A DNA stretch of 40,000 bases, taken from contig NZ_KK073768.1 of NCBI RefSeq assembly GCF_000582685.1, forward strand, positions 2,308,074 through 2,348,073. The letters run 5' to 3'. The stretch comes from [Scytonema hofmanni] UTEX 2349 (GTDB taxonomy: Bacteria > Cyanobacteriota > Cyanobacteriia > Cyanobacteriales > Nostocaceae). The notes beneath the pieces are model-generated. The model was not told the origin of the DNA. It did no database searches and saw nothing but the letters and a program-made list of their open reading frames with translations. The translations under genes were made by a program, and so were the position numbers. Shown one piece after another: positions 1 to 40,000 of the stretch. The stretch's first letter is position 1. Every line of letters starts with the position of its first letter.

Positions 1-2
1 CT

Positions 3-1481
3 ATTTCTGATTATAGAGCTACTACTAGTGGTGGACCTAACTTTGCTTATGATTTATGTGTACGCAAAGTTACTTTAGAGCAGCGTTTAAGCTTAGACCT
101 CAGTAGCTGGGAATTAGCCTTTAATGGAGCAGAAGCAATTAGAGCAGATACTTTAAAGGCATTTACAGAAGCTTTTGAACCCTGTGGGTTTCGTAGAACC
201 GCCTTCTATCCTTGTTATGGTATGGCAGAAACTACCCTGTTAGTATCAGGAGGAGAGAAGGAGGATGTGCCAGTTGTTTATTCATTAGATCGAGATGCTT
301 TGAGACGAGGAGTGGCGATCGCTACTCCAAATCCGCAAGAAGAACAAACAACACAATTAGTAGTAGGGTGTGGACACTCTTGGGAGGAGGAAACTATACG
401 GATTGTGAACCCAGAAACATTAGTGACTTGTTTAGATTGCCAAGTCGGTGAAATTTGGGTGGCAGGTCCTCATGTAGCTCAAGGTTATTGGAATCGGTCT
501 ACACAGACAGAAAAAACCTTTAATGCCTACACAACAGATACTCAAGAAGGTCCATTTCTCCGCACTGGTGACTTGGGATTTTTGCATGATGAAGAATTGT
601 TTGTTACAGGACGCATCAAAGATGTAATTATCATCCGAGGTCGTAACCATTATCCCCAAGATATTGAACTGACAGTAGAGAAAAGTCATCCAGCACTGAA
701 CCCCGGTAGCGGTGCAGCTTTTAGTGTAGAAATTAACGGTGAAGAAAGGTTAGTTATTGCTCAAGAAGTAAAACGTAATTATTTACGAAACCTCGATGTC
801 AATGAAGTAGCTACAACCATTCGTAGAGCAGTATCGCAGGAACATGAATTACAGTTATACGCTGTGGTATTGTTGAAAACAGGAAGTATCCTCAAAACTT
901 CCAGTGGGAAAATTCAACGTCAAGCTTGTCGAACTTCATTTTTAAACAATACTTTGAGTGTGGTAGGTCTGTGGAAGTTAGAAGATGAGTTATTAGAAGA
1001 CCAAACATTATCAACCACATCTGCATCAAACTCGGCTCATACTTTAAAAAAATCTCAATCTAATTTGACATCACAACCTCTAACTGGTAGTTCTAAATAC
1101 AATTTGGATTCTATCTTGAATTGGATTGAAACATGGTTAGCTAAAAAATTTAAAATACATCCTCATCAAATAGATACTAGTCAATCTTTTGCAGATTTTG
1201 GTATGGATTCAGTTATGTCTGTGGAATTTTCTCAAGCATTAGGAGATTGGTTAGAAATTCCGATAGAGGCAGCTATACTTTGGAAATTCTCCACAATTGA
1301 ATCTTTAGGAAAATATTTAATTACTGAATTACAATTTACCAAACCCTCTTCTTCACAGCTACAATCCCAGCCTCAACAGGAAACTTTATCAGCACTCAAT
1401 CAAATTTCTCAAACAGAAATTGAGTCATTAATTAATCAAGAAATATCAGCATTAGAAAAAATATTGGAGAAAGGGCAATGA
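3..1481 (+). CDS. Fatty acyl-AMP ligase (FAAL; 5' end lies off-window) fused to an acyl carrier protein (loading didomain)
   Basis: Frame 3 is open from nt 3, upstream of the ORF-track Met at 222: ISDYRATTSGGPNFAYDLCV..AFNGAEAIR..FYPCYGMAETTL. It continues with TGDLGF, GRIKDVIIIRGRNHYPQDIE and SSGKIQR, which are adenylate-forming core motifs of the FAAL type. The C-terminal carrier domain carries FADFGMDSVMSVEF. The stop TGA at 1479-1481 overlaps the next ATG (ATGA). Confidence 0.85.
   Translation: MSDYRATTSGGPNFAYDLCVRKVTLEQRLSLDLSSWELAFNGAEAIRADTLKAFTEAFEPCGFRRTAFYPCYGMAETTLLVSGGEKEDVPVVYSLDRDALRRGVAIATPNPQEEQTTQLVVGCGHSWEEETIRIVNPETLVTCLDCQVGEIWVAGPHVAQGYWNRSTQTEKTFNAYTTDTQEGPFLRTGDLGFLHDEELFVTGRIKDVIIIRGRNHYPQDIELTVEKSHPALNPGSGAAFSVEINGEERLVIAQEVKRNYLRNLDVNEVATTIRRAVSQEHELQLYAVVLLKTGSILKTSSGKIQRQACRTSFLNNTLSVVGLWKLEDELLEDQTLSTTSASNSAHTLKKSQSNLTSQPLTGSSKYNLDSILNWIETWLAKKFKIHPHQIDTSQSFADFGMDSVMSVEFSQALGDWLEIPIEAAILWKFSTIESLGKYLITELQFTKPSSSQLQSQPQQETLSALNQISQTEIESLINQEISALEKILEKGQ
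315..322. repeat. HIP1 (highly iterated palindrome GCGATCGC), one of 29 copies counted by eye
   Basis: Copy start positions: 315, 2756, 3040, 5078, 6497, 7342, 9051, 9788, 14376, 15712, 17092, 17529, 19729, 23256, 24057, 26607, 26735, 27468, 28792, 31344, 34113, 34733, 35205, 35619, 35700, 36732, 37714, 38007, 39861. Fewer than 1 copy of a given octamer is expected by chance in 40 kb. Confidence 0.9.
1107..1332 (+). other. Domain: ACP (loading, fused to FAAL)
   Basis: DSILNWIETWLAKKF..FADFGMDSVMSVEF. The phosphopantetheine Ser codon is 1209-1211. Confidence 0.85.
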
Positions 1482-4400
1482 ACAATATTTATGAATCTAA
1501 TCAAGAAAAATCAGTTTCATTACAACGTTTACTTAATGCCCTTAAACAAGCTCGTACTCAAATTGAAAATACGGAACGTCAAAAGACTGAACCAATAGCT
1601 ATTATTGGCATGGGGTTTCGTTTTCCAGGTGGTGTTAAAGACCAAGAGACATTTTGGCAACTATTACATCATGGTGTAGATGCTATTACAGAAATTCCCC
1701 AAAATCGCTGGGATGTTGATCGCTACTATGATCCCAATCCTGACGCTTCCGGGAAAATATACACTCGTTATGGTGGGTTTTTGGATCAGGTAGACCAGTT
1801 TGATCCCCAATTTTTCGGCATTGCTCCCCGTGAAGCAATGGACATGGACCCACAACACCGACTACTGTTAGAAATTACCTGGGAAGCCCTAGAAAACGCT
1901 GCCATAGCACCAGAACGCCTCAAAGGTACTCAAACAGGCTTGTTTGTGGGCATGAGTTCAGATGATTATTCCCAACTCAGTTTAAATTTTGATGATTTAA
2001 ATAGCTTAGATGCTTATAGAGGTTTAGGGAGCGCACGTAGTATTGCCGTTGGTCGTTTGGCTCATATCCTAGATTTACAGGGCTTGGTGCTGCAACTAGA
2101 TACATCCTGTTCATCTTCCTTACTAGGGATTCATTTAGCCTGTCAAAGCTTGCGTTCTGGTGAATGCAATCTAGCTTTAGCAGGTGGTGTAAATTTGATG
2201 CTTTCTCCCATTAATACCATTTTAGGCTGTAAACTTCGGGCTTTATCAGTTGATGGACGTTGTAAAACTTTTGATGCTGGGGCTGATGGTTATGTCAGAG
2301 GAGAAGGTGGTGGCATAGTCGTACTTAAACGGTTGTCTGATGCTATAGCTGATGGTGACAACATTCTAGCTTTAATTCGCGGGTCTGCTGCTAACCATGA
2401 CGGTAAAAGTAATGGATTAACCGCCCCTAATGGTGCTGCTCAAGAAGTAGTAATTAAGCAAGCTTTAGCTAATGCTAGGGTTACACCAGAACAAATTCAA
2501 TATGTAGAGGTACATGGGACGGGTACACCCTTGGGAGATCCGATAGAAGTTTTGGCATTAGGACAAGTTTTGTGTCAAAATCGCTCCAAACAAGAACCAT
2601 TAATGATTGGTTCACTCAAAACTAACTTTGGTCACTTGGAAGCAGCTGCGGGTATAGCCAGTTTAATTAAAGTGGTTTTATGTTTGCAAAACAAACAAAT
2701 TCCACCCCATTTGCACTTTCAAAATCCTAATCCTTATATACCTTGGGATAAATTAGCGATCGCTATTCCTACTCAGTTAACTGCTTTATCAGCACAAGAT
2801 AGTCCACATTTAGCCGGAGTTAGTTGCTTTGGCATGAGTGGCACAAATGTACATCTAATTGTCGAAGCAGCAGCAAATCAAGTTCAAATTGAAAATCATC
2901 AAGATTCACAACTGCATCTATTGACACTCTCAGCTAAAACAGAATCAGCTTTGCAAGATTTAGCCCAAAAGTATCAAGATTTTTTAACTAAGCATCCCTC
3001 AGCCTCTATTGCCGATGTATGTTTTACTGCTAACACAGGGCGATCGCACTTTGACCACCGATTAGCGATTATTGCCCAATCACATCAGCATTTACAACAA
3101 CAATTAAATTCATTCATTCAACAAACACCAGCTACAGAAGTAATTAGCGGTCAACTGACGAGCAAAAAACGCCCAAAAATTGCCTTTCTCTTCACCGGAC
3201 AAGGTTCGCAATATGTGGGGATGGGCAAAGAACTATACCAAACTCAACCAGTTTTCCGCCAATGCTTAGACCAATGCGCTCAAATTCTCAGTTCTGAGCT
3301 AGATTATCCCCTATTGGAAATCTTGTATGCAGACACAACTGAAAATCCCCTGATTCATCAAACAGCCTATACCCAACCTGCCTTATTTGCTTTAGAATAT
3401 GCCCTAGCTCAACTCTGGATTTCTTGGGGAGTGCAACCAGATATAGTTATGGGTCACAGTGTCGGTGAATACGTTGCTGCTTGTGTAGTCGGTATTTTTA
3501 CCTTAGAAGACGGACTCAAACTGATTACACAACGGGGACGGTTAATGCAACAGTTACCAGGTGGGGAAATGGTAGCAGTAATGGCATCAGCCGCACAAGT
3601 ACAAGCAATTATTGACAACTACAAAAACCAAATAGCAGTCGCTGCCTACAACACACCCAACAGCGTAGTAATTTCCGGTACAACCGCAGCCATCAAAGAT
3701 GTTTGTCAACAATTAACACAACAGGGAATCAAAACCAAACCTTTACAAGTATCTCACGCTTTCCACTCCCCTTTGATGCAGCCAATGTTGGCAGAATTTG
3801 CCGAAATAGCAGCAAAAATTACATACCATCAACCGCAAATTCCCTTAATTTCCAACCTCACAGGACAACCAGCCACAGCAGAAATAGCAACTGGACAATA
3901 CTGGGTAAATCATGTCACCCAACCAGTGAAATTTGCTGAGAGTGTCCACACATTACATCAACTGGGTTATAAAATTTGGTTAGAAATTGGCTCTCAGCCA
4001 GTATTGTTAGGAATGGCACGTCAACAGATTCCCGAAACAGAGCATTTAACCCTACCAAGTTTATATCCCAAACTGCCAGACTCACTACAATTATTGAGAA
4101 CTTTAGCTACACTATATGTATATAGTGTAGCAATTCATTGGCAGGATTTTCACAAAGTTAACCCCAACTGTCAGAAAATTCCCTTACCTACCTATCCATT
4201 TCAAAGACAACGCTACTGGATTAATAGTAATTCAGAAGTAAAAAATCAATCCAGCAATTCCTTATCCTATCAAGGTAAAAAACGGCATCCAATTTTAGGT
4301 TATCGTTTGACTGATTTAGCCGTCCTACCCCATACTTACATTTGGGAAACACCAATAGATGAATTTTACCTTTCTTGGTTAAAAGACCATCAGGTCTGGG

Positions 4401-4717
4401 ATACCGTGATTATGCCCCATACAGGATATTTGCAAATAGCTTTTGAAGCTACTCAGGAAGCTTTTAATCAACCCTGGAATAACATTAGTAATTTAAAACT
4501 GTACTATCCTCTGTTCTTGTCCACACAAGAGGAACAAAAAATACAGGTGATTCTCTCGCCACTATCAGATAGTAAAATGTTGCTTCAGGTGTATGGCTGT
4601 CGGCTGAGTAAGTCCTCCTCTGCATCAGAGTGGACTTTATACGCAGATGCACAAGTTTCATCTTCAGCAACCCATCCAGAACCAACAGCAAATTTACCGA
4701 TATTAACAAAAATATGA
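1478..4717 (+). CDS. Type I PKS, KS-AT plus the N-terminal hot-dog half of a DH (module 1, part a)
   Basis: 1079 aa. KS motifs: [51 protein letters not shown] motifs: [25 protein letters not shown]-half motifs: HPILGYRL and [13 protein letters not shown] (HxxxGxxxxP-like). The protein ends ..PILTKI* directly at the LLM start. Confidence 0.9.
1589..2866 (+). other. Domain: KS (PKS module 1)
   Basis: [23 protein letters not shown] has its Cys codon at 2108-2110. HGTGTPLGD and [10 protein letters not shown] supply the two catalytic His. The domain ends at GTNVHLIVE. Confidence 0.9.
3179..4020 (+). other. Domain: AT (module 1), malonyl-CoA type
   Basis: [16 protein letters not shown] has its Ser codon at 3458-3460. 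The HAFH motif ([10 protein letters not shown]) is the malonate-specific signature. The post-AT linker ends at [12 protein letters not shown] (~4223). Confidence 0.85.
4286..4714 (+). other. Domain fragment: DH N-terminal hot-dog half
   Basis: HPILGYRL (4286). The catalytic-His motif [13 protein letters not shown] has its His codon at 4388-4390. The fragment ends with [12 protein letters not shown], equivalent to the end of the first hot-dog, followed by a short linker and a stop. Confidence 0.75.
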
Positions 4718-5757
4718 AATTTGGTTTAATGTTCTTTGCTAGTAGCGAAGATGCTTTAGTGGGTGATAAATATAGTCTGGTGATTGAAAGTGCTAAATTT
4801 GCTGATCAACATGGCTTTTCTAGTATTTGGACACCAGAACGACATTATACTCAATTTGGTAGCCTCTACCCTAATCCGGCGGTATTAAATGCGGCACTAG
4901 CCAGGGAAACTCAACAGATTCGCTTGCAAGCAGGTAGTGTGGTGATGCCTTTGCATCATCCCCTGGAAATAGCCGAAGCATGGGCTTTAGTAGATAATTT
5001 GTCAAATGGCAGGGTGGGAATATCCTTAGCATCTGGTTGGAATCCCAGCGATTTTGCTACTTGTCCCCAAAAGTATAGCGATCGCCAGCAAACCGTTTTT
5101 ACCAATTTAGAAATACTGCAAAAACTCTGGCAAGGGGAATCTCTGAAAATTACCGACGGCAAAGGACAACCAGCAGAAATTCGTATTTATCCTACCCCTA
5201 TACAGCCTCAACTTCCCATTTGGATCACCGCAGCAGGTAATCCTCAAACATACATCAAAGCCGGAGAAATCGGGGCAAACCTGTTAACACACCTACTGGA
5301 TCAAGAAGTAGAAACCCTCGCAGAGAAAATATCTCTCTACCGTCAAGCTAGAGCTAAGTATGGTCACGATCCAGAAGCGGGTATAGTTTCACTCATGTTA
5401 CATACCTTTGTCGGTCAAGACTTCGAGCAAGTACGAGAACAAGCCAGAATCCCTTACTGTAATTATCTCAAAGCTAACATTGAACTGCTCAAAGGACTAG
5501 CTCAAAGTCGGGGGCATGATGTAGATATTACTAAATTACCTGAGCGAGACTTAAAGGAATTTGTTAACTTTTTATATGACCGCTTTGCTATCTCTAGAGG
5601 CTTAATCGGTACTCCTGAAACTTGTCAAAAGTTACTAGAACAGCTAGACGGCATTGGAATTGATGAAGTAGCTTGTTTATTAGATTTTGGTTTAAGTAAA
5701 GAACTTATTCTCCAACATTTACTAGACCTGAATCAACTACGAGAAAATTACAATCAT
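4714..5757 (+). other. Domain: luciferase-like monooxygenase LLM-1 (inserted between the DH halves)
   Basis: [71 protein letters not shown]. Paralogous to LLM-2 and LLM-3. Matches my recollection of the natural-product LLM domain family (TIGR04020-like). Confidence 0.8.
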
Positions 5758-8358
5758 CATACACAAACTACTGGTATTCCCCAGCGAGCAATTTTTCCCA
5801 CTACCCTCAACAATGGTTCTCAAAAGTCGCTGGCAATTTCAACCACATCCCCTACTACTCCTCTAGAATCATTAGAAACCATCCGGTTGCGCTGTCAAGA
5901 CCAAAGAAACGCCCGCGAATTTTATCAATTATTACAGAAAAACGGCTTACAGCTACAGGAAACTTATCAAGGTATCCAAAATCTATGGTTAGGTGAAAGT
6001 GAAGCATTAGCGGAAGTGAAGTTACCTCATGCTGTTAACTTTGGTAATAGTTTTCAAGTCCGAGCCGCAGTATTAGATGCTTGTCACCAAGTATTAGGAG
6101 CTACATTATTAGGTAAAATCCTATCTGGGGGAACAACCACCGATACACAGACTAATACCCCGGAAATGTCCTTGTATTTACCTACAGGGATCAAGAGTTT
6201 TCAAATTTATGAATCTTTAGGAACAGAAGTTTGGAGTCATGCGGTACTGCGACAACATCGAGGTATTGATGGTATAGCTGCTCATCATGAGATTGAAGGA
6301 GATATTTACATCTTCAATCACAACGGTAAATTGGTAGTTAAAGTCACTGGATTGCAGATGCAAAGCACCAGTTCCAGTAAGTCTACCAGTCAGCAACAAA
6401 AAGGGGCAAATTGGTTGTATGAATTACAATGGCAACCCCAACCAGAAAAAGAAGCAGTATCAAGCACAACAGAGCCGGGTTTATGGTTAATTTTTGGCGA
6501 TCGCTCTGGTATCAGTCAAAATCTAGTACAGTTATTAGAAGCTCAAGGTGATACTTGTTGGCTAATCCAACATAGTGAAAACTCCCAAAACCAAACCCCA
6601 AACCAAATAGTCATTACACCTGGAAATCAAACCCAGATCCAACAACTCATCACTAACATCTTAGCCCCAGGAGTTCCCCCCTGTCGCGGAATTGTGCATC
6701 TATGGAGTTTAGATGTTACTCCCAGTCAAGAAACAACTTTAGCATCTCTACAACAGGATCAAGTCCTAACTACCACAAGTCTTTTACACTTAACACAAGC
6801 AATTATCCAAACTACCACAACTCAAACTCTACCCTTGTGGGTTGTAACTCAAGATGTGCAGAAAGTCGGAGCCCAAACCACCCCCCGTTCTCCTGCACAA
6901 GCTCCAATTTGGGGTTTAGGACGAGTTATAGCCACAGAACATCCCAAACTGTGGGGAGGATTAGTAGATTTAGACGGAGAATCTACACCAGAAACATCCG
7001 CTAAACAATTACTGCAAATATTACAAGCAGATAGTCAAGAAGATCAAATAGTTTTACGTCAAGGACAACGCCATATTCTCCGCTTAGTGCGTAGTCAAAA
7101 AACACCAACTTCATCCCCAACCATCCAACCCGATGCGACATATTTGATTACCGGGGGATTTGGACATTTTGGACTACAAAGCGCCCAATGGTTAGCCCAA
7201 AAAGGAGCAAAACACCTAGTTTTAATCGGACGCAAAAACCCATCTAGTCAAGCACAGGAAGTCATTAATACCTTAGAAAAAACAGGAGTTCAAGTTCTGG
7301 TTTTCCAAGGGGATGTATCTGATCCAGTAGACATGACAGAGGCGATCGCCACCATTAAATCCCACTGTCCACCCCTAAAAGGAATTTTCCACATCGCAGG
7401 TTTCAGCCAACAAAGCCTATTATCAGATATCACCACCGACGATTTACAGGACATGTTGCGTCCTAAAGTTTTTGGCACATGGAACTTACACCAACTCACC
7501 CTAGAACTAAACCTGGACTTCTTCTTCAGTACCTCTTCCATGTCCCCAGTATTTGGTTCTCAAAAACTAGGACACTATGCAGCCGCTAACTACTTCCTAG
7601 ATATTTTTGCTGAGTATCGTCACAGTATAGGTTTACCAGCCTTAACCGTGAATGTTGGCGCTCTAGCAGGTGGAGGAATGGCTTTAGCTTCACCGGAAGG
7701 GGAAAAATATACTACCCAGATAGGTTTGAATTTAACCCATCCTGCTGATTTATTAGATGTGGCTGGAGGCTTTTTCACATCAGACGGTGTAGCAAATATC
7801 GTTATCGCCGATATGGATTGGTCAATCTTCAAACCTCTTTATGAAGGAACTACAGGCAAACTACTACTCGCACAAATAGAGGCACAAAGCAGTGTTGCTC
7901 AGGGAAAACCAGGAGAACGAGATATCTTTTGGCAACAGTTGGAGACATTACCAGAAAGTGAACGTTATCACCAAATAGTAGCTTATTTACAACAAGAAGT
8001 AGCACAAATTCTCGGTTACTCTGCTAATCAACCCCTGTTTAACCCAGAGGTTGGCTTCTTTGATTTAGGGATGGATTCTTTACTAGCTGTTGCTTTCAAA
8101 AATAAGCTAGAAACTAGTTTGGGTTCTTCTTTACCCACTGTATTGATTTTTGAACGACCGAATGTTACTAGTTTGACAGAGTACATTATTACCGAGGTCT
8201 TCAATTGGCAAATTTCAGCAGATTATGATCACAACAAACCAAAAGCAGAAGAACTAAGTTTAGAAGCCGAACTTTCGCAAACCATAGAACAATTATCTGA
8301 ACAAACACTAGAAGATTTAATTAATCAAAAATTAGCTAGAGCTTTGGAGGACGACTAA
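4714..8358 (+). CDS. PKS subunit LLM-DH(C-terminal half)-KR-ACP (module 1, part b)
   Basis: The probable start is ATG 4714, forming an ATGA overlap with the upstream stop at 4715-4717. The ORF-track Met at 4630 lies inside the upstream gene. Motifs in order: [41 protein letters not shown] (LLM); ETYQGIQNLW and AAVLDACHQVLG (DH C-half); YLITGGFGHFG, PKVFGTWNL and GHYAAANYF (KR); FFDLGMDSLLAV (ACP). Confidence 0.85.
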   Translation: MKFGLMFFASSEDALVGDKYSLVIESAKFADQHGFSSIWTPERHYTQFGSLYPNPAVLNAALARETQQIRLQAGSVVMPLHHPLEIAEAWALVDNLSNGRVGISLASGWNPSDFATCPQKYSDRQQTVFTNLEILQKLWQGESLKITDGKGQPAEIRIYPTPIQPQLPIWITAAGNPQTYIKAGEIGANLLTHLLDQEVETLAEKISLYRQARAKYGHDPEAGIVSLMLHTFVGQDFEQVREQARIPYCNYLKANIELLKGLAQSRGHDVDITKLPERDLKEFVNFLYDRFAISRGLIGTPETCQKLLEQLDGIGIDEVACLLDFGLSKELILQHLLDLNQLRENYNHHTQTTGIPQRAIFPTTLNNGSQKSLAISTTSPTTPLESLETIRLRCQDQRNAREFYQLLQKNGLQLQETYQGIQNLWLGESEALAEVKLPHAVNFGNSFQVRAAVLDACHQVLGATLLGKILSGGTTTDTQTNTPEMSLYLPTGIKSFQIYESLGTEVWSHAVLRQHRGIDGIAAHHEIEGDIYIFNHNGKLVVKVTGLQMQSTSSSKSTSQQQKGANWLYELQWQPQPEKEAVSSTTEPGLWLIFGDRSGISQNLVQLLEAQGDTCWLIQHSENSQNQTPNQIVITPGNQTQIQQLITNILAPGVPPCRGIVHLWSLDVTPSQETTLASLQQDQVLTTTSLLHLTQAIIQTTTTQTLPLWVVTQDVQKVGAQTTPRSPAQAPIWGLGRVIATEHPKLWGGLVDLDGESTPETSAKQLLQILQADSQEDQIVLRQGQRHILRLVRSQKTPTSSPTIQPDATYLITGGFGHFGLQSAQWLAQKGAKHLVLIGRKNPSSQAQEVINTLEKTGVQVLVFQGDVSDPVDMTEAIATIKSHCPPLKGIFHIAGFSQQSLLSDITTDDLQDMLRPKVFGTWNLHQLTLELNLDFFFSTSSMSPVFGSQKLGHYAAANYFLDIFAEYRHSIGLPALTVNVGALAGGGMALASPEGEKYTTQIGLNLTHPADLLDVAGGFFTSDGVANIVIADMDWSIFKPLYEGTTGKLLLAQIEAQSSVAQGKPGERDIFWQQLETLPESERYHQIVAYLQQEVAQILGYSANQPLFNPEVGFFDLGMDSLLAVAFKNKLETSLGSSLPTVLIFERPNVTSLTEYIITEVFNWQISADYDHNKPKAEELSLEAELSQTIEQLSEQTLEDLINQKLARALEDD
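5866..6363 (+). other. Domain fragment: DH C-terminal hot-dog half
   Basis: FYQLLQKNGLQLQETYQGIQNLWLGESEALAEVKLP is GYxYGPxF-like. AAVLDACHQVLG is the LDAxxQ/H motif with its Asp codon at 6076-6078. LPTGIKSFQIY is also present. Confidence 0.7.
6409..7850 (+). other. Domain: KR (module 1), structural plus catalytic subdomains
   Basis: WLYELQWQPQP..GLWLIFGD marks the start. The NADPH site is YLITGGFGHFG. The catalytic residues are Lys in RPKVFGTWNL, Ser in FSTSSMS and Tyr in GHYAAANYF. Confidence 0.85.
7966..8200 (+). other. Domain: ACP (module 1)
   Basis: YHQIVAYLQQEVAQILGY..FFDLGMDSLLAV. The Ser codon is 8077-8079. An acidic helical C-terminal tail follows and may be a docking element. Confidence 0.85.
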
Positions 8359-11300
8359 TGAGTGGGGAGTCAAATAACGTGCAGAATCTGTCCTCTTTAC
8401 AGCGTTCAGTTTTGCTGATTGAAAAATTGGAAGCGAAGATTAAGCGCTTAGAGTCTGCTAGGACAGAACCAATTGCTATTATTGGTATGTCCTGCCGTTT
8501 TCCGGGAGGTGCTGATAATCCTCAACAGTTTTGGAAAATTTTACACTCAGGTATTGATGCGGTAACAGAAGTTCCTGCAAATCGTTGGAACATAGCAGAT
8601 TATTATGATGAAAATCCGCATACTCCTGGGAAATTTTATACAAAATCAGGGGGATTTTTATCAGATGTAGATCAATTTGATCCTCTTTTTTTTGGGATTT
8701 CTGCCAGAGAAGCCGTTAATATAGACCCCCAACACCGCTTACTATTAGAAGTAACTTGGGAAGCATTAGAAAATGCTGGATGTATCCCCCAACGAAACCA
8801 AGGCAGTCCTACAGGAGTTTTTGTCGGTATTACCCTGAATGACTATGGTTCGATCGCTAAACAAACCAGATCCGATGTCAGTCAAGAAGCTTACGGAGTC
8901 ACAGGTTCACCCTCCTATGCAGCAGCAGGACGGATTTCCTATACTTTTGGCTTTACGGGTCCTTGTATGGCTATTGATACCGCTTGTTCATCTTCCCTAG
9001 TAGCCATTCATCAAGCTTGTCAAAGTCTTAGACAACAAGAATGTCAAATGGCGATCGCTGGAGGAGTGAACCTAATCTTACTCCCTGATAGCATGATTGC
9101 CACCGCTAAGGCTGGTATGCTGTCTAGTGATGGTCGTTGTAAAACCTTTGATGCTACTGCTGATGGTATTGGACGTGGGGAAGGATGCGGAATATTAGTT
9201 CTTAAACGTCTGTCAGATGCACAAGCTAATGGTGATAATATTTTAGCTGTAATTCGCGGTTCAGGAGTCAATCAGGACGGTCCTAGTAGTGGGTTTACAG
9301 TGCCTAATTGTGCTTCTCAGCAACAAGTCATGCGTCAAGCCTTGAAAATGGCGCAAATAGAACCTGCTGAAGTTAGTTATGTAGAAGCTCATGGTACAGG
9401 AACACCTTTAGGAGATCCCATAGAACTGCGTTCATTAGCAAAAATCTATGGTTCTCATCGTACTCACGATAACCCCTTATTCGTTGGTTCGGCAAAAACT
9501 AATATTAGTCACGTAGAAACGGCTGCCGGGGTAGCAGGAGTAATTAAAGTTATTTTACAATTACAACATCAACAGATTGCCCCCCATTTACATTTAAAAA
9601 ATCCCACAAATCACTTTAACTGGGAAGATTTTCCTTTAGTTGTTCCCACCCAAATTACACCCTGGCGCGTACAATCTGGTAGCCGCATCGGTGTGGTAAA
9701 CTCATTTGGGGCTACAGGAACTAACGCTCATATTGTTTTAGCAGAAGCACGAACACCATTAAAACCGGAAAATTCTGGTTTATTAGAGCGATCGCTCCAT
9801 TTATTAACTCTTTCTACCAAAACAGAACCAGCATTAAAAGATTTAGTAACCCTTTATCAAAATTGGTTTAAACAAAATACAGATTTAAAAATAGCTGATA
9901 TTTGCTATAGTGCTAACACAGGTCGCTCTCACTTTAAGCATCGTTTAGCTTTACTTGTGGCTGAACCTCAAGAATTAGCCGCAAAACTCCAAAATTTAAC
10001 CATTAGTCTGTCACAAGAGCAAAATACTGAAGAAAGTTCTAGCATTGCCGGAATGTTTCAGGGACAACTTGCTGCTAATAGTAGTGTACCTAATGTTGCT
10101 TTTCTGTTTACCGGTCAAGGTTCTCAGTATATTGATATGGGACGGGAACTTTATCAAACTCAACCCCTGTTCCGGCGGATTTTAGAGCAATGCGATCAAA
10201 TTCTACGTTCCGAGTTAGAAAAACCCCTATTAGAAATTCTTTACCCCCAAAATACAAATCAATCTCCATTTTCCCTAATTGACCAAACAAATTATACTCA
10301 ACCTGCCTTATTTGCCTTAGAATATGCCTTAGCTCAACTATGGATTTCCTGGGGAATTAAGCCTGCGGTGGTGATGGGTCATAGTGTGGGAGAATACGTA
10401 GCCGCTTGTATAGCCGGAGTCTTTAGTTTAGAAGATGGGTTAAAATTAATTGCTGCTCGTGGTCGTCTCATGCAGTCATTACCCCAAAATGGGGCGATGT
10501 TGGCTGTATTTGCAGATGCAAAACGGGTAGCAGAAATTATTGCTCCTTATCAAAATAGAGTTGCGTTGGCGAAGCCCGCCGTAGGCATCGCTGCCTACAA
10601 TGGAGCGCAAAATATTGTCATATCTGGGGAAAATCAGGCAATAGCAGCCATTAAAACCACCCTAGAGGCAGAAGGAATTGAAAGCCGCCCCCTGAACACC
10701 TCTCACGCCTTTCATTCACCTCTAGTAGACCCGATTTTAGAGCAGTTAGAACAAATTGCCAATCAAATAGAAATCCATCCTCCCCGCATTCCCATTGTTT
10801 CCAACTTAACAGGAGAAACATTATCAATCAATCAACCCTTAAACGGAAAATACTGGCGACAGCATAGCCGAGAAGCCGTAAAGTTTACCACAGGATTAGC
10901 AACATTAGTAGAAAAAGGCTATGAAACCTTTTTAGAAATTGGAGCAAAGCCCGCCTTGTCTAAAATGGGGCAGAGATGTAAATTAGGTGATAACCTCTTG
11001 TGGCTTTCTTCCCTAGTAGCAGGACAATCAAACTGGGCAACATTATTCAATAGTCTAGCTCAATTATATGTGCGTGGTGCAGAGGTGAATTGGTCAGGAT
11101 TTGATCAAGATTACCCACGCCAAAGATTTATTTTACCTAATTATCCTTTTCAACGTCAGCGTTACTGGTTGAAAATACCAAATGCAGATATGTCGTCCCA
11201 AAAAGCCATTGCAACTGCACCCATGAACGGAGAGGTTCCAGAACCAATTCCAGAACCAAAACCCCATACCTCTGCATCCTCAAAACAAGAACAAATTATC

Positions 11301-14300
11301 AAACTCTTACAATCTCTGATTGCTGAAGCACTGCAAACATCTCCAGACACAGTAGATATTCATACCCCATTAGTGGAAATGGGTGCAGATTCTATCGTGT
11401 TTATGAAAACAGGACAGCAGTTAGAATTGGACTTTGGGGTACGCATTCCTATCCGCAGATTATTTGAAGACTTATCTACGTTAAATGCTTTAGGTACTTA
11501 CATTGGCGAAAATCTACCAGCCGAATTTAAGTTTACTGATAATTTTACTGACAATCAACCTGTATCGCCACCTGTAACTTCAGAATCTCCAGATCCCCAG
11601 ACTGAGAACAAAGCAGTAGAATCTGCACTTAGTCAAATTCCTCCCACAGCAGAACCAGTTGGTACTACTGCTTTAGAGCGGATCATGAGTCAGCAATTAC
11701 AAACTATGTCTCAACTCATGTCCGAACAGTTAGCAGTTTTAAGAGGAGAAACTACCACCACACCACCACAGTTTATTCCTAACCAGAATCCTGTTAACTC
11801 ACCACAGACAACAATTAAAAACACTAAACGTCAGGAATTTTGGGAACGACGCGAATATAAACCCACATTAAGCGATATTCAAGACCAAGCTGCTAATTTT
11901 CCGCTAACTGTACCAACTAATAAAGAAATGCAATTTAGTCTTTATTATTTTGGCAGTTACGATGCAGAATTTACTCAAGATAAATATAGCCTTCTGTTTG
12001 GGGGAGTAGAATACGCAGACCAAAATGGCTTTACCTCTGTATGGCTACCTGAGCGTCACTTTCATGCTTTTGGTGGTTTTTCTCCTAACCCTTCTATTCT
12101 CTGTGCTTCTCTGGCTAAAGTTACCAAAAATATACAACTGCGGGCTGGTAGTGTAGTTTTACCCCTACATCATCCTGTGCGAGTAGCCGAAGATTGGGCA
12201 ATTATTGATAATATTTCTCAAGGACGAGTAGGAATTTCCTTTGCTTCCGGTTGGCATCCCCATGATTTTGTCTTTGCCCCAGAAGCTTATGATGACCGTC
12301 GAGAAATTATGTTTGAGGGCATCGAAACAGTACAAAAACTCTGGCGCGGAGAGTCAATTCAGCTACTTAGTGGTTCTGGTAACATGGCTGAAATCCGTAC
12401 CTTCCCCATGCCTCAGCAAAAAGAGTTACCTGTTTGGGTAACAATAGTTAATAACCCAGATACTTACATGAGAGCCGGGGCAATGGGAATCGGGGTTTTG
12501 ACTAACCTGATGGGGCAAACTGTAGAAGATTTAGCCCGTAATATTGCCATTTATCGAGAATCACTGGCACGTCATGGTTTTGATCCCCATGTTGGACGAG
12601 TGACATTATTGTTACATACTTATATTGGTACGGATATTCAACAAGTACGAGAAAAAGCCCGCAAACCATTCCAAAATTATCTCACCTCCTCTATTGGTCT
12701 ATTTCAAAGTTTAGTGAAAAGCCAAGGTTTACAGATGGCTGATTTTGAAAAGATGAGCGAGGATGATAAAGATTATATTCTGTCCGCAGCTTATGACCGT
12801 TATGTACAAACCAGTGCTTTAATTGGCACACCAGATTCTTGTATTGAAATTGTGGAAAAACTCCTAACTATTGGAGTTGATGAAATTGCTTGTTTAATTG
12901 ATTTTGGGGTGGAAGAAGAAGCTGTATTAGCCAGCTTACCCCACGTTAAGACTTTGAAGGAACGGATAAATAAAGTTAAAACCGATGATTGGTTTTATCG
13001 CTTAGATTGGCAACAACAGCCCCGCGATCTTCCTTTACAACCATCTCCAAAATCTGGACATTGGTTAATTTTTGCGGATGTCCAAGGTGTAGGCACAGCT
13101 TTAGCGCAACAATTACAGGTAGATGGTCAAACCTGTACGCTGATTTATCCCCAAGGTAGCAGTATTTCATTACCTAACGGGGCTTTGGAAATAGATCCTA
13201 CTGACCCAAAAGCTTTTAACCAACTTTTACAAAATCAACTTACAGCTAGTGAACTTCCCCTAAGTGGAGTTATTTATCTTTGGAGTCTCAACAGCCCATT
13301 ATCTCAGCAATTGACAGTTGATTTACTCCAGCAAACTCAACAAACGGTTTGCGGTGGTGTATTGCATTTAGTTCAAGCTTTAGACCAACAACCAGAGTTA
13401 AAAAATGCTTGTTCGCAAATGTGGCTAATTACACAACAAGCGGTTGCATCAGACAATACCGCACCAACAGGCATTGCTCAAGCATCCCTATGGGGATTCG
13501 GTCGAGTTATAGCCCTAGAATATCCAGAATTGTGGGGTGGTCTGATCGATATTGATAGGGATAATACCACAGCACAAGTAGAGCAAATATGGCTAGAAAT
13601 TAGAGCGCAACTGGGGAAAAAATCACAAGCTGAAGATCAGGTTTTATTACACCAAGAAAAACGTTATGTTGCCCGTTTAGTCCGTCAAACTGTTGGTAAT
13701 TCTGATATTAATAATTCCTCTGTTAATTTAGATCTAAAAGGCACTTATTTAATTACAGGTGGTTTGGGTGCTTTGGGTATTCGGTTAGCACAGTGGTTAG
13801 TTGATCGAGGAGTGCATCATTTAGTTTTGTGTGGGCGTTCTGCTCCTGCGGCTAAAATTCAAAAAACCATCACTCAGTTACAGCAACAGGGTATACAAGT
13901 GATAGTGGCTCAGGTAGATATATCTAAATTTAATGATTTATCTGAGTTGTTACAACAAATTCAAGGTAAAAATCAAGACAACTGTCCGCCACTGCAAGGG
14001 ATTTTCCACTTAGCTGGGTTGTTAGATGATGGGGCATTATTCCAGCAAACTTGGAAACGGTTTGATGCTGTATTTGCTCCTAAGATTTTAGGTACTTGGA
14101 ATCTTCATGTTTTAACTCAAGAACTGCCACTTAAACATTTTGTTCTGTTTTCTTCCATCGCTTCTTTATTGGGGTCTCCCGGACAAAGTAATCATGCGGC
14201 AGCTAATGCTTTTATTGATGCTTTAGCTCATTATCGTCAAGCTAATGGCTTGCCTGCTGTGAGTATAAATTGGGGTTCTTGGACAGAAATCGGGAAAGTA

Positions 14301-17300
14301 ACCAGATTAGAAGGATCGCAACAACAACGCTGGCAAGAATATTTTGATAAACTTTGGCGTAGTTATGGTATGGAGGCGATCGCCCCTAAAGCCGGTTTAC
14401 ACGCTCTGGAACAACTACTCAATCAACCTCCTGTACAAGTTGGGGTATTTCCCATTGATTGGTCTAAGTTCTGTGAGTCTCTGGGGGTTGAACAAAAACC
14501 TTTACTACTCTATTTAACCCAACCGGAAACAACATCAACAAGCACTTCCCCTATTAGGATTCCCTTAAGTGAAGCTCAAAAGCAACTGTGGCTATTAGCG
14601 CAAATTGTGGAAGAAGGGTCAATTGTCTATAATGACAACGTAAACTTAGAATTATGTGGTGATTTACACTTAGAGATTTTAAAAGAATCTATACACACTG
14701 TTGTGGAACGACAGGAAGCCCTCCGCACGATTATTGATCCTCAAGGAGAATGGCAAGAAATTCTACCAACTCTCAAAGTAGATATTCCCTTGGTTGACCT
14801 TTCCAGTACCAAGGATGAACAGGAGCAATGTTTACAAGATTGGTTGATTCAACGCAGTCAAAAGCCCTTAAATCTAACCACAGATCCTTTATTTCAAGTG
14901 GAAGTGTTGAAACTAGGACAACAGCATCATGTTCTAGTAATCACTGTTCATCACATTATTTCTGATGGTTGGTCTATAGAAAATATCCTCAAAGAAATTG
15001 CTCTGATTTATTCTGCGCTTTGTGAGGGGGCAGATGTTAAATTAGATACTCCCTTACAATTTCGGGAATTTCTCCACTGGCAAACCAACCGCAGCCAAAG
15101 TTCGGAAATGTTAAGCCATGAGTCCTTTTGGTTAGAGCAGTTTGCTGATTCTATTCCGGTGCTAGAACTGCCTACAGATCGGACTCGTCCCCTCCGCAAA
15201 ACTTATCATGGCAACCGTCAAACCCGTATCACTCCACCCCATCTGCGGGAGCAGTTACGGCAGTTTAGTCAGGGTCAAGGATGTACATTATTTATGACTT
15301 TGCTGGCTGCCCATTTTGTGTTGCTGCATCGTCTTAGTAGACAAGCAGAAATAGTTGTAGGTATTCCTACGGCTGGACGATTTCTTGCTAGTAGCGAAAC
15401 AATGGTGGGATATGCAACGCATTTATTACCTATCCGCAGTTGTTTTCAAGCAAACCTGTCTTTCTCAGCTTATTTGGCGGAAATTCGCAGCAGATTATTG
15501 GCAGCTTATGAACATCAAGATTATCCTTTTGCCCAGTTATTAAAGCAACTCAATCTAAAAACTGATAGTAGCCGTACTCCTTTGGTATCTGTGACATTTA
15601 ATTTAGAACCGCCTGTACCTACAGTGTCGTTGAAGAATTTAGACACGGCAATGATGTCACGACCTGTTAGCTTTACTCACTTTGACTTGCATTTTGTAGT
15701 GATTGACATGGGCGATCGCCTGATTTTGGAGGCAAAATATAATACAGATTTGTTTAATGATGCTACCATTGAGCGTTGGTTAGGTCATTTCCAAACTTTG
15801 TTAGAGGAAATCATTACCCAACCAAATCAAGAGATTGCTACTTTACCATTATTAACTCAGCTAGAACGTCAACAATTGTTAATAGACTGGAATTCTGGGT
15901 TAACACAATATTCCTCAGCACATTTAGAAACAGAATGTGTTTATCAACGTTTTGAAAAGCAGGTTAGTCAAAATCCTGATGCTTTAGCAGTGGTATTTGC
16001 AAAACAAAATTTGACATACCAGGAGTTAAACACAAGAGCAAATCAACTGGCTGTACATTTACGCAACTTAAATATTCCATCAGCTGGACGAATAGTTGTT
16101 TATGCTGAACGTTCTTTGGTGGCTTTGGTGGCTATATTGGGAATCTGGAAAGCAGGAGGGGTTTATGTTCCTATTGATGCTGCTAACACACCCCCTCAGC
16201 GTTTGGCGCTACTGCTAGAGGATATTCAACCAACTGCACTGTTAACTCAAACATCCTACAAATCAAATTTACTGGCTTCTCTCTCTTGTCCGGTGGTATT
16301 TTTGGACAAAGAAGGGAATGATAACTCAGAAAATCAATCACCAGAAATTCTCGACCCTAATTTTCCCCAGGTAACACCCGATGACTTAGCATATATTATC
16401 TTTACCTCTGGTTCTACAGGTCAGCCCAAGGGAGTAGCCATTAAACATCGTCATCTAGCTGCTTATACTACCAGCATGACTCAGCGTCTAGGTTTGCAGT
16501 CTGGTATGAGTTTTGCGACAGTATCCACTTTTGCGGCTGATTTGGGTTATACCGCGATTTTCCCCACATTGTGTACAGGTGGAACATTACACATCATTAC
16601 TCAGGAAACGGCTACTGACCCTCAAGCCTTAGCTACATACTTTAGCCAACATCAAATTGATTGTTTGAAGATTGTACCTGCTCACCTCAACGCTTTGTTA
16701 GAAGGTGAAAAATCATCACAAGTATTACCCCGACATACTCTGGTTTTAGGAGGAGATACCCTTGCTTGGGAGTTGGTGGGGAAAATTCAAACTTTAGCAC
16801 CGCAATGTCGGATTTTTAATCACTACGGACCTAGTGAAACGACGGTAGGGGTTTTAACTTTCCTGATAGATGATCAGCATTCGCCAAAATCATCTGCTAC
16901 TGTTCCTATAGGTCGTCCCCTGCCTCATGTCTGCGTTTATATTTTGGATCAGTATCAGCAACCCGTCCCGATTGGAGTTCCCGGAGAATTATATATTGGG
17001 GGTGCAAGTGTAGCGCCAGGATACCTAAATCGGGCAGAATTAACAACCGAGAAATTTATCCTTAATCCTTATTCTACAGAAACTGGCGAAGGCGATCGCC
17101 TTTACAAAACTGGAGATTTAGCCCGCTATCTCCCAGATGGTAATATTGAGTTCCTGGGCAGAATTGATAATCAAGTAAAAATACGGGGTTATCGCCTGGA
17201 ATTAGGTGAAGTAGAATCTGTGTTAAATCAGCATCCAGGTGTGCAACAAGCTGTAGTTTTGGCTTGGGAACAAGAACAAACAGGAGAAAAACGTTTAGTA

Positions 17301-20300
17301 GCTTATTGGGTGGCGGTAAAAACAGCAGGTGTTAGTGTTTCCTCCCAAGAATTACGTCAGTTTTTACAAGCAAAAGTACCTGATTACATGATACCGAGTA
17401 GTTTGATCAGGTTAGAGAATATTCCCTTAACGGCAAATGGTAAAATAGATCGTCGAGCGTTGCCCTTACCAGAACAAGATTTAAGTCAAGAAGTAGATTT
17501 TATTGCTCCTCGCACACCCACAGAACAGGCGATCGCAGATATCTTTGCCACTGTTTTACGGTTAGAATCAGTAGGTATTAACAATAACTTCTTTGAATTA
17601 GGCGGTCATTCCCTCTTAGCAACTCAGGTCATCTCACGACTACGGGAAACCTTCCAAATTGACCTACCTTTAGTTAGTTTGTTTACATCGCCTACCGTCG
17701 CGGGAATTGACTTAATTATTCATCAGCAAATGCAACAGGGTATAGTCAAAACTGCCCCTCCTATCACAGCTGTACCCCGTACTTCAAACACACAATTACC
17801 TTTAAGTTGGTCACAAGAGCGACTGTGGTTTATTGAACAATTAGAAGGGGCAAATGCTACCTATAATATGCCCGCCGCAGTTCGTCTACAAGGTAATCTC
17901 AATATTTCAGCCTTAGAACAAGCACTAGGGGAAATTGCCAAACGTCATGAAGTGCTAAGAACTGCTTTTAAATCAGAAGATGGTAAAGCAGTACAAGTGA
18001 TTTTCCCAGAGGCTACACTGAGCTTACAAACAATAGACCTACAGAATTTAACTAGCTCAGAACAGGAAAACAGTGTACAAAAACACATCATTGAGGAAGC
18101 GAAAACCCCCTTTGATTTGTCCCAACCTGCCTTAATGCGGGCTACCCTGTTACAGCTTAACCCTCAATCTTACGTGATATTAATCACAATGCACCATATT
18201 GTTTCTGATGGTTGGTCAGTAAGTATTGTAGTGCGAGAGTTGTCAACTTTATATCAAGCCTTTGCCCAAAACCGTCCTTCTCCACTGCCAGACCGGAATA
18301 TTCAATATGCAGATTTTACCATCTGGCAACGTCAATGGTTGACAGGAGAAGTATTACAAACCCAATTAAATTACTGGCAAAATCAGTTAGCAGGTAATTT
18401 ACCAATTTTGAATTTACCCTTAGATTATCCCTTATCTGCAAAGCAAGACTATCAGGGAGCGCAACAGAACATATCCATTAAACCAACCCTAACTAAAGCT
18501 TTGAAAGCATTGAGTGACCAAGAAGGGGTGACATTGTTTATGACCCTGTTTGCGGCATTCAATGTGTTGTTGTCCCGTCATACAGGACAGGAAGATATCA
18601 TTATTGGTTCACCAATAGCAGGACGTAATCATTTAGGTAGTGAAGATTTAGTTGGCTTCTTTATTAACACCTTACCCCTACGTACTAATCTGGCAGAAAA
18701 TCCCAGTTTCCAACAATTATTAAAGCGTGTCGGGGAAGTGACATTAGGAGCTTATACTTATCAAGATATTCCCTTTGAAAAGTTAGTAGAAGAATTACGC
18801 ACAGAACGAGTATTAAACCGTCATCCTCTATTTGATGTGTTGTTCAACTTTGTCAACACACCAGAAGCAGTTCTAAACATGGGGGATTTGACTTTTGAAC
18901 GTTTACCCCAACCCGAACCCTATTCCAAATTCTGGCTAACATTTTATATTCGCCAAGTTGGTGAAGCGTTAAATATTGAATTAGTTTATCGTCAAAGTTT
19001 GTTCACATCTGAAAGGATGAAAGCTTTATTAGAGCAATTTGTGGTTTTATTAACACAAGTAGTAGAACATCCTCACGAGACAATTCAATCTTATTCCCTC
19101 TTATCTCCTCAAACTGCGGCTTTAATACCTGATCCCTCTTTACCTTTGCCAGAACCAGACTATGAACTGGTAACAACATCATTTATTAACTGGGCTAAAC
19201 AAAGTCCTGAACAAATAGCAATCCGTCAAAATGGTAAAAAATGGACTTATGGAGAATTAGCAACAGCAGCCGAAAACATAGCCCAAGTTTTGATGAGTCA
19301 GGGGTTAAAACAAAAAGATGTAGTGGCATTATGGGGAGAACGTAGTTTTGGTTTAATTGCAGGTGTATTAGGGATTTTCCTGGCTGGGGGAGTGCTGTTA
19401 ATTATTGATTCTAACCTGCCACCACAAAGGCAAAACCTGATGTTAGAGCAAACCCAAGCGCGTTATTTAATTAGCATTGGTGAACCATCTCAGGTTGCTC
19501 AAGTTGTGGAAAAACAATTAAAGATGATTGCAGTTAATCCTGATACTGCTGCAACTGGGGAAGAAATGGTTAAGAGTGACATAGCGTTACCGACTCTTGC
19601 AGCCAAAGATCCAGCCTACATCTTTTTTACCTCTGGTAGCACGGGAACACCAAAAGGAGTATTAGGAAATCATCAAGGTGTTGCACACTTTATTCATTGG
19701 CAACGTCAAACTTTTGAGATTAAAGCAGGCGATCGCATTGCACAATTAATTGAACTTTCATTTGATGCAATCCTCAGAGATATTTTTCTACCCTTAACCA
19801 GTGGTGCAACCCTTTGTTTACCAGATCAATACTACATACCCGGTTCACCGCAAATTTTAACTTGGTTAGATGAAGAGCAAATTTCTGTTTTTCACACCGT
19901 TCCAGCCCTAGCTCAATCTTGGTTACAAAACATCCCAGAAAAAGTAACATTGAGTTCATTACGTTGGGTATTCTTATCAGGAGAACCCTTAACTCAATCT
20001 TTAGTTCAACAATGGCGACAAACCTTTGCACAAGCAGGAAATATTGTCAATCTTTACGGTGCTACCGAAACCACAATGGTAAAATGCTTCTATCCAGTAC
20101 CCCCAGAAATTCCCGCAGGAGTTATGCCTGGAGGTTGGTCTTTACCTGAAACTCAAATTTTGATTTTAAATAGCAAAAATCAACTGTGTGGAATTGGAGA
20201 AATTGGGGAAATAGTCGTGCGTACTCCCTTCCGCACCTTGGGTTATATTAAACCAATTCCTTCTCCCTTTGTCCTCAATCCATTCCGCCAAGATCCGCAA

Positions 20301-21068
20301 GATTGGGTATACTACACAGGTGATAATGGGCGCTATCGTCCCGATGGATCAATTGAAGTTTTAGGACGTTTAGATAATCAAATTAAAATTCGGGGAGTTC
20401 GTGTTCAAACAGGAGAAATTGAAGCCATCTTAAACCAACATCCAGCCGTTAGCAAAGGGGTTATAATTGCTAAACAAAAGAGTTCTGGAGACTATGATCT
20501 TGTTGCTTATACAGTTTTGAAATCAGGACAAACCGTAACAAATCAAGAGTTACGACAATTCCTCAAAAAGCAACTGCCAGAATACATGATTCCTTTCTCT
20601 TTTGTGCAGTTGGATAGTTTACCTTTAACTGCTACAGGTAAAGTAAATCGTCAATTATTACCCGAACCCCATCACAACATCGAGCCAATTTCTGAACACA
20701 GAAAACCCCGCACACCCATAGAAGTTAAAATTGTAGAAATTATTGCTCAAGTTCTAAAATTAGAGCAAATAGGTATTGATGATAATTTCTTTGAATTAGG
20801 AGGACATTCTTTATTAGCTGCTCAAGTTATTTCACGACTACAACAAGAATTTCAAGTAAAGATTCCCCTGAAATCTTTGTTTGAAATGCCTACTCCTGCT
20901 CAACTAGCAACCCTGATTGAAAAGCTCCAGTCAGATACTAATGCTGCCTTAGTAGCTCCTAAAATCACCAAAGTTTCTCGAAAACGTTATCAAGCCAAAG
21001 TTTCTGATACGGGAAAAATAGAAGTTCCCGAAGAATTAAAACAAGAAATATTCAAATCTAATGAATAA
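8358..21068 (+). CDS. Hybrid PKS-NRPS: KS-AT-ACP-LLM-KR(Y->H)-C-A-T-C-A-T (PKS module 2 plus NRPS modules 1-2)
   Basis: 4236 aa. The ATG at 8358 overlaps the upstream TAA by 1 nt (TAATG). Motifs in order: DTACSSSL; GHSVGE and SHAFHS; VEMGADSIVF; MQFSLYYFGS..PERHF..GRVGISFASGW; TGGLGALG..GQSNHAAANAF; HHIISDGWS; LAYIIFTSGSTGQPKGV..NHYGPSE..GELYIGG..YKTGDLARY; FFELGGHSLLATQV; HHIVSDGWS; AYIFFTSGSTGTPKGV..NLYGATE; FFELGGHSLLAAQV. Confidence 0.9.
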   Translation: MSGESNNVQNLSSLQRSVLLIEKLEAKIKRLESARTEPIAIIGMSCRFPGGADNPQQFWKILHSGIDAVTEVPANRWNIADYYDENPHTPGKFYTKSGGFLSDVDQFDPLFFGISAREAVNIDPQHRLLLEVTWEALENAGCIPQRNQGSPTGVFVGITLNDYGSIAKQTRSDVSQEAYGVTGSPSYAAAGRISYTFGFTGPCMAIDTACSSSLVAIHQACQSLRQQECQMAIAGGVNLILLPDSMIATAKAGMLSSDGRCKTFDATADGIGRGEGCGILVLKRLSDAQANGDNILAVIRGSGVNQDGPSSGFTVPNCASQQQVMRQALKMAQIEPAEVSYVEAHGTGTPLGDPIELRSLAKIYGSHRTHDNPLFVGSAKTNISHVETAAGVAGVIKVILQLQHQQIAPHLHLKNPTNHFNWEDFPLVVPTQITPWRVQSGSRIGVVNSFGATGTNAHIVLAEARTPLKPENSGLLERSLHLLTLSTKTEPALKDLVTLYQNWFKQNTDLKIADICYSANTGRSHFKHRLALLVAEPQELAAKLQNLTISLSQEQNTEESSSIAGMFQGQLAANSSVPNVAFLFTGQGSQYIDMGRELYQTQPLFRRILEQCDQILRSELEKPLLEILYPQNTNQSPFSLIDQTNYTQPALFALEYALAQLWISWGIKPAVVMGHSVGEYVAACIAGVFSLEDGLKLIAARGRLMQSLPQNGAMLAVFADAKRVAEIIAPYQNRVALAKPAVGIAAYNGAQNIVISGENQAIAAIKTTLEAEGIESRPLNTSHAFHSPLVDPILEQLEQIANQIEIHPPRIPIVSNLTGETLSINQPLNGKYWRQHSREAVKFTTGLATLVEKGYETFLEIGAKPALSKMGQRCKLGDNLLWLSSLVAGQSNWATLFNSLAQLYVRGAEVNWSGFDQDYPRQRFILPNYPFQRQRYWLKIPNADMSSQKAIATAPMNGEVPEPIPEPKPHTSASSKQEQIIKLLQSLIAEALQTSPDTVDIHTPLVEMGADSIVFMKTGQQLELDFGVRIPIRRLFEDLSTLNALGTYIGENLPAEFKFTDNFTDNQPVSPPVTSESPDPQTENKAVESALSQIPPTAEPVGTTALERIMSQQLQTMSQLMSEQLAVLRGETTTTPPQFIPNQNPVNSPQTTIKNTKRQEFWERREYKPTLSDIQDQAANFPLTVPTNKEMQFSLYYFGSYDAEFTQDKYSLLFGGVEYADQNGFTSVWLPERHFHAFGGFSPNPSILCASLAKVTKNIQLRAGSVVLPLHHPVRVAEDWAIIDNISQGRVGISFASGWHPHDFVFAPEAYDDRREIMFEGIETVQKLWRGESIQLLSGSGNMAEIRTFPMPQQKELPVWVTIVNNPDTYMRAGAMGIGVLTNLMGQTVEDLARNIAIYRESLARHGFDPHVGRVTLLLHTYIGTDIQQVREKARKPFQNYLTSSIGLFQSLVKSQGLQMADFEKMSEDDKDYILSAAYDRYVQTSALIGTPDSCIEIVEKLLTIGVDEIACLIDFGVEEEAVLASLPHVKTLKERINKVKTDDWFYRLDWQQQPRDLPLQPSPKSGHWLIFADVQGVGTALAQQLQVDGQTCTLIYPQGSSISLPNGALEIDPTDPKAFNQLLQNQLTASELPLSGVIYLWSLNSPLSQQLTVDLLQQTQQTVCGGVLHLVQALDQQPELKNACSQMWLITQQAVASDNTAPTGIAQASLWGFGRVIALEYPELWGGLIDIDRDNTTAQVEQIWLEIRAQLGKKSQAEDQVLLHQEKRYVARLVRQTVGNSDINNSSVNLDLKGTYLITGGLGALGIRLAQWLVDRGVHHLVLCGRSAPAAKIQKTITQLQQQGIQVIVAQVDISKFNDLSELLQQIQGKNQDNCPPLQGIFHLAGLLDDGALFQQTWKRFDAVFAPKILGTWNLHVLTQELPLKHFVLFSSIASLLGSPGQSNHAAANAFIDALAHYRQANGLPAVSINWGSWTEIGKVTRLEGSQQQRWQEYFDKLWRSYGMEAIAPKAGLHALEQLLNQPPVQVGVFPIDWSKFCESLGVEQKPLLLYLTQPETTSTSTSPIRIPLSEAQKQLWLLAQIVEEGSIVYNDNVNLELCGDLHLEILKESIHTVVERQEALRTIIDPQGEWQEILPTLKVDIPLVDLSSTKDEQEQCLQDWLIQRSQKPLNLTTDPLFQVEVLKLGQQHHVLVITVHHIISDGWSIENILKEIALIYSALCEGADVKLDTPLQFREFLHWQTNRSQSSEMLSHESFWLEQFADSIPVLELPTDRTRPLRKTYHGNRQTRITPPHLREQLRQFSQGQGCTLFMTLLAAHFVLLHRLSRQAEIVVGIPTAGRFLASSETMVGYATHLLPIRSCFQANLSFSAYLAEIRSRLLAAYEHQDYPFAQLLKQLNLKTDSSRTPLVSVTFNLEPPVPTVSLKNLDTAMMSRPVSFTHFDLHFVVIDMGDRLILEAKYNTDLFNDATIERWLGHFQTLLEEIITQPNQEIATLPLLTQLERQQLLIDWNSGLTQYSSAHLETECVYQRFEKQVSQNPDALAVVFAKQNLTYQELNTRANQLAVHLRNLNIPSAGRIVVYAERSLVALVAILGIWKAGGVYVPIDAANTPPQRLALLLEDIQPTALLTQTSYKSNLLASLSCPVVFLDKEGNDNSENQSPEILDPNFPQVTPDDLAYIIFTSGSTGQPKGVAIKHRHLAAYTTSMTQRLGLQSGMSFATVSTFAADLGYTAIFPTLCTGGTLHIITQETATDPQALATYFSQHQIDCLKIVPAHLNALLEGEKSSQVLPRHTLVLGGDTLAWELVGKIQTLAPQCRIFNHYGPSETTVGVLTFLIDDQHSPKSSATVPIGRPLPHVCVYILDQYQQPVPIGVPGELYIGGASVAPGYLNRAELTTEKFILNPYSTETGEGDRLYKTGDLARYLPDGNIEFLGRIDNQVKIRGYRLELGEVESVLNQHPGVQQAVVLAWEQEQTGEKRLVAYWVAVKTAGVSVSSQELRQFLQAKVPDYMIPSSLIRLENIPLTANGKIDRRALPLPEQDLSQEVDFIAPRTPTEQAIADIFATVLRLESVGINNNFFELGGHSLLATQVISRLRETFQIDLPLVSLFTSPTVAGIDLIIHQQMQQGIVKTAPPITAVPRTSNTQLPLSWSQERLWFIEQLEGANATYNMPAAVRLQGNLNISALEQALGEIAKRHEVLRTAFKSEDGKAVQVIFPEATLSLQTIDLQNLTSSEQENSVQKHIIEEAKTPFDLSQPALMRATLLQLNPQSYVILITMHHIVSDGWSVSIVVRELSTLYQAFAQNRPSPLPDRNIQYADFTIWQRQWLTGEVLQTQLNYWQNQLAGNLPILNLPLDYPLSAKQDYQGAQQNISIKPTLTKALKALSDQEGVTLFMTLFAAFNVLLSRHTGQEDIIIGSPIAGRNHLGSEDLVGFFINTLPLRTNLAENPSFQQLLKRVGEVTLGAYTYQDIPFEKLVEELRTERVLNRHPLFDVLFNFVNTPEAVLNMGDLTFERLPQPEPYSKFWLTFYIRQVGEALNIELVYRQSLFTSERMKALLEQFVVLLTQVVEHPHETIQSYSLLSPQTAALIPDPSLPLPEPDYELVTTSFINWAKQSPEQIAIRQNGKKWTYGELATAAENIAQVLMSQGLKQKDVVALWGERSFGLIAGVLGIFLAGGVLLIIDSNLPPQRQNLMLEQTQARYLISIGEPSQVAQVVEKQLKMIAVNPDTAATGEEMVKSDIALPTLAAKDPAYIFFTSGSTGTPKGVLGNHQGVAHFIHWQRQTFEIKAGDRIAQLIELSFDAILRDIFLPLTSGATLCLPDQYYIPGSPQILTWLDEEQISVFHTVPALAQSWLQNIPEKVTLSSLRWVFLSGEPLTQSLVQQWRQTFAQAGNIVNLYGATETTMVKCFYPVPPEIPAGVMPGGWSLPETQILILNSKNQLCGIGEIGEIVVRTPFRTLGYIKPIPSPFVLNPFRQDPQDWVYYTGDNGRYRPDGSIEVLGRLDNQIKIRGVRVQTGEIEAILNQHPAVSKGVIIAKQKSSGDYDLVAYTVLKSGQTVTNQELRQFLKKQLPEYMIPFSFVQLDSLPLTATGKVNRQLLPEPHHNIEPISEHRKPRTPIEVKIVEIIAQVLKLEQIGIDDNFFELGGHSLLAAQVISRLQQEFQVKIPLKSLFEMPTPAQLATLIEKLQSDTNAALVAPKITKVSRKRYQAKVSDTGKIEVPEELKQEIFKSNE
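8466..9747 (+). other. Domain: KS (PKS module 2)
   Basis: [23 protein letters not shown] has its Cys codon at 8985-8987. [14 protein letters not shown] is present. KTNISHVETAAG has Ser where Gly is usual, but the His is retained. Confidence 0.9.
10095..10975 (+). other. Domain: AT (module 2), malonyl-CoA type
   Basis: [18 protein letters not shown] has its Ser codon at 10383-10385. [10 protein letters not shown] carries the HAFH motif. The domain contains a short extra segment, ALAKPAVG, relative to AT1. Confidence 0.85.
10573..10587 (+). repeat. 15-nt GC-rich in-frame insertion that bisects a HIP1 octamer inside AT2
   Basis: The sequence reads GCGA-AGCCCGCCGTAGGCA-TCGC (10569-10591). Deleting the 15 nt restores both a perfect GCGATCGC and the reading frame. 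The paralogous AT1 lacks this segment (NQIAVAAYN versus NRVALAKPAVGIAAYN). Confidence 0.4.
11283..11515 (+). other. Domain: ACP (module 2), located upstream of LLM-2 and KR
   Basis: QEQIIKLLQSLIAEALQ..LVEMGADSIVFMK. The Ser codon is 11391-11393. This is the only carrier domain between AT2 and the first C domain. Confidence 0.8.
11928..12975 (+). other. Domain: luciferase-like monooxygenase LLM-2
   Basis: MQFSLYYFGSYD..FTSVWLPERHF..RAGSVVLPLHHP..GRVGISFASGWHPHDF..LLLHTYIG..ACLIDFG. Confidence 0.8.
12985..14470 (+). other. Domain: KR-like (module 2) with catalytic Tyr replaced by His
   Basis: WFYRLDWQQQP..GHWLIFAD marks the start. YLITGGLGALG, the LDD motif (HLAGLLDDG) and the Lys in APKILGTWNL are present. 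SPGQSNHAAANAF has His (CAT, 14193-14195) where the SDR catalytic Tyr of the consensus GQxNYAAAN belongs. Confidence 0.75.
14559..15880 (+). other. Domain: C (PKS-to-NRPS interface condensation domain)
   Basis: IPLSEAQKQLWLLAQI. HHIISDGWS has its codons from 14949. The domain follows KR directly with no intervening carrier domain. Confidence 0.85.
15930..17466 (+). other. Domain: A (NRPS module 1), hand-derived specificity code DLTKVGHVGK -> Asp
   Basis: Core motifs: LTYQELN, YIIFTSGSTGQPKGV, FAADLGYT, NHYGPSETTVG, GELYIGGASVAPGY, YKTGDLARY, GRIDNQVKIRGYRLELGE, ANGKIDR. The code was extracted by alignment to GrsA-PheA positions. It matches 9 of 10 positions of the Stachelhaus Asp code DLTKVGHIGK. 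Confidence 0.7.
17510..17720 (+). other. Domain: T/PCP (NRPS module 1)
   Basis: FFELGGHSLLATQV. The Ser codon is 17610-17612. Confidence 0.9.
17790..19120 (+). other. Domain: C (NRPS module 2)
   Basis: LPLSWSQERLWFIEQLEGANATYNMP. HHIVSDGWS has its codons from 18192. Confidence 0.9.
19180..20670 (+). other. Domain: A (NRPS module 2), atypical subfamily with hand-derived code DARHFSLMVK (substrate uncertain)
   Basis: AYIFFTSGSTGTPKGV, LSFDAILRDIF, FHTVPAL, FLSGEPL, NLYGATETTMV. Several core motifs deviate from consensus: GEIVVRTPFRTLGY, YYTGDNGRY and GRLDNQIKIRGVRVQTGEIE. TATGKVNR is also present. Confidence 0.6.
20710..20925 (+). other. Domain: T/PCP (NRPS module 2)
   Basis: FFELGGHSLLAAQV. 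The Ser codon is 20808-20810. A C-terminal tail of ~50 aa follows and may be a docking element. Confidence 0.9.
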
Positions 21069-21128
21069 TATAGATTTTAATTTACTTGAGAATCTTTTGA
21101 ATAAATTTAGTAAAATTGGCAGGAAAAT

Positions 21129-21869
21129 ATGTTAGGAATATTGGGAGGAATGGGACCATTAGCATCAGCAGAATTTGTCAAAACGATTTATGATTACAAT
21201 GTTTTTGGCAACAAGGAACAAGATGCACCAAGAGTAATCTTAAATTCTAATCCCACAATTCCAGATAGAACCAGTTTTCTGTTGAAAGGTGATTATGATT
21301 TATTGTTACTAAAATTAATAGAATCTGCCCAACAATTGGATGATTTACAGGTGTCTAAAATTATCATTTGTTGTGTCACATCCCATTATTTATTGCCCTA
21401 CTTTCCTCAGAAAATAAAAGAGAAAATAATTTCTTTAGTTGATGTTTGTTTGCAGGAAGTTTGGCATTCACAAAGCTGTCATCTGTTGCTGTGTACTAAT
21501 GGAACTCGGCAACTAAATGTATTCCAAACCAGTGATTTATGGGGCATGGCAGCAGATTATATTATTTTTCCTGATGAAAAAGAACAAATTGCTATCCACA
21601 ATATGATATATCAAATTAAGGTGAATAAACAGAGTTTTGATTCTGCTATCATTTTCTTGAACAATTTAATGAATAAGTATAATGTTAGTTATGTTATGTC
21701 TGGTTGTACAGAAATACATTTACTTAACCGATATATTCATTATCAAAAGTATAAAAATCAAGGAGATATCACCAATGATATTTTTTTAGATCCTTTAATG
21801 ATTGTTGCCACTAGATTAGAAAAATTTTTATGTGATAACGATATATTTTTTTCTCCTGTTTATTCCTAA
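21129..21869 (+). CDS. Aspartate/glutamate racemase family protein (McyF-like), embedded between the two NRPS genes
   Basis: 246 aa. The N-terminus MLGILGGMGPLASAEFVKTIYD is typical of the family. Both catalytic-Cys motifs are present: IIICCVTSHY (CNTAH-like) and MSGCTEIHLL (GCTE). An AGGAAAA motif sits just 5' of the ATG. The gene is visibly more AT-rich than its neighbours in the lines I sampled. Confidence 0.8.
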   Translation: MLGILGGMGPLASAEFVKTIYDYNVFGNKEQDAPRVILNSNPTIPDRTSFLLKGDYDLLLLKLIESAQQLDDLQVSKIIICCVTSHYLLPYFPQKIKEKIISLVDVCLQEVWHSQSCHLLLCTNGTRQLNVFQTSDLWGMAADYIIFPDEKEQIAIHNMIYQIKVNKQSFDSAIIFLNNLMNKYNVSYVMSGCTEIHLLNRYIHYQKYKNQGDITNDIFLDPLMIVATRLEKFLCDNDIFFSPVYS

Positions 21870-21965
21870 TTTAATATACAGCATCTTGGTACGTTACGGA
21901 CTAAAGTCCTAACAAACCCTACAGATACTATTCTCTGTTACCTTCTAGATATAACTGATAATAAT

Positions 21966-24900
21966 ATGCTTTTAAATTCACAAGAAACTTTTGTTTTCCC
22001 TTTGTCTTTTGCTCAAGAAAGATTGTGGTTTCTTAACCAACTAGAGGGAAGCAAGGCTACTTATAATATGTTTGCTGCCATTGGTTTAAATGGTAATTTG
22101 AATGTTCAGGTTTTAGAGCAAGCTTTAAATGAAATTGTCCAACGTCATGAGGTGTTGCGAACAAGTTTTCAGACTGTTGATGGGCAAGGGGTACAAATAA
22201 TTAATCCAGAGGTAAATTTTCAGTTACGCTGTGTTGATTTACAGAATTTATCTGATAATGAAAGAGAAATAACTGTTCAAGAATGGATTACAAAGGAAGC
22301 TAATACACCTTTTGATCTTTCCCAAGCTCCTCTGATGAGAGCTACACTTTTACAAACTGATATTCAAGAGTATTTTCTGTTGGTGACAATGCACCATATT
22401 ATCTCAGATGCTTGGTCTGTAGGTATTGTCATTAAAGAGATATCTGTGATATATAAAGCTTTGATTCAAGGTCAAGAACATACATTACCAGAGTTAGAAA
22501 TTCAATATGCAGATTTTGCCGAGTGGCAACGGGAATGGCTGCAAGGAGATCGATTAAATCAACAATTAATTTATTGGAAGAATTATTTAGCTGGTGTACC
22601 ACCTGTTTTAGAATTACCTACAGATTATCCACGTCCACCTGTGCAAACATTCCAAGGACAAAACCAGCGTTTTGAAATTGGGGCTGATTTAAGTGTAGCT
22701 CTGAAAAAATTGGCAAAGGAAAATGGCTGCACTTTATTTATGGTTTTGTTGGCTGCTTTTGCTACGTTGCTCTATCGTTACAGTGGTCAGGAAGATATTG
22801 TTGTTGGAACACCTGTAGGTAATCGTAGTCAGCCAGAATTAGAATCATTAATTGGCTTTTTTGTTAATACTTTGGTTGTAGATGCGAAGTTTGATCAAGA
22901 ATTAAATTTTACAGAAATTTTAGAACAAGTTAGACAAGGGGTTTTAGAAAATTATGCCCATCAAGATGTACCTTTTGAAAAAATTGTTGAAGAATTACAA
23001 CCAGAAAGGAATTTAAGCCATACCCCCATTTTTCAGGTGTGGTTTGTGTTGCAAAATACCCCGACTGAAACGTTGCAACTGCCAGATATCACTTTAACAC
23101 CCTTGCCTTTTGAGACTCAGGTAGCTAAGTTTGATTTGACTTTATCAATGTCAGAAACAAAATCAGGGTTAAGGGGAGTGTGGCAATATAGTACAGATTT
23201 ATTTGATGCTGCTACTATAGCGAGGATGGTAGAGCATTTTCAAGTTTTACTAGAGGCGATCGCATCCCATCCCCAAGAAAAAATTAACCTCTTACCACTG
23301 TTAACAGAAAAAGAACGACAAAAAATTTTAAATGAGTGGAATAATACAGCTATATCCTATCCCCAACATCTTTGCATTCATCAAATATTTGAAGAACAAG
23401 TAAAACTCACACCGGATGCTGTAGCTTTGGTATTTGGGGAAGAACAACTAACTTACCAACAGCTTAACAATCGCGCTAACCAACTGGCACACCATTTACA
23501 AAATATGGGTGTGGGTTCAGAAGTGTTAGTGGGATTATGTGTTAATCGTTCTTTTGATATGATTGTGGGTTTGTTAGCTATCCTCAAAGCAGGTGGCGCT
23601 TATGTTCCCCTAGATCCCAATTATCCAGAAGAACGTTTAGCATACATCATAGAAGATGCTGCGGTTTCTGTGTTATTGATTCAGGAATCGTTAGAAGAGA
23701 ACTTACCCCCATCCTATGCTTTAGTAGTTTATTTAGATCGTGATTGGGAAGAAATAGCTACCCAAAGTTGTGAAAATATTATATCTGAGGTTCAATCCCA
23801 TAACTTAGCTTATGTAATTTATACCTCTGGGTCTACTGGTCAACCCAAGGGTGTGTTAGTCACTCATCAGGGTATTGGCAATCTTGCCCTAGCACAACAA
23901 AAATTATTTAAAGTAGAAAATAACAGTCGAGTCCTTCAGTTTGCCTCCTTTGGCTTTGATGCTTCCGTGTCCGAAATCTTCATGTCCTTGGTGTGTGGTG
24001 CGCGACTGGTGTTAGCACCTGCTCAAAAACTGATGCCTGGTTTAGATTTGCAACAGGCGATCGCTCATTACGGTATTACTCACGTTACCTTACCTCCTTC
24101 AGCCTTAGCCATTCTGCCACCAGGGCAAATGCCAACCTTAAAACAAGTCATCGTCGCTGGAGAAGCCTGTCCTGAGCCTCTAGCACGGATTTGGAGTAAG
24201 GATAGGCACTTTTTCAACGCCTATGGTCCGAGTGAAGCTACCGTTTGTGCCACCGTTGCTGAAGTTGATCTCAAACCAGAAACAGATACTAAATCTATAG
24301 TTGCCATTGGTAGCCCCATTGCTAACACGCAAATTTATATTCTTGACAACTCTCTCCAACCTGTGAGTGTGGGAGTCCCAGGAGAAATATATATTAGTGG
24401 TGTGGGTTTAGCTAGGGGATATTTAAACCAACCACAACTAACAGCAGCCAAGTTCATCGAAAATCCCTTTAGAGAAGGAAGATTATATAAAACCGGCGAC
24501 CTAGCCAGATATTTACCAAATGGCAACATTGAATTTTTAGGTCGCATTGATCGTCAAATAAAAATTCGCGGCTTTAGAATTGAACTAGGAGAAATAGAAG
24601 CACGGCTAAGTCAACATCCTCAAGTACAAGAAGCCACAGTTATCACTCGTGAAGACCCCTCTGGAAATCAAAGATTAGTAGCTTATTTGGTATCTAAAAA
24701 TCAAGACTTAACACCATCAGAACTGCGGCAGTTTCTCAAAGAAAGACTACCAGATTACATGGTTCCAAGTATCTTTGTCATGTTGGATGCGATGCCATTA
24801 ACACCAAATGGTAAAATTGACCATCGCAACCTGCCTTCACCTGAACAAGATTTAACAGAACAAAACAATTTTCTTGCGCCCCGAACACCAACAGAACAAA

Positions 24901-27900
24901 AAATTGCTGATATATTTGCGGCTGTTCTGAAAATAGAACAGGTGGGTATTTATAATAATTTCTTTGAACTGGGGGGACATTCTCTTTTAGCAACTCAAGT
25001 TATTTCTCGATTTAGAGAAGCTTTTGAAATTGAACTACCTTTAGAAACCCTATTTAAATCGCCAACTGTTGCTGAGTTGGATGTGATAATTCAGCAATGG
25101 TTACAAAATAATTCTGCCACAGATTCGCCTTTAACTCAGCCTTTACCTGCTGTCGTTGCCGTGCCACGGGAAGATAATACTGTTTTACCTCTGAGTTGGG
25201 GACAAGAAAGATTATGGTTTTTAGACCAGTTAGAAGGAAGCAGTGCAGCTTACAATATTTCTATGGCAGTTCAGCTACAAGGGAAGCTGAATGTTGATGC
25301 TTTAGAACAGGCATTTAAAGAAATTGTGCAGCGTCATCAAGTGCTAAGAACTCGTTTTGATACTGTTGATGGCAATCCTGTACAAGTAATTGAAACAAAA
25401 TCAAAATTTAACTTATTCCGGGATAATCTGCAATTAATTTCTACTGATAAATTAGAGGTTGAGGTCAAAAAACGACTGACTCAAGAAGCTCAAAAACCCT
25501 TTGATTTAACCCATTCTCCTTTAATTCGGGCGACACTGCTACAAATCGCCGATAATGACTATATTCTCCTTGTCACCATGCACCACATCATTGCTGATGG
25601 CTGGTCTGTGAGAGTGATGGTGCAAGAGCTATCTGTACTTTATGATGCCTTTGTCCAAGGTTTGCCTTCTTTTTTACCACCTCTAGCTATCCAGTACGCA
25701 GATTTTGTTCACTGGCAACGTCAATGGTTACAAGGTGAGATTTTAGAACGGCAGCTATCGTACTGGAAAACATACCTATTGGGCGCACCACCGTTACTAG
25801 AGTTGCCTACTGATTATCCACGTCCTGGGGTGCAGACATTTAGAGGCGCACAGCAATCTTTTACTCTGTCTACTGAGTTGATTTCCCAACTGCAACAACT
25901 TACTCAGTCCACAGATACAACTTTGTTCATGTTGCTGTGTAGCGCGTTCTTGGTGTTACTTCATCGCTACAGTAGTCAGGATGATATCGTTTTGGGTACT
26001 GTAATGGCTAATCGCAATCGAACTGAGATTGAGCCTTTAATTGGTTTATTTGTAAATACTTTAGTGTTACGAACTCAGTTTGAGGCAGATTGTACTTTTG
26101 TGGATATCCTCAAGCAAGTACAGCAAGGATTACTGACGGGATACACAAATCAAGATGTACCTTTTGAGAAGATTGTGGAAGTATTGCAGCCGGAACGCAA
26201 TCTTAGTCATTCTCCACTGTTCCAGGTGATGTTTTCCTTGCAAAATGCTTCTAGTGCTTCTTTGAGTTTGGCTGATGTGATTTCTACCCCTCTCAAGCCG
26301 GAAATTTTGACAGCTAAGTTTGATTTAACTTTGTCAATGGTAGAAACTGAGTCTGGAGTGTCGGGGGTTTGCGAGTATAACACTGATTTGTTTAAAGCAG
26401 AAACTATTACCCGGATGATTGCACATTACCAAGTATTGCTGACGGGAGTTGTGGCTAATGTGCAAGAGCGGATCAGCAAATTGCCCCTACTGACACCAGA
26501 GGAAGAGAAGCAGTTATTGGTAGCCTGGAATGATACACAGGTGAGTTATTCTCAGGATCATTGTCTGCATCAACAGTTTGAACAGCAAGTAGAAAAAACA
26601 CCCGATGCGATCGCTCTGGTTTTCCAAAACCAACAATTAACTTACCGAGAATTAAATCAACGAGCAAATCAGTTAGCAAATTATTTACAGCGTCAAGGTG
26701 TAAGTTCAGAAACGTTAGTAGGTATTTGTGTAGAGCGATCGCTAGAAATGATGATCGGGTTATTGGGTATCCTCAAAGCCGGTGCTGCATACATTCCTTT
26801 AGACCCCCATCACCCCCAAGAACGCCTAGCTTTTATCTTATCAGATACCCAAATGCCAATATTATTGACCCAGGAAAGGTTACAAACAAAGTTACCGACT
26901 CATGGCGCTAAGGTCATCTGTTTAGATACTAATTGGACTGATATCGCTCAGGAAAATCAAGCCAATCTGGGTATATCAGTCAAAGGTGAAAATTTAGCTT
27001 ATATTATCTACACCTCTGGTTCTACAGGTCAACCTAAAGGGGTGATGATTGAACATAGACAAGTGGCTAACTTTTTTGTAGGCATGGATCAGCGTCTTAA
27101 CGTAGAAGATGATTATGATACCACAAAAACATGGTTAGCTGTTACAACTATTTCCTTTGATATTTCGATTCTAGAATTATTCTGGACTCTGGCACGGGGC
27201 TTTAAGGTAATTATTCAACAGGAACAACAGAAAACCATTGCTGCTACAGTGCCAACTTCCCGGATGCCAGAAAAACAAATGCAGTTTAGTCTGTTCTATT
27301 TTGCCAATGAAAATAACACTGGTAATCATCAAGGGGAAAACCTGTATAAATTGTTGATTGAAGGGGCTAAGTTTGCCGATCAACATGGATTTACAGCAGT
27401 TTGGACTCCAGAACGGCATTTTCATGAATTTGGGGGAATTTATCCTAATCCTGCCGTAGCCAGTGCAGCGATCGCCGCAGTCACTAAACAGGTGCAAATC
27501 CGGGCTGGTAGCGTGGTTTTACCACTACATCAAGAAATTCGTGTGGCTGAAGAATGGGCTTTTGTTGATAATTTATCTAATGGTCGAGTGGGTGTTTCTT
27601 TTGCCAGTGGTTGGCAACCTAATGATTTTGTCCTATCCCCCGAAAATTATCACCGTCGTAAATCCCTACTGGTAGAACAAATAGAAACCGTCCGCAAACT
27701 TTGGCGCGGGGAATTTATCACCCTCAAAAATGGCAATGGCATTCCCACAGAAATTAGAACTTTCCCTAAACCAATTCAAGCAGAATTACCCACTTGGTTA
27801 ACCGCAGCAGGTAGTCCCGAAACCTTTCGGTTAGCAGGAGAGTTGGGTTTAAATGTTCTCACCCATCTTTTAGGACAAAGCATAGAAGAAATATCCGCGA

Positions 27901-30272
27901 AAATCAAAATTTATCGTCAGGCTTGGCAACAAAAAGGACATCCGGGTAATGGTCATATTACTTTGATGCTGCATACCTTTGTCGGTGATGACGAAGATAC
28001 AGTGCGGGAGCAAGTGCGTCTACCTATGTATAATTATTTAGAGCAATCAATGGGGCTGATTCAAAAGATGCTCAAAGGGACGAAATTTGAAAGCCAAGTT
28101 AATGAATTTGCCCAAGAAGACCGAAATACCCTGCTATCCTTTGCCTTTGAGCGTTACTTTAACAGTAGTGGCTTATTGGGAACTACTGCCAAATGCTTAC
28201 AGATGATTGACGATCTCAAAGCGATCGGCGTTGATGAAGTAGGATGTTTAATTGACTTTGGGGTAGATGTTGACGCTGTATTATCTAGCTTAGACAAACT
28301 CAATCAAGTTAGAGAACTTAGTAATAATATTAATGCTGAAGATTACACTATTTTGAGCCAAATTCAGCGACATCAAGTATCCCATCTCCAATGTACGCCT
28401 TCTTTAGCCAGAATGCTGACATTAATGCCTCATGGGATTGAGAGCTTAAATTGTTTGCAATATTTAATGTTAGGTGGAGAAGCATTACCACTAAATTTAG
28501 TGAAACAGTTGGGAATATCCATTGATGCCCATATTTACAATATGTATGGACCAACTGAAGCCACAATTTGGTCATCTACAGCCATTGTGGATGGTAAAGA
28601 TAGTGAAACCACGATTACCATCGGTAAACCTATAGCTAACACCCAGTTTTATATTTTAGATCAACAGTTAAATCCTGTACCTGTGGGAGTTCCAGGGGAA
28701 CTGCATATTGGGGGTACGGGTTTAGCTAGAGGATATTTCCAGCGTCCTGAGTTGACAGCAGCAAGATTTATACAGAGTCCTTTTAGGGAAGGCGATCGCC
28801 TCTACAAAACCGGTGATTTAGCTCGCTACCTACCTGATGGAAATATTGAATTTCTGGGTCGCGTTGATTATCAAGTCAAACTGCGAGGATTCCGCATTGA
28901 ACTAGGAGAAATTGAAACAGCACTGAGTCAACATCCCCAAATTCAGCAAGCTGTGGTAGTCCTAGACGGAACACAGGAAAATCAGCGCCTTGTCGCTTAC
29001 ATTGTCCCCCATTCCCCAGTATCTGCACCCACATCCACTGAGTTAAATCAATGTCTGTCGAAGAAACTACCAGATTACATGGTGCCGAGCATTTTTGTCC
29101 AGCTTGACCAAATGCCCTTAACCCCCAACGGCAAAATTAACCGTCGTGCATTACCAACCCCCTCACAACGAAGCCCCTCACCCAAATATCTCCCCCCCCG
29201 CACTCCTGTAGAACGTCAACTAGCTCAAATTTGGTCTGAGGTTTTAAATTTAGATTGGATAGGCATTCGGGATAATTTCTTTGAACTGGGTGGACGCTCT
29301 CTACTAGCAGTACAATTAATATCGCGCATTCAAAAAGTATTTGGTCAACAATTACCCCTAGCTAGTCTTTTCCAAGCACCAACCATTGAAAATTTAGCTC
29401 GGCAAATAGTTAATGCAGACAGTAAACAGCACTCATCCTGTTTAGTACCCATTCAACTCCAAGGCTCAAAACTGCCCCTGTTTTTCATTCCCGGCTCAGG
29501 GGGTAACGTGATTCAATTCTATGAATTTTCACGTTGTTTAGGATTAGATCAACCCTTCTATGGTTTACAACCCCAAGAATGGGATCATGAATCTCAACCT
29601 TTACATCGGGTTGAAGACATGGCATCTCAGTACTTAGTCGCGATTCAAACCATCCAGCCCCAAGGTCCCTACCTTTTAGGTGGTCACTCTTTAGGGGGTA
29701 AAGTTGCCTTTGAAATAGCCAGACAACTGCTCAAACGAGGACAAGAGATTCGACTTCTAGCCATAGTTGATGCTACAGCACCCCTACCAGTCCAGCAGGT
29801 TTCCTCACCCTCAACTTGGAGTAATGCTCAATGGTTATATGCTATTGCCGAGGCAGCTGGGCAAGCATTAGGTATCACGCTGGATATTTCCCAGGAATTA
29901 TTGTATGGCTTATCACCAGAAGAGCAGTTTAAATACTTACAAAGCCAGTTTGTGCAAAATGGAATTTTAGCTCCCCAAGACAGTGAAACCCAGTTAAAGA
30001 AACTAATTCAATTGACAAAAATTCACCACACAAGTGCAGTTAATTATCAATGTTCTGAACAATTAGCATTGCCAATTATACTCTTTAAGTCGGCTGAACA
30101 AACAAATACAATCATGTTTGAAAGTAACTTATTACTGAATGAGCCTAAACTGGGTTGGGATCGAGTTTCAACACAACCTGTTATCTGTCATGTAATTCCA
30201 GGTAGCCATTATTCTATTATGGCTAACCCTTATGTCAAAGAATTAGCAGCACATTTACAGGGTTACTTATAA
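21966..30272 (+). CDS. NRPS: C-A-T-C-A(interrupted by LLM)-T-TE (NRPS modules 3-4, termination)
   Basis: 2768 aa. Motifs in order: FPLSFAQERLWFLNQLEG, HHIISDAWS; LAYVIYTSGSTGQPKGV..NAYGPSEATVC; FFELGGHSLLATQV; HHIIADGWS; LAYIIYTSGSTGQPKGV..ISFDISILELFW. The LLM then follows (MQFSLFYFAN..PERHF..GRVGVSFASGW). The A domain resumes with NMYGPTEATIW..GELHIGGTGLARGY..YKTGDLARY..PNGKINR. The protein ends with FFELGGRSLLAVQL and a TE carrying GGHSLGG. Confidence 0.9.
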   Translation: MLLNSQETFVFPLSFAQERLWFLNQLEGSKATYNMFAAIGLNGNLNVQVLEQALNEIVQRHEVLRTSFQTVDGQGVQIINPEVNFQLRCVDLQNLSDNEREITVQEWITKEANTPFDLSQAPLMRATLLQTDIQEYFLLVTMHHIISDAWSVGIVIKEISVIYKALIQGQEHTLPELEIQYADFAEWQREWLQGDRLNQQLIYWKNYLAGVPPVLELPTDYPRPPVQTFQGQNQRFEIGADLSVALKKLAKENGCTLFMVLLAAFATLLYRYSGQEDIVVGTPVGNRSQPELESLIGFFVNTLVVDAKFDQELNFTEILEQVRQGVLENYAHQDVPFEKIVEELQPERNLSHTPIFQVWFVLQNTPTETLQLPDITLTPLPFETQVAKFDLTLSMSETKSGLRGVWQYSTDLFDAATIARMVEHFQVLLEAIASHPQEKINLLPLLTEKERQKILNEWNNTAISYPQHLCIHQIFEEQVKLTPDAVALVFGEEQLTYQQLNNRANQLAHHLQNMGVGSEVLVGLCVNRSFDMIVGLLAILKAGGAYVPLDPNYPEERLAYIIEDAAVSVLLIQESLEENLPPSYALVVYLDRDWEEIATQSCENIISEVQSHNLAYVIYTSGSTGQPKGVLVTHQGIGNLALAQQKLFKVENNSRVLQFASFGFDASVSEIFMSLVCGARLVLAPAQKLMPGLDLQQAIAHYGITHVTLPPSALAILPPGQMPTLKQVIVAGEACPEPLARIWSKDRHFFNAYGPSEATVCATVAEVDLKPETDTKSIVAIGSPIANTQIYILDNSLQPVSVGVPGEIYISGVGLARGYLNQPQLTAAKFIENPFREGRLYKTGDLARYLPNGNIEFLGRIDRQIKIRGFRIELGEIEARLSQHPQVQEATVITREDPSGNQRLVAYLVSKNQDLTPSELRQFLKERLPDYMVPSIFVMLDAMPLTPNGKIDHRNLPSPEQDLTEQNNFLAPRTPTEQKIADIFAAVLKIEQVGIYNNFFELGGHSLLATQVISRFREAFEIELPLETLFKSPTVAELDVIIQQWLQNNSATDSPLTQPLPAVVAVPREDNTVLPLSWGQERLWFLDQLEGSSAAYNISMAVQLQGKLNVDALEQAFKEIVQRHQVLRTRFDTVDGNPVQVIETKSKFNLFRDNLQLISTDKLEVEVKKRLTQEAQKPFDLTHSPLIRATLLQIADNDYILLVTMHHIIADGWSVRVMVQELSVLYDAFVQGLPSFLPPLAIQYADFVHWQRQWLQGEILERQLSYWKTYLLGAPPLLELPTDYPRPGVQTFRGAQQSFTLSTELISQLQQLTQSTDTTLFMLLCSAFLVLLHRYSSQDDIVLGTVMANRNRTEIEPLIGLFVNTLVLRTQFEADCTFVDILKQVQQGLLTGYTNQDVPFEKIVEVLQPERNLSHSPLFQVMFSLQNASSASLSLADVISTPLKPEILTAKFDLTLSMVETESGVSGVCEYNTDLFKAETITRMIAHYQVLLTGVVANVQERISKLPLLTPEEEKQLLVAWNDTQVSYSQDHCLHQQFEQQVEKTPDAIALVFQNQQLTYRELNQRANQLANYLQRQGVSSETLVGICVERSLEMMIGLLGILKAGAAYIPLDPHHPQERLAFILSDTQMPILLTQERLQTKLPTHGAKVICLDTNWTDIAQENQANLGISVKGENLAYIIYTSGSTGQPKGVMIEHRQVANFFVGMDQRLNVEDDYDTTKTWLAVTTISFDISILELFWTLARGFKVIIQQEQQKTIAATVPTSRMPEKQMQFSLFYFANENNTGNHQGENLYKLLIEGAKFADQHGFTAVWTPERHFHEFGGIYPNPAVASAAIAAVTKQVQIRAGSVVLPLHQEIRVAEEWAFVDNLSNGRVGVSFASGWQPNDFVLSPENYHRRKSLLVEQIETVRKLWRGEFITLKNGNGIPTEIRTFPKPIQAELPTWLTAAGSPETFRLAGELGLNVLTHLLGQSIEEISAKIKIYRQAWQQKGHPGNGHITLMLHTFVGDDEDTVREQVRLPMYNYLEQSMGLIQKMLKGTKFESQVNEFAQEDRNTLLSFAFERYFNSSGLLGTTAKCLQMIDDLKAIGVDEVGCLIDFGVDVDAVLSSLDKLNQVRELSNNINAEDYTILSQIQRHQVSHLQCTPSLARMLTLMPHGIESLNCLQYLMLGGEALPLNLVKQLGISIDAHIYNMYGPTEATIWSSTAIVDGKDSETTITIGKPIANTQFYILDQQLNPVPVGVPGELHIGGTGLARGYFQRPELTAARFIQSPFREGDRLYKTGDLARYLPDGNIEFLGRVDYQVKLRGFRIELGEIETALSQHPQIQQAVVVLDGTQENQRLVAYIVPHSPVSAPTSTELNQCLSKKLPDYMVPSIFVQLDQMPLTPNGKINRRALPTPSQRSPSPKYLPPRTPVERQLAQIWSEVLNLDWIGIRDNFFELGGRSLLAVQLISRIQKVFGQQLPLASLFQAPTIENLARQIVNADSKQHSSCLVPIQLQGSKLPLFFIPGSGGNVIQFYEFSRCLGLDQPFYGLQPQEWDHESQPLHRVEDMASQYLVAIQTIQPQGPYLLGGHSLGGKVAFEIARQLLKRGQEIRLLAIVDATAPLPVQQVSSPSTWSNAQWLYAIAEAAGQALGITLDISQELLYGLSPEEQFKYLQSQFVQNGILAPQDSETQLKKLIQLTKIHHTSAVNYQCSEQLALPIILFKSAEQTNTIMFESNLLLNEPKLGWDRVSTQPVICHVIPGSHYSIMANPYVKELAAHLQGYL
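21990..23320 (+). other. Domain: C (NRPS module 3), HHxxxDA variant
   Basis: FPLSFAQERLWFLNQLEGSKATYNM. HHIISDAWS (from 22392) has Ala in place of the usual Gly of HHxxxDG. Confidence 0.85.
23370..24830 (+). other. Domain: A (NRPS module 3), hand-derived code DASTIAAVCK -> Tyr-type
   Basis: FGFDASVSEIF, HVTLPPS, VIVAGEA, NAYGPSEATVC, GEIYISGVGLARGY, YKTGDLARY, PNGKIDH. The code matches 9 of 10 positions of the Stachelhaus Tyr code DASTVAAVCK. Confidence 0.65.
24880..25090 (+). other. Domain: T/PCP (NRPS module 3)
   Basis: FFELGGHSLLATQV. The Ser codon is 24981-24983. Confidence 0.9.
25185..26510 (+). other. Domain: C (NRPS module 4)
   Basis: LPLSWGQERLWFLDQLEGSSAAYNIS. HHIIADGWS has its codons from 25581. 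Confidence 0.9.
26560..27278 (+). other. Domain fragment: A (NRPS module 4), N-terminal part through core A4
   Basis: LTYRELN, LAYIIYTSGSTGQPKGV, TTISFDISILELFW (A4). The domain is then interrupted by LLM-3. Confidence 0.85.
27279..28335 (+). other. Domain: luciferase-like monooxygenase LLM-3, inserted into the A domain between cores A4 and A5
   Basis: MQFSLFYFANENN..FTAVWTPERHF..RAGSVVLPLHQE..GRVGVSFASGWQPNDF..LMLHTFVG..GCLIDFG. Confidence 0.85.
28336..29160 (+). other. Domain fragment: A (NRPS module 4), C-terminal part. The full code DILQMGMIWK points to Gly.
   Basis: HLQCTPS, LMLGGEA, NMYGPTEATIW, GELHIGGTGLARGY, YKTGDLARY, GRVDYQVKLRGFRIELGE, PNGKINR. The code matches 8 of 10 positions of the Stachelhaus Gly code DILQLGLIWK. 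Confidence 0.7.
29200..29410 (+). other. Domain: T/PCP (NRPS module 4)
   Basis: FFELGGRSLLAVQL. The Ser codon is 29298-29300. Confidence 0.85.
29440..30269 (+). other. Domain: type I thioesterase (TE)
   Basis: LFFIPGSGGNV. GGHSLGG has its Ser codon at 29688-29690. LAIVDATAP carries the Asp and IPGSHYSIM the His. Confidence 0.85.
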
Positions 30273-30278
30273 TTGAAG

Positions 30279-30466
30279 AAGGCACTTATGCAGAGGGCAG
30301 AGGGCACTTATGTTTTGTTCACTTATAGGATTCAGACCCCACAGCCAACAAGAGCCACCAAATTTTCAATTTGGTCGGGGTCTTAAACCCTTACTCCCAA
30401 GGAGTCGTAGCGTCGGTGTGGAATCAGAATTCTATAAGTGTATAAGTGCCTCCTGCCCTCTGCCTT
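30279..30466. repeat. MITE-like structured palindromic element between the TE-terminated NRPS gene and the tailoring genes
   Basis: The ~45-nt imperfect inverted arms are GCAGAGGGCAGAGGGCACTTAT..CACTTATAGGATTC (30290-30335) and GAATCAGAATTCTATAAGTGTATAAGTGCCTCCTGCCCTCTGCC (30421-30464). Nested inner hairpins are AGACCCC..GGGGTCT and ACCAAAT-TTTCA-ATTTGGT (30357-30375). A direct GGCACTTATG repeat occurs at 30281 and 30303. Confidence 0.55.
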
Positions 30467-30478
30467 TCCAGATAAATC

Positions 30479-32089
30479 ATGGGAGATAAATTTATGTCAG
30501 GTGATAAGCTATACCTCAAACAGAACGTAGTTTTAGAACCGTTAGTTAATCAGTGGCACGCCTGGTCTTATTTGTTGGCTCCTTCCACGGCAGCCATGTA
30601 TATTGCTAACTCACACTTAAAGATTATGCAGTCTTTTGTATCTGCACCCAAGGTACATATTTCGGCTCTCAAATCTCCGAAAATGATGGCTGGTCCTTTT
30701 GTCAATCATGATGAAAGTGCTGTTGGTGATATTAAAAATTTGATTGAACATTTCATGCAAGATCAAGCATATATGCTAGAACTGGCGGAAGCCATTAAAA
30801 CTCTCAATCAATGTTTAGAAACAGAGGCTAGTGGTTTTTCTTTAGAAGGAATGTACTCCCAAATTCCTCAACCCCTACAAGGATTTGTGGAGCTCAATTA
30901 TGATTTAAATAATCACCCGGCAATACGTTTTATGGAGGGGCTACTATATCATAGTATTTATGGCAATGAAGTCGCTCAAAGTGTGGCGATGTACGTTGTT
31001 GACCAAGACCAACGATCTTTTATTTTTAGCACTCCTAGACTCAAGCAAGCTGATAATTTACACCTGCAAATTCCCTTTAAAGACAAGATTTTAGACCAAC
31101 TGGCAAAAATGAAATATGTTCCGGGTGATGTACAGGAAATAAAAGAGAAATTAAATATTGATGCTCAAGATGAAGGACTCTTCTCCAGCTTCTTTACTCA
31201 AGATGCTCCCCACAAGCAACCTATTCAGTATGATCAAGATGGGGTGAGAATACGTTATTTTGGTCATGCTTGTCTGCTGATAGAATCAAAAGACGTGAAT
31301 ATTCTTTGCGATCCACTCATCAGTTATGATTATCCAAGTGCAAGCGATCGCTACACTTATGCTGATTTACCTGCCATTATTGACTATATTGTTATTACAC
31401 ATCATCACCATGACCATTGTGTGATCGAAACATTGTTACAGCTAAGGCATCGAGTTAAAACCGTGATTGTTCCCAAAAACAACGGCGGAAGTCTTGCTGA
31501 CCCTGGGATGAAACTGGTTTTACAAAGTATTGGATTTAAGGAGGTTCGAGAAATTGATGAGATGGAACAGATAGAGATTCCAGGAGGTAGCATTACTGGG
31601 TTGCCATTCTTAGGTGAACATGGAGATTTAAACATTAGAAGCAAAATTGCTTACTTGATCACCTTGTTAGGTCGCTCGGTGATGGTTTCAGCAGATTCTA
31701 GAATTTGTGATCCTCACATTTGTAAAAATATTCACCATTCAGTCAATAAGATTGATGCTTTATTTTTAGGATTGCAATCTGATGGAGCTCCCTTAAGTTG
31801 GGCTTACGGTTCATTGTTATGTAAACCTTTGAGCCGCAAAATAGACCACGATAGACAAGTAGGAGGAGCTAACTTTGATATTGCTAAGAGTATGGTTGAA
31901 CAATTACAACCTAAATCTGTGTACGTTTATGCAATGGGGTATGAACCTTGGCTCAGTTATATGATGGTTCCTGACTATGAAGGTCCGATGGCAGAGTCGA
32001 ATAAATTAATTGATGAATGTAACAGTCAGGGAATTTTTGCAGAGCAATTGTTTGGCTACAAAGAAATTTTGATGGATACTATTGCCTAA
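30479..32089 (+). CDS. Two-domain protein with an N-terminal helical domain and a C-terminal metallo-beta-lactamase fold. Candidate CmlA-like non-heme diiron beta-hydroxylase acting on carrier-bound amino acids.
   Basis: 536 aa. The MBL fold begins at IRYFGHACLLIESKDVNILCDPL. The HxHxDH motif is ITHHHHDHC (codons 31400-31417, residues ~308-313). Length and domain order match my recollection of CmlA (~530 aa, HxHxDH near residue 305-310). An alternative start is ATG 30494, which is preceded by GGAGA. Confidence 0.5.
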   Translation: MGDKFMSGDKLYLKQNVVLEPLVNQWHAWSYLLAPSTAAMYIANSHLKIMQSFVSAPKVHISALKSPKMMAGPFVNHDESAVGDIKNLIEHFMQDQAYMLELAEAIKTLNQCLETEASGFSLEGMYSQIPQPLQGFVELNYDLNNHPAIRFMEGLLYHSIYGNEVAQSVAMYVVDQDQRSFIFSTPRLKQADNLHLQIPFKDKILDQLAKMKYVPGDVQEIKEKLNIDAQDEGLFSSFFTQDAPHKQPIQYDQDGVRIRYFGHACLLIESKDVNILCDPLISYDYPSASDRYTYADLPAIIDYIVITHHHHDHCVIETLLQLRHRVKTVIVPKNNGGSLADPGMKLVLQSIGFKEVREIDEMEQIEIPGGSITGLPFLGEHGDLNIRSKIAYLITLLGRSVMVSADSRICDPHICKNIHHSVNKIDALFLGLQSDGAPLSWAYGSLLCKPLSRKIDHDRQVGGANFDIAKSMVEQLQPKSVYVYAMGYEPWLSYMMVPDYEGPMAESNKLIDECNSQGIFAEQLFGYKEILMDTIA

Positions 32090-32170
32090 AAAATTTAGTT
32101 GTTTACCCAAGATACAAAAATTATGATCAAAAATTTTAGTTATCACCTGTAGTCAGAAAAAATAACAATC

Positions 32171-33043
32171 ATGAAAAATTGGATTTTCCCGGTTTCCGAT
32201 GTTCCAGAATTAAGAGGAGAAGAAGCTTTAGCTGTCAATTTTTTTGAGCAGACCCAACCTGTAGTTCTTCGCAACTATGTTGATAATGTAGAAAAGTTGG
32301 CACCTCATGAGGAAATTTGGAATGGAATAACCGGACAGGTAACAGTTATTTCCCCAGATAATCCGGTTGTAACTGCTCGTGCTGGAAAGGCTGGAAACAA
32401 TTTAATTGTAGAAATGAGCCTCACGGAAATTTTTGAACGGATATCAGGAATTGGAAATCACAAATTTATATTAGGAGAAGGTGAGCGATATTACATTTTT
32501 GGCAACCTCGCACCCGCAAAACTGATAGATCAAGTCCGTTGGCCAAATGAAGCCATGACAAAGGATAGATCCATGTACATTACTGCTACTGGCGTGCTAA
32601 CAAAGGCACATTATGATAGACACGCAGGCTTTTTAATGCATATATATGGGAGAAAACACGCTTTAATTTTATCACCCAAATACTTCCAACAAATTTACCC
32701 AGTCCATGACTTAGCTACAGGTGAGGACCGACGTTCTTTGGTTAATCTTCGCTCTCCAGATTTGAATGCTCATCCTAGAGTAGTAGAATTAGAGGCTATG
32801 GAAACCATACTTGAACCAGGGGATATGCTCTTTATCCCCTCAAACTGGTGGCATGAAATCGAAGCACTAGAGGTAAGTATATCATTACGTGCCAATGTAG
32901 AGAATAAGCTATTTTCTAATTTAGAAGAAATTTTGTCTTACCTGGAAAAGTCCAGTGAACTTATCAGTAAATTGCCATCAGAACAGCGTATTTTTGTATC
33001 GGAACGCACAAGAGTAGGACTAAATCAGCTAAACAAACAATAA
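32171..33043 (+). CDS. JmjC / cupin-8-type Fe(II)/2-oxoglutarate-dependent hydroxylase (predicted)
   Basis: 290 aa. TKAHYDRH supplies the HxD of the facial triad. It is followed by GRKHALILSP, EPGDMLFIPSNWWHEIEALEVSISL (distal His) and a C-terminal helical tail. The pattern matches the FIH/JMJD-like cupin_8 layout. Confidence 0.6.
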   Translation: MKNWIFPVSDVPELRGEEALAVNFFEQTQPVVLRNYVDNVEKLAPHEEIWNGITGQVTVISPDNPVVTARAGKAGNNLIVEMSLTEIFERISGIGNHKFILGEGERYYIFGNLAPAKLIDQVRWPNEAMTKDRSMYITATGVLTKAHYDRHAGFLMHIYGRKHALILSPKYFQQIYPVHDLATGEDRRSLVNLRSPDLNAHPRVVELEAMETILEPGDMLFIPSNWWHEIEALEVSISLRANVENKLFSNLEEILSYLEKSSELISKLPSEQRIFVSERTRVGLNQLNKQ

Positions 33044-33244
33044 AAAGTGGGCGTTGCTGATGTTAGGGATGAAAGTAAATCCAAAACCTTGTAAATCCGC
33101 GAATTAGCCATTTTAATTTTCACTCCCCTATCCAAGACATGTAAATCGTTCAAACTCTTATGCGATAAATGTTTGGGCTTATCTTAGTGCCATTCGTCAA
33201 TAGGCTTTGAGACGCGCTAACCCTGCAATTATGCTTTAATATTT

Positions 33245-34600
33245 ATGACTAACCAACCCTCAAGTGTTACACAAACTCCTGCTTTGAGTGAAATGAAAGT
33301 TTTTATTATGATTTGGCTAGGTCAAATCATATCTAGGATAGGTTCTGGTATGACTAGCTTTGCTTTTGATGTCTGGGTTTACCAGCATACTAATTCTATC
33401 ACTCAATTTGCTTTCCTAACCCTTGCTATTACTCTTCCCGGTTTTTGCATTTTTCCGATTGCTGGTAGTGTTGTTGATCGTTGGAATCGTCGCTGGATAA
33501 TGTTGATTAGTACAATCTGTTCTAGCTTATGTATTCTAACTGTTGGTATTCTATTGATACTGGGACATCTAGAAGTTTGGCATATTTATCTTGCAGTCGC
33601 TGGAAAGTCAATTTTCTCAACATTTAGCTCAACAGCTTTTCGTGCATCTATTGTGTTAATGGTTCCTACAAACAAACTAGGGCGTGCTAGTGGATTCACT
33701 CAAGCTACAGATTCAATAGCCCGCTTAGTGTGTCCAGCTTTAGGGGGTATTATCTTAGGAATTTTCAAATTGAAAGGTGTAGTTTTACTGGATTTTATTA
33801 CTTTTATCCTGGCTATTATTCCTCTTGTTCTTGTAGATATCCCGGAACTTTCACACAAGGATAATTTGCTAATTGATGCCCAGAATACATCTATTCTTTC
33901 AGGAATAAAACAGGGATGGGATTATTTAATCAATAGACCAGGAATACTAACGTTGATACTTATCCGAACCATTTATAATGCAGCTATAGGGGCAGCACTA
34001 ATTCTAGCCACACCACTTTTATTGATCTTAACCACACCGGGAAGTTTAGGTTTTCTTCTTTCCCTGGCAGGAAGTGGTATGCTTATAGGAATTATCTATT
34101 TAGGTATTGTAGGCGATCGCCAAGAAGAAAATTTAGTAAGAGTGATATTTATATCGATCCTCTTAAGTTCTACTGCTTTAGTTACAGGGGGTTTGCGTCC
34201 TTCTTTGATATTATTTACCATTTCTGGTTTCTTTTTTGCTTTAGGCATTCCCTTGGTTAACGGATGTGTTCAAATCATATTGCAAAAAAAAGTTGCCCCT
34301 CACATTCAAGGTAGAATTTTCTCACTTAATCATACAATCTCTATGCTCTTTCCACCATTGGTAGCAATTGCCATTGGACCTATTGCAGATAAAATTTTAG
34401 AACCTTTAATGGACTTTAATGGACCTTGGTCTCAAGGAATTGGTCAAATTATCGGCTCAGGTCCTGGTCGAGGAATTGCTCTTTTGTTCATTTTAATAGG
34501 ATTACTTACATTGTTTTCCAATTTAATAGCATACCAATATGAACCGTTAAGAAAACTAGAAAGCGAATTGCCGGATGAAATAGAGTTTATAAGTTCATAA
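33245..34600 (+). CDS. MFS transporter (MFS_3 / EntS-like exporter family), probable product efflux
   Basis: 451 aa and very hydrophobic, with roughly 12 predicted TM stretches. GSVVDRWNRRWIM lies after TM2, which is typical of the EntS-like MFS_3 family. The gene is co-directional with the cluster. Confidence 0.75.
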   Translation: MTNQPSSVTQTPALSEMKVFIMIWLGQIISRIGSGMTSFAFDVWVYQHTNSITQFAFLTLAITLPGFCIFPIAGSVVDRWNRRWIMLISTICSSLCILTVGILLILGHLEVWHIYLAVAGKSIFSTFSSTAFRASIVLMVPTNKLGRASGFTQATDSIARLVCPALGGIILGIFKLKGVVLLDFITFILAIIPLVLVDIPELSHKDNLLIDAQNTSILSGIKQGWDYLINRPGILTLILIRTIYNAAIGAALILATPLLLILTTPGSLGFLLSLAGSGMLIGIIYLGIVGDRQEENLVRVIFISILLSSTALVTGGLRPSLILFTISGFFFALGIPLVNGCVQIILQKKVAPHIQGRIFSLNHTISMLFPPLVAIAIGPIADKILEPLMDFNGPWSQGIGQIIGSGPGRGIALLFILIGLLTLFSNLIAYQYEPLRKLESELPDEIEFISS

Positions 34601-34723
34601 ATTCAGTATCCGCTCAAGAAATAGGGGATAGGAAGAAAAATAAGAGGATACAAAGGGTCACACAGGATTGTATAATATTATGAAAAAGCGGTTTGTGCGT
34701 TTCATAAAAAGTAACTTTTAGTT

Positions 34724-35992
34724 TTATTTTCCGCGATCGCTTTCCAAATCATCAATAACTGTTTGCAAATACCACTCTTCTGACATCCCTGGATAATAAT
34801 CCTTTTTCTGCTCAATTAGTCGTTGGGCAATTTCCCAATATCCCCCTACCATTCTCAACAAACGTTGACGTAGTAAATCGTCTTTGGCGTTTTTTACTTC
34901 CGGGGTAGAGGATTGAATTTTTTTCAAGCTATTTAAAACTTGTTGATAATTGTGCCAATCTTCTTTTTCACAAAATATACTTGCCGCACGCTGATAATCT
35001 TCAATGGCGTGTTGCATTTCTTCTAAATGAGTATAGGCGATACCACGATTATAATACGCTTGGGCATCCGATGAATTAATTTGTAAGGCTTGGGTGTAAT
35101 CTTTAATTGCAGCGTAATAATTGCCCATTGCTCGATGAGTATTTCCTCTGGCAATATATATTAAAGCGTCTTCTGGCTGCATTTCCAGCGCCGAATTATA
35201 GTCAGCGATCGCACCTTGATGATCTCCTAATTGTGAACGTGCTTTTCCTCGATTGCGATAGACAATGCCAGATTTGAAATTTAGGCGCAGTGCTGAGTTA
35301 AAATCAGAAATAGCATCGCGATAATTTCCTTGTTTGCAACGCACTACCCCCCGACAGCAATAAGCGATACCATCTTGGGGATCGACTTGCAATACCCAGT
35401 TTAAATCATCAATGGCTTGCTGTGTGTCTCCTTTTTCTGCCTTTTCTAATAAGGTGCGAAAATATTCCTTTTGGGAAATTATCGGTGCGGGGGTAGAAAT
35501 TGATGGCTTTTCAGCAGGATATTCTTTGGGTTGTAGCTGTTTAATGCTTTCTAAGCATTGACGACATTTTTCTTTGTCGTTTTTCTTGAGATATAATTCT
35601 GCGGCTTTTTTGAAGTTAGCGATCGCATCATGAATATACCCTTCTTTGCGCCGCACAATTCCCCTTAAATCATAAGCTGCGGCATAATTTACTTCCAGTG
35701 CGATCGCTTTATCGACATCCGCAAGGGCACCAGGTAAATTTTTTAGCGTCAACCGTGCTAATGCCCGATAATAATATGCTTCTACATTTTCAGGATCGTG
35801 TTTCAAAGTTTCAGTATAATCTGAGACAGCTTGGAGAATTGCTCCTGAGTCATAATATGCTAATCCCCGTTGTCTGTAAGCTTCGGCAAAGTAAGGATCT
35901 TCTTGCAAAGCACGGGTAAATTCCTCAATTGCTTTCGTGTAGTCTTTTTGCCGAGCTAGTTCTAATCCTTTATTGTAAAATTCATTATTCAT
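34724..35992 (-). CDS. Tetratricopeptide-repeat (TPR) protein
   Basis: 422 aa with many tandem 34-aa TPR signatures, for example AEAYRQRGLAYYDSG, AYYYRALARL, AAYDLRGIVRRKEG, IAYCCRGVVRCKQGNY, IVYRNRGKARSQLGDH, LIYIARGNTHRAMGNY and AQAYYNRGIAYTHLEE. Confidence 0.85.
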   Translation of the reverse strand: MNNEFYNKGLELARQKDYTKAIEEFTRALQEDPYFAEAYRQRGLAYYDSGAILQAVSDYTETLKHDPENVEAYYYRALARLTLKNLPGALADVDKAIALEVNYAAAYDLRGIVRRKEGYIHDAIANFKKAAELYLKKNDKEKCRQCLESIKQLQPKEYPAEKPSISTPAPIISQKEYFRTLLEKAEKGDTQQAIDDLNWVLQVDPQDGIAYCCRGVVRCKQGNYRDAISDFNSALRLNFKSGIVYRNRGKARSQLGDHQGAIADYNSALEMQPEDALIYIARGNTHRAMGNYYAAIKDYTQALQINSSDAQAYYNRGIAYTHLEEMQHAIEDYQRAASIFCEKEDWHNYQQVLNSLKKIQSSTPEVKNAKDDLLRQRLLRMVGGYWEIAQRLIEQKKDYYPGMSEEWYLQTVIDDLESDRGK

Positions 35993-36045
35993 GGCGTTTA
36001 TTTACTTTACTCACTTATTTAATTGTAGTAAGCGTGCATAGCGCT

Positions 36046-37312
36046 CAATACGGTTCGGATAAGACTCGATCCCCCCAACCCCCCTTAAAAAGCAGGGCTG
36101 TTTCATTCCCTAAAAGGTGTAAAATGACAAGCGTCCTGGGGATGAAAACAATGAGTGCAAATCTGATTGAACAACTGCGGGAAGTTAAAGATTTTCGAGT
36201 CAAAGATGGACAAAGACATCAACTGTGGTTGGTATTACTGTTTGTCATTATGGGGACAATGAGCGGGTACGTAGGGTATCGTGCATGGGGGGACTTTGTC
36301 AAACGGCATCGTCTTGTATTAATTGAGAAATTTAGAATCGAAAAACATGGTGTTCCATCGTACTCGACTATTCGACGAATACTGATGGGAGTAGATTTTG
36401 ACAATCTTGCTGCAACGTTTAATCAGTGGGCACAAAACTATGTTCATGTGGATACATCAGACTGGTTTGGAATTGATGGTAAAAGTATCAAAGGAACTGT
36501 GCAAAACTACGAAAGTGAGTATCAAAATTTTGTCAGTATCGTGTCCGTATTTGCTGAAAAAAGAGGGCTTGTTTTAGGTCTGACCAAATTGGAGAACAAG
36601 AAAGGTAGTGAAATTAGCACGGTTCAAAATTTAATTGCGGTATTGGATATCGAGGGTGTTGTTTTCAGCTTAGATGCTCTACATTGCCAAAAAAAACTTG
36701 CAAGTTAATTATTGATGGTGGCAATGACTATGCGATCGCAGTCAAGGCAAATCAAAAAAACTTGTATCATCAAATTCGACACAATACGGAGAATTCCAAG
36801 CCCACAAGTCGGTACATCACAGCCGAAAAAACTCGAAACCGAGTTACAACACGTACTATAGAAGTTTTTCATGATTTAACTGACATCAGTCCAGAATGGG
36901 CTGGGTTGGAGTCCTTAATTAAGGTTGAAAGAATGGGTACTCGTGCAGGCAAACCATATCACCAAGTTGCTTACTACATTAGTAGTCTAGTTCGTTCAGC
37001 AACTGATTTTGCTAAAGGGATTCGCGGACATTGGGGGATTGAGAATTGTCTTCATTGGGTAAAGGATGTCATTTTTGATGAAGACCATTCCACCATACGT
37101 ATGGGTAATGCTCCTGCGAATCTGTCGGTGATGCGAACGATCGCACTCAATATACTCCGCCGAAATGGTCATGCTTCCATCACAACTGCTCAAAGATTTA
37201 TCTCTAATGATATTGACAAACTTCTTGCCCTTGTGGAATGAAACAGCCCTGCCTTTTTAAGGGGGATAATGGGGGATCTTTAAGGACTGTGCATCTTAAC
37301 CGAACCGTATTG
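36046..37312 (+). mobile_element. ISAs1-family insertion sequence (~1.27 kb) with imperfect terminal inverted repeats
   Basis: The outer ends are perfect inverted copies: CAATACGGTTCGG at 36046-36058 and CCGAACCGTATTG at 37300-37312. The inner IR block CCCCCTTAAAAAG(G)CAGGGCTGTTTCATTCC is present at both ends. Flanking near-identical octamers ATAGCGCT (36038-36045) and ATAGTGCT (37315-37322) are candidate target-site duplications. The element encodes an ISAs1-type transposase. Confidence 0.75.
36124..37241 (+). pseudogene. ISAs1-family (H-repeat-associated) DDE transposase, interrupted by a -1 frameshift in an A8 run
   Basis: Two ORFs, 36124-36708 and 36684-37241, join as ..SLDALHCQKK|TCKLIIDGGNDYAIAVKANQ.. 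across AAAAAAAA at 36689-36696. Family motifs: FGIDGKSIKGT, KKGSEI, DALHCQKK, YAIAVKANQ, GHWGIENCLHWVKDVIFDED. The ORF-track start at 35929 is an artefactual upstream extension. Confidence 0.7.
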
Positions 37313-37373
37313 GGATAGTGCTTATTTTGAGCACTGAAGTGCTCACTACGATTTTTTTCAATATTTTATCAAA

Positions 37374-38522
37374 ATGAAAATTAGAACTATCACAACTGGT
37401 ATATCGCTTGATTCTCTTAAAGAAATAGAAAAAATTAAACAAGCGACTGAGTTTAATCAGCAAGCAAAGCTGATAATTGAAGAGCAGGGATATGAAGTCC
37501 AAACAACGAGAATAGCAACTAATTCCTGGGAAGAATATCTAGATGGGTTATCAAAAAGTGAAATTATCAATCAAGTTAAAGTAATTGAAGAAATTTGCCA
37601 AAACTTAAATATCAGCTTTTTCAGTCTTGGTTACGCAAGTCAACGGTCAACCATCGCATTAATTCCAGATATTATCAAAAATACATCGATTTTATATACT
37701 TCTAGTAAAATCGGCGATCGCATTTCTGGGATAAACTTTGAAAATGCGAGAGAATCGGCAAAAGTTATTCAGCGAATTTCTCAAGAAACTCAAGATGGTT
37801 TTGGTAACTTTCATTTTTGCGCTTGGGCAAATTGTCAATCAGGAATCCCGTTTTTTCCAGCTTCGTATCATGAAGGTGAAACGTGTTTCGCTATCGGATT
37901 AGAATTATGTGACTTGGTAATGCAAGCTTTTTCTGATGCTGATGATCTTCTTGATGCGGAAGAAAAGCTGAAGTTGATTTTAGATAAAGAATTAAGTAAA
38001 ATTGAGGCGATCGCTCAAAAAATATCCGCTAAATATGCTATCAAATATCAAGGAATTGACACTTCTCTTGCACCATCATTAGGCAAAAAAGAAAGTATCG
38101 CTTTTGCTTATGAAAAAATCCTGGATGGGAAGTTTGGCAATCAAGGAACATTGGCAATATCAGGAATGCTGACTCGTGTTTTGAAAAGCGTATCTGTAAA
38201 AACTTGTGGCTATTCTGGGTTAATGCTTCCGGTTTGTGAAGATGTCGGTTTAGCAGCAAGAGCTAACGAACAAACTTACAATATCACAAATTTATTAGCT
38301 TATTCTGCCGTGTGTGGTTGCGGACTTGATACAGTTCCAATTCCTGGTAATATAACAATAGAAAAGATTACGGCAATATTAATTGATATGGCGACTTTGG
38401 CGATAAAATTAGATAAACCACTTTCCGCAAGGTTGTTTCCGATTCCTGGGAAAAATGCTGGAGAAATGACTGCATTTAATTCGCCGTATCTGGTGGATTG
38501 TAGAATATTTAATGTGGAATAA
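37374..38522 (+). CDS. DUF711 / UPF0210-family protein
   Basis: 382 aa. MKIRTITTGISL at the N-terminus and GYSGLMLPVCEDVGLA resemble the conserved IRTIT.GISL and G.SG.MLPV.ED blocks I recall for PF05167. Function is unknown. Confidence 0.55.
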   Translation: MKIRTITTGISLDSLKEIEKIKQATEFNQQAKLIIEEQGYEVQTTRIATNSWEEYLDGLSKSEIINQVKVIEEICQNLNISFFSLGYASQRSTIALIPDIIKNTSILYTSSKIGDRISGINFENARESAKVIQRISQETQDGFGNFHFCAWANCQSGIPFFPASYHEGETCFAIGLELCDLVMQAFSDADDLLDAEEKLKLILDKELSKIEAIAQKISAKYAIKYQGIDTSLAPSLGKKESIAFAYEKILDGKFGNQGTLAISGMLTRVLKSVSVKTCGYSGLMLPVCEDVGLAARANEQTYNITNLLAYSAVCGCGLDTVPIPGNITIEKITAILIDMATLAIKLDKPLSARLFPIPGKNAGEMTAFNSPYLVDCRIFNVE

Positions 38523-38590
38523 TAATTGGATTAATAGGACTTACGCAAGTGTCACATACAGCAGCCTATCGATCTAATCGAATACACACA

Positions 38591-38611
38591 AAGACGTAGC
38601 ACTGCTACGTC
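38591..38611. repeat. Perfect 21-nt palindrome within a structured 240-nt intergenic region
   Basis: AGACGTAGCA-C-TGCTACGTCT has 10-bp arms. It is flanked by the hairpin TCGAT-CTA-ATCGA (38568-38580). A 9-nt long-range complement pairs ATACAGCAG (38555-38563) with CTGCTGTAT (38658-38666). Confidence 0.6.
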
Positions 38612-38762
38612 TCTACAAGAAGAGGGGTTTTATAGATGTACTTCCTAAGGAGTGAAATCTGCTGTATATATATTTAAATTTGAGGTTATCCGTAATCTTG
38701 TTGGGACGGGTTGAAGTTTAAGAGGAGAGCAAAAACAACTCATAAGTCTGAGGTATACATTA

Positions 38763-39398
38763 ATGAATTACATTGCTTACATTTCAACAAAAGACGGTGA
38801 TTCCCTTGCGGTTCGTTCTACACCTAATGGGGAAAAAATAGGTTTTCTTACCAATGGTACTGAAGTTTCCGTAAACAGCGAACCTGTATATGCAGGAAAC
38901 AGGAATTGGGTACAAATTGGAGCTAATCGTTGGGTAGCGAAGGAGTTTCTTACAGTCATTAAAGCAGCGAGGGTGGTTGCTAGTCGCTCCTCAAAAACCA
39001 TCAGTGGGGGTTTGAGAGTGTATGAGACTCGACTAATTGATGGTACTGGTAAGGTTGTTAAGACAGTGCGAGGTGTTTCTGGTCGAGCAAACAACCAAAC
39101 TCCATCTCATATTGCTAATTCTCAAACACCTCTGCCTTTTGGAATTTACACTTTCAACTATCCTGGAACAGTAGAATTTAAAGGAGGAGAATTTGGTGGT
39201 GTCTGGTCTCCAGTGACACCTGCTTTTAACACAGGACGCTCGGAAATAGGTATTCACTACGACCCCTCAGCTTTACTACAAAATGCTAACAGTGGTACAG
39301 CAGGCTGTTTTGCCACACCAACCGTTGAGGAAAGAGACACGATGACGAACTTTATTCGCACTTATAAACCAACTCATTTTATTGTTTACGAAGGGTAA
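38763..39398 (+). CDS. SH3b-domain protein with a possible YkuD-like (L,D-transpeptidase-fold) C-terminal domain
   Basis: 211 aa. The N-terminus DGDSLAVRSTPNGEKIGFLTNGTEVSV..NWVQIGANRWVAKEFL follows the bacterial SH3 pattern. The C-terminus IGIHYDPS..SGTAGCFATP resembles the His...GC catalytic arrangement of YkuD domains. GAGGT lies ~8 nt upstream of the ATG. Confidence 0.4.
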   Translation: MNYIAYISTKDGDSLAVRSTPNGEKIGFLTNGTEVSVNSEPVYAGNRNWVQIGANRWVAKEFLTVIKAARVVASRSSKTISGGLRVYETRLIDGTGKVVKTVRGVSGRANNQTPSHIANSQTPLPFGIYTFNYPGTVEFKGGEFGGVWSPVTPAFNTGRSEIGIHYDPSALLQNANSGTAGCFATPTVEERDTMTNFIRTYKPTHFIVYEG

Positions 39399-39456
39399 GA
39401 GAGGCTTCAGCGCTTATTATGAATCAGGAGAGCATTTTACGTTTCATTTACTGAGC

Positions 39457-40000
39457 ATGAGTTCTTTAATTCCGGATACAGCACTTTCAATAGCTGGGTT
39501 AACTAATTATATTCAGCTATTGTTAGAACAAGATAATCAACTGCGGCAAGTTTGGGTAACTGGTGAAGTTTCCAGCGCAAATCAACATCGGAGTGGGTTA
39601 TTTTTCACTTTACAAGATCCAGATGGCAGCGCAGCAATTAAATGTGTGGTGTGGAATAGTCAATTAACAAAATTGGCTCAGATACCGATTCGTGGTGAAC
39701 AGATAATTATTTTGGGTAATATTCGAGTTTATCCGCAAAGAGGAGAATATCAACTTACAGTTTGGCAAATTTTGCCTGCTGGTTTAGGTTTACAAGCGTT
39801 GCGCTATCAACAATTAAAAAATCGCTTACAAGAAGAAGGTTTGTTTGATTTAGAAAGAAAGCGATCGCTTCCAATTCATCCCCAAATTATTGCCGTCGTC
39901 ACTTCCCCCACTGCTGCTGCTTGGGGTGATATTCAAAAAACACTCAAACAACGATATCCCGGTTTACACGTTTTATTTTCGCCGGCAACAGTGCAAGGTG
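39457..40000 (+). CDS. xseA: Exodeoxyribonuclease VII large subunit (N-terminal part; 3' end off-window)
   Basis: This ORF is not in the ORF track because no stop falls in the window. I translated it by hand from ATG 39457: MSSLIPDTALSIAGLTNYIQLLLEQDNQLRQVWVTGEVSSANQHRSGLFFTLQDPDGSAAIKCVVWNSQ..GEYQLTVWQILPAGLGLQALRYQQLKNRLQEEGLFD..IAVVTSPTAAAWGDI. This shows the OB-fold N-terminus and catalytic-domain start typical of XseA. Confidence 0.85.
   Translation, partial: MSSLIPDTALSIAGLTNYIQLLLEQDNQLRQVWVTGEVSSANQHRSGLFFTLQDPDGSAAIKCVVWNSQLTKLAQIPIRGEQIIILGNIRVYPQRGEYQLTVWQILPAGLGLQALRYQQLKNRLQEEGLFDLERKRSLPIHPQIIAVVTSPTAAAWGDIQKTLKQRYPGLHVLFSPATVQG

Follow-up and report, generated by a model that had tools for sequence, protein, structure and literature searches.

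The window, by which we mean the whole 40,000-nucleotide stretch of DNA analysed here, contains an intact, horizontally patchy FAAL-PKS-NRPS cluster that we predict, with fair though not strong confidence, to make a hitherto undescribed linear lipopeptide amide, small and highly oxygenated. The domain order, gene boundaries and adenylation (A) domain codes of this assembly line were read directly from Pfam matches, motifs and the sequence, and the gene calls are identical between two independent assemblies. As the first-pass annotation had proposed, there are two PKS modules, both malonate-specific judging by the HAFH motif found in both ATs in a motif search, and Pfam and motif searches of these modules gave no cMT or ER domain. 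The window matches a filamentous cyanobacterium, Scytonema hofmannii FACHB-248, and conserved counterparts of the cluster occur in Calothrix, Cylindrospermum and Dolichospermum flos-aquae. The earlier failure to match it to a described lipopeptide was repeated in our search of the literature (MIBiG lay outside that search), where no published product was found. We see the cluster as a good lead for compound discovery rather than new enzymology, because each of the three ways in which an oxygenase is built into it has a precedent in a studied pathway.

Three built-in monooxygenase domains

The presence of three luciferase-like monooxygenase (LLM) domains starting at positions 4714, 11928 and 27279, all of which are Met codons, was borne out, as were their four shared motifs: every domain has a single copy of each of PERH(F/Y), AGSVV(M/L)PLH, GRVG(I/V)S(L/F)ASGW and CL(I/L)DFG. 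PF00296 matches gene C at residues 1-317 (1.3e-48), gene D at 1217-1508 (2.8e-45) and gene F at 1772-2090 (2e-44), and TIGR04020, the NCBIfam profile for MupA/Atu3671 secondary-metabolite LLMs, gives 488 bits for LLM1, 526 for LLM2 and 519 for LLM3, all roughly two-fold above its cut-off of 244 bits. By these profile matches all three inserts are members of the MupA/Atu3671 family of FMN-dependent monooxygenases. They had been called paralogous, but they are not close paralogues. Specifically, they are mutually only 47-50% identical, whereas identity reaches about 65% between LLM1 and the LLM of OcfI and 65% between LLM2 and PuwE, and on this basis the host contexts look old and separately inherited. 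In the bootstrapped tree LLM1 and LLM2 each group with domains of their own context, in two distinct clades with good support, and the A-embedded LLMs are not resolved as one clade (12-30/100 bootstraps). The window encodes no flavin reductase, and the supply of reduced FMN must therefore fall to a housekeeping enzyme.

TIGR04020 also includes the trans-acting alpha-hydroxylases MupA (mupirocin) and OocM (oocydin), which have been shown to act on an ACP-bound beta-ketoacyl thioester; the alpha-hydroxylated product is then ketoreduced, and we take this chemistry as the model for LLM1 and LLM2. It should be noted that MupA is free-standing and serves a trans-AT PKS, whereas the LLMs in the window are covalent parts of cis-AT modules and of an A domain. 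MupA hydroxylates only the ACP-bound beta-keto thioester, with the KR acting afterwards, and rejects a beta-hydroxy substrate (PMC10952193).

The split first module

The loading and first extension functions are encoded by genes A, B and C, with the following features.

3..1481, + strand: 3' part of gene A, FAAL C-terminal region and ACP (Pfam AMP-binding, DIP2-like and PP-binding; the best NCBIfam matches are FAAL families)
1478..4717, + strand: gene B, with KS 1589-2719, AT 3185-4045 (HAFH, malonyl type) and the N-terminal DH hot-dog half 4286-4594 (Pfam, motifs)
4714..5748, + strand: LLM1, the N-terminal domain of gene C, which spans 4714-8358 (PF00296, TIGR04020, junction sequence)
5872..6378, + strand: C-terminal DH hot-dog half of gene C (PS-DH, residues 387-555; PF14765 6e-22, motif alignment)
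7135..8187, + strand: KR1 (7135-7668) and ACP (7984-8187) of gene C (Pfam, KR alignment)

Gene A in full encodes 760 residues and begins some 800 nt before the window does (positions 3721-6003 of locus L036, where integrase/XisA-like genes lie upstream of it), and its stop overlaps the start of gene B as ATGA (1478-1481). The PKS_DH_N match in gene B covers residues 937-1039 and includes the motif HxxxDxxxxP, which starts at nt 4388 and keeps the catalytic His; the protein ends 41 residues past this match. The TGA stop of gene B (4715-4717) and the ATG of gene C (4714-4716) form a second ATGA overlap in different frames. LLM1 had been described as lying between the two halves of a DH, and the flanking order is indeed as described, but the halves are on separate, translationally coupled ORFs rather than within one polypeptide. 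Natural single-chain DH_N-LLM-DH_C-KR-ACP proteins do exist (P0121-P0126), and the boundary might in principle be a sequencing frameshift within one continuous DH polypeptide. We consider this extremely improbable, as the same ORFs are found in both assemblies, an identical ATGA is present in four cyanobacterial genera, Calothrix, Cylindrospermum and Dolichospermum among them, and in Burkholderia ocfJ/ocfI, and the remaining members examined have gaps of 4-314 nt with the LLM always starting at Met1.

The split DH_N and LLM-DH_C module was found at 35 genome loci across phyla, and nearly all of them have DH_N immediately before an LLM match starting at query residue 1. A stop codon separates DH_N from the LLM Met in all 14 of the loci examined for it. 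LLM, PS-DH and KR are together in all 120 best protein matches, nearly all of which also have the ACP, and the same architecture is present in hundreds of uncharacterised proteins. It is, moreover, part of two synthases with known products, although the first-pass annotation knew it from no characterised synthase. In the occidiofungin line of Burkholderia contaminans and its relatives, OcfJ (FAAL-ACP-KS-DH_N) is followed by OcfI (LLM-DH_C-KR-ACP), which is annotated in print simply as a flavin-dependent monooxygenase. As in the window, this line starts with a FAAL and has a protein ending in DH_N before the LLM protein, but OcfJ has no AT and includes FAAL-ACP within the same protein. The pathway also differs in proceeding via a transaminase to a beta-amino acid and then to a cyclic glycosylated octapeptide, and in having no domain of the LLM2 or LLM3 type. 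The cyanobacterial counterpart is the cyanochelin B synthase on plasmid 2 of Leptolyngbya sp. NIES-3755, where BAU16016 (FAAL-ACP-KS-AT-DH_N) precedes CcsC (LLM-DH_C-cMT-KR-ACP). CcsC is 50% identical to the window protein over LLM and DH_C but has an extra cMT and is separated from BAU16016 by a 12-nt gap, with no overlap. Its LLM shares a clade with LLM1 and the LLM of OcfI (99/100 bootstraps).

Both products carry an alpha,beta-diol at the position matching the split module. Occidiofungin contains 3-amino-5,6,7-trihydroxystearic acid (PMC9792986), in which, by colinearity, the LLM would provide the C6 hydroxyl and the KR that at C7, and cyanochelin B carries a 2,3-dihydroxy-2-methylacyl unit (PMC12628792) made by an "Ox" domain and a KR. 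The beta-hydroxyl survives in both products, and the DH therefore does not dehydrate in these modules. The alternative is that the DH around LLM1 is active, giving no diol but a 2-enoyl chain that LLM1 epoxidises or hydroxylates, or a 2,3-diol that is dehydrated to a 2-oxoacyl chain. The catalytic His and the DxxxQ Asp are both kept in the window, Calothrix, Cylindrospermum, Dolichospermum and a Leptolyngbyaceae locus, and the Asp is at least 90% conserved among 88 family members. In the clade of the window, dehydration or a different DH-type reaction may therefore take place. LLM-family enzymes are also chemically versatile (PMC10952193), and an FMN-dependent Ox domain makes the alpha-keto groups of myxoglucamide (PMC13638107). 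However, motif alignment shows that the YGP motif is missing from the gene C half and from every other member compared, some of which have also changed the catalytic His to Tyr and the Asp to Glu, and alpha-hydroxylation of the MupA type needs the beta-keto group, which is present before the KR or DH can act. We consider an active DH unlikely. We infer instead that the two halves come together as a single double hot-dog fold, which has lost dehydrating activity and serves as a scaffold carrying LLM1. An AF2 model of an artificial fusion of the two ORFs (pLDDT 81.6, pTM only 0.56) places the DH halves on the CurK DH with a TM-score of 0.82 (normalised to the target; 688-column alignment) and the LLM on 6KET with 0.93. 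The assembled fold is probably also the interface between the B and C subunits. KR1 has the YAAAN motif and lacks the LDD motif, and gene C runs into gene D by a TAATG overlap (8356-8360).

The second module and its ketoreductase

Gene D has the order KS-AT-ACP-LLM2-KR-C-A-T-C-A-T (Pfam, motifs), and its PKS part is as follows.

8358..11492, + strand: KS 8466-9596, AT 10101-10973 (HAFH) and ACP at about 11274-11492, with the Ser of GADS at nt 11382 (Pfam, motifs)
11928..12977, + strand: LLM2, between the ACP and a KR-like domain (TIGR04020; PDB 6KET match)
13740..14288, + strand: KR2, KR-like (Pfam KR 6e-64, alignment)

The suggested resemblance to the Ox domains of puwainaphycin-type pathways was upheld, in that LLM2 matches the PuwE Ox domain (PDB 6KET) with 555 bits, the two form a clade with 100/100 bootstraps and the KS-AT-ACP-Ox order is shared. 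The Ox-aminotransferase modules of microginin and ralsolamycin are of the PuwE type. Where PuwE has a PLP aminotransferase after Ox, the window has a KR-like domain, so that a 2-hydroxy-3-hydroxy (or 3-oxo) unit is expected rather than 2-hydroxy-3-amino. The description of this domain as a KR needs to be qualified, since it has lost its catalytic Tyr. Specifically, KR2 has His in its place (codon 14193-14195), and the motif reads SNHAAAN in the window and three orthologues as against (G/N/S/H)Y(A/S)AAN in every other KR compared, including those of LLM-KR-ACP proteins without a DH. The substitution in all four orthologues makes the 3-hydroxyl of the predicted tetrol uncertain.

If KR2 were inactive or repurposed, the NRPS would receive a 2-hydroxy-3-oxo (ene-diol or reductone-like) 4,5-dihydroxyacyl unit, or some rearranged form of it, in place of a tetrol, a reading that we hold to be rather unlikely. 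The change is fixed in a domain that is otherwise 81-96% identical among the orthologues. On the other hand, the domain is evidently under constraint, the NADPH motif TGGLGALG, the LDD motif and the catalytic Lys, Ser and Asn positions are intact, and His could serve as a general acid. In addition, thioesters of the alpha-hydroxy-beta-ketoacyl kind are labile, a property remarked on for the product of MupA (PMC10952193). We therefore retain reduction by KR2 as the working assumption.

The NRPS modules and the racemase

14289..21068, + strand: NRPS part of gene D, with C, A1 (15951-17444), T, C, A2 (19185-20651) and T (Pfam, codes, motifs)
21129..21869, + strand: Asp/Glu-family amino-acid racemase (PF01177; TIGR00035 100.7 bits, cut-off 93.1 bits)
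21966..30272, + strand: gene F, with C, A 23388-24815 (Tyr), T, C, A 26553-29165 (Gly, interrupted by LLM3), PCP 29217-29405 and TE 29475-30257 (Pfam, codes)
27279..28325, + strand: LLM3, inserted in the Gly-coded A domain (PF00296 2e-44, TIGR04020 519 bits)

The A-domain codes, extracted against GrsA numbering, are DLTKVGHVGK (Asp) and DARHFSLMVK (residue X) in gene D and DASTIAAVCK (Tyr) and DILQMGMIWK (Gly, the last A domain) in gene F, in agreement with the earlier reading of the order as Asp, X, Tyr, Gly. The racemase gene directly follows the DARHFSLMVK module here and in loci L004 and L015, three independent loci in all, and eight loci with other codes lack it. This gene linkage ties it to the X module and not to the canonical Asp module. 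The DARHFSLMVK code presumably resembles that of microcystin McyB2, and together with the linkage this makes a racemase-supplied D-Asp-type acid the most likely identity of X. All relatives with DARH-type codes are uncharacterised.

The last module of gene F was said to have the arrangement of MtaG (myxothiazol) and MelG (melithiazol), and this stands as regards position: alignment to GrsA shows LLM3 inserted in a Gly-coded A domain, after core motif A4 and before A5, within a C-A(monooxygenase insert)-PCP-TE module. The likeness is positional and not phylogenetic, and the host differs in being a cyanobacterial lipopeptide line, but by analogy the predicted outcome is the same, a terminal carboxamide. 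The amide mechanism is reportedly a proposal from myxobacterial genetics, attributed to Silakowski 1999 and Weinig 2003. Partly for this reason we considered that LLM3 may not form an amide, the TE instead releasing a peptide with a terminal Gly or alpha-hydroxy-Gly, or another position being oxidised. Homologues of LLM3 embedded in A domains are abundant (50-58% identity), very numerous and diverse, with no one supported clade. Against this, the last module has the exact terminal-amide layout, and we regard release without amide formation as improbable and keep the carboxamide.

Accessory genes

The other genes that had been listed as co-encoded with the racemase were confirmed, as was the racemase itself, by profile matches.

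30479..32089, + strand: CmlA-like non-heme diiron beta-hydroxylase (CmlA_N 6.5e-89, HHHHDH motif present)
32171..33043, + strand: JmjC/cupin_8 2-oxoglutarate oxygenase (Pfam; HxD...H triad H147, D149, H228)
33245..34600, + strand: MFS transporter, the last cluster gene (MFS_1, MFS_3)

The CmlA-like protein matches CmlA (363 bits) and 8A90 (434 bits) in the PDB. Its gene (1611 bp) is about the size of that for OcfG (1617 bp), called a "hydroxylase" in the occidiofungin cluster, and tblastn found CmlA-like homologues in Burkholderia replicons. The best PDB relative of the JmjC protein is FIH (5e-17). The JmjC gene adjoins the cluster in Dolichospermum too, as does an orthologue of the MFS gene, the product of which is a probable exporter.

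An FIH-like hydroxylase that could make beta-hydroxy-Asp, one or two Asp-type residues and the front end shared with the cyanochelin B synthase (FAAL-KS-AT-DH_N / LLM-DH_C-KR-ACP) together raise the question of a cyanochelin-type siderophore, that is, an amphiphilic chelator with beta-hydroxy-Asp and alpha-hydroxy-acyl ligands. Indeed, iron binding by the peptide-adjacent alpha-hydroxyl is suspected in cyanochelin B (PMC12628792). However, neither a TonB-dependent receptor, an ABC importer nor other iron-uptake genes were found in the window, the 5 kb preceding it or the flanks of the Dolichospermum cluster, while the cyanochelin B locus adjoins genes for a ferric-siderophore receptor and an ABC transporter. 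The downstream part of that pathway also differs, with a thiazoline, two beta-hydroxy-Asp residues and reductive release to ethanolamine. The window cluster has no Cyc domain, no reductase release and no second confirmed beta-hydroxy-Asp, of which cyanochelins B and C each have two. A siderophore of this type is thus an unlikely product, and we favour the lipopeptide amide.

Proposed pathway

Based on the domain order and the precedents above, we put forward a pathway, all chemical steps of which are inferred, to a predicted product 2,3,4,5-tetrahydroxyacyl-Asp-X-(beta-OH)Tyr-NH2, with X denoting the residue linked to the racemase. The FAAL would load a fatty acid onto its own ACP, from which the two-protein first module would extend it, gene B providing KS-AT and the first DH half and gene C providing LLM1, the second half, KR1 and the ACP. 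LLM1 would hydroxylate the alpha carbon of the beta-ketoacyl-ACP, with MupA as the biochemical precedent, and KR1 would then reduce the ketone to give a 2,3-dihydroxyacyl chain. The second module (KS-AT-ACP-LLM2-KR2) would repeat this chemistry on the next malonate to give a 2,3,4,5-tetrahydroxyacyl chain if KR2 is active, or a 2-hydroxy-3-oxo chain if the Tyr-to-His change abolishes its activity. The NRPS modules would add Asp, X, Tyr and Gly in order. By analogy with their relatives, the CmlA-like enzyme probably beta-hydroxylates the carrier-bound Tyr and an Asp is the probable hydroxylation target of the FIH-like JmjC enzyme. At the end of the line, we propose, the terminal Gly on the PCP is hydroxylated at its alpha carbon by LLM3, and the resulting hemiaminal collapses to release the C-terminal carboxamide. 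The glyoxylyl remnant would be removed by the TE, in line with the proposals for MtaG and MelG. The MFS protein would then export the product.

Organization of the gene cluster

Nine co-directional genes, designated A to I, occupy positions 3-34600 of the window and, from their Pfam content, specify a FAAL-PKS-NRPS assembly line in which three luciferase-like monooxygenase (LLM) domains are embedded. The N- and C-terminal hot-dog halves of the PKS dehydratase (DH) are written DH_N and DH_C.

3-1481, +, gene A: FAAL-ACP, 5'-truncated in the window
1478-4717, +, gene B: KS-AT-DH_N
4714-8358, +, gene C: LLM-DH_C-KR-ACP
8358-21068, +, gene D: KS-AT-ACP-LLM-KR-C-A-T-C-A-T
21129-21869, +, gene E: Asp/Glu-family racemase
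21966-30272, +, gene F: C-A-T-C-A(LLM)-T-TE
30479-32089, +, gene G: CmlA-like diiron hydroxylase
32171-33043, +, gene H: JmjC/cupin_8 oxygenase
33245-34600, +, gene I: MFS transporter

The racemase, CmlA-like protein, JmjC hydroxylase, and MFS protein that the first-pass annotation had listed as co-encoded are all present, as genes E, G, H, and I. The stop and start codons of genes A and B, and those of B and C, overlap as ATGA, and those of C and D as TAATG, so that genes A to D look translationally coupled. The Pfam scan found no flavin reductase gene in the window. Beyond position 34600 lie an opposite-strand TPR gene, a two-ORF transposase, a DUF711 gene, and an SH3 gene, which are outside the cluster. 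The transposase, of the IS type (35929-37241), consists of two overlapping ORFs (DDE_Tnp_1_assoc, then DDE_Tnp_1) and is probably frameshifted or decayed. Mobile-element genes lie on both sides of the cluster, this transposase downstream and integrase and XisA-like genes (locus L036, 505-2602) upstream of the FAAL gene, as seen where the latter is full-length at 760 aa. The F-G intergenic region (30277-30463) holds an element of about 190 nt that resembles a small repeat of MITE or hairpin type. It is framed by two inverted repeats, one nested in the other, of 22 nt (91% complementarity) and 29 nt (79%).

Three LLM domains, at least two of separate lineages

The three domains, LLM1 in gene C, LLM2 in gene D, and LLM3 in gene F, begin at 4714, 11928, and 27279 and share the motifs PERH(F/Y), AGSVV(M/L)PLH, GRVG(I/V)S(L/F)ASGW, and CL(I/L)DFG, exactly as first annotated. 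Profile searches place all three in the secondary-metabolite LLM subfamily, with TIGR04020 scores of 488, 526, and 519 bits for LLM1, LLM2, and LLM3 (curated cut-off 244.45 bits), each match spanning profile positions 1-341, and with PF00296 E-values of 1e-44 to 1e-48. For LLM1, the one modeled, the AF2 structure (pLDDT ~95) has the luciferase-like TIM-barrel fold and superposes on 6KET, the Ox domain of the puwainaphycin enzyme PuwE, with a TM score of 0.93 normalized to the target.

The proposal that one LLM family is used three times holds in that all belong to the TIGR04020 family, but not in the sense of a triplication. Pairwise identity among the three is 47-50%, and in a neighbor-joining tree LLM1 clusters with DH-associated LLMs that include OcfI and CcsC of the occidiofungin and cyanochelin B pathways (bootstrap 99/100), while LLM2 clusters with PuwE (100/100) and LLM3 falls among LLMs embedded in adenylation (A) domains, a set that is not resolved as a single clade (12-30/100). 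LLM1 and LLM2 at least are members of long-separated LLM lineages. The tree placement indicates that the cluster combines module types and was not built by duplicating one domain three times.

A dehydratase divided between two proteins

LLM1 had been described as lying between the two hot-dog halves of a PKS DH. The order DH_N, LLM, DH_C is as described, but the halves reside in separate genes: gene B ends in DH_N, and LLM1 begins at residue 1 of gene C and is followed by DH_C. This split is not an assembly artefact, since the same ORFs occur in two independent assemblies and the ATGA overlap of B and C is common to four cyanobacterial genera and Burkholderia. When one genome was scanned for each species, the split arrangement turned up in 35 loci, among them loci of Cyanobacteria, Burkholderia, Acidobacteriota, Bacteroidota, and several MAGs, nearly all with DH_N directly 5' of an LLM match that starts at query residue 1. 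A stop codon separates DH_N from the LLM start in 14 of the 14 loci whose junction was examined, with a 4-nt overlap or a gap of 4-314 nt. A protein search returned more than 2000 matches at E ≤ 1e-50, of which the best 120 all contain LLM, PS-DH, and KR domains, nearly all also an ACP, in 1100-1900 aa. In a smaller group (P0121-P0126), DH_N-LLM-DH_C-KR-ACP forms a single chain. At least one of these, P0121 from a soil metagenome (L042, 7062-11012), stands alone with no KS or AT upstream and with NRPS, glycosyltransferase, and PhyH oxygenase genes on its 3' side; the LLM of P0121 groups less closely with LLM1 than with the clade of LLM2 and PuwE.

The DH has lost its YGP motif throughout the family, LQE being found at that site in the window, and the clade to which the window belongs keeps both HxxxDxxxxP and DxxxQ. 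Elsewhere, the catalytic His is Tyr in the Plectonema (L003) and Cylindrospermum NIES-4074 (L014) members (DH_N/DH_C regions around position 10001), and the catalytic Asp is Glu in those from Plectonema, Cylindrospermum NIES-4074, Brasilonema, and Tolypothrix. For modeling, residues 926-1079 of gene B were fused by hand to residues 1-590 of gene C. The AF2 prediction of this DH_N-LLM-DH_C chain reached a pLDDT of 35 from the single sequence and 81.6 with an 88-sequence alignment (pTM 0.56), and its DH pieces together match the CurK DH with a target-normalized TM score of 0.82 over 688 columns (Foldseek, PDB). From the CurK and 6KET superpositions, the halves would therefore pack in the model as a single double hot-dog, and the LLM would protrude from the linker that joins the two hot-dogs. 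We read the DH as a scaffold, possibly the interface of two subunits; no description of such a DH-based docking or scaffold principle was found in the literature examined.

Precedents in occidiofungin and cyanochelin B

The first-pass annotation knew of no characterized synthase with an LLM within a DH. Two such pathways exist, with OcfJ/OcfI of occidiofungin and BAU16016/CcsC of cyanochelin B. In both, PKS_DH_N closes the first ORF and the second opens with an LLM followed by PS-DH, KR, and ACP, in the same Pfam order as genes B and C. The Burkholderia loci of our scan have ORFs of ~720, 951, 1311-1410, 966-1092, 4449-4569, and 3324-3375 bp, which fit the published ocfN, M, L, K, J, and I and identify them as the ocf cluster. 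OcfJ is FAAL-ACP-KS-DH_N and OcfI is LLM-DH_C-KR-ACP, with the same DH_N/LLM split as genes B and C. Unlike the cyanobacterial versions, however, OcfJ (L035, 5436-10004) has no recognizable AT between KS and DH_N, so that its module must be trans-loaded. The NAA2 residue of occidiofungin is 3-amino-5,6,7-trihydroxystearic acid (PMC9792986). Colinearity suggests that extension of a C12 starter by OcfJ/OcfI accounts for the C7 hydroxyl (beta, from the KR) and the C6 hydroxyl (alpha, from the LLM), and two later extensions for the C5 hydroxyl and the C3 amine.

The cyanochelin B locus (AP017310), found by tblastn of plasmids, encodes BAU16016 (FAAL-ACP-KS-AT-DH_N) and BAU16015, which is CcsC (LLM-DH_C-cMT-KR-ACP). 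Its product contains a threo-2,3-dihydroxy-2-methylacyl unit, credited by the authors to 'Ox', cMT, and KR (PMC12628792). The beta-hydroxyl is retained in both natural products, so the DH does not dehydrate, and from their structures we infer by analogy that the split module yields an alpha,beta-dihydroxyacyl unit. In the papers examined on the two pathways, the oxygenase appears only as 'Ox' or 'flavin-dependent monooxygenase'; our survey shows that each such box stands for an LLM within a DH divided between two proteins, an identity that is useful for annotation tools and for the design of polyketide synthases with added alpha-hydroxylation.

The cluster is not itself a cyanochelin cluster. 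A comparison with the cyanochelin B and C papers and with AP017310 shows a common front end and differences in the NRPS part, the mode of release, and the genes for iron uptake: cyanochelins call for two beta-hydroxy-Asp modules, a dedicated Asp hydroxylase, and adjacent iron-uptake genes, whereas the window has one canonical Asp code, and neither the window nor the flanks contain TonB or ABC uptake genes. The floridanemamide/pahayokolide and myxoglucamide pathways were also considered as examples of the split DH-LLM module and were set aside, as their arrangements are different.

The second module and its putative ketoreductase

LLM2 follows the sole ACP of its module and, as first annotated, resembles a puwainaphycin-type Ox domain, being 65% identical to that of PuwE; in matches to 6KET it scores 555 bits, LLM1 404 bits, and LLM3 426 bits. 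By this analogy, LLM2 probably works as the PuwE Ox domain does. In PuwE an aminotransferase comes after the Ox domain, whereas gene D has a KR in that place (PF08659, 6e-64), again as annotated, and Pfam detects no aminotransferase in the window, so the module is not of the beta-amino-acid-forming type.

This second KR, a putative reductase (KR2, 13740-14288), keeps its NADPH motif intact and also carries an LDD motif, but the catalytic Tyr of YAAAN is His (SNHAAAN, codon 14193-14195). The window shares SNHAAAN with all three orthologues, those of Calothrix, Cylindrospermum FACHB-282, and Dolichospermum, while Tyr is found in all other KRs compared, namely KR1 of gene C, OcfI, CcsC, and DH-less LLM-KR-ACP proteins. 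A search for homologues of ACP-LLM2-KR was dominated by the LLM-DH_C-KR-ACP family and carries little information on the ACP-Ox-KR order.

Peptide assembly, tailoring, and release

The A-domain codes were read against GrsA numbering, with a GrsA sequence that we assumed as reference and that gave DAWTIAAICK at the canonical positions. The resulting chain order of Asp, X, Tyr, and Gly agrees with the first reading.

A-domain codes of the NRPS modules
Gene D, A1: DLTKVGHVGK, Asp
Gene D, A2: DARHFSLMVK, X
Gene F, A1: DASTIAAVCK, Tyr
Gene F, A2: DILQMGMIWK, Gly

The X-coding DARHFSLMVK module is the last of its NRPS ORF with a racemase homologue directly downstream of it in the window (19185-21869), in Brasilonema CT11 (L004, ~18.8-20.9 kb), and in Phormidesmis (L015, ~18.7-21.0 kb), and no racemase was found in eight related loci with other codes. 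From this linkage, X is most likely the product of the racemase, a D-Asp-type acid. The cassette recurs in three otherwise unlike lipopeptide clusters. The code also resembles DARHVGIFVK, presumably that of the microcystin D-MeAsp module (McyB2), for which a text search found no paper. In a search of 1.84 billion proteins, in which giant multi-A-domain NRPSs ranked first, the DARH-coded relatives (NRPSs of Tumebacillus, Acidobacteriota, Cytophagales, and Uabimicrobium) are all uncharacterized.

Gene G is of the CmlA type (CmlA_N, 297.7 bits; CmlA structures, 363 bits), with the HxHxDH motif of its metallo-beta-lactamase fold present as HHHHDH; its exact protein sequence was not on record in an exact-protein look-up. 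Homologues occur in Burkholderia replicons and on a Ralstonia megaplasmid, and beta-hydroxy-Tyr is contained both in occidiofungin and in the ralsolamycin/ralstonin lipopeptides of Ralstonia, which is why we assign gene G, by analogy, to Tyr. The closest solved relative of gene H is the Asn/Asp beta-hydroxylase FIH, and its Fe-binding triad is intact; we tentatively suggest that it acts on an Asp.

LLM3 lies between A4 and A5 of the A domain coded DILQMGMIWK (canonical Gly code, DILQLGLIWK), in the final module, ahead of PCP-TE; in the GrsA alignment, the insertion follows FDISILE and precedes the position-278 region. The terminal modules of MtaG and MelG likewise have a monooxygenase between A4 and A5 and PCP-TE behind it, and the layout bears out the parallel drawn earlier with these enzymes. 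By analogy, the module is predicted to release the peptide as a primary amide. A-embedded LLMs with 50-58% identity to LLM3 are abundant across many phyla.

Hypothetical product

For MupA, the namesake of the family, alpha-hydroxylation is confined to the beta-keto thioester on the ACP and precedes the action of the KR (PMC10952193). If this chemistry is applied to the cluster, module 1 would give a 2,3-diol and module 2 a second diol. The product would be an Asp-X-Tyr peptide that carries a 2,3,4,5-tetrahydroxyacyl chain and at most two beta-hydroxylations and that leaves the line as the amide once Gly has been lost oxidatively. With a C12 starter and both beta-hydroxylations, the computed formula is C33H52N4O15 ([M+H]+ 745.3502), and the expected series varies from it in steps of C2H4 and of O. 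A bolder joint reading holds that the DH halves are no relic but a dedicated double hot-dog assembled in trans, which docks KS-AT to the LLM-KR-ACP subunit of alpha-hydroxylating cis-AT modules in hundreds of pathways across phyla, and that KR2, with its conserved Tyr-to-His change, performs non-canonical chemistry to give an unprecedented polyoxygenated (ene-diol or keto-triol) head in place of the plain tetrol. Taken as a whole, we consider it unlikely to be correct.

All three LLM contexts already occur in pathways whose products are known; the novelty lies in the combination of contexts, the predicted compound, and the odd KR2. The product was not found in the literature searched, the ADA-clade BGC survey included, and within that literature the original label of the cluster as an orphan is not contradicted. 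If expressed, the cluster should yield lipopeptide amides of a new family, small, acidic, and polyhydroxylated, from common Nostocales, including the bloom-forming Dolichospermum flos-aquae, in which most hybrid PKS-NRPS clusters are still without a product (ADA-clade BGC survey). With three uses of one oxygenase family in one assembly line, it is also a convenient system for host-context effects and opens the question of how a split pseudo-DH, a post-ACP site, and an A-domain insertion steer the same fold to different substrates.

Distribution of the cluster

Scytonema hofmannii FACHB-248 encodes a protein with 100% identity to that of gene C (GCA_014698435.1, contig JACJTA010000074), and the cluster architecture recurs in three other genera as far as the 10-kb flanks reach, that is, from the FAAL to the start of the NRPS, with LLM2 and KR2 included.

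Loci with the same architecture
Calothrix anomala FACHB-343: 94% identity
Cylindrospermum sp. FACHB-282: 77% identity
Dolichospermum flos-aquae (CP051206 and two metagenome contigs): 79% identity

In Dolichospermum, the JmjC and MFS genes are upstream of the FAAL gene, whereas in the window they are downstream. The FAAL of the complete Dolichospermum genome (CP051206) has 747 aa, but on the metagenome contigs it is called as a 497-aa piece (L039, 5284-6777) or as pieces of 275 and 497 aa (L040, 3835-6251), and some natural populations may carry the gene in disrupted form. A further family of clusters at ~60% identity, ordered FAAL-ACP-KS-AT-DH_N / LLM-DH_C-KR-ACP / NRPS, is found in Plectonema, Coleofasciculus, Tolypothrix, Scytonema, Xenococcaceae, and Cylindrospermum NIES-4074 (L003, L005, L006, L008, L013, and L014). 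The first amino acid code in these six loci varies (Thr, Ser, or Gln-like) and a Cys-coded module often comes next; they probably make further 2,3-dihydroxyacyl lipopeptides or siderophores.

Follow-up and report, generated by a model that had tools for sequence, protein, structure and literature searches.

Adenylation (A) domains of the MtaG type are interrupted domains with an embedded monooxygenase. A dehydratase (DH) that is split between proteins has been published for the cremimycin polyketide synthase (PKS) proteins CmiP3/CmiP2 (PDB 6K97, 'Fusion DH', as cited in PMC11284099), and the fused protein was shown to dehydrate, according to the report in PMC11284099. Among the luciferase-like monooxygenases (LLMs), MupA alpha-hydroxylates beta-ketoacyl-ACP in vitro and forms a dimer or tetramer (PMC10952193). 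Two studied pathways are relevant here for their diol products. The cyanochelin B proteins BAU16016 and BAU16015 (the latter being CcsC), encoded on plasmid 2 of Leptolyngbya sp. NIES-3755, correspond to a threo 2,3-dihydroxy-2-methylacyl unit (PMC12628792). The published figure legend gives an Ox domain and no DH, and the supplement of PMC12628792 makes no mention of dehydratase, monooxygenase, CcsC, BAU16015 or BAU16016. In occidiofungin/burkholdine biosynthesis of Burkholderia, OcfJ/OcfI-like proteins fit the C6/C7 diol of 3-amino-5,6,7-trihydroxystearic acid (PMC9792986), while the tables available from the occidiofungin literature list OcfJ as 'NRP synthetase' and OcfI as 'flavin-dependent monooxygenase'. 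An LLM embedded in a DH, or an interrupted dehydratase, has no relevant account in the literature that we searched, also under TIGR04020 and Atu3671, and we found no name there for an alpha,beta-dihydroxylating module of the Ccs/Ocf type.

We describe here two genes, A and B, that most likely encode one PKS extension module of the order KS-AT-[DHn/LLM-DHc]-KR-ACP, in which DHn and DHc are the two hot-dog halves of the DH and the slash marks the gene break. They lie in a 40,000-nucleotide stretch of the cyanobacterium [Scytonema hofmanni] UTEX 2349 (the window), with the following features:

1478..4717, plus strand: gene A, 1079 aa; KS-AT and the N-terminal hot-dog half of a PKS DH (DHn)
4286..4713, plus strand: DHn, the first hot-dog half; HPILG and HxxxDxxxxP, with the His of the catalytic position at codon 4388-4390 (CAT)
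4714..4717, plus strand: ATGA start/stop overlap of genes A and B (ATG 4714-4716, TGA 4715-4717)
4714..8358, plus strand: gene B, 1214 aa counted from the ATG; LLM-DHc-KR-ACP and a C-terminal helical tail
4714..5742, plus strand: LLM domain, an FMN-dependent luciferase-like monooxygenase of the MupA/Atu3671 family (TIGR04020)
5743..5865, plus strand: linker between LLM and DHc; low-complexity, predicted to be disordered (pLDDT <50 at model residues 515-536)
5866..6390, plus strand: DHc, the second hot-dog half (PF14765); LDACHQ (DxxxQ), with the Asp at codon 6076-6078 (D455 of gene B)
6391..8358, plus strand: KR, ACP and C-terminal helical tail (Pfam KR, PP-binding); ACP motif GMDSL

Gene A matches the Pfam families for KS (PF00109, PF02801), AT (PF00698) and PKS_DH_N (PF21089, aa 937-1039, E 8e-17); the last match sits at the very C-terminus, and the protein stops about 40 residues beyond it. 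Gene B matches Bac_luciferase (aa 1-317, E 1e-48), PS-DH (PF14765, aa 387-555, E 6e-22), KR and PP-binding. The NCBIfam model NF045894 for a KS-AT-KR-ACP protein is covered at positions 1-887 by gene A and at 930-1514 by gene B. The linker between LLM and DHc varies widely in length among homologs. An ATGA overlap is a junction typical of translational coupling, and the other two junctions of the first four genes in the window (1478-1481 and ~8356-8360) are overlapping as well. GCA_014698435.1 is annotated with the same two genes. The initial annotation, made from the letters and a list of reading frames, is borne out to the base with respect to the two frames, the ATGA at 4714-4717 and an AAAAA at 4708-4712 just 5' of it. 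Pfam and an alignment with the CurK DH likewise confirm its claim that gene A ends in DHn with the His at 4388-4390, and Pfam agrees with its reading of gene B as an LLM followed by DHc, with the Asp at 6076-6078, and by KR-ACP. It had also seen no docking sequences at the break, and inspection of the protein sequences on both sides revealed no docking helices.

The A5 run immediately 5' of the ATGA and the existence of fused homologs speak for a break that is only apparent, caused either by a one-base homopolymer error or by a programmed -1 ribosomal frameshift, both of which would yield a single protein of 2293 aa. The initial annotation had listed these two options besides a DH that is genuinely interrupted and split. 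We regard both as extremely improbable. Two independent metagenome contigs (L089 and L090, ~90% identical) have the same ATGA overlap and the same frame relation with no indel; they read TTAATAGAAGTATGA where the window has TTAACAAAAATATGA, their AATAGAAGTATGA contains no A-run, and a GGAGG Shine-Dalgarno-like motif is located 13 nt 5' of their ATG. Finished genomes and plasmids (CP001472, AP017310, NZ_CP101526) contain the identical split too, and overlapping junctions are the norm in the operon of the window. Furthermore, the junctions differ among lineages, hence there is no conserved slippery site, and ACAAAAATA is not an X XXY YYZ heptamer. On the alignment with L089/L090 and the multi-phylum survey we rejected an assembly error or homopolymer frameshift, and programmed frameshifting was rejected on the same grounds, together with the lack of a heptamer and of a conserved junction sequence. 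What stands from the three options is the interrupted and split DH, which recurs in both contigs and in many phyla.

The DHn/LLM-DHc layout occurs, split or fused, in at least eight bacterial phyla. The split form is present in Cyanobacteriota, Acidobacteriota, Chloroflexota, Actinomycetota, Bacteroidota, Myxococcota and Pseudomonadota, and a fused form in Verrucomicrobiota (P0272). The junctions take several forms: some genes overlap by ATGA or GTGA or by 16 nt, others are separated by an in-frame stop plus spacer or by spacers of 12 or 566 nt; the ATGA overlap is also seen in Acidobacterium capsulatum, Streptomyces NRRL S-455, Lewinella and Burkholderia arboris. In A. capsulatum the upstream protein ends in DHn and the next one reads LLM-DHc-KR-ACP. 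Counts required an exhaustive HMMER search with DHn, since a word-indexed homolog search returned a single match. Among the best 149 representatives, canonical DHs account for 97 and fusions to an LLM for two, while 30 proteins end 25 aa or less from DHn. PS-DH is found in more than 50 of the 120 LLM-DHc homologs listed, and P0061 is the sole PS-DH carrier among them with AT and DHn upstream in the same chain. Fused single-chain versions are rarer than split ones; P0152, with 2212 aa and the order KS-AT-DHn-LLM-DHc-KR-ACP, has the size and order that had been predicted for a fused module. We show here that the gene break is real and ancient and that it coincides exactly with the native start of an LLM of the MupA family, which lies within the inter-hot-dog linker of a DH.

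A comparison with PDB sequences matches the end of gene A to residues 5-137 of the CurK DH and gene B residues ~387-554 to its residues 146-291, placing the insertion in the linker between the two hot-dog halves, as had been proposed. Both halves also match 6K97. Judged from these alignments, DHn and DHc are complementary and would together make up one double hot-dog rather than being two unrelated remnants. The His (4388-4390) and D455 occupy the catalytic His and Asp positions of CurK, both invariant columns in an alignment with 24 canonical DHs. Other motifs deviate: DHn keeps the His and Pro of HxxxGxxxxP with Asp in place of Gly, LPTGI replaces LPFxW in DHc, and at the position of GYxYGPxF, DHc reads LQLQETYQ (GLQLQETYQ). 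The stretch ETYQGIQNLW, which had been assigned to the second half, is indeed part of DHc, but it holds no Tyr-Gly-Pro. Loss of the YGP motif was rejected as proof of an inactive DH, because the CurJ DH also departs from it (HLGQSF) and is without the Tyr; LQLQETYQ alone is thus no demonstration of inactivity. When DHn and DHc were joined artificially with the LLM deleted, the chain modelled as one compact domain (pLDDT 84, pTM 0.85), although the use of canonical DHs as alignment biases this model towards the canonical fold. It superposes on the CurK, CurF and CurJ DH crystal structures with target-normalised TM-scores of 0.90-0.92 over the whole target. The full chimera with LLM reached a pTM of 0.56, with lower confidence in parts of DHc, and at this value the placement of the LLM relative to the DH is not readable from the model. 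The possibility that 5866-6363 is a mere KR linker, named in the initial annotation as a refuting case, is rejected by the PF14765 match, the CurK alignment and the superposition on the DH fold; the region is the second DH hot-dog.

Physical re-assembly of the halves is what the joined model predicts. The degenerate LQLQETYQ and the lower model confidence in parts of DHc could also point to halves that are decaying remnants and no longer assemble. Genes A and B would then associate elsewhere on their surfaces, through LLM dimerisation or contacts between KS-AT and KR, for instance, or the ACP would shuttle between them, and the oligomeric state of MupA (PMC10952193) suggests that an LLM could supply such an interface. 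We judge this very unlikely. Both halves keep recognisable Pfam scores and fold-defining motifs in every lineage surveyed, the joined halves are modelled as a confident double hot-dog, and no alternative docking elements are seen at the break. Moreover, wherever upstream sequence is available, we saw no DHc without a DHn partner, the DHn of four loci being assigned solely by alignment because tblastn missed it there.

The LLM of gene B matches TIGR04020 over the full profile (positions 1-341 of 341) with 488.2 bits (cut-off 244.45). It shares 48% identity with the OX domain of PuwE (PDB 6KET) and begins at the native N-terminus of free-standing LLMs, relatives of which start with MEFGLMFF. Most likely its substrate is an ACP-bound beta-keto thioester that it hydroxylates at the alpha carbon, as suggested by analogy to MupA (PMC10952193) and by the diols in the products of the Ccs and Ocf homologs. 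Elsewhere in the window, the last A domain of 21966..30272 is interrupted by an embedded LLM.

Taken as a whole, we favour, with a probability of roughly 60%, one split module with a captured LLM and a fold-complemented scaffold DH, in which alpha-hydroxylation followed by ketoreduction yields a diol. An LLM gene that stood alone and had a start codon of its own would have been captured inside a PKS gene; at its 3' end it would have become fused to the rest of the module, whereas its 5' end would have persisted as a gene boundary, with later fusion in some lineages. The overlapping stop and start would provide both polypeptides in roughly equal amounts, and the DHn of gene A would pack on the DHc of gene B, so that the double hot-dog serves as inter-subunit interface without docking domains. 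The KS would yield a beta-ketoacyl-ACP, the LLM would hydroxylate its alpha carbon with FMNH2 and O2, as for MupA, and the KR would reduce the ketone to a 2,3-dihydroxyacyl chain. The DH would leave the beta-hydroxyl in place and act as scaffold and interface despite its conserved His/Asp pair. For the cluster of the window, a polyhydroxy-acyl-Asp-X-Tyr carboxamide is the predicted product, and a second diol would come from the next module, KS-AT-ACP-LLM-KR-ACP. This module 2 has an LLM 47% identical to that of gene B and no DH, PuwE also has an LLM without DH, and four homologs that lost both catalytic residues (His to Gln, Tyr or a gap; Asp to Glu) keep LLM and KR. Catalysis by the DH therefore appears dispensable. 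In the two known products the matching positions are an alpha,beta-diol or an alpha-methyl-alpha,beta-diol, hence the beta-hydroxyl is kept, which argues against net dehydration; the coupled dehydration and oxygenation suggested in the initial annotation is not needed.

The pattern of residue conservation is harder to reconcile with a scaffold. His and Asp are both retained in 14 of the 18 surveyed loci and are lost only together, and HPLLG and HxxxGxxxxP are well preserved across phyla. Joint retention and loss of this kind resembles the outcome of selection for a functional pair and is not explained if the DH is purely structural. A re-assembled DH might accordingly be active and cooperate with the embedded LLM, the embedding serving to hand an intermediate between the two active sites. 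KR and DH could produce a 2-enoyl-ACP as substrate for epoxidation or dihydroxylation by the LLM, the epoxide then opening to a vicinal diol; alternatively, LLM, KR and DH acting in this order could give an enol and then a 2-oxoacyl chain. A diol end-product fits epoxidation and subsequent hydrolysis, and LLM-family epoxidases exist, such as the mensacarcin Msn enzymes cited in PMC8739492. We nevertheless hold an active DH to be unlikely. The closest characterised LLMs (MupA, OocM and PuwE OX) alpha-hydroxylate beta-keto intermediates without a DH, the DH-free module 2 and the four His/Asp-less homologs speak against it as they retain LLM and KR, and KR-less relatives cannot supply a beta-hydroxy substrate. 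The second route would end in a 2-oxo product, at odds with the diols of the two known products. The KR-less variants (LLM-DHc-ACP, with or without TE) still keep the Asp, and neither a simple scaffold nor a simple active DH explains them.

The KR type bears on this question in both directions. B-type KRs normally feed a DH, A-type KRs rarely do. OcfI-type KRs possess the LDD motif of the B-type, in favour of an active DH, while the KR of the window (no LDD, Trp present, thus A-type by motif) and that of CcsC (also without LDD, A-type by motif) count against it. Because the family mixes LDD and non-LDD KRs, KR stereotype is uninformative as a discriminator of mechanisms.

A further idea, which we consider quite unlikely, is that interrupted DH and LLM constitute a two-site didomain that forms vicinal diols and is assembled across two polypeptides by fold complementation. 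Such a didomain might work by dehydration to a 2-enoyl thioester, oxygenation by a flavin peroxide and ring opening, or the DH His/Asp pair might act on a labile alpha-hydroxy-beta-keto intermediate. If true, hundreds of clusters would contain a kind of PKS processing unit that has so far escaped recognition.

With the split module and its embedded LLM, the PKS dehydratase joins the short list of assembly-line domains that are interrupted by another enzyme. The architecture suggests that a split hot-dog fold may replace docking domains as glue between PKS subunits, which would be useful for split-module engineering. Its genomic signature, PKS_DH_N at the end of one protein and a TIGR04020 LLM at the start of the next with PS-DH after it, offers a simple means of predicting a 2,3-dihydroxyacyl unit in orphan clusters of many phyla. 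It also corrects the working annotation of OcfJ/OcfI and CcsC in two studied pathways. The initial annotation knew of no precedent for this architecture, which is too strong: a split DH has been published for CmiP3/CmiP2, and the exact split is contained in the cyanochelin B and occidiofungin sequences. There it is present but not pointed out, the available legend and tables giving only 'Ox' or 'flavin-dependent monooxygenase'.

The cyanochelin B proteins BAU16016 (FAAL-ACP-KS-AT-DHn) and BAU16015 (LLM-DHc-cMT-KR-ACP) are split as in the window, and their LLM-DHc is 48.7% identical to that of the window over 96% of the query. Both clusters are cyanobacterial and encode FAAL-primed lipopeptides with amino-acid beta-hydroxylases. 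Unlike the window, the cyanochelin B system has a cMT between DHc and KR and FAAL-ACP fused to the KS protein; its junction is a 12-nt spacer instead of an ATGA overlap, and its downstream NRPS differs. For OcfJ/OcfI we analysed the B. arboris homolog in place of strain MS14, since the ocfI copy of Burkholderia sp. FXe9 has internal stops. These proteins read FAAL-ACP-KS-DHn and LLM-DHc-KR-ACP, share the ATGA overlap with the window and are 47.6% identical in LLM-DHc over 100% of the query, but unlike the window, the module has no AT and its KR is B-type (LDD). The DHs of both systems keep His and Asp, and by colinearity their diols can be assigned to the DHn/LLM-DHc module. In CmiP3/CmiP2, the DH double hot-dog is likewise distributed over two consecutive polypeptides, yet those halves have no insert, whereas in the window an LLM of 340 aa and its linker place 386 residues ahead of DHc. 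The fused cremimycin protein is reported to dehydrate, while the DH of the window probably leaves the beta-hydroxyl in place. MupA, OocM and PuwE OX belong to the same LLM family, and alpha-hydroxylation is the chemistry expected to be common to all. In contrast to the embedded LLM of the window, MupA and OocM exist as stand-alone proteins, and in the PuwE PKS/NRPS hybrid the OX domain comes after an aminotransferase domain; none of the three has been described inside a DH fold. Interrupted A domains of the MtaG type similarly carry an auxiliary LLM inside a core assembly-line domain, but there the host is an A domain that stays one chain, whereas the DH of the window is split over two.

The + strand of the window carries a FAAL-primed PKS/NRPS operon, and the features discussed here are:

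1478..4717, + strand: gene A, 1079 aa
4714..8358, + strand: gene B, 1214 aa
4714-4717, + strand: ATGA overlap of genes A and B (ATG 4714-4716, TGA 4715-4717)
4708-4712, + strand: AAAAA run
within 8358..21068, + strand: module 2, with an ACP at ~11300-11500 and an LLM at ~12000-12880
21129..21869 and 30479..34600: tailoring and export genes (Asp/Glu racemase, CmlA-like diiron beta-hydroxylase, cupin_8/JmjC protein, MFS transporter)

According to Pfam, gene A encodes KS, AT and then PKS_DH_N at aa 937-1039 (E 8e-17), the first hot-dog half of a dehydratase (DHn). Gene B encodes Bac_luciferase at aa 1-317 (E 1e-48), a luciferase-like monooxygenase (LLM), followed by PS-DH at aa 387-555 (E 6e-22), the second half (DHc), KR and ACP. 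Gene A matches positions 1-887 and gene B positions 930-1514 of NF045894, a curated KS-AT-KR-ACP model of 1515 positions, and hence both genes form one module with DHn-LLM-DHc in between. The residues and codons quoted in the initial annotation were all found in place. Its claim that the LLM is inserted between the DH halves, with the second hot-dog in gene B, agrees with alignments to PDB sequences, in which the end of gene A covers CurK DH residues 5-137 and gene B residues ~387-554 cover residues 146-291. LKDHQVW and VLDACHQ contribute, respectively, the His and the Asp that match the catalytic residues of CurK; these two positions are invariant columns in an alignment with 24 canonical DHs. 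The GYxYGPxF position is degenerate (LQLQETYQ); since the CurJ DH departs from the motif at the same place, this leaves the activity of the window DH undecided. Joined without the LLM, DHn and DHc were modelled as a single domain (pLDDT 84, pTM 0.85) with target-normalised TM-scores of 0.90-0.92 to the CurK/CurF/CurJ DHs, a model that indicates compatibility, not proof, because the alignment behind it consists of canonical DHs. In the model of the full DHn-LLM-DHc chimera (pLDDT 80.5, pTM 0.56) the domain folds are predicted confidently, the LLM placement is not. Judged by alignment and modelling, the two DH pieces are predicted to be complementary halves of one fold.

The break between gene A and gene B is real. 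GCA_014698435.1 (NCBI contig JACJTA010000074.1) is annotated with the same gene pair. Two homologous loci, L089 and L090, are independent metagenome contigs from different samples (~90% identical); both keep the ATGA overlap with no indel and read TTAATAGAAGTATGA at the junction where the window reads TTAACAAAAATATGA, and thus the A5 run is incidental. Both also have GGAGG upstream of the gene B-type ATG. The junction has no conserved slippery site. The frameshift options considered earlier, a homopolymer error at the A5 run or ribosomal frameshifting, are rejected. Both remaining junctions among the first four window genes overlap as well (ATGA at 1478-1481, TAATG around 8358).

The separation of DHn from LLM-DHc is old and occurs widely. 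Searching for homologs of LLM-DHc gave many proteins of ~1070-1100 aa with the order LLM-PS_DH-KR-ACP, besides LLM-DHc-cMT-ACP and LLM-DHc-ACP, the latter with or without TE. The closest relatives of the window copy are 51-56% identical in LLM-DHc among the matches listed, and the window copy is an ordinary member of an unnamed class. Genomic contexts and a genome scan were surveyed for DHn at the upstream gene end.

Loci in which DHn ends the upstream gene, with the type of junction
Acidobacterium capsulatum (finished genome): ATGA overlap
Streptomyces sp. NRRL S-455: ATGA overlap
Lewinella: ATGA overlap
Bryobacteraceae MAG: GTGA overlap
Scytonema HK-05 and Tolypothrix: 16-nt overlap
Ktedonobacteria and Myxococcota MAG: stop, then short spacer
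L003 (metagenome-assembled genome GCA_022822685.1): 566-nt gap

In Vicinamibacterales, Solibacteraceae, another Acidobacteriota MAG and Bradyrhizobium oligotrophicum the two parts are fused in frame. The comparison of fused and split orthologs proposed in the initial annotation thus finds both, the fused form for example in the homologous proteins P0152, a complete module of 2212 aa (KS-AT-DHn-LLM-DHc-KR-ACP), and P0194 (2132 aa, same order without AT). Among the best 149 representatives of an exhaustive HMMER search with DHn, 30 end <=25 aa after DHn, 2 are fused to an LLM and 97 are canonical DHs. The closest relatives include variants without KR (L003, and P0014, P0016 and P0024 from Hapalosiphonaceae, Westiellopsis and Scytonema PCC 10023). 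They are arranged as KS-AT-DHn / LLM-DHc-ACP, some with a TE, and most retain the DH Asp; lacking a KR, they provide no beta-hydroxy substrate for the DH. A free-standing LLM gene may have been captured inside a PKS gene with its own start codon kept, since gene B begins with the same start residues as free-standing 350-aa LLMs (MEFGLMFF...).

The LLM of gene B is a full-length TIGR04020 protein (MupA/Atu3671 family; 488 bits vs a cut-off of 244) and shares 48% identity with the PuwE OX domain (PDB 6KET). In vitro, MupA hydroxylates the alpha carbon of an ACP-bound beta-keto thioester (PMC10952193), and the PuwE product is a 3-amino-2-hydroxyacyl unit made without DH or KR (PMC4219810). Because of this family membership and known chemistry, alpha-hydroxylation followed by KR reduction is the most economical reading. 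The KS would produce a beta-ketoacyl-ACP, the LLM would hydroxylate its alpha carbon and the KR would reduce the ketone to a 2,3-dihydroxyacyl chain, while the DH fold would act as a frame holding the LLM and as an interface joining the two subunits. As noted before, no docking sequences are present at the break: no docking helices flank the gene A/gene B junction. Module 2 (KS-AT-ACP-LLM-KR-ACP) has an LLM 47% identical to that of gene B, placed between two ACPs; it has no DH halves, and an extra ACP occupies the position that DHn has in module 1. This combination of LLM and KR without DH speaks against an active DH, which would either dehydrate before the LLM oxygenates or use His/Asp on the labile alpha-hydroxy-beta-keto intermediate. 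So do four loci (L011, L016, L018 and L020; 3/4 in-frame fusions) that keep LLM and KR despite exchange of the DH His for Gln, Tyr or a gap and of the Asp for Glu. That they disappear as a pair hints that His and Asp function, or degenerate, in concert. We consider an active DH unlikely, however we retain it because a mere scaffold does not account for a His/Asp pair that is otherwise conserved and lost only together, nor for the Asp still present in KR-less relatives. KR motif types are mixed across the family and therefore do not discriminate between scaffold and active DH.

Module 2 is followed by two NRPS modules with codes for Asp (DLTKVGHVGK) and DARAFSLMVK (no residue assigned); 21966..30272 contributes a Tyr code (DASTIAAVCK), then the last NRPS module with a Gly-like code (DILSMGMIWK) and PCP-TE. 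These Stachelhaus-type codes were read against GrsA-PheA. A third LLM interrupts the last A domain (protein aa 1772-2090, ~27280-28240). LLM insertions in A domains are known, and this one presumably matches the MtaG-type arrangement that converts a terminal Gly to a carboxamide. The tailoring and export genes suggest beta-hydroxylated and D-configured residues in a siderophore-like lipopeptide; as a reasonable guess, the product would be a polyhydroxy-acyl tripeptide amide that carries beta-hydroxylated residues and may chelate a metal. Downstream, in a region comprising 35929..37241 and 37374..38522, ORF 36684..37241 encodes the C-terminal portion of a DDE (ISAs1-like) transposase. In GCA_014698435.1 the cluster lies on JACJTA010000074.1 and the DUF711 gene on JACJTA010000091.1; these contigs end at the ISAs1-like insertion sequence, and the window thus seems to derive from an assembly of higher contiguity.

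A split DH is described for cremimycin CmiP3/CmiP2 (PDB 6K97; PMC11284099), and PuwE has an LLM/OX domain embedded in a cyanobacterial PKS/NRPS protein. The searchable literature gave no description of a DH double hot-dog with an LLM inserted in the linker between its halves and, in most cases, a gene break where the LLM begins. Yet the 'no precedent' of the initial annotation is too strong at sequence level, where the combination can be seen in database entries and in two studied clusters, those of cyanochelin B and occidiofungin. In the former (Leptolyngbya sp. NIES-3755 plasmid 2), BAU16016 (FAAL-ACP-KS-AT-DHn) and BAU16015 (CcsC; LLM-DHc-cMT-KR-ACP) are separated by a 12-nt spacer. The published figure legend names KS, AT, Ox, cMT and KR, and DH is absent from that legend. 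The unit assigned to the split-DH module by colinearity is threo 2,3-dihydroxy-2-methylacyl (PMC12628792), its alpha carbon being quaternary. For occidiofungin, Burkholderia arboris (L093, NZ_CP101526.1, 1595..9324) encodes an OcfJ-like FAAL-ACP-KS-DHn protein (1469 aa), overlapping by ATGA with an LLM-DHc-KR-ACP ORF (1107 aa) whose 3324 bp equal the size published for ocfI. The gene table names ocfI 'flavin-dependent monooxygenase' and ocfJ 'NRP synthetase' (PMC9494966); by predicted domain content, OcfJ and OcfI together are one PKS module. The ocfI copy in Burkholderia sp. FXe9 (L092) has internal stop codons. Occidiofungin contains 3-amino-5,6,7-trihydroxystearic acid (PMC9792986; PMC8877233). 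By colinearity, the C6/C7 diol would stem from a C12 starter and the split-DH module, the C5-OH from the next KS-KR module and the C3-NH2 from the KS-AT-ACP-aminotransferase module; the observed gene order matches. Neither pathway has lost the DH His or Asp, and still both products retain the beta-hydroxyl.

What the first reader, a model, noticed from the sequence alone, without database searches (positions are those of the whole stretch)
11283..14470. Non-canonical module order KS-AT-ACP-LLM-KR-C: the carrier domain precedes its tailoring domains
Seen in sequence: in the 4236-aa hybrid protein the only carrier domain between AT2 and the first C domain is at 11283-11515 (GADS Ser codon 11391-11393). 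A ~140-aa Pro/Thr/Gln-rich linker follows, containing a helical Q/L-rich stretch (ALERIMSQQLQTMSQLMSEQLAVL). Then come LLM-2 and a full-length KR-like domain, which abuts the C domain directly.

Established knowledge: canonical cis-AT modules place KR before the ACP. KS-AT-ACP-Ox-aminotransferase orders are known for 2-hydroxy-3-amino fatty acid formation in cyanobacterial lipopeptides.

Inference: this looks like that module type with the aminotransferase replaced by a KR-type domain. That predicts a 2-hydroxy-3-oxo or 2,3-dihydroxy acyl unit handed to the Asp module.
Basis: partly seen in the sequence, partly recalled or inferred. Interest (0 to 1): 0.65.

Follow-up and report, generated by a model that had tools for sequence, protein, structure and literature searches.

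The report
Carrier-first hydroxylase–ketoreductase PKS module
A cyanobacterial lipopeptide assembly line has a rare but conserved module whose carrier domain comes before its hydroxylase and ketoreductase; it derives from a known amino-fatty-acid module and probably makes a 2,3-dihydroxy fatty acyl head group.

Summary
In the 4236-aa protein (8358-21068) the order is KS-AT-ACP-(137-aa linker)-LLM-KR-C-A-PCP-C-A-PCP. No carrier lies between ACP Ser1012 and the first PCP, and only about 28 residues separate KR from C.

- KS-AT, ACP, both linker halves, LLM and C are collinear with KS-AT-ACP-AMT-LLM-C modules (Nostoc flagelliforme, Ralstonia RmyA). The aminotransferase is cleanly missing.
- The KR is an addition after the LLM, not a swap into the aminotransferase's slot.
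- The known order is ACP-AMT-Ox, and in puwainaphycin it is carried by PuwE, not PuwB.

The KR has a full two-subdomain PKS KR fold with an intact NADPH motif and an LDD motif. Its catalytic Tyr is His (H1946). This His is invariant in five orthologues, while a sister family with the same architecture keeps Tyr. The KR catalytic half is under strong purifying selection. His-type KRs also occur in DH/ER-containing modules elsewhere, so it is probably still a reductase.

Most likely chemistry: α-hydroxylation of the β-ketoacyl-ACP, as shown for MupA, then reduction to a 2,3-dihydroxyacyl unit passed to Asp. No product is known. This is a new variant of a known kind and moderately interesting.

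The parts
8466..9596 (+). KS2, ketosynthase of the module
   Evidence: Pfam ketoacyl-synt 2.8e-96 and Ketoacyl-synt_C 2.6e-42, aa 37-413. The DTACSSS and EAHGTGT motifs are visible in the translation.
10101..10973 (+). AT2, acyltransferase with GHSVGE and HAFH motifs (malonyl type by the usual rule)
   Evidence: Pfam Acyl_transf_1 3.8e-58, aa 582-872. Motifs read in the translation. The specificity rule is from my own knowledge.
11283..11516 (+). ACP2, the only carrier of this module; phosphopantetheine Ser1012 is codon 11391-11393
   Evidence: PP-binding 4.8e-15 on the isolated segment. Coordinates checked. Carrier census.
11517..11927 (+). 137-aa linker, read here as the scar of a lost aminotransferase. 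Its N-half holds the conserved helix LERIMSQQLQTMSQLMSEQLAVL (11670-11741). Its C-half holds the FWERREYKP pre-LLM motif.
   Evidence: No Pfam family at E<=10. blastp to N. flagelliforme: residues 1-207 (ACP plus ACP-AMT linker) at 2e-28, and residues 667-761 (AMT-LLM linker) at 1e-12. The helix is also found in Ralstonia RmyA, P0123 and P0042.
11928..12977 (+). LLM2, an FMN-dependent luciferase-like monooxygenase of the MupA/Atu3671 family; predicted alpha-hydroxylase
   Evidence: TIGR04020 3.7e-158, 526 bits, profile positions 1-341 of 341. Closest to AMT-associated LLMs. MupA biochemistry from PMC10952193.
12984..13727 (+). KR2 structural (pseudo-Rossmann) subdomain
   Evidence: NF047870 KR prefix 1.3e-20. 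Model and fold search.
13728..14471 (+). KR2 catalytic subdomain. Motifs: TGGLGALG (NADPH), LLDD (B-type), catalytic K, S and N. The catalytic Tyr position is His1946 (codon CAT, 14193-14195).
   Evidence: Pfam KR 5.2e-66. Ungapped alignment to EryKR1. Codon. Motif alignment. dN/dS 0.08-0.10.
14472..14558 (+). Roughly 28-aa KR-C connector, too short for a carrier
   Evidence: The same 20-32 aa gap occurs in P0121, P0122 and P0123.
14559..15881 (+). C1, the condensation domain (HHIISDG) that takes the acyl chain from ACP2
   Evidence: Pfam Condensation 1.7e-101. 54% identical to the C domain after AMT-LLM in N. flagelliforme.
15951..17747 (+). A1-PCP1, the Asp-activating acceptor module
   Evidence: Pfam. 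Specificity code DLTKVGHVGK (the GrsA reference was recalled from memory).

Best explanation
This is the second PKS module of a FAAL-primed PKS/NRPS lipopeptide line.

Proposed steps:
1. KS2 and AT2 add one malonyl unit, giving a 3-oxoacyl thioester on ACP2 (Ser1012).
2. ACP2 then serves domains that lie downstream of it, as in the KS-AT-ACP-AMT-LLM-C modules from which this module descends.
3. LLM2, a MupA-family FMN monooxygenase fed by a free flavin reductase, hydroxylates C2 of the beta-keto thioester.
4. KR2, an NADPH-dependent B-type KR, reduces the C3 ketone.
5. C1 couples the resulting 2,3-dihydroxyacyl chain to Asp on PCP1.

Evolution: an ACP-AMT-LLM-C module lost its aminotransferase and gained a KR between LLM and C. 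This switched the beta substituent from amino to hydroxyl.

What is shown: domain identities, their order, the absence of a second carrier, conservation, and the ancestry of each part.

What is inferred: the chemistry, the order of the two reactions, and that the His-for-Tyr KR still reduces.
For: Order and single carrier.

KR fold.

Ancestry:
- LLM2 is 59-63% identical to AMT-associated LLMs and 47-51% to the other LLMs compared.
- C1 is 54% and KS-AT 51% identical to the N. flagelliforme AMT-LLM protein.
- Both linker halves are retained around a missing AMT.

Conservation:
- The same architecture and synteny occur in Calothrix anomala FACHB-343 (94%) and Cylindrospermum FACHB-282 (79%).
- It also occurs in representatives P0121, P0122 and P0123 and in metagenome loci L021 and L022.

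KR still functional:
- dN/dS of the catalytic half is 0.08-0.10, like KS, LLM and C1.
- The NADPH, LDD, K, S and N motifs are invariant down to 54% identity.
- The sister family with the same architecture keeps Tyr.
- His-type KRs sit in KS-AT-DH-cMT-ER-KR-ACP and AT-DH-cMT-KR-ACP modules, where reduction is needed for DH and ER to have a substrate.

Chemistry precedents:
- CcsC (LLM-cMT-KR-ACP) goes with a 2,3-dihydroxy-2-methyl acyl unit in cyanochelin B (PMC12628792).
- AMT+Ox modules give 3-amino-2-hydroxy acyl units (PMC4219810).
Against: - The catalytic Tyr of the SDR tetrad is His in the window and its four closest relatives. I found no biochemical study of a His-type KR.
- The sample showing many His-type KRs is biased, because the word index favours sequences sharing NHAAAN. 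An unbiased small sample had 12 Tyr and 0 His.
- No product is known for this cluster or for its relatives.
- The upstream module (LLM1 within a split DH, then KR-ACP) may deliver an oxidised chain, so the true substrate of LLM2 and KR2 is uncertain.
- No flavin reductase gene lies in the window.
Confidence: 0.6

Rival explanations
1. KR2 no longer reduces. With His in place of the catalytic Tyr it is kept as a scaffold or dimerisation element for LLM2 and C1, or as an epimerase or gatekeeper. The module would then hand a 2-hydroxy-3-oxoacyl chain to Asp.
For: - Tyr is replaced by His at the position aligned without gaps to the EryKR1 catalytic Tyr. The change is fixed in five orthologues.
- Non-reducing KRs retained for other roles are known, for example the C2-type KR 3QP9 among the fold hits.
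- The MupA study reports that alpha-hydroxylated species are unstable, so a protective partner domain is conceivable.
Against: - All NADPH-binding and other active-site motifs are invariant at 54% identity.
- dN/dS is as low as in the catalytic KS and LLM domains.
- The Tyr-to-His change arose independently in a large group of KRs found in DH- and ER-containing modules, which need a working KR.
- C2-type KRs typically lose the NADPH site instead (my own knowledge).
Confidence: 0.22
2. LLM2 does something other than simple alpha-hydroxylation. Examples are Baeyer-Villiger-type or chain-shortening oxidation, as proposed for CalD and MndB, or action after KR2 on the 3-hydroxyacyl chain. The head group would then differ from a 2,3-diol.
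For: LLMs of PKS lines are credited with hydroxylation, epoxidation and chain shortening (review text in PMC8739492). The cluster carries three LLM domains in three different contexts.
Against: - LLM2 groups with the LLMs of AMT-LLM modules, whose products carry a plain 2-hydroxyl.
- It has a full-length TIGR04020 match.
- MupA acts on the beta-keto stage.
Confidence: 0.1
3. The order is an artefact (misassembly, a frameshift hiding a carrier, or a decaying pseudogene) and has no biological meaning.
For: None found. The contig is a draft assembly.
Against: - There is a continuous ORF.
- The order is identical in independent assemblies from three Nostocales genomes, a TARA scaffold and four other metagenome contigs.
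- Every domain is under purifying selection.
Confidence: 0.02

Closest known systems
KS-AT-ACP-AMT-Ox-C hybrid modules for 3-amino-2-hydroxy fatty acids (PuwE of puwainaphycin; Ralstonia RmyA; N. flagelliforme pNFSY04 WP_225912764)
   Same: - The carrier precedes its tailoring domains.
- A MupA-family LLM lies directly before a C domain.
- The same linker motifs are present.
- KS-AT, ACP, LLM and C are the nearest relatives found.
   Different: - There is no aminotransferase.
- A full KR is inserted between LLM and C.
- The predicted beta substituent is hydroxyl, not amino.
Cyanochelin B CcsC (BAU16015), LLM-cMT-KR-ACP
   Same: A MupA-family LLM and a KR act in one module on a FAAL-primed chain. 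The product has a 2,3-dihydroxy acyl unit next to the first amino-acid-derived residue.
   Different: - The order is canonical, with the ACP last.
- It has a C-methyltransferase.
- LLM is 51% and KR 37% identical.
- CcsC was not among the His-type KR hits; the motif search used for the tree did not score it.
- The acceptor is a cyclisation domain.
Mupirocin alpha-hydroxylation bimodule (MupA with MmpD KR4 and ACP_D4)
   Same: An FMN-dependent LLM of the same NCBIfam family hydroxylates an ACP-bound beta-keto thioester. With a KR this yields the 6,7-diol (PMC10952193).
   Different: MupA is a free-standing protein in a trans-AT PKS. The KR lies before its ACP. No NRPS hand-over is involved.
KS-AT-KR-ACP-LLM-C modules (metagenome locus L029) and carrier-LLM-C modules (L048, L072, L075, L100)
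   Same: An LLM is placed after the carrier and directly before a C domain.
   Different: The KR is either in the canonical pre-carrier position or absent.

Membership tests
Post-carrier AMT/Ox module (PuwE/RmyA type) | Carrier followed by tailoring domains and then a C domain, with no second carrier | tested here: met
   The gap between KR and C is about 28 aa.
Post-carrier AMT/Ox module (PuwE/RmyA type) | MupA-family LLM directly related to those of AMT-LLM modules | tested here: met
   59-63% identity to the N. flagelliforme, L005 and RmyA LLMs, against 47-51% to the other LLMs compared.
Post-carrier AMT/Ox module (PuwE/RmyA type) | Class-III aminotransferase domain between ACP and LLM | tested here: not met
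   No Aminotran_3 hit in the protein or in any ORF of the window. The flanking linkers are present without the domain.
Modular PKS ketoreductase (SDR) | Two-subdomain fold with a Rossmann NADPH motif | tested here: met
   Pfam KR 5.2e-66. KR prefix 1.3e-20. Model pLDDT 92.8. TM 0.87 to EryKR1. TGGLGALG motif.
Modular PKS ketoreductase (SDR) | Catalytic Lys-Ser-Tyr-Asn tetrad | tested here: not met
   K, S and N are present, but Tyr is His1946. The sister family P0123, L021 and L022 has Tyr.
Modular PKS ketoreductase (SDR) | NADPH-dependent reduction of a beta-ketoacyl-ACP | not testable with these tools
   Only indirect support is available: purifying selection and His-type KRs in DH/ER modules.
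MupA/Atu3671 FMN-dependent LLM (TIGR04020) | Score above the curated cut-off over the full profile | tested here: met
   526 bits against a cut-off of 244.45, profile positions 1-341 of 341.
Canonical reducing cis-AT PKS module | Reductive domains placed between AT and ACP | tested here: not met
   The ACP (976-1053) precedes the LLM (1191-1540) and the KR (1543-2038).

The most novel reading that the evidence does not exclude
The Lys-Ser-His-Asn ketoreductase is not a plain beta-ketoreductase. On this reading, His-type KRs are an unrecognised catalytic variant of PKS ketoreductases that arose at least twice. In this module the variant would be tuned to the labile 2-hydroxy-3-oxo thioester, for example by a different proton relay, a different stereochemical outcome or an alpha-ketol/enediol step. 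The result would be a head group not yet seen in lipopeptides.
Probability: 0.15. Interest if true: 0.7.

Novelty: new variant of a known kind. Interest (0 to 1): 0.45.

Why it matters
- It shows how an assembly-line module was rewired. An aminotransferase was deleted and a ketoreductase added after the carrier, probably switching a beta-amino to a beta-hydroxy fatty acyl head group while keeping the alpha-hydroxylase.
- It gives genome miners a rule for predicting 2,3-dihydroxyacyl lipopeptides from KS-AT-ACP-LLM-KR-C architectures.
- It shows that a full KR can work, or at least persist under selection, downstream of its carrier and fused directly to a C domain. That is useful for engineering.
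- The conserved His at the catalytic Tyr position, seen again in many canonical KRs, points to an untested assumption in KR activity prediction.

Tried and rejected
- **Hidden carrier between ACP2 and PCP1.** Pfam at E<=10 on sub-segments and a six-frame phmmer scan with four carrier queries found none.
- **Sequencing error for His1946.** Rejected. The codon is CAT, and His is present in five independent assemblies.
- **P0122 as a natural split with the ACP in trans.** Rejected. tblastn shows KS-AT-ACP-LLM continuous across a 100-N scaffold gap in L017.
- **Truncated FAAL gene at 222-1481.** This is only a window-edge effect. The frame is open from base 3.
- **The cluster as a cyanochelin BGC.**
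  - Cyanochelin C is unrelated in architecture.
  - Cyanochelin B uses the canonical LLM-cMT-KR-ACP order.
  - The cyanochelin A paper (PMC8357277) is not held.
- **Literature on His-for-Tyr KRs.** Two searches found nothing relevant.
- **The search for homologous proteins.** It returned only proteins of roughly query-like length, so it missed the full-length relatives. These came from the genome scan and the representative search instead.
- **Burkholderia arboris and B. sp. FXe9 hits.** The B. arboris locus proved to be of the LLM-DH-KR-ACP type, not LLM-KR-C. The FXe9 hit was not examined further.
- **Known product.** I could not link the cluster to any described compound.


Full report
**Context**

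The window (about 40% G+C) is one co-directional FAAL/PKS/NRPS cluster:
- FAAL-ACP, running off the 5' end of the window (the frame is open from base 3).
- KS-AT-DH(N-half), 1478-4717.
- LLM1-DH(C-half)-KR-ACP, about 4714-8358.
- The 4236-aa hybrid protein, 8358-21068.
- An Asp/Glu racemase, 21129-21869.
- C-A-PCP-C-A(LLM3 embedded)-PCP-TE, 21966-30272.
- A CmlA-like diiron beta-hydroxylase, a cupin-8/JmjC protein and an MFS transporter.

A TPR gene on the opposite strand and a split DDE transposase follow. An exact-protein look-up places the window on contig JACJTA010000074.1 of assembly GCA_014698435.1.

**Observation**

- ACP is aa 976-1053, with Ser1012 in MGADSIV (codon 11391-11393).
- A 137-aa linker holds ALERIMSQQLQTMSQLMSEQLAVL at aa 1105-1128.
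- LLM is about 1191-1540 and the KR region is 1543-2038.
- The C domain starts at about 2068.

Pfam finds exactly three PP-binding stretches in the protein. Scans of isolated segments at E<=10 find nothing in the linker. At the KR-C junction they find only the start of a Condensation domain. A six-frame phmmer census with four different carrier queries finds carriers in this protein only at about 976-1053, 3056-3130 and 4124-4190. The KR-C connector is about 28 residues, too short for a carrier.

The KR region is a complete modular-PKS KR:
- KR-prefix domain at 1.3e-20, plus a PKS_plus_SDR match over all 496 residues.
- E 4.8e-54 to EryKR1.
- An AlphaFold model with pLDDT 92.8 and pTM 0.94.
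- Best structural matches EryKR1, TylKR1 and AmpKR2, with target-normalised TM 0.82-0.87.

**Where the module comes from**

tblastn against plasmid records showed that the ACP-linker-LLM part is most like regions of the Ralstonia megaplasmid (RmyA locus) and of a Nostoc flagelliforme plasmid. Pfam on those proteins gives ACP-AMT-LLM-C-A-PCP.

Domain by domain, the window protein is collinear with the N. flagelliforme protein:

| Part | Identity to N. flagelliforme | Comparison |
|---|---|---|
| KS-AT | 51% | |
| ACP | 39% | |
| LLM | 63% | 47%, 49% and 51% to LLM1, LLM3 and CcsC |
| C | 54% | 31-36% to other C domains |

The linker splits into two matches:
- Its N-half, with the helix, aligns to the ACP-AMT linker: LERIMAQQLQLTSQVISQQLQLL in Nostoc and LERLLSQQLDALSQLTARQLALF in Ralstonia.
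- Its C-half (FWERREYKPTLS...MQFSLYYFG) aligns to the AMT-LLM linker (FWGRRTHKPNVN...ISFSLYYFG).

About 460 residues that hold the class-III aminotransferase are simply absent.

The KR's nearest non-orthologous relatives are KRs of LLM-containing canonical modules: window KR1 39%, CcsC and Burkholderia 37%.

- The known order is ACP-AMT-Ox.
- The puwainaphycin protein is PuwE.
- The KR is not in the AMT's place.

**Distribution**

- A scan of one genome per species (185,579 species) found the full LLM-KR-C stretch in only two other genomes. These are Calothrix anomala FACHB-343 (94% identity) and Cylindrospermum sp. FACHB-282 (79%), with the same gene order.
- An exhaustive HMMER search of 1.84 billion cluster representatives gave only three proteins with contiguous LLM-KR-C.
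  - P0121 has 69% identity and the same eleven-domain order.
  - P0122 has 56% identity and lies on a TARA marine scaffold. Its cluster has the same racemase and a similar terminal C-A(LLM)-PCP-TE gene.
  - P0123 has 48% identity and comes from a different cluster: FAAL-ACAD-ACP, then the hybrid, then TauD and further NRPS genes.
- A metagenome scan added two more loci of the P0123 type, L021 and L022.
- Among the LLM domains mapped in the 80 metagenome loci kept from that scan (some loci hold more than one), the neighbourhoods were as follows.

| LLM neighbourhood | Count |
|---|---|
| AMT-LLM-C | 9 |
| carrier-LLM-C | 5 |
| LLM-DH-KR | 4 |
| ACP-LLM-KR-C | 2 |
| LLM embedded in an A domain | about 26 |

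One locus, L029, has KS-AT-KR-ACP-LLM-C.

The carrier-first LLM-KR arrangement is therefore real and conserved. It is rare, and it is used by at least two different cluster families with cyanobacterial-like G+C.

**The ketoreductase**

The ungapped alignment to EryKR1 puts His1946 (CAT, 14193-14195) at the catalytic Tyr position: GQSNHAAANAF against GLGGYAPGNAY. The catalytic Lys, Ser and Asn, the TGGLGALG NADPH motif and an LLDD (B-type) motif are present.

- His is invariant in the window, L003, L004, P0121 and P0122, down to 54% KR identity. P0123, L021 and L022 have Tyr (GQSNYGAANAF).
- Nei-Gojobori dN/dS for the KR catalytic half is 0.08-0.10. That compares with KS 0.05-0.13, LLM 0.07-0.17 and C1 0.08-0.26. 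It is lower than AT and the A domains.
- A search with the catalytic half returned KR(-ACP) fragments of which 42 of 104 scorable ones have the same GQxNHAAAN motif, including 4 of 11 that are fused to an ER. This sample is biased by the word index. An unbiased sample of 12 KRs from the metagenome loci had only Tyr.
- Two His-type fragments sit in KS-AT-DH-cMT-ER-KR-ACP and AT-DH-cMT-KR-ACP modules. There, DH and ER would have no substrate without a working KR.
- A rough neighbour-joining tree puts all ACP-LLM-KR-C KRs in one clade, with the His group sister to the Tyr group. The bulk of the other His-type KRs lie elsewhere, so the change arose at least twice (no support values).

I take this as indirect evidence that His-type KRs reduce. 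No biochemical study was found.

**Mechanism**

*Shown by experiment elsewhere:*
- Cyanochelin B carries a 2,3-dihydroxy-2-methyl acyl unit. The authors assign the reduction at C-32 to the KR of CcsC, a protein I find to be LLM-cMT-KR-ACP.
- AMT plus Ox modules go with 3-amino-2-hydroxy acyl units.

*Inferred here:*
1. KS2 and AT2 (HAFH motif) make a 3-oxoacyl-ACP2.
2. LLM2 hydroxylates C2.
3. KR2 reduces C3.
4. C1 (HHIISDG) couples the 2,3-dihydroxyacyl chain to Asp (A1 code DLTKVGHVGK).

*Rest of the line* (inference; the specificity codes rest on a GrsA reference recalled from memory):
- A2 reads DARTFSLMVK, and DARHFSLMVK in P0122. It is possibly fed by the adjacent racemase.
- A3 reads DASTIAAVCK (Tyr).
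- A4 reads DILQMGMIWK (Gly) with LLM3 embedded. This recalls MtaG-type terminal amide formation (my own knowledge).

The predicted product is a hydroxylated acyl-Asp-X-Tyr-amide with extra beta-hydroxylations. No such compound was found in the literature searches.

**Verdict**

- The chemistry (LLM plus KR giving a vicinal diol) and the principle of post-carrier tailoring are both known. Their combination as ACP-LLM-KR-C is a rare, conserved variant that I did not find described. The His-for-Tyr KR adds real uncertainty.
- I rate it a new variant of a known kind, with interest 0.45.

Noticed in passing
window 4240-6400 (end of gene 1478-4717 and start of gene about 4714-8358): The first PKS module has an LLM inserted between the two hot-dog halves of its DH domain. 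PKS_DH_N lies at the end of one gene; LLM1 and then PS-DH lie in the next. The protein is split exactly at that point. The arrangement is very common: 117 of the 120 best hits have LLM followed by DH (116 of them LLM-DH-KR, with or without ACP), from cyanobacteria, Ktedonobacteria, myxobacteria and Burkholderia. Its chemistry is unclear to me.
   Followed up: partly
window 27279-28331 within gene 21966-30272: LLM3 is embedded in the last A domain, which has a Gly-type code (DILQMGMIWK), and is followed by PCP-TE. This looks like the MtaG/MelG arrangement for making a C-terminal amide (from memory). A-embedded LLMs were the most frequent context in the metagenome sample.
   Followed up: partly
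window 14193-14195; proteins P0275-P0388; loci L019 and L020: KR domains with His at the catalytic Tyr position (GQxNHAAAN) are numerous in public data and occur in canonical DH/ER-containing modules. On a rough tree, most form a group separate from the window's KR. I found no paper on them.
   Followed up: partly
window 11670-11741; L011, L012, P0042, P0123: A helix motif, (L/M)ER(I/L)(M/L)xxQLxxxSxxxxxQLxxL, recurs just after the carrier and before the first post-carrier tailoring domain (AMT or LLM) in cyanobacterial, Ralstonia and other proteins. It may be a docking or dimerisation element.
   Followed up: partly
window 19200-20700 (A2) and 21129-21869: The second A domain has an unusual code, DARTFSLMVK (DARHFSLMVK in the TARA relative). 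It lies next to an Asp/Glu racemase gene that is syntenic in all relatives. From memory this resembles the D-MeAsp/D-Asp module of microcystin synthetase. Not verified.
   Followed up: no
L029 (metagenome JAESFO010000356.1) and L014 (P0042): Other ways of combining the same two domains exist. L029 has KS-AT-KR-ACP-LLM-C. P0042 has KR-helix-LLM with no carrier between the two, in a 54% G+C organism.
   Followed up: no
L015/L016 (JGI metagenomes), L021, L022: The Tyr-type sister family has a loading protein in which FAAL is fused to an acyl-CoA dehydrogenase and an ACP. A TauD hydroxylase gene lies after the hybrid. This suggests an unsaturated or otherwise modified acyl chain and a beta-hydroxy amino acid.
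   Followed up: no
window 35929-37241: A DDE transposase is split into two overlapping ORFs (DDE_Tnp_1_assoc and DDE_Tnp_1) just beyond the MFS gene and the opposite-strand TPR gene. It probably marks the cluster border.
   Followed up: no
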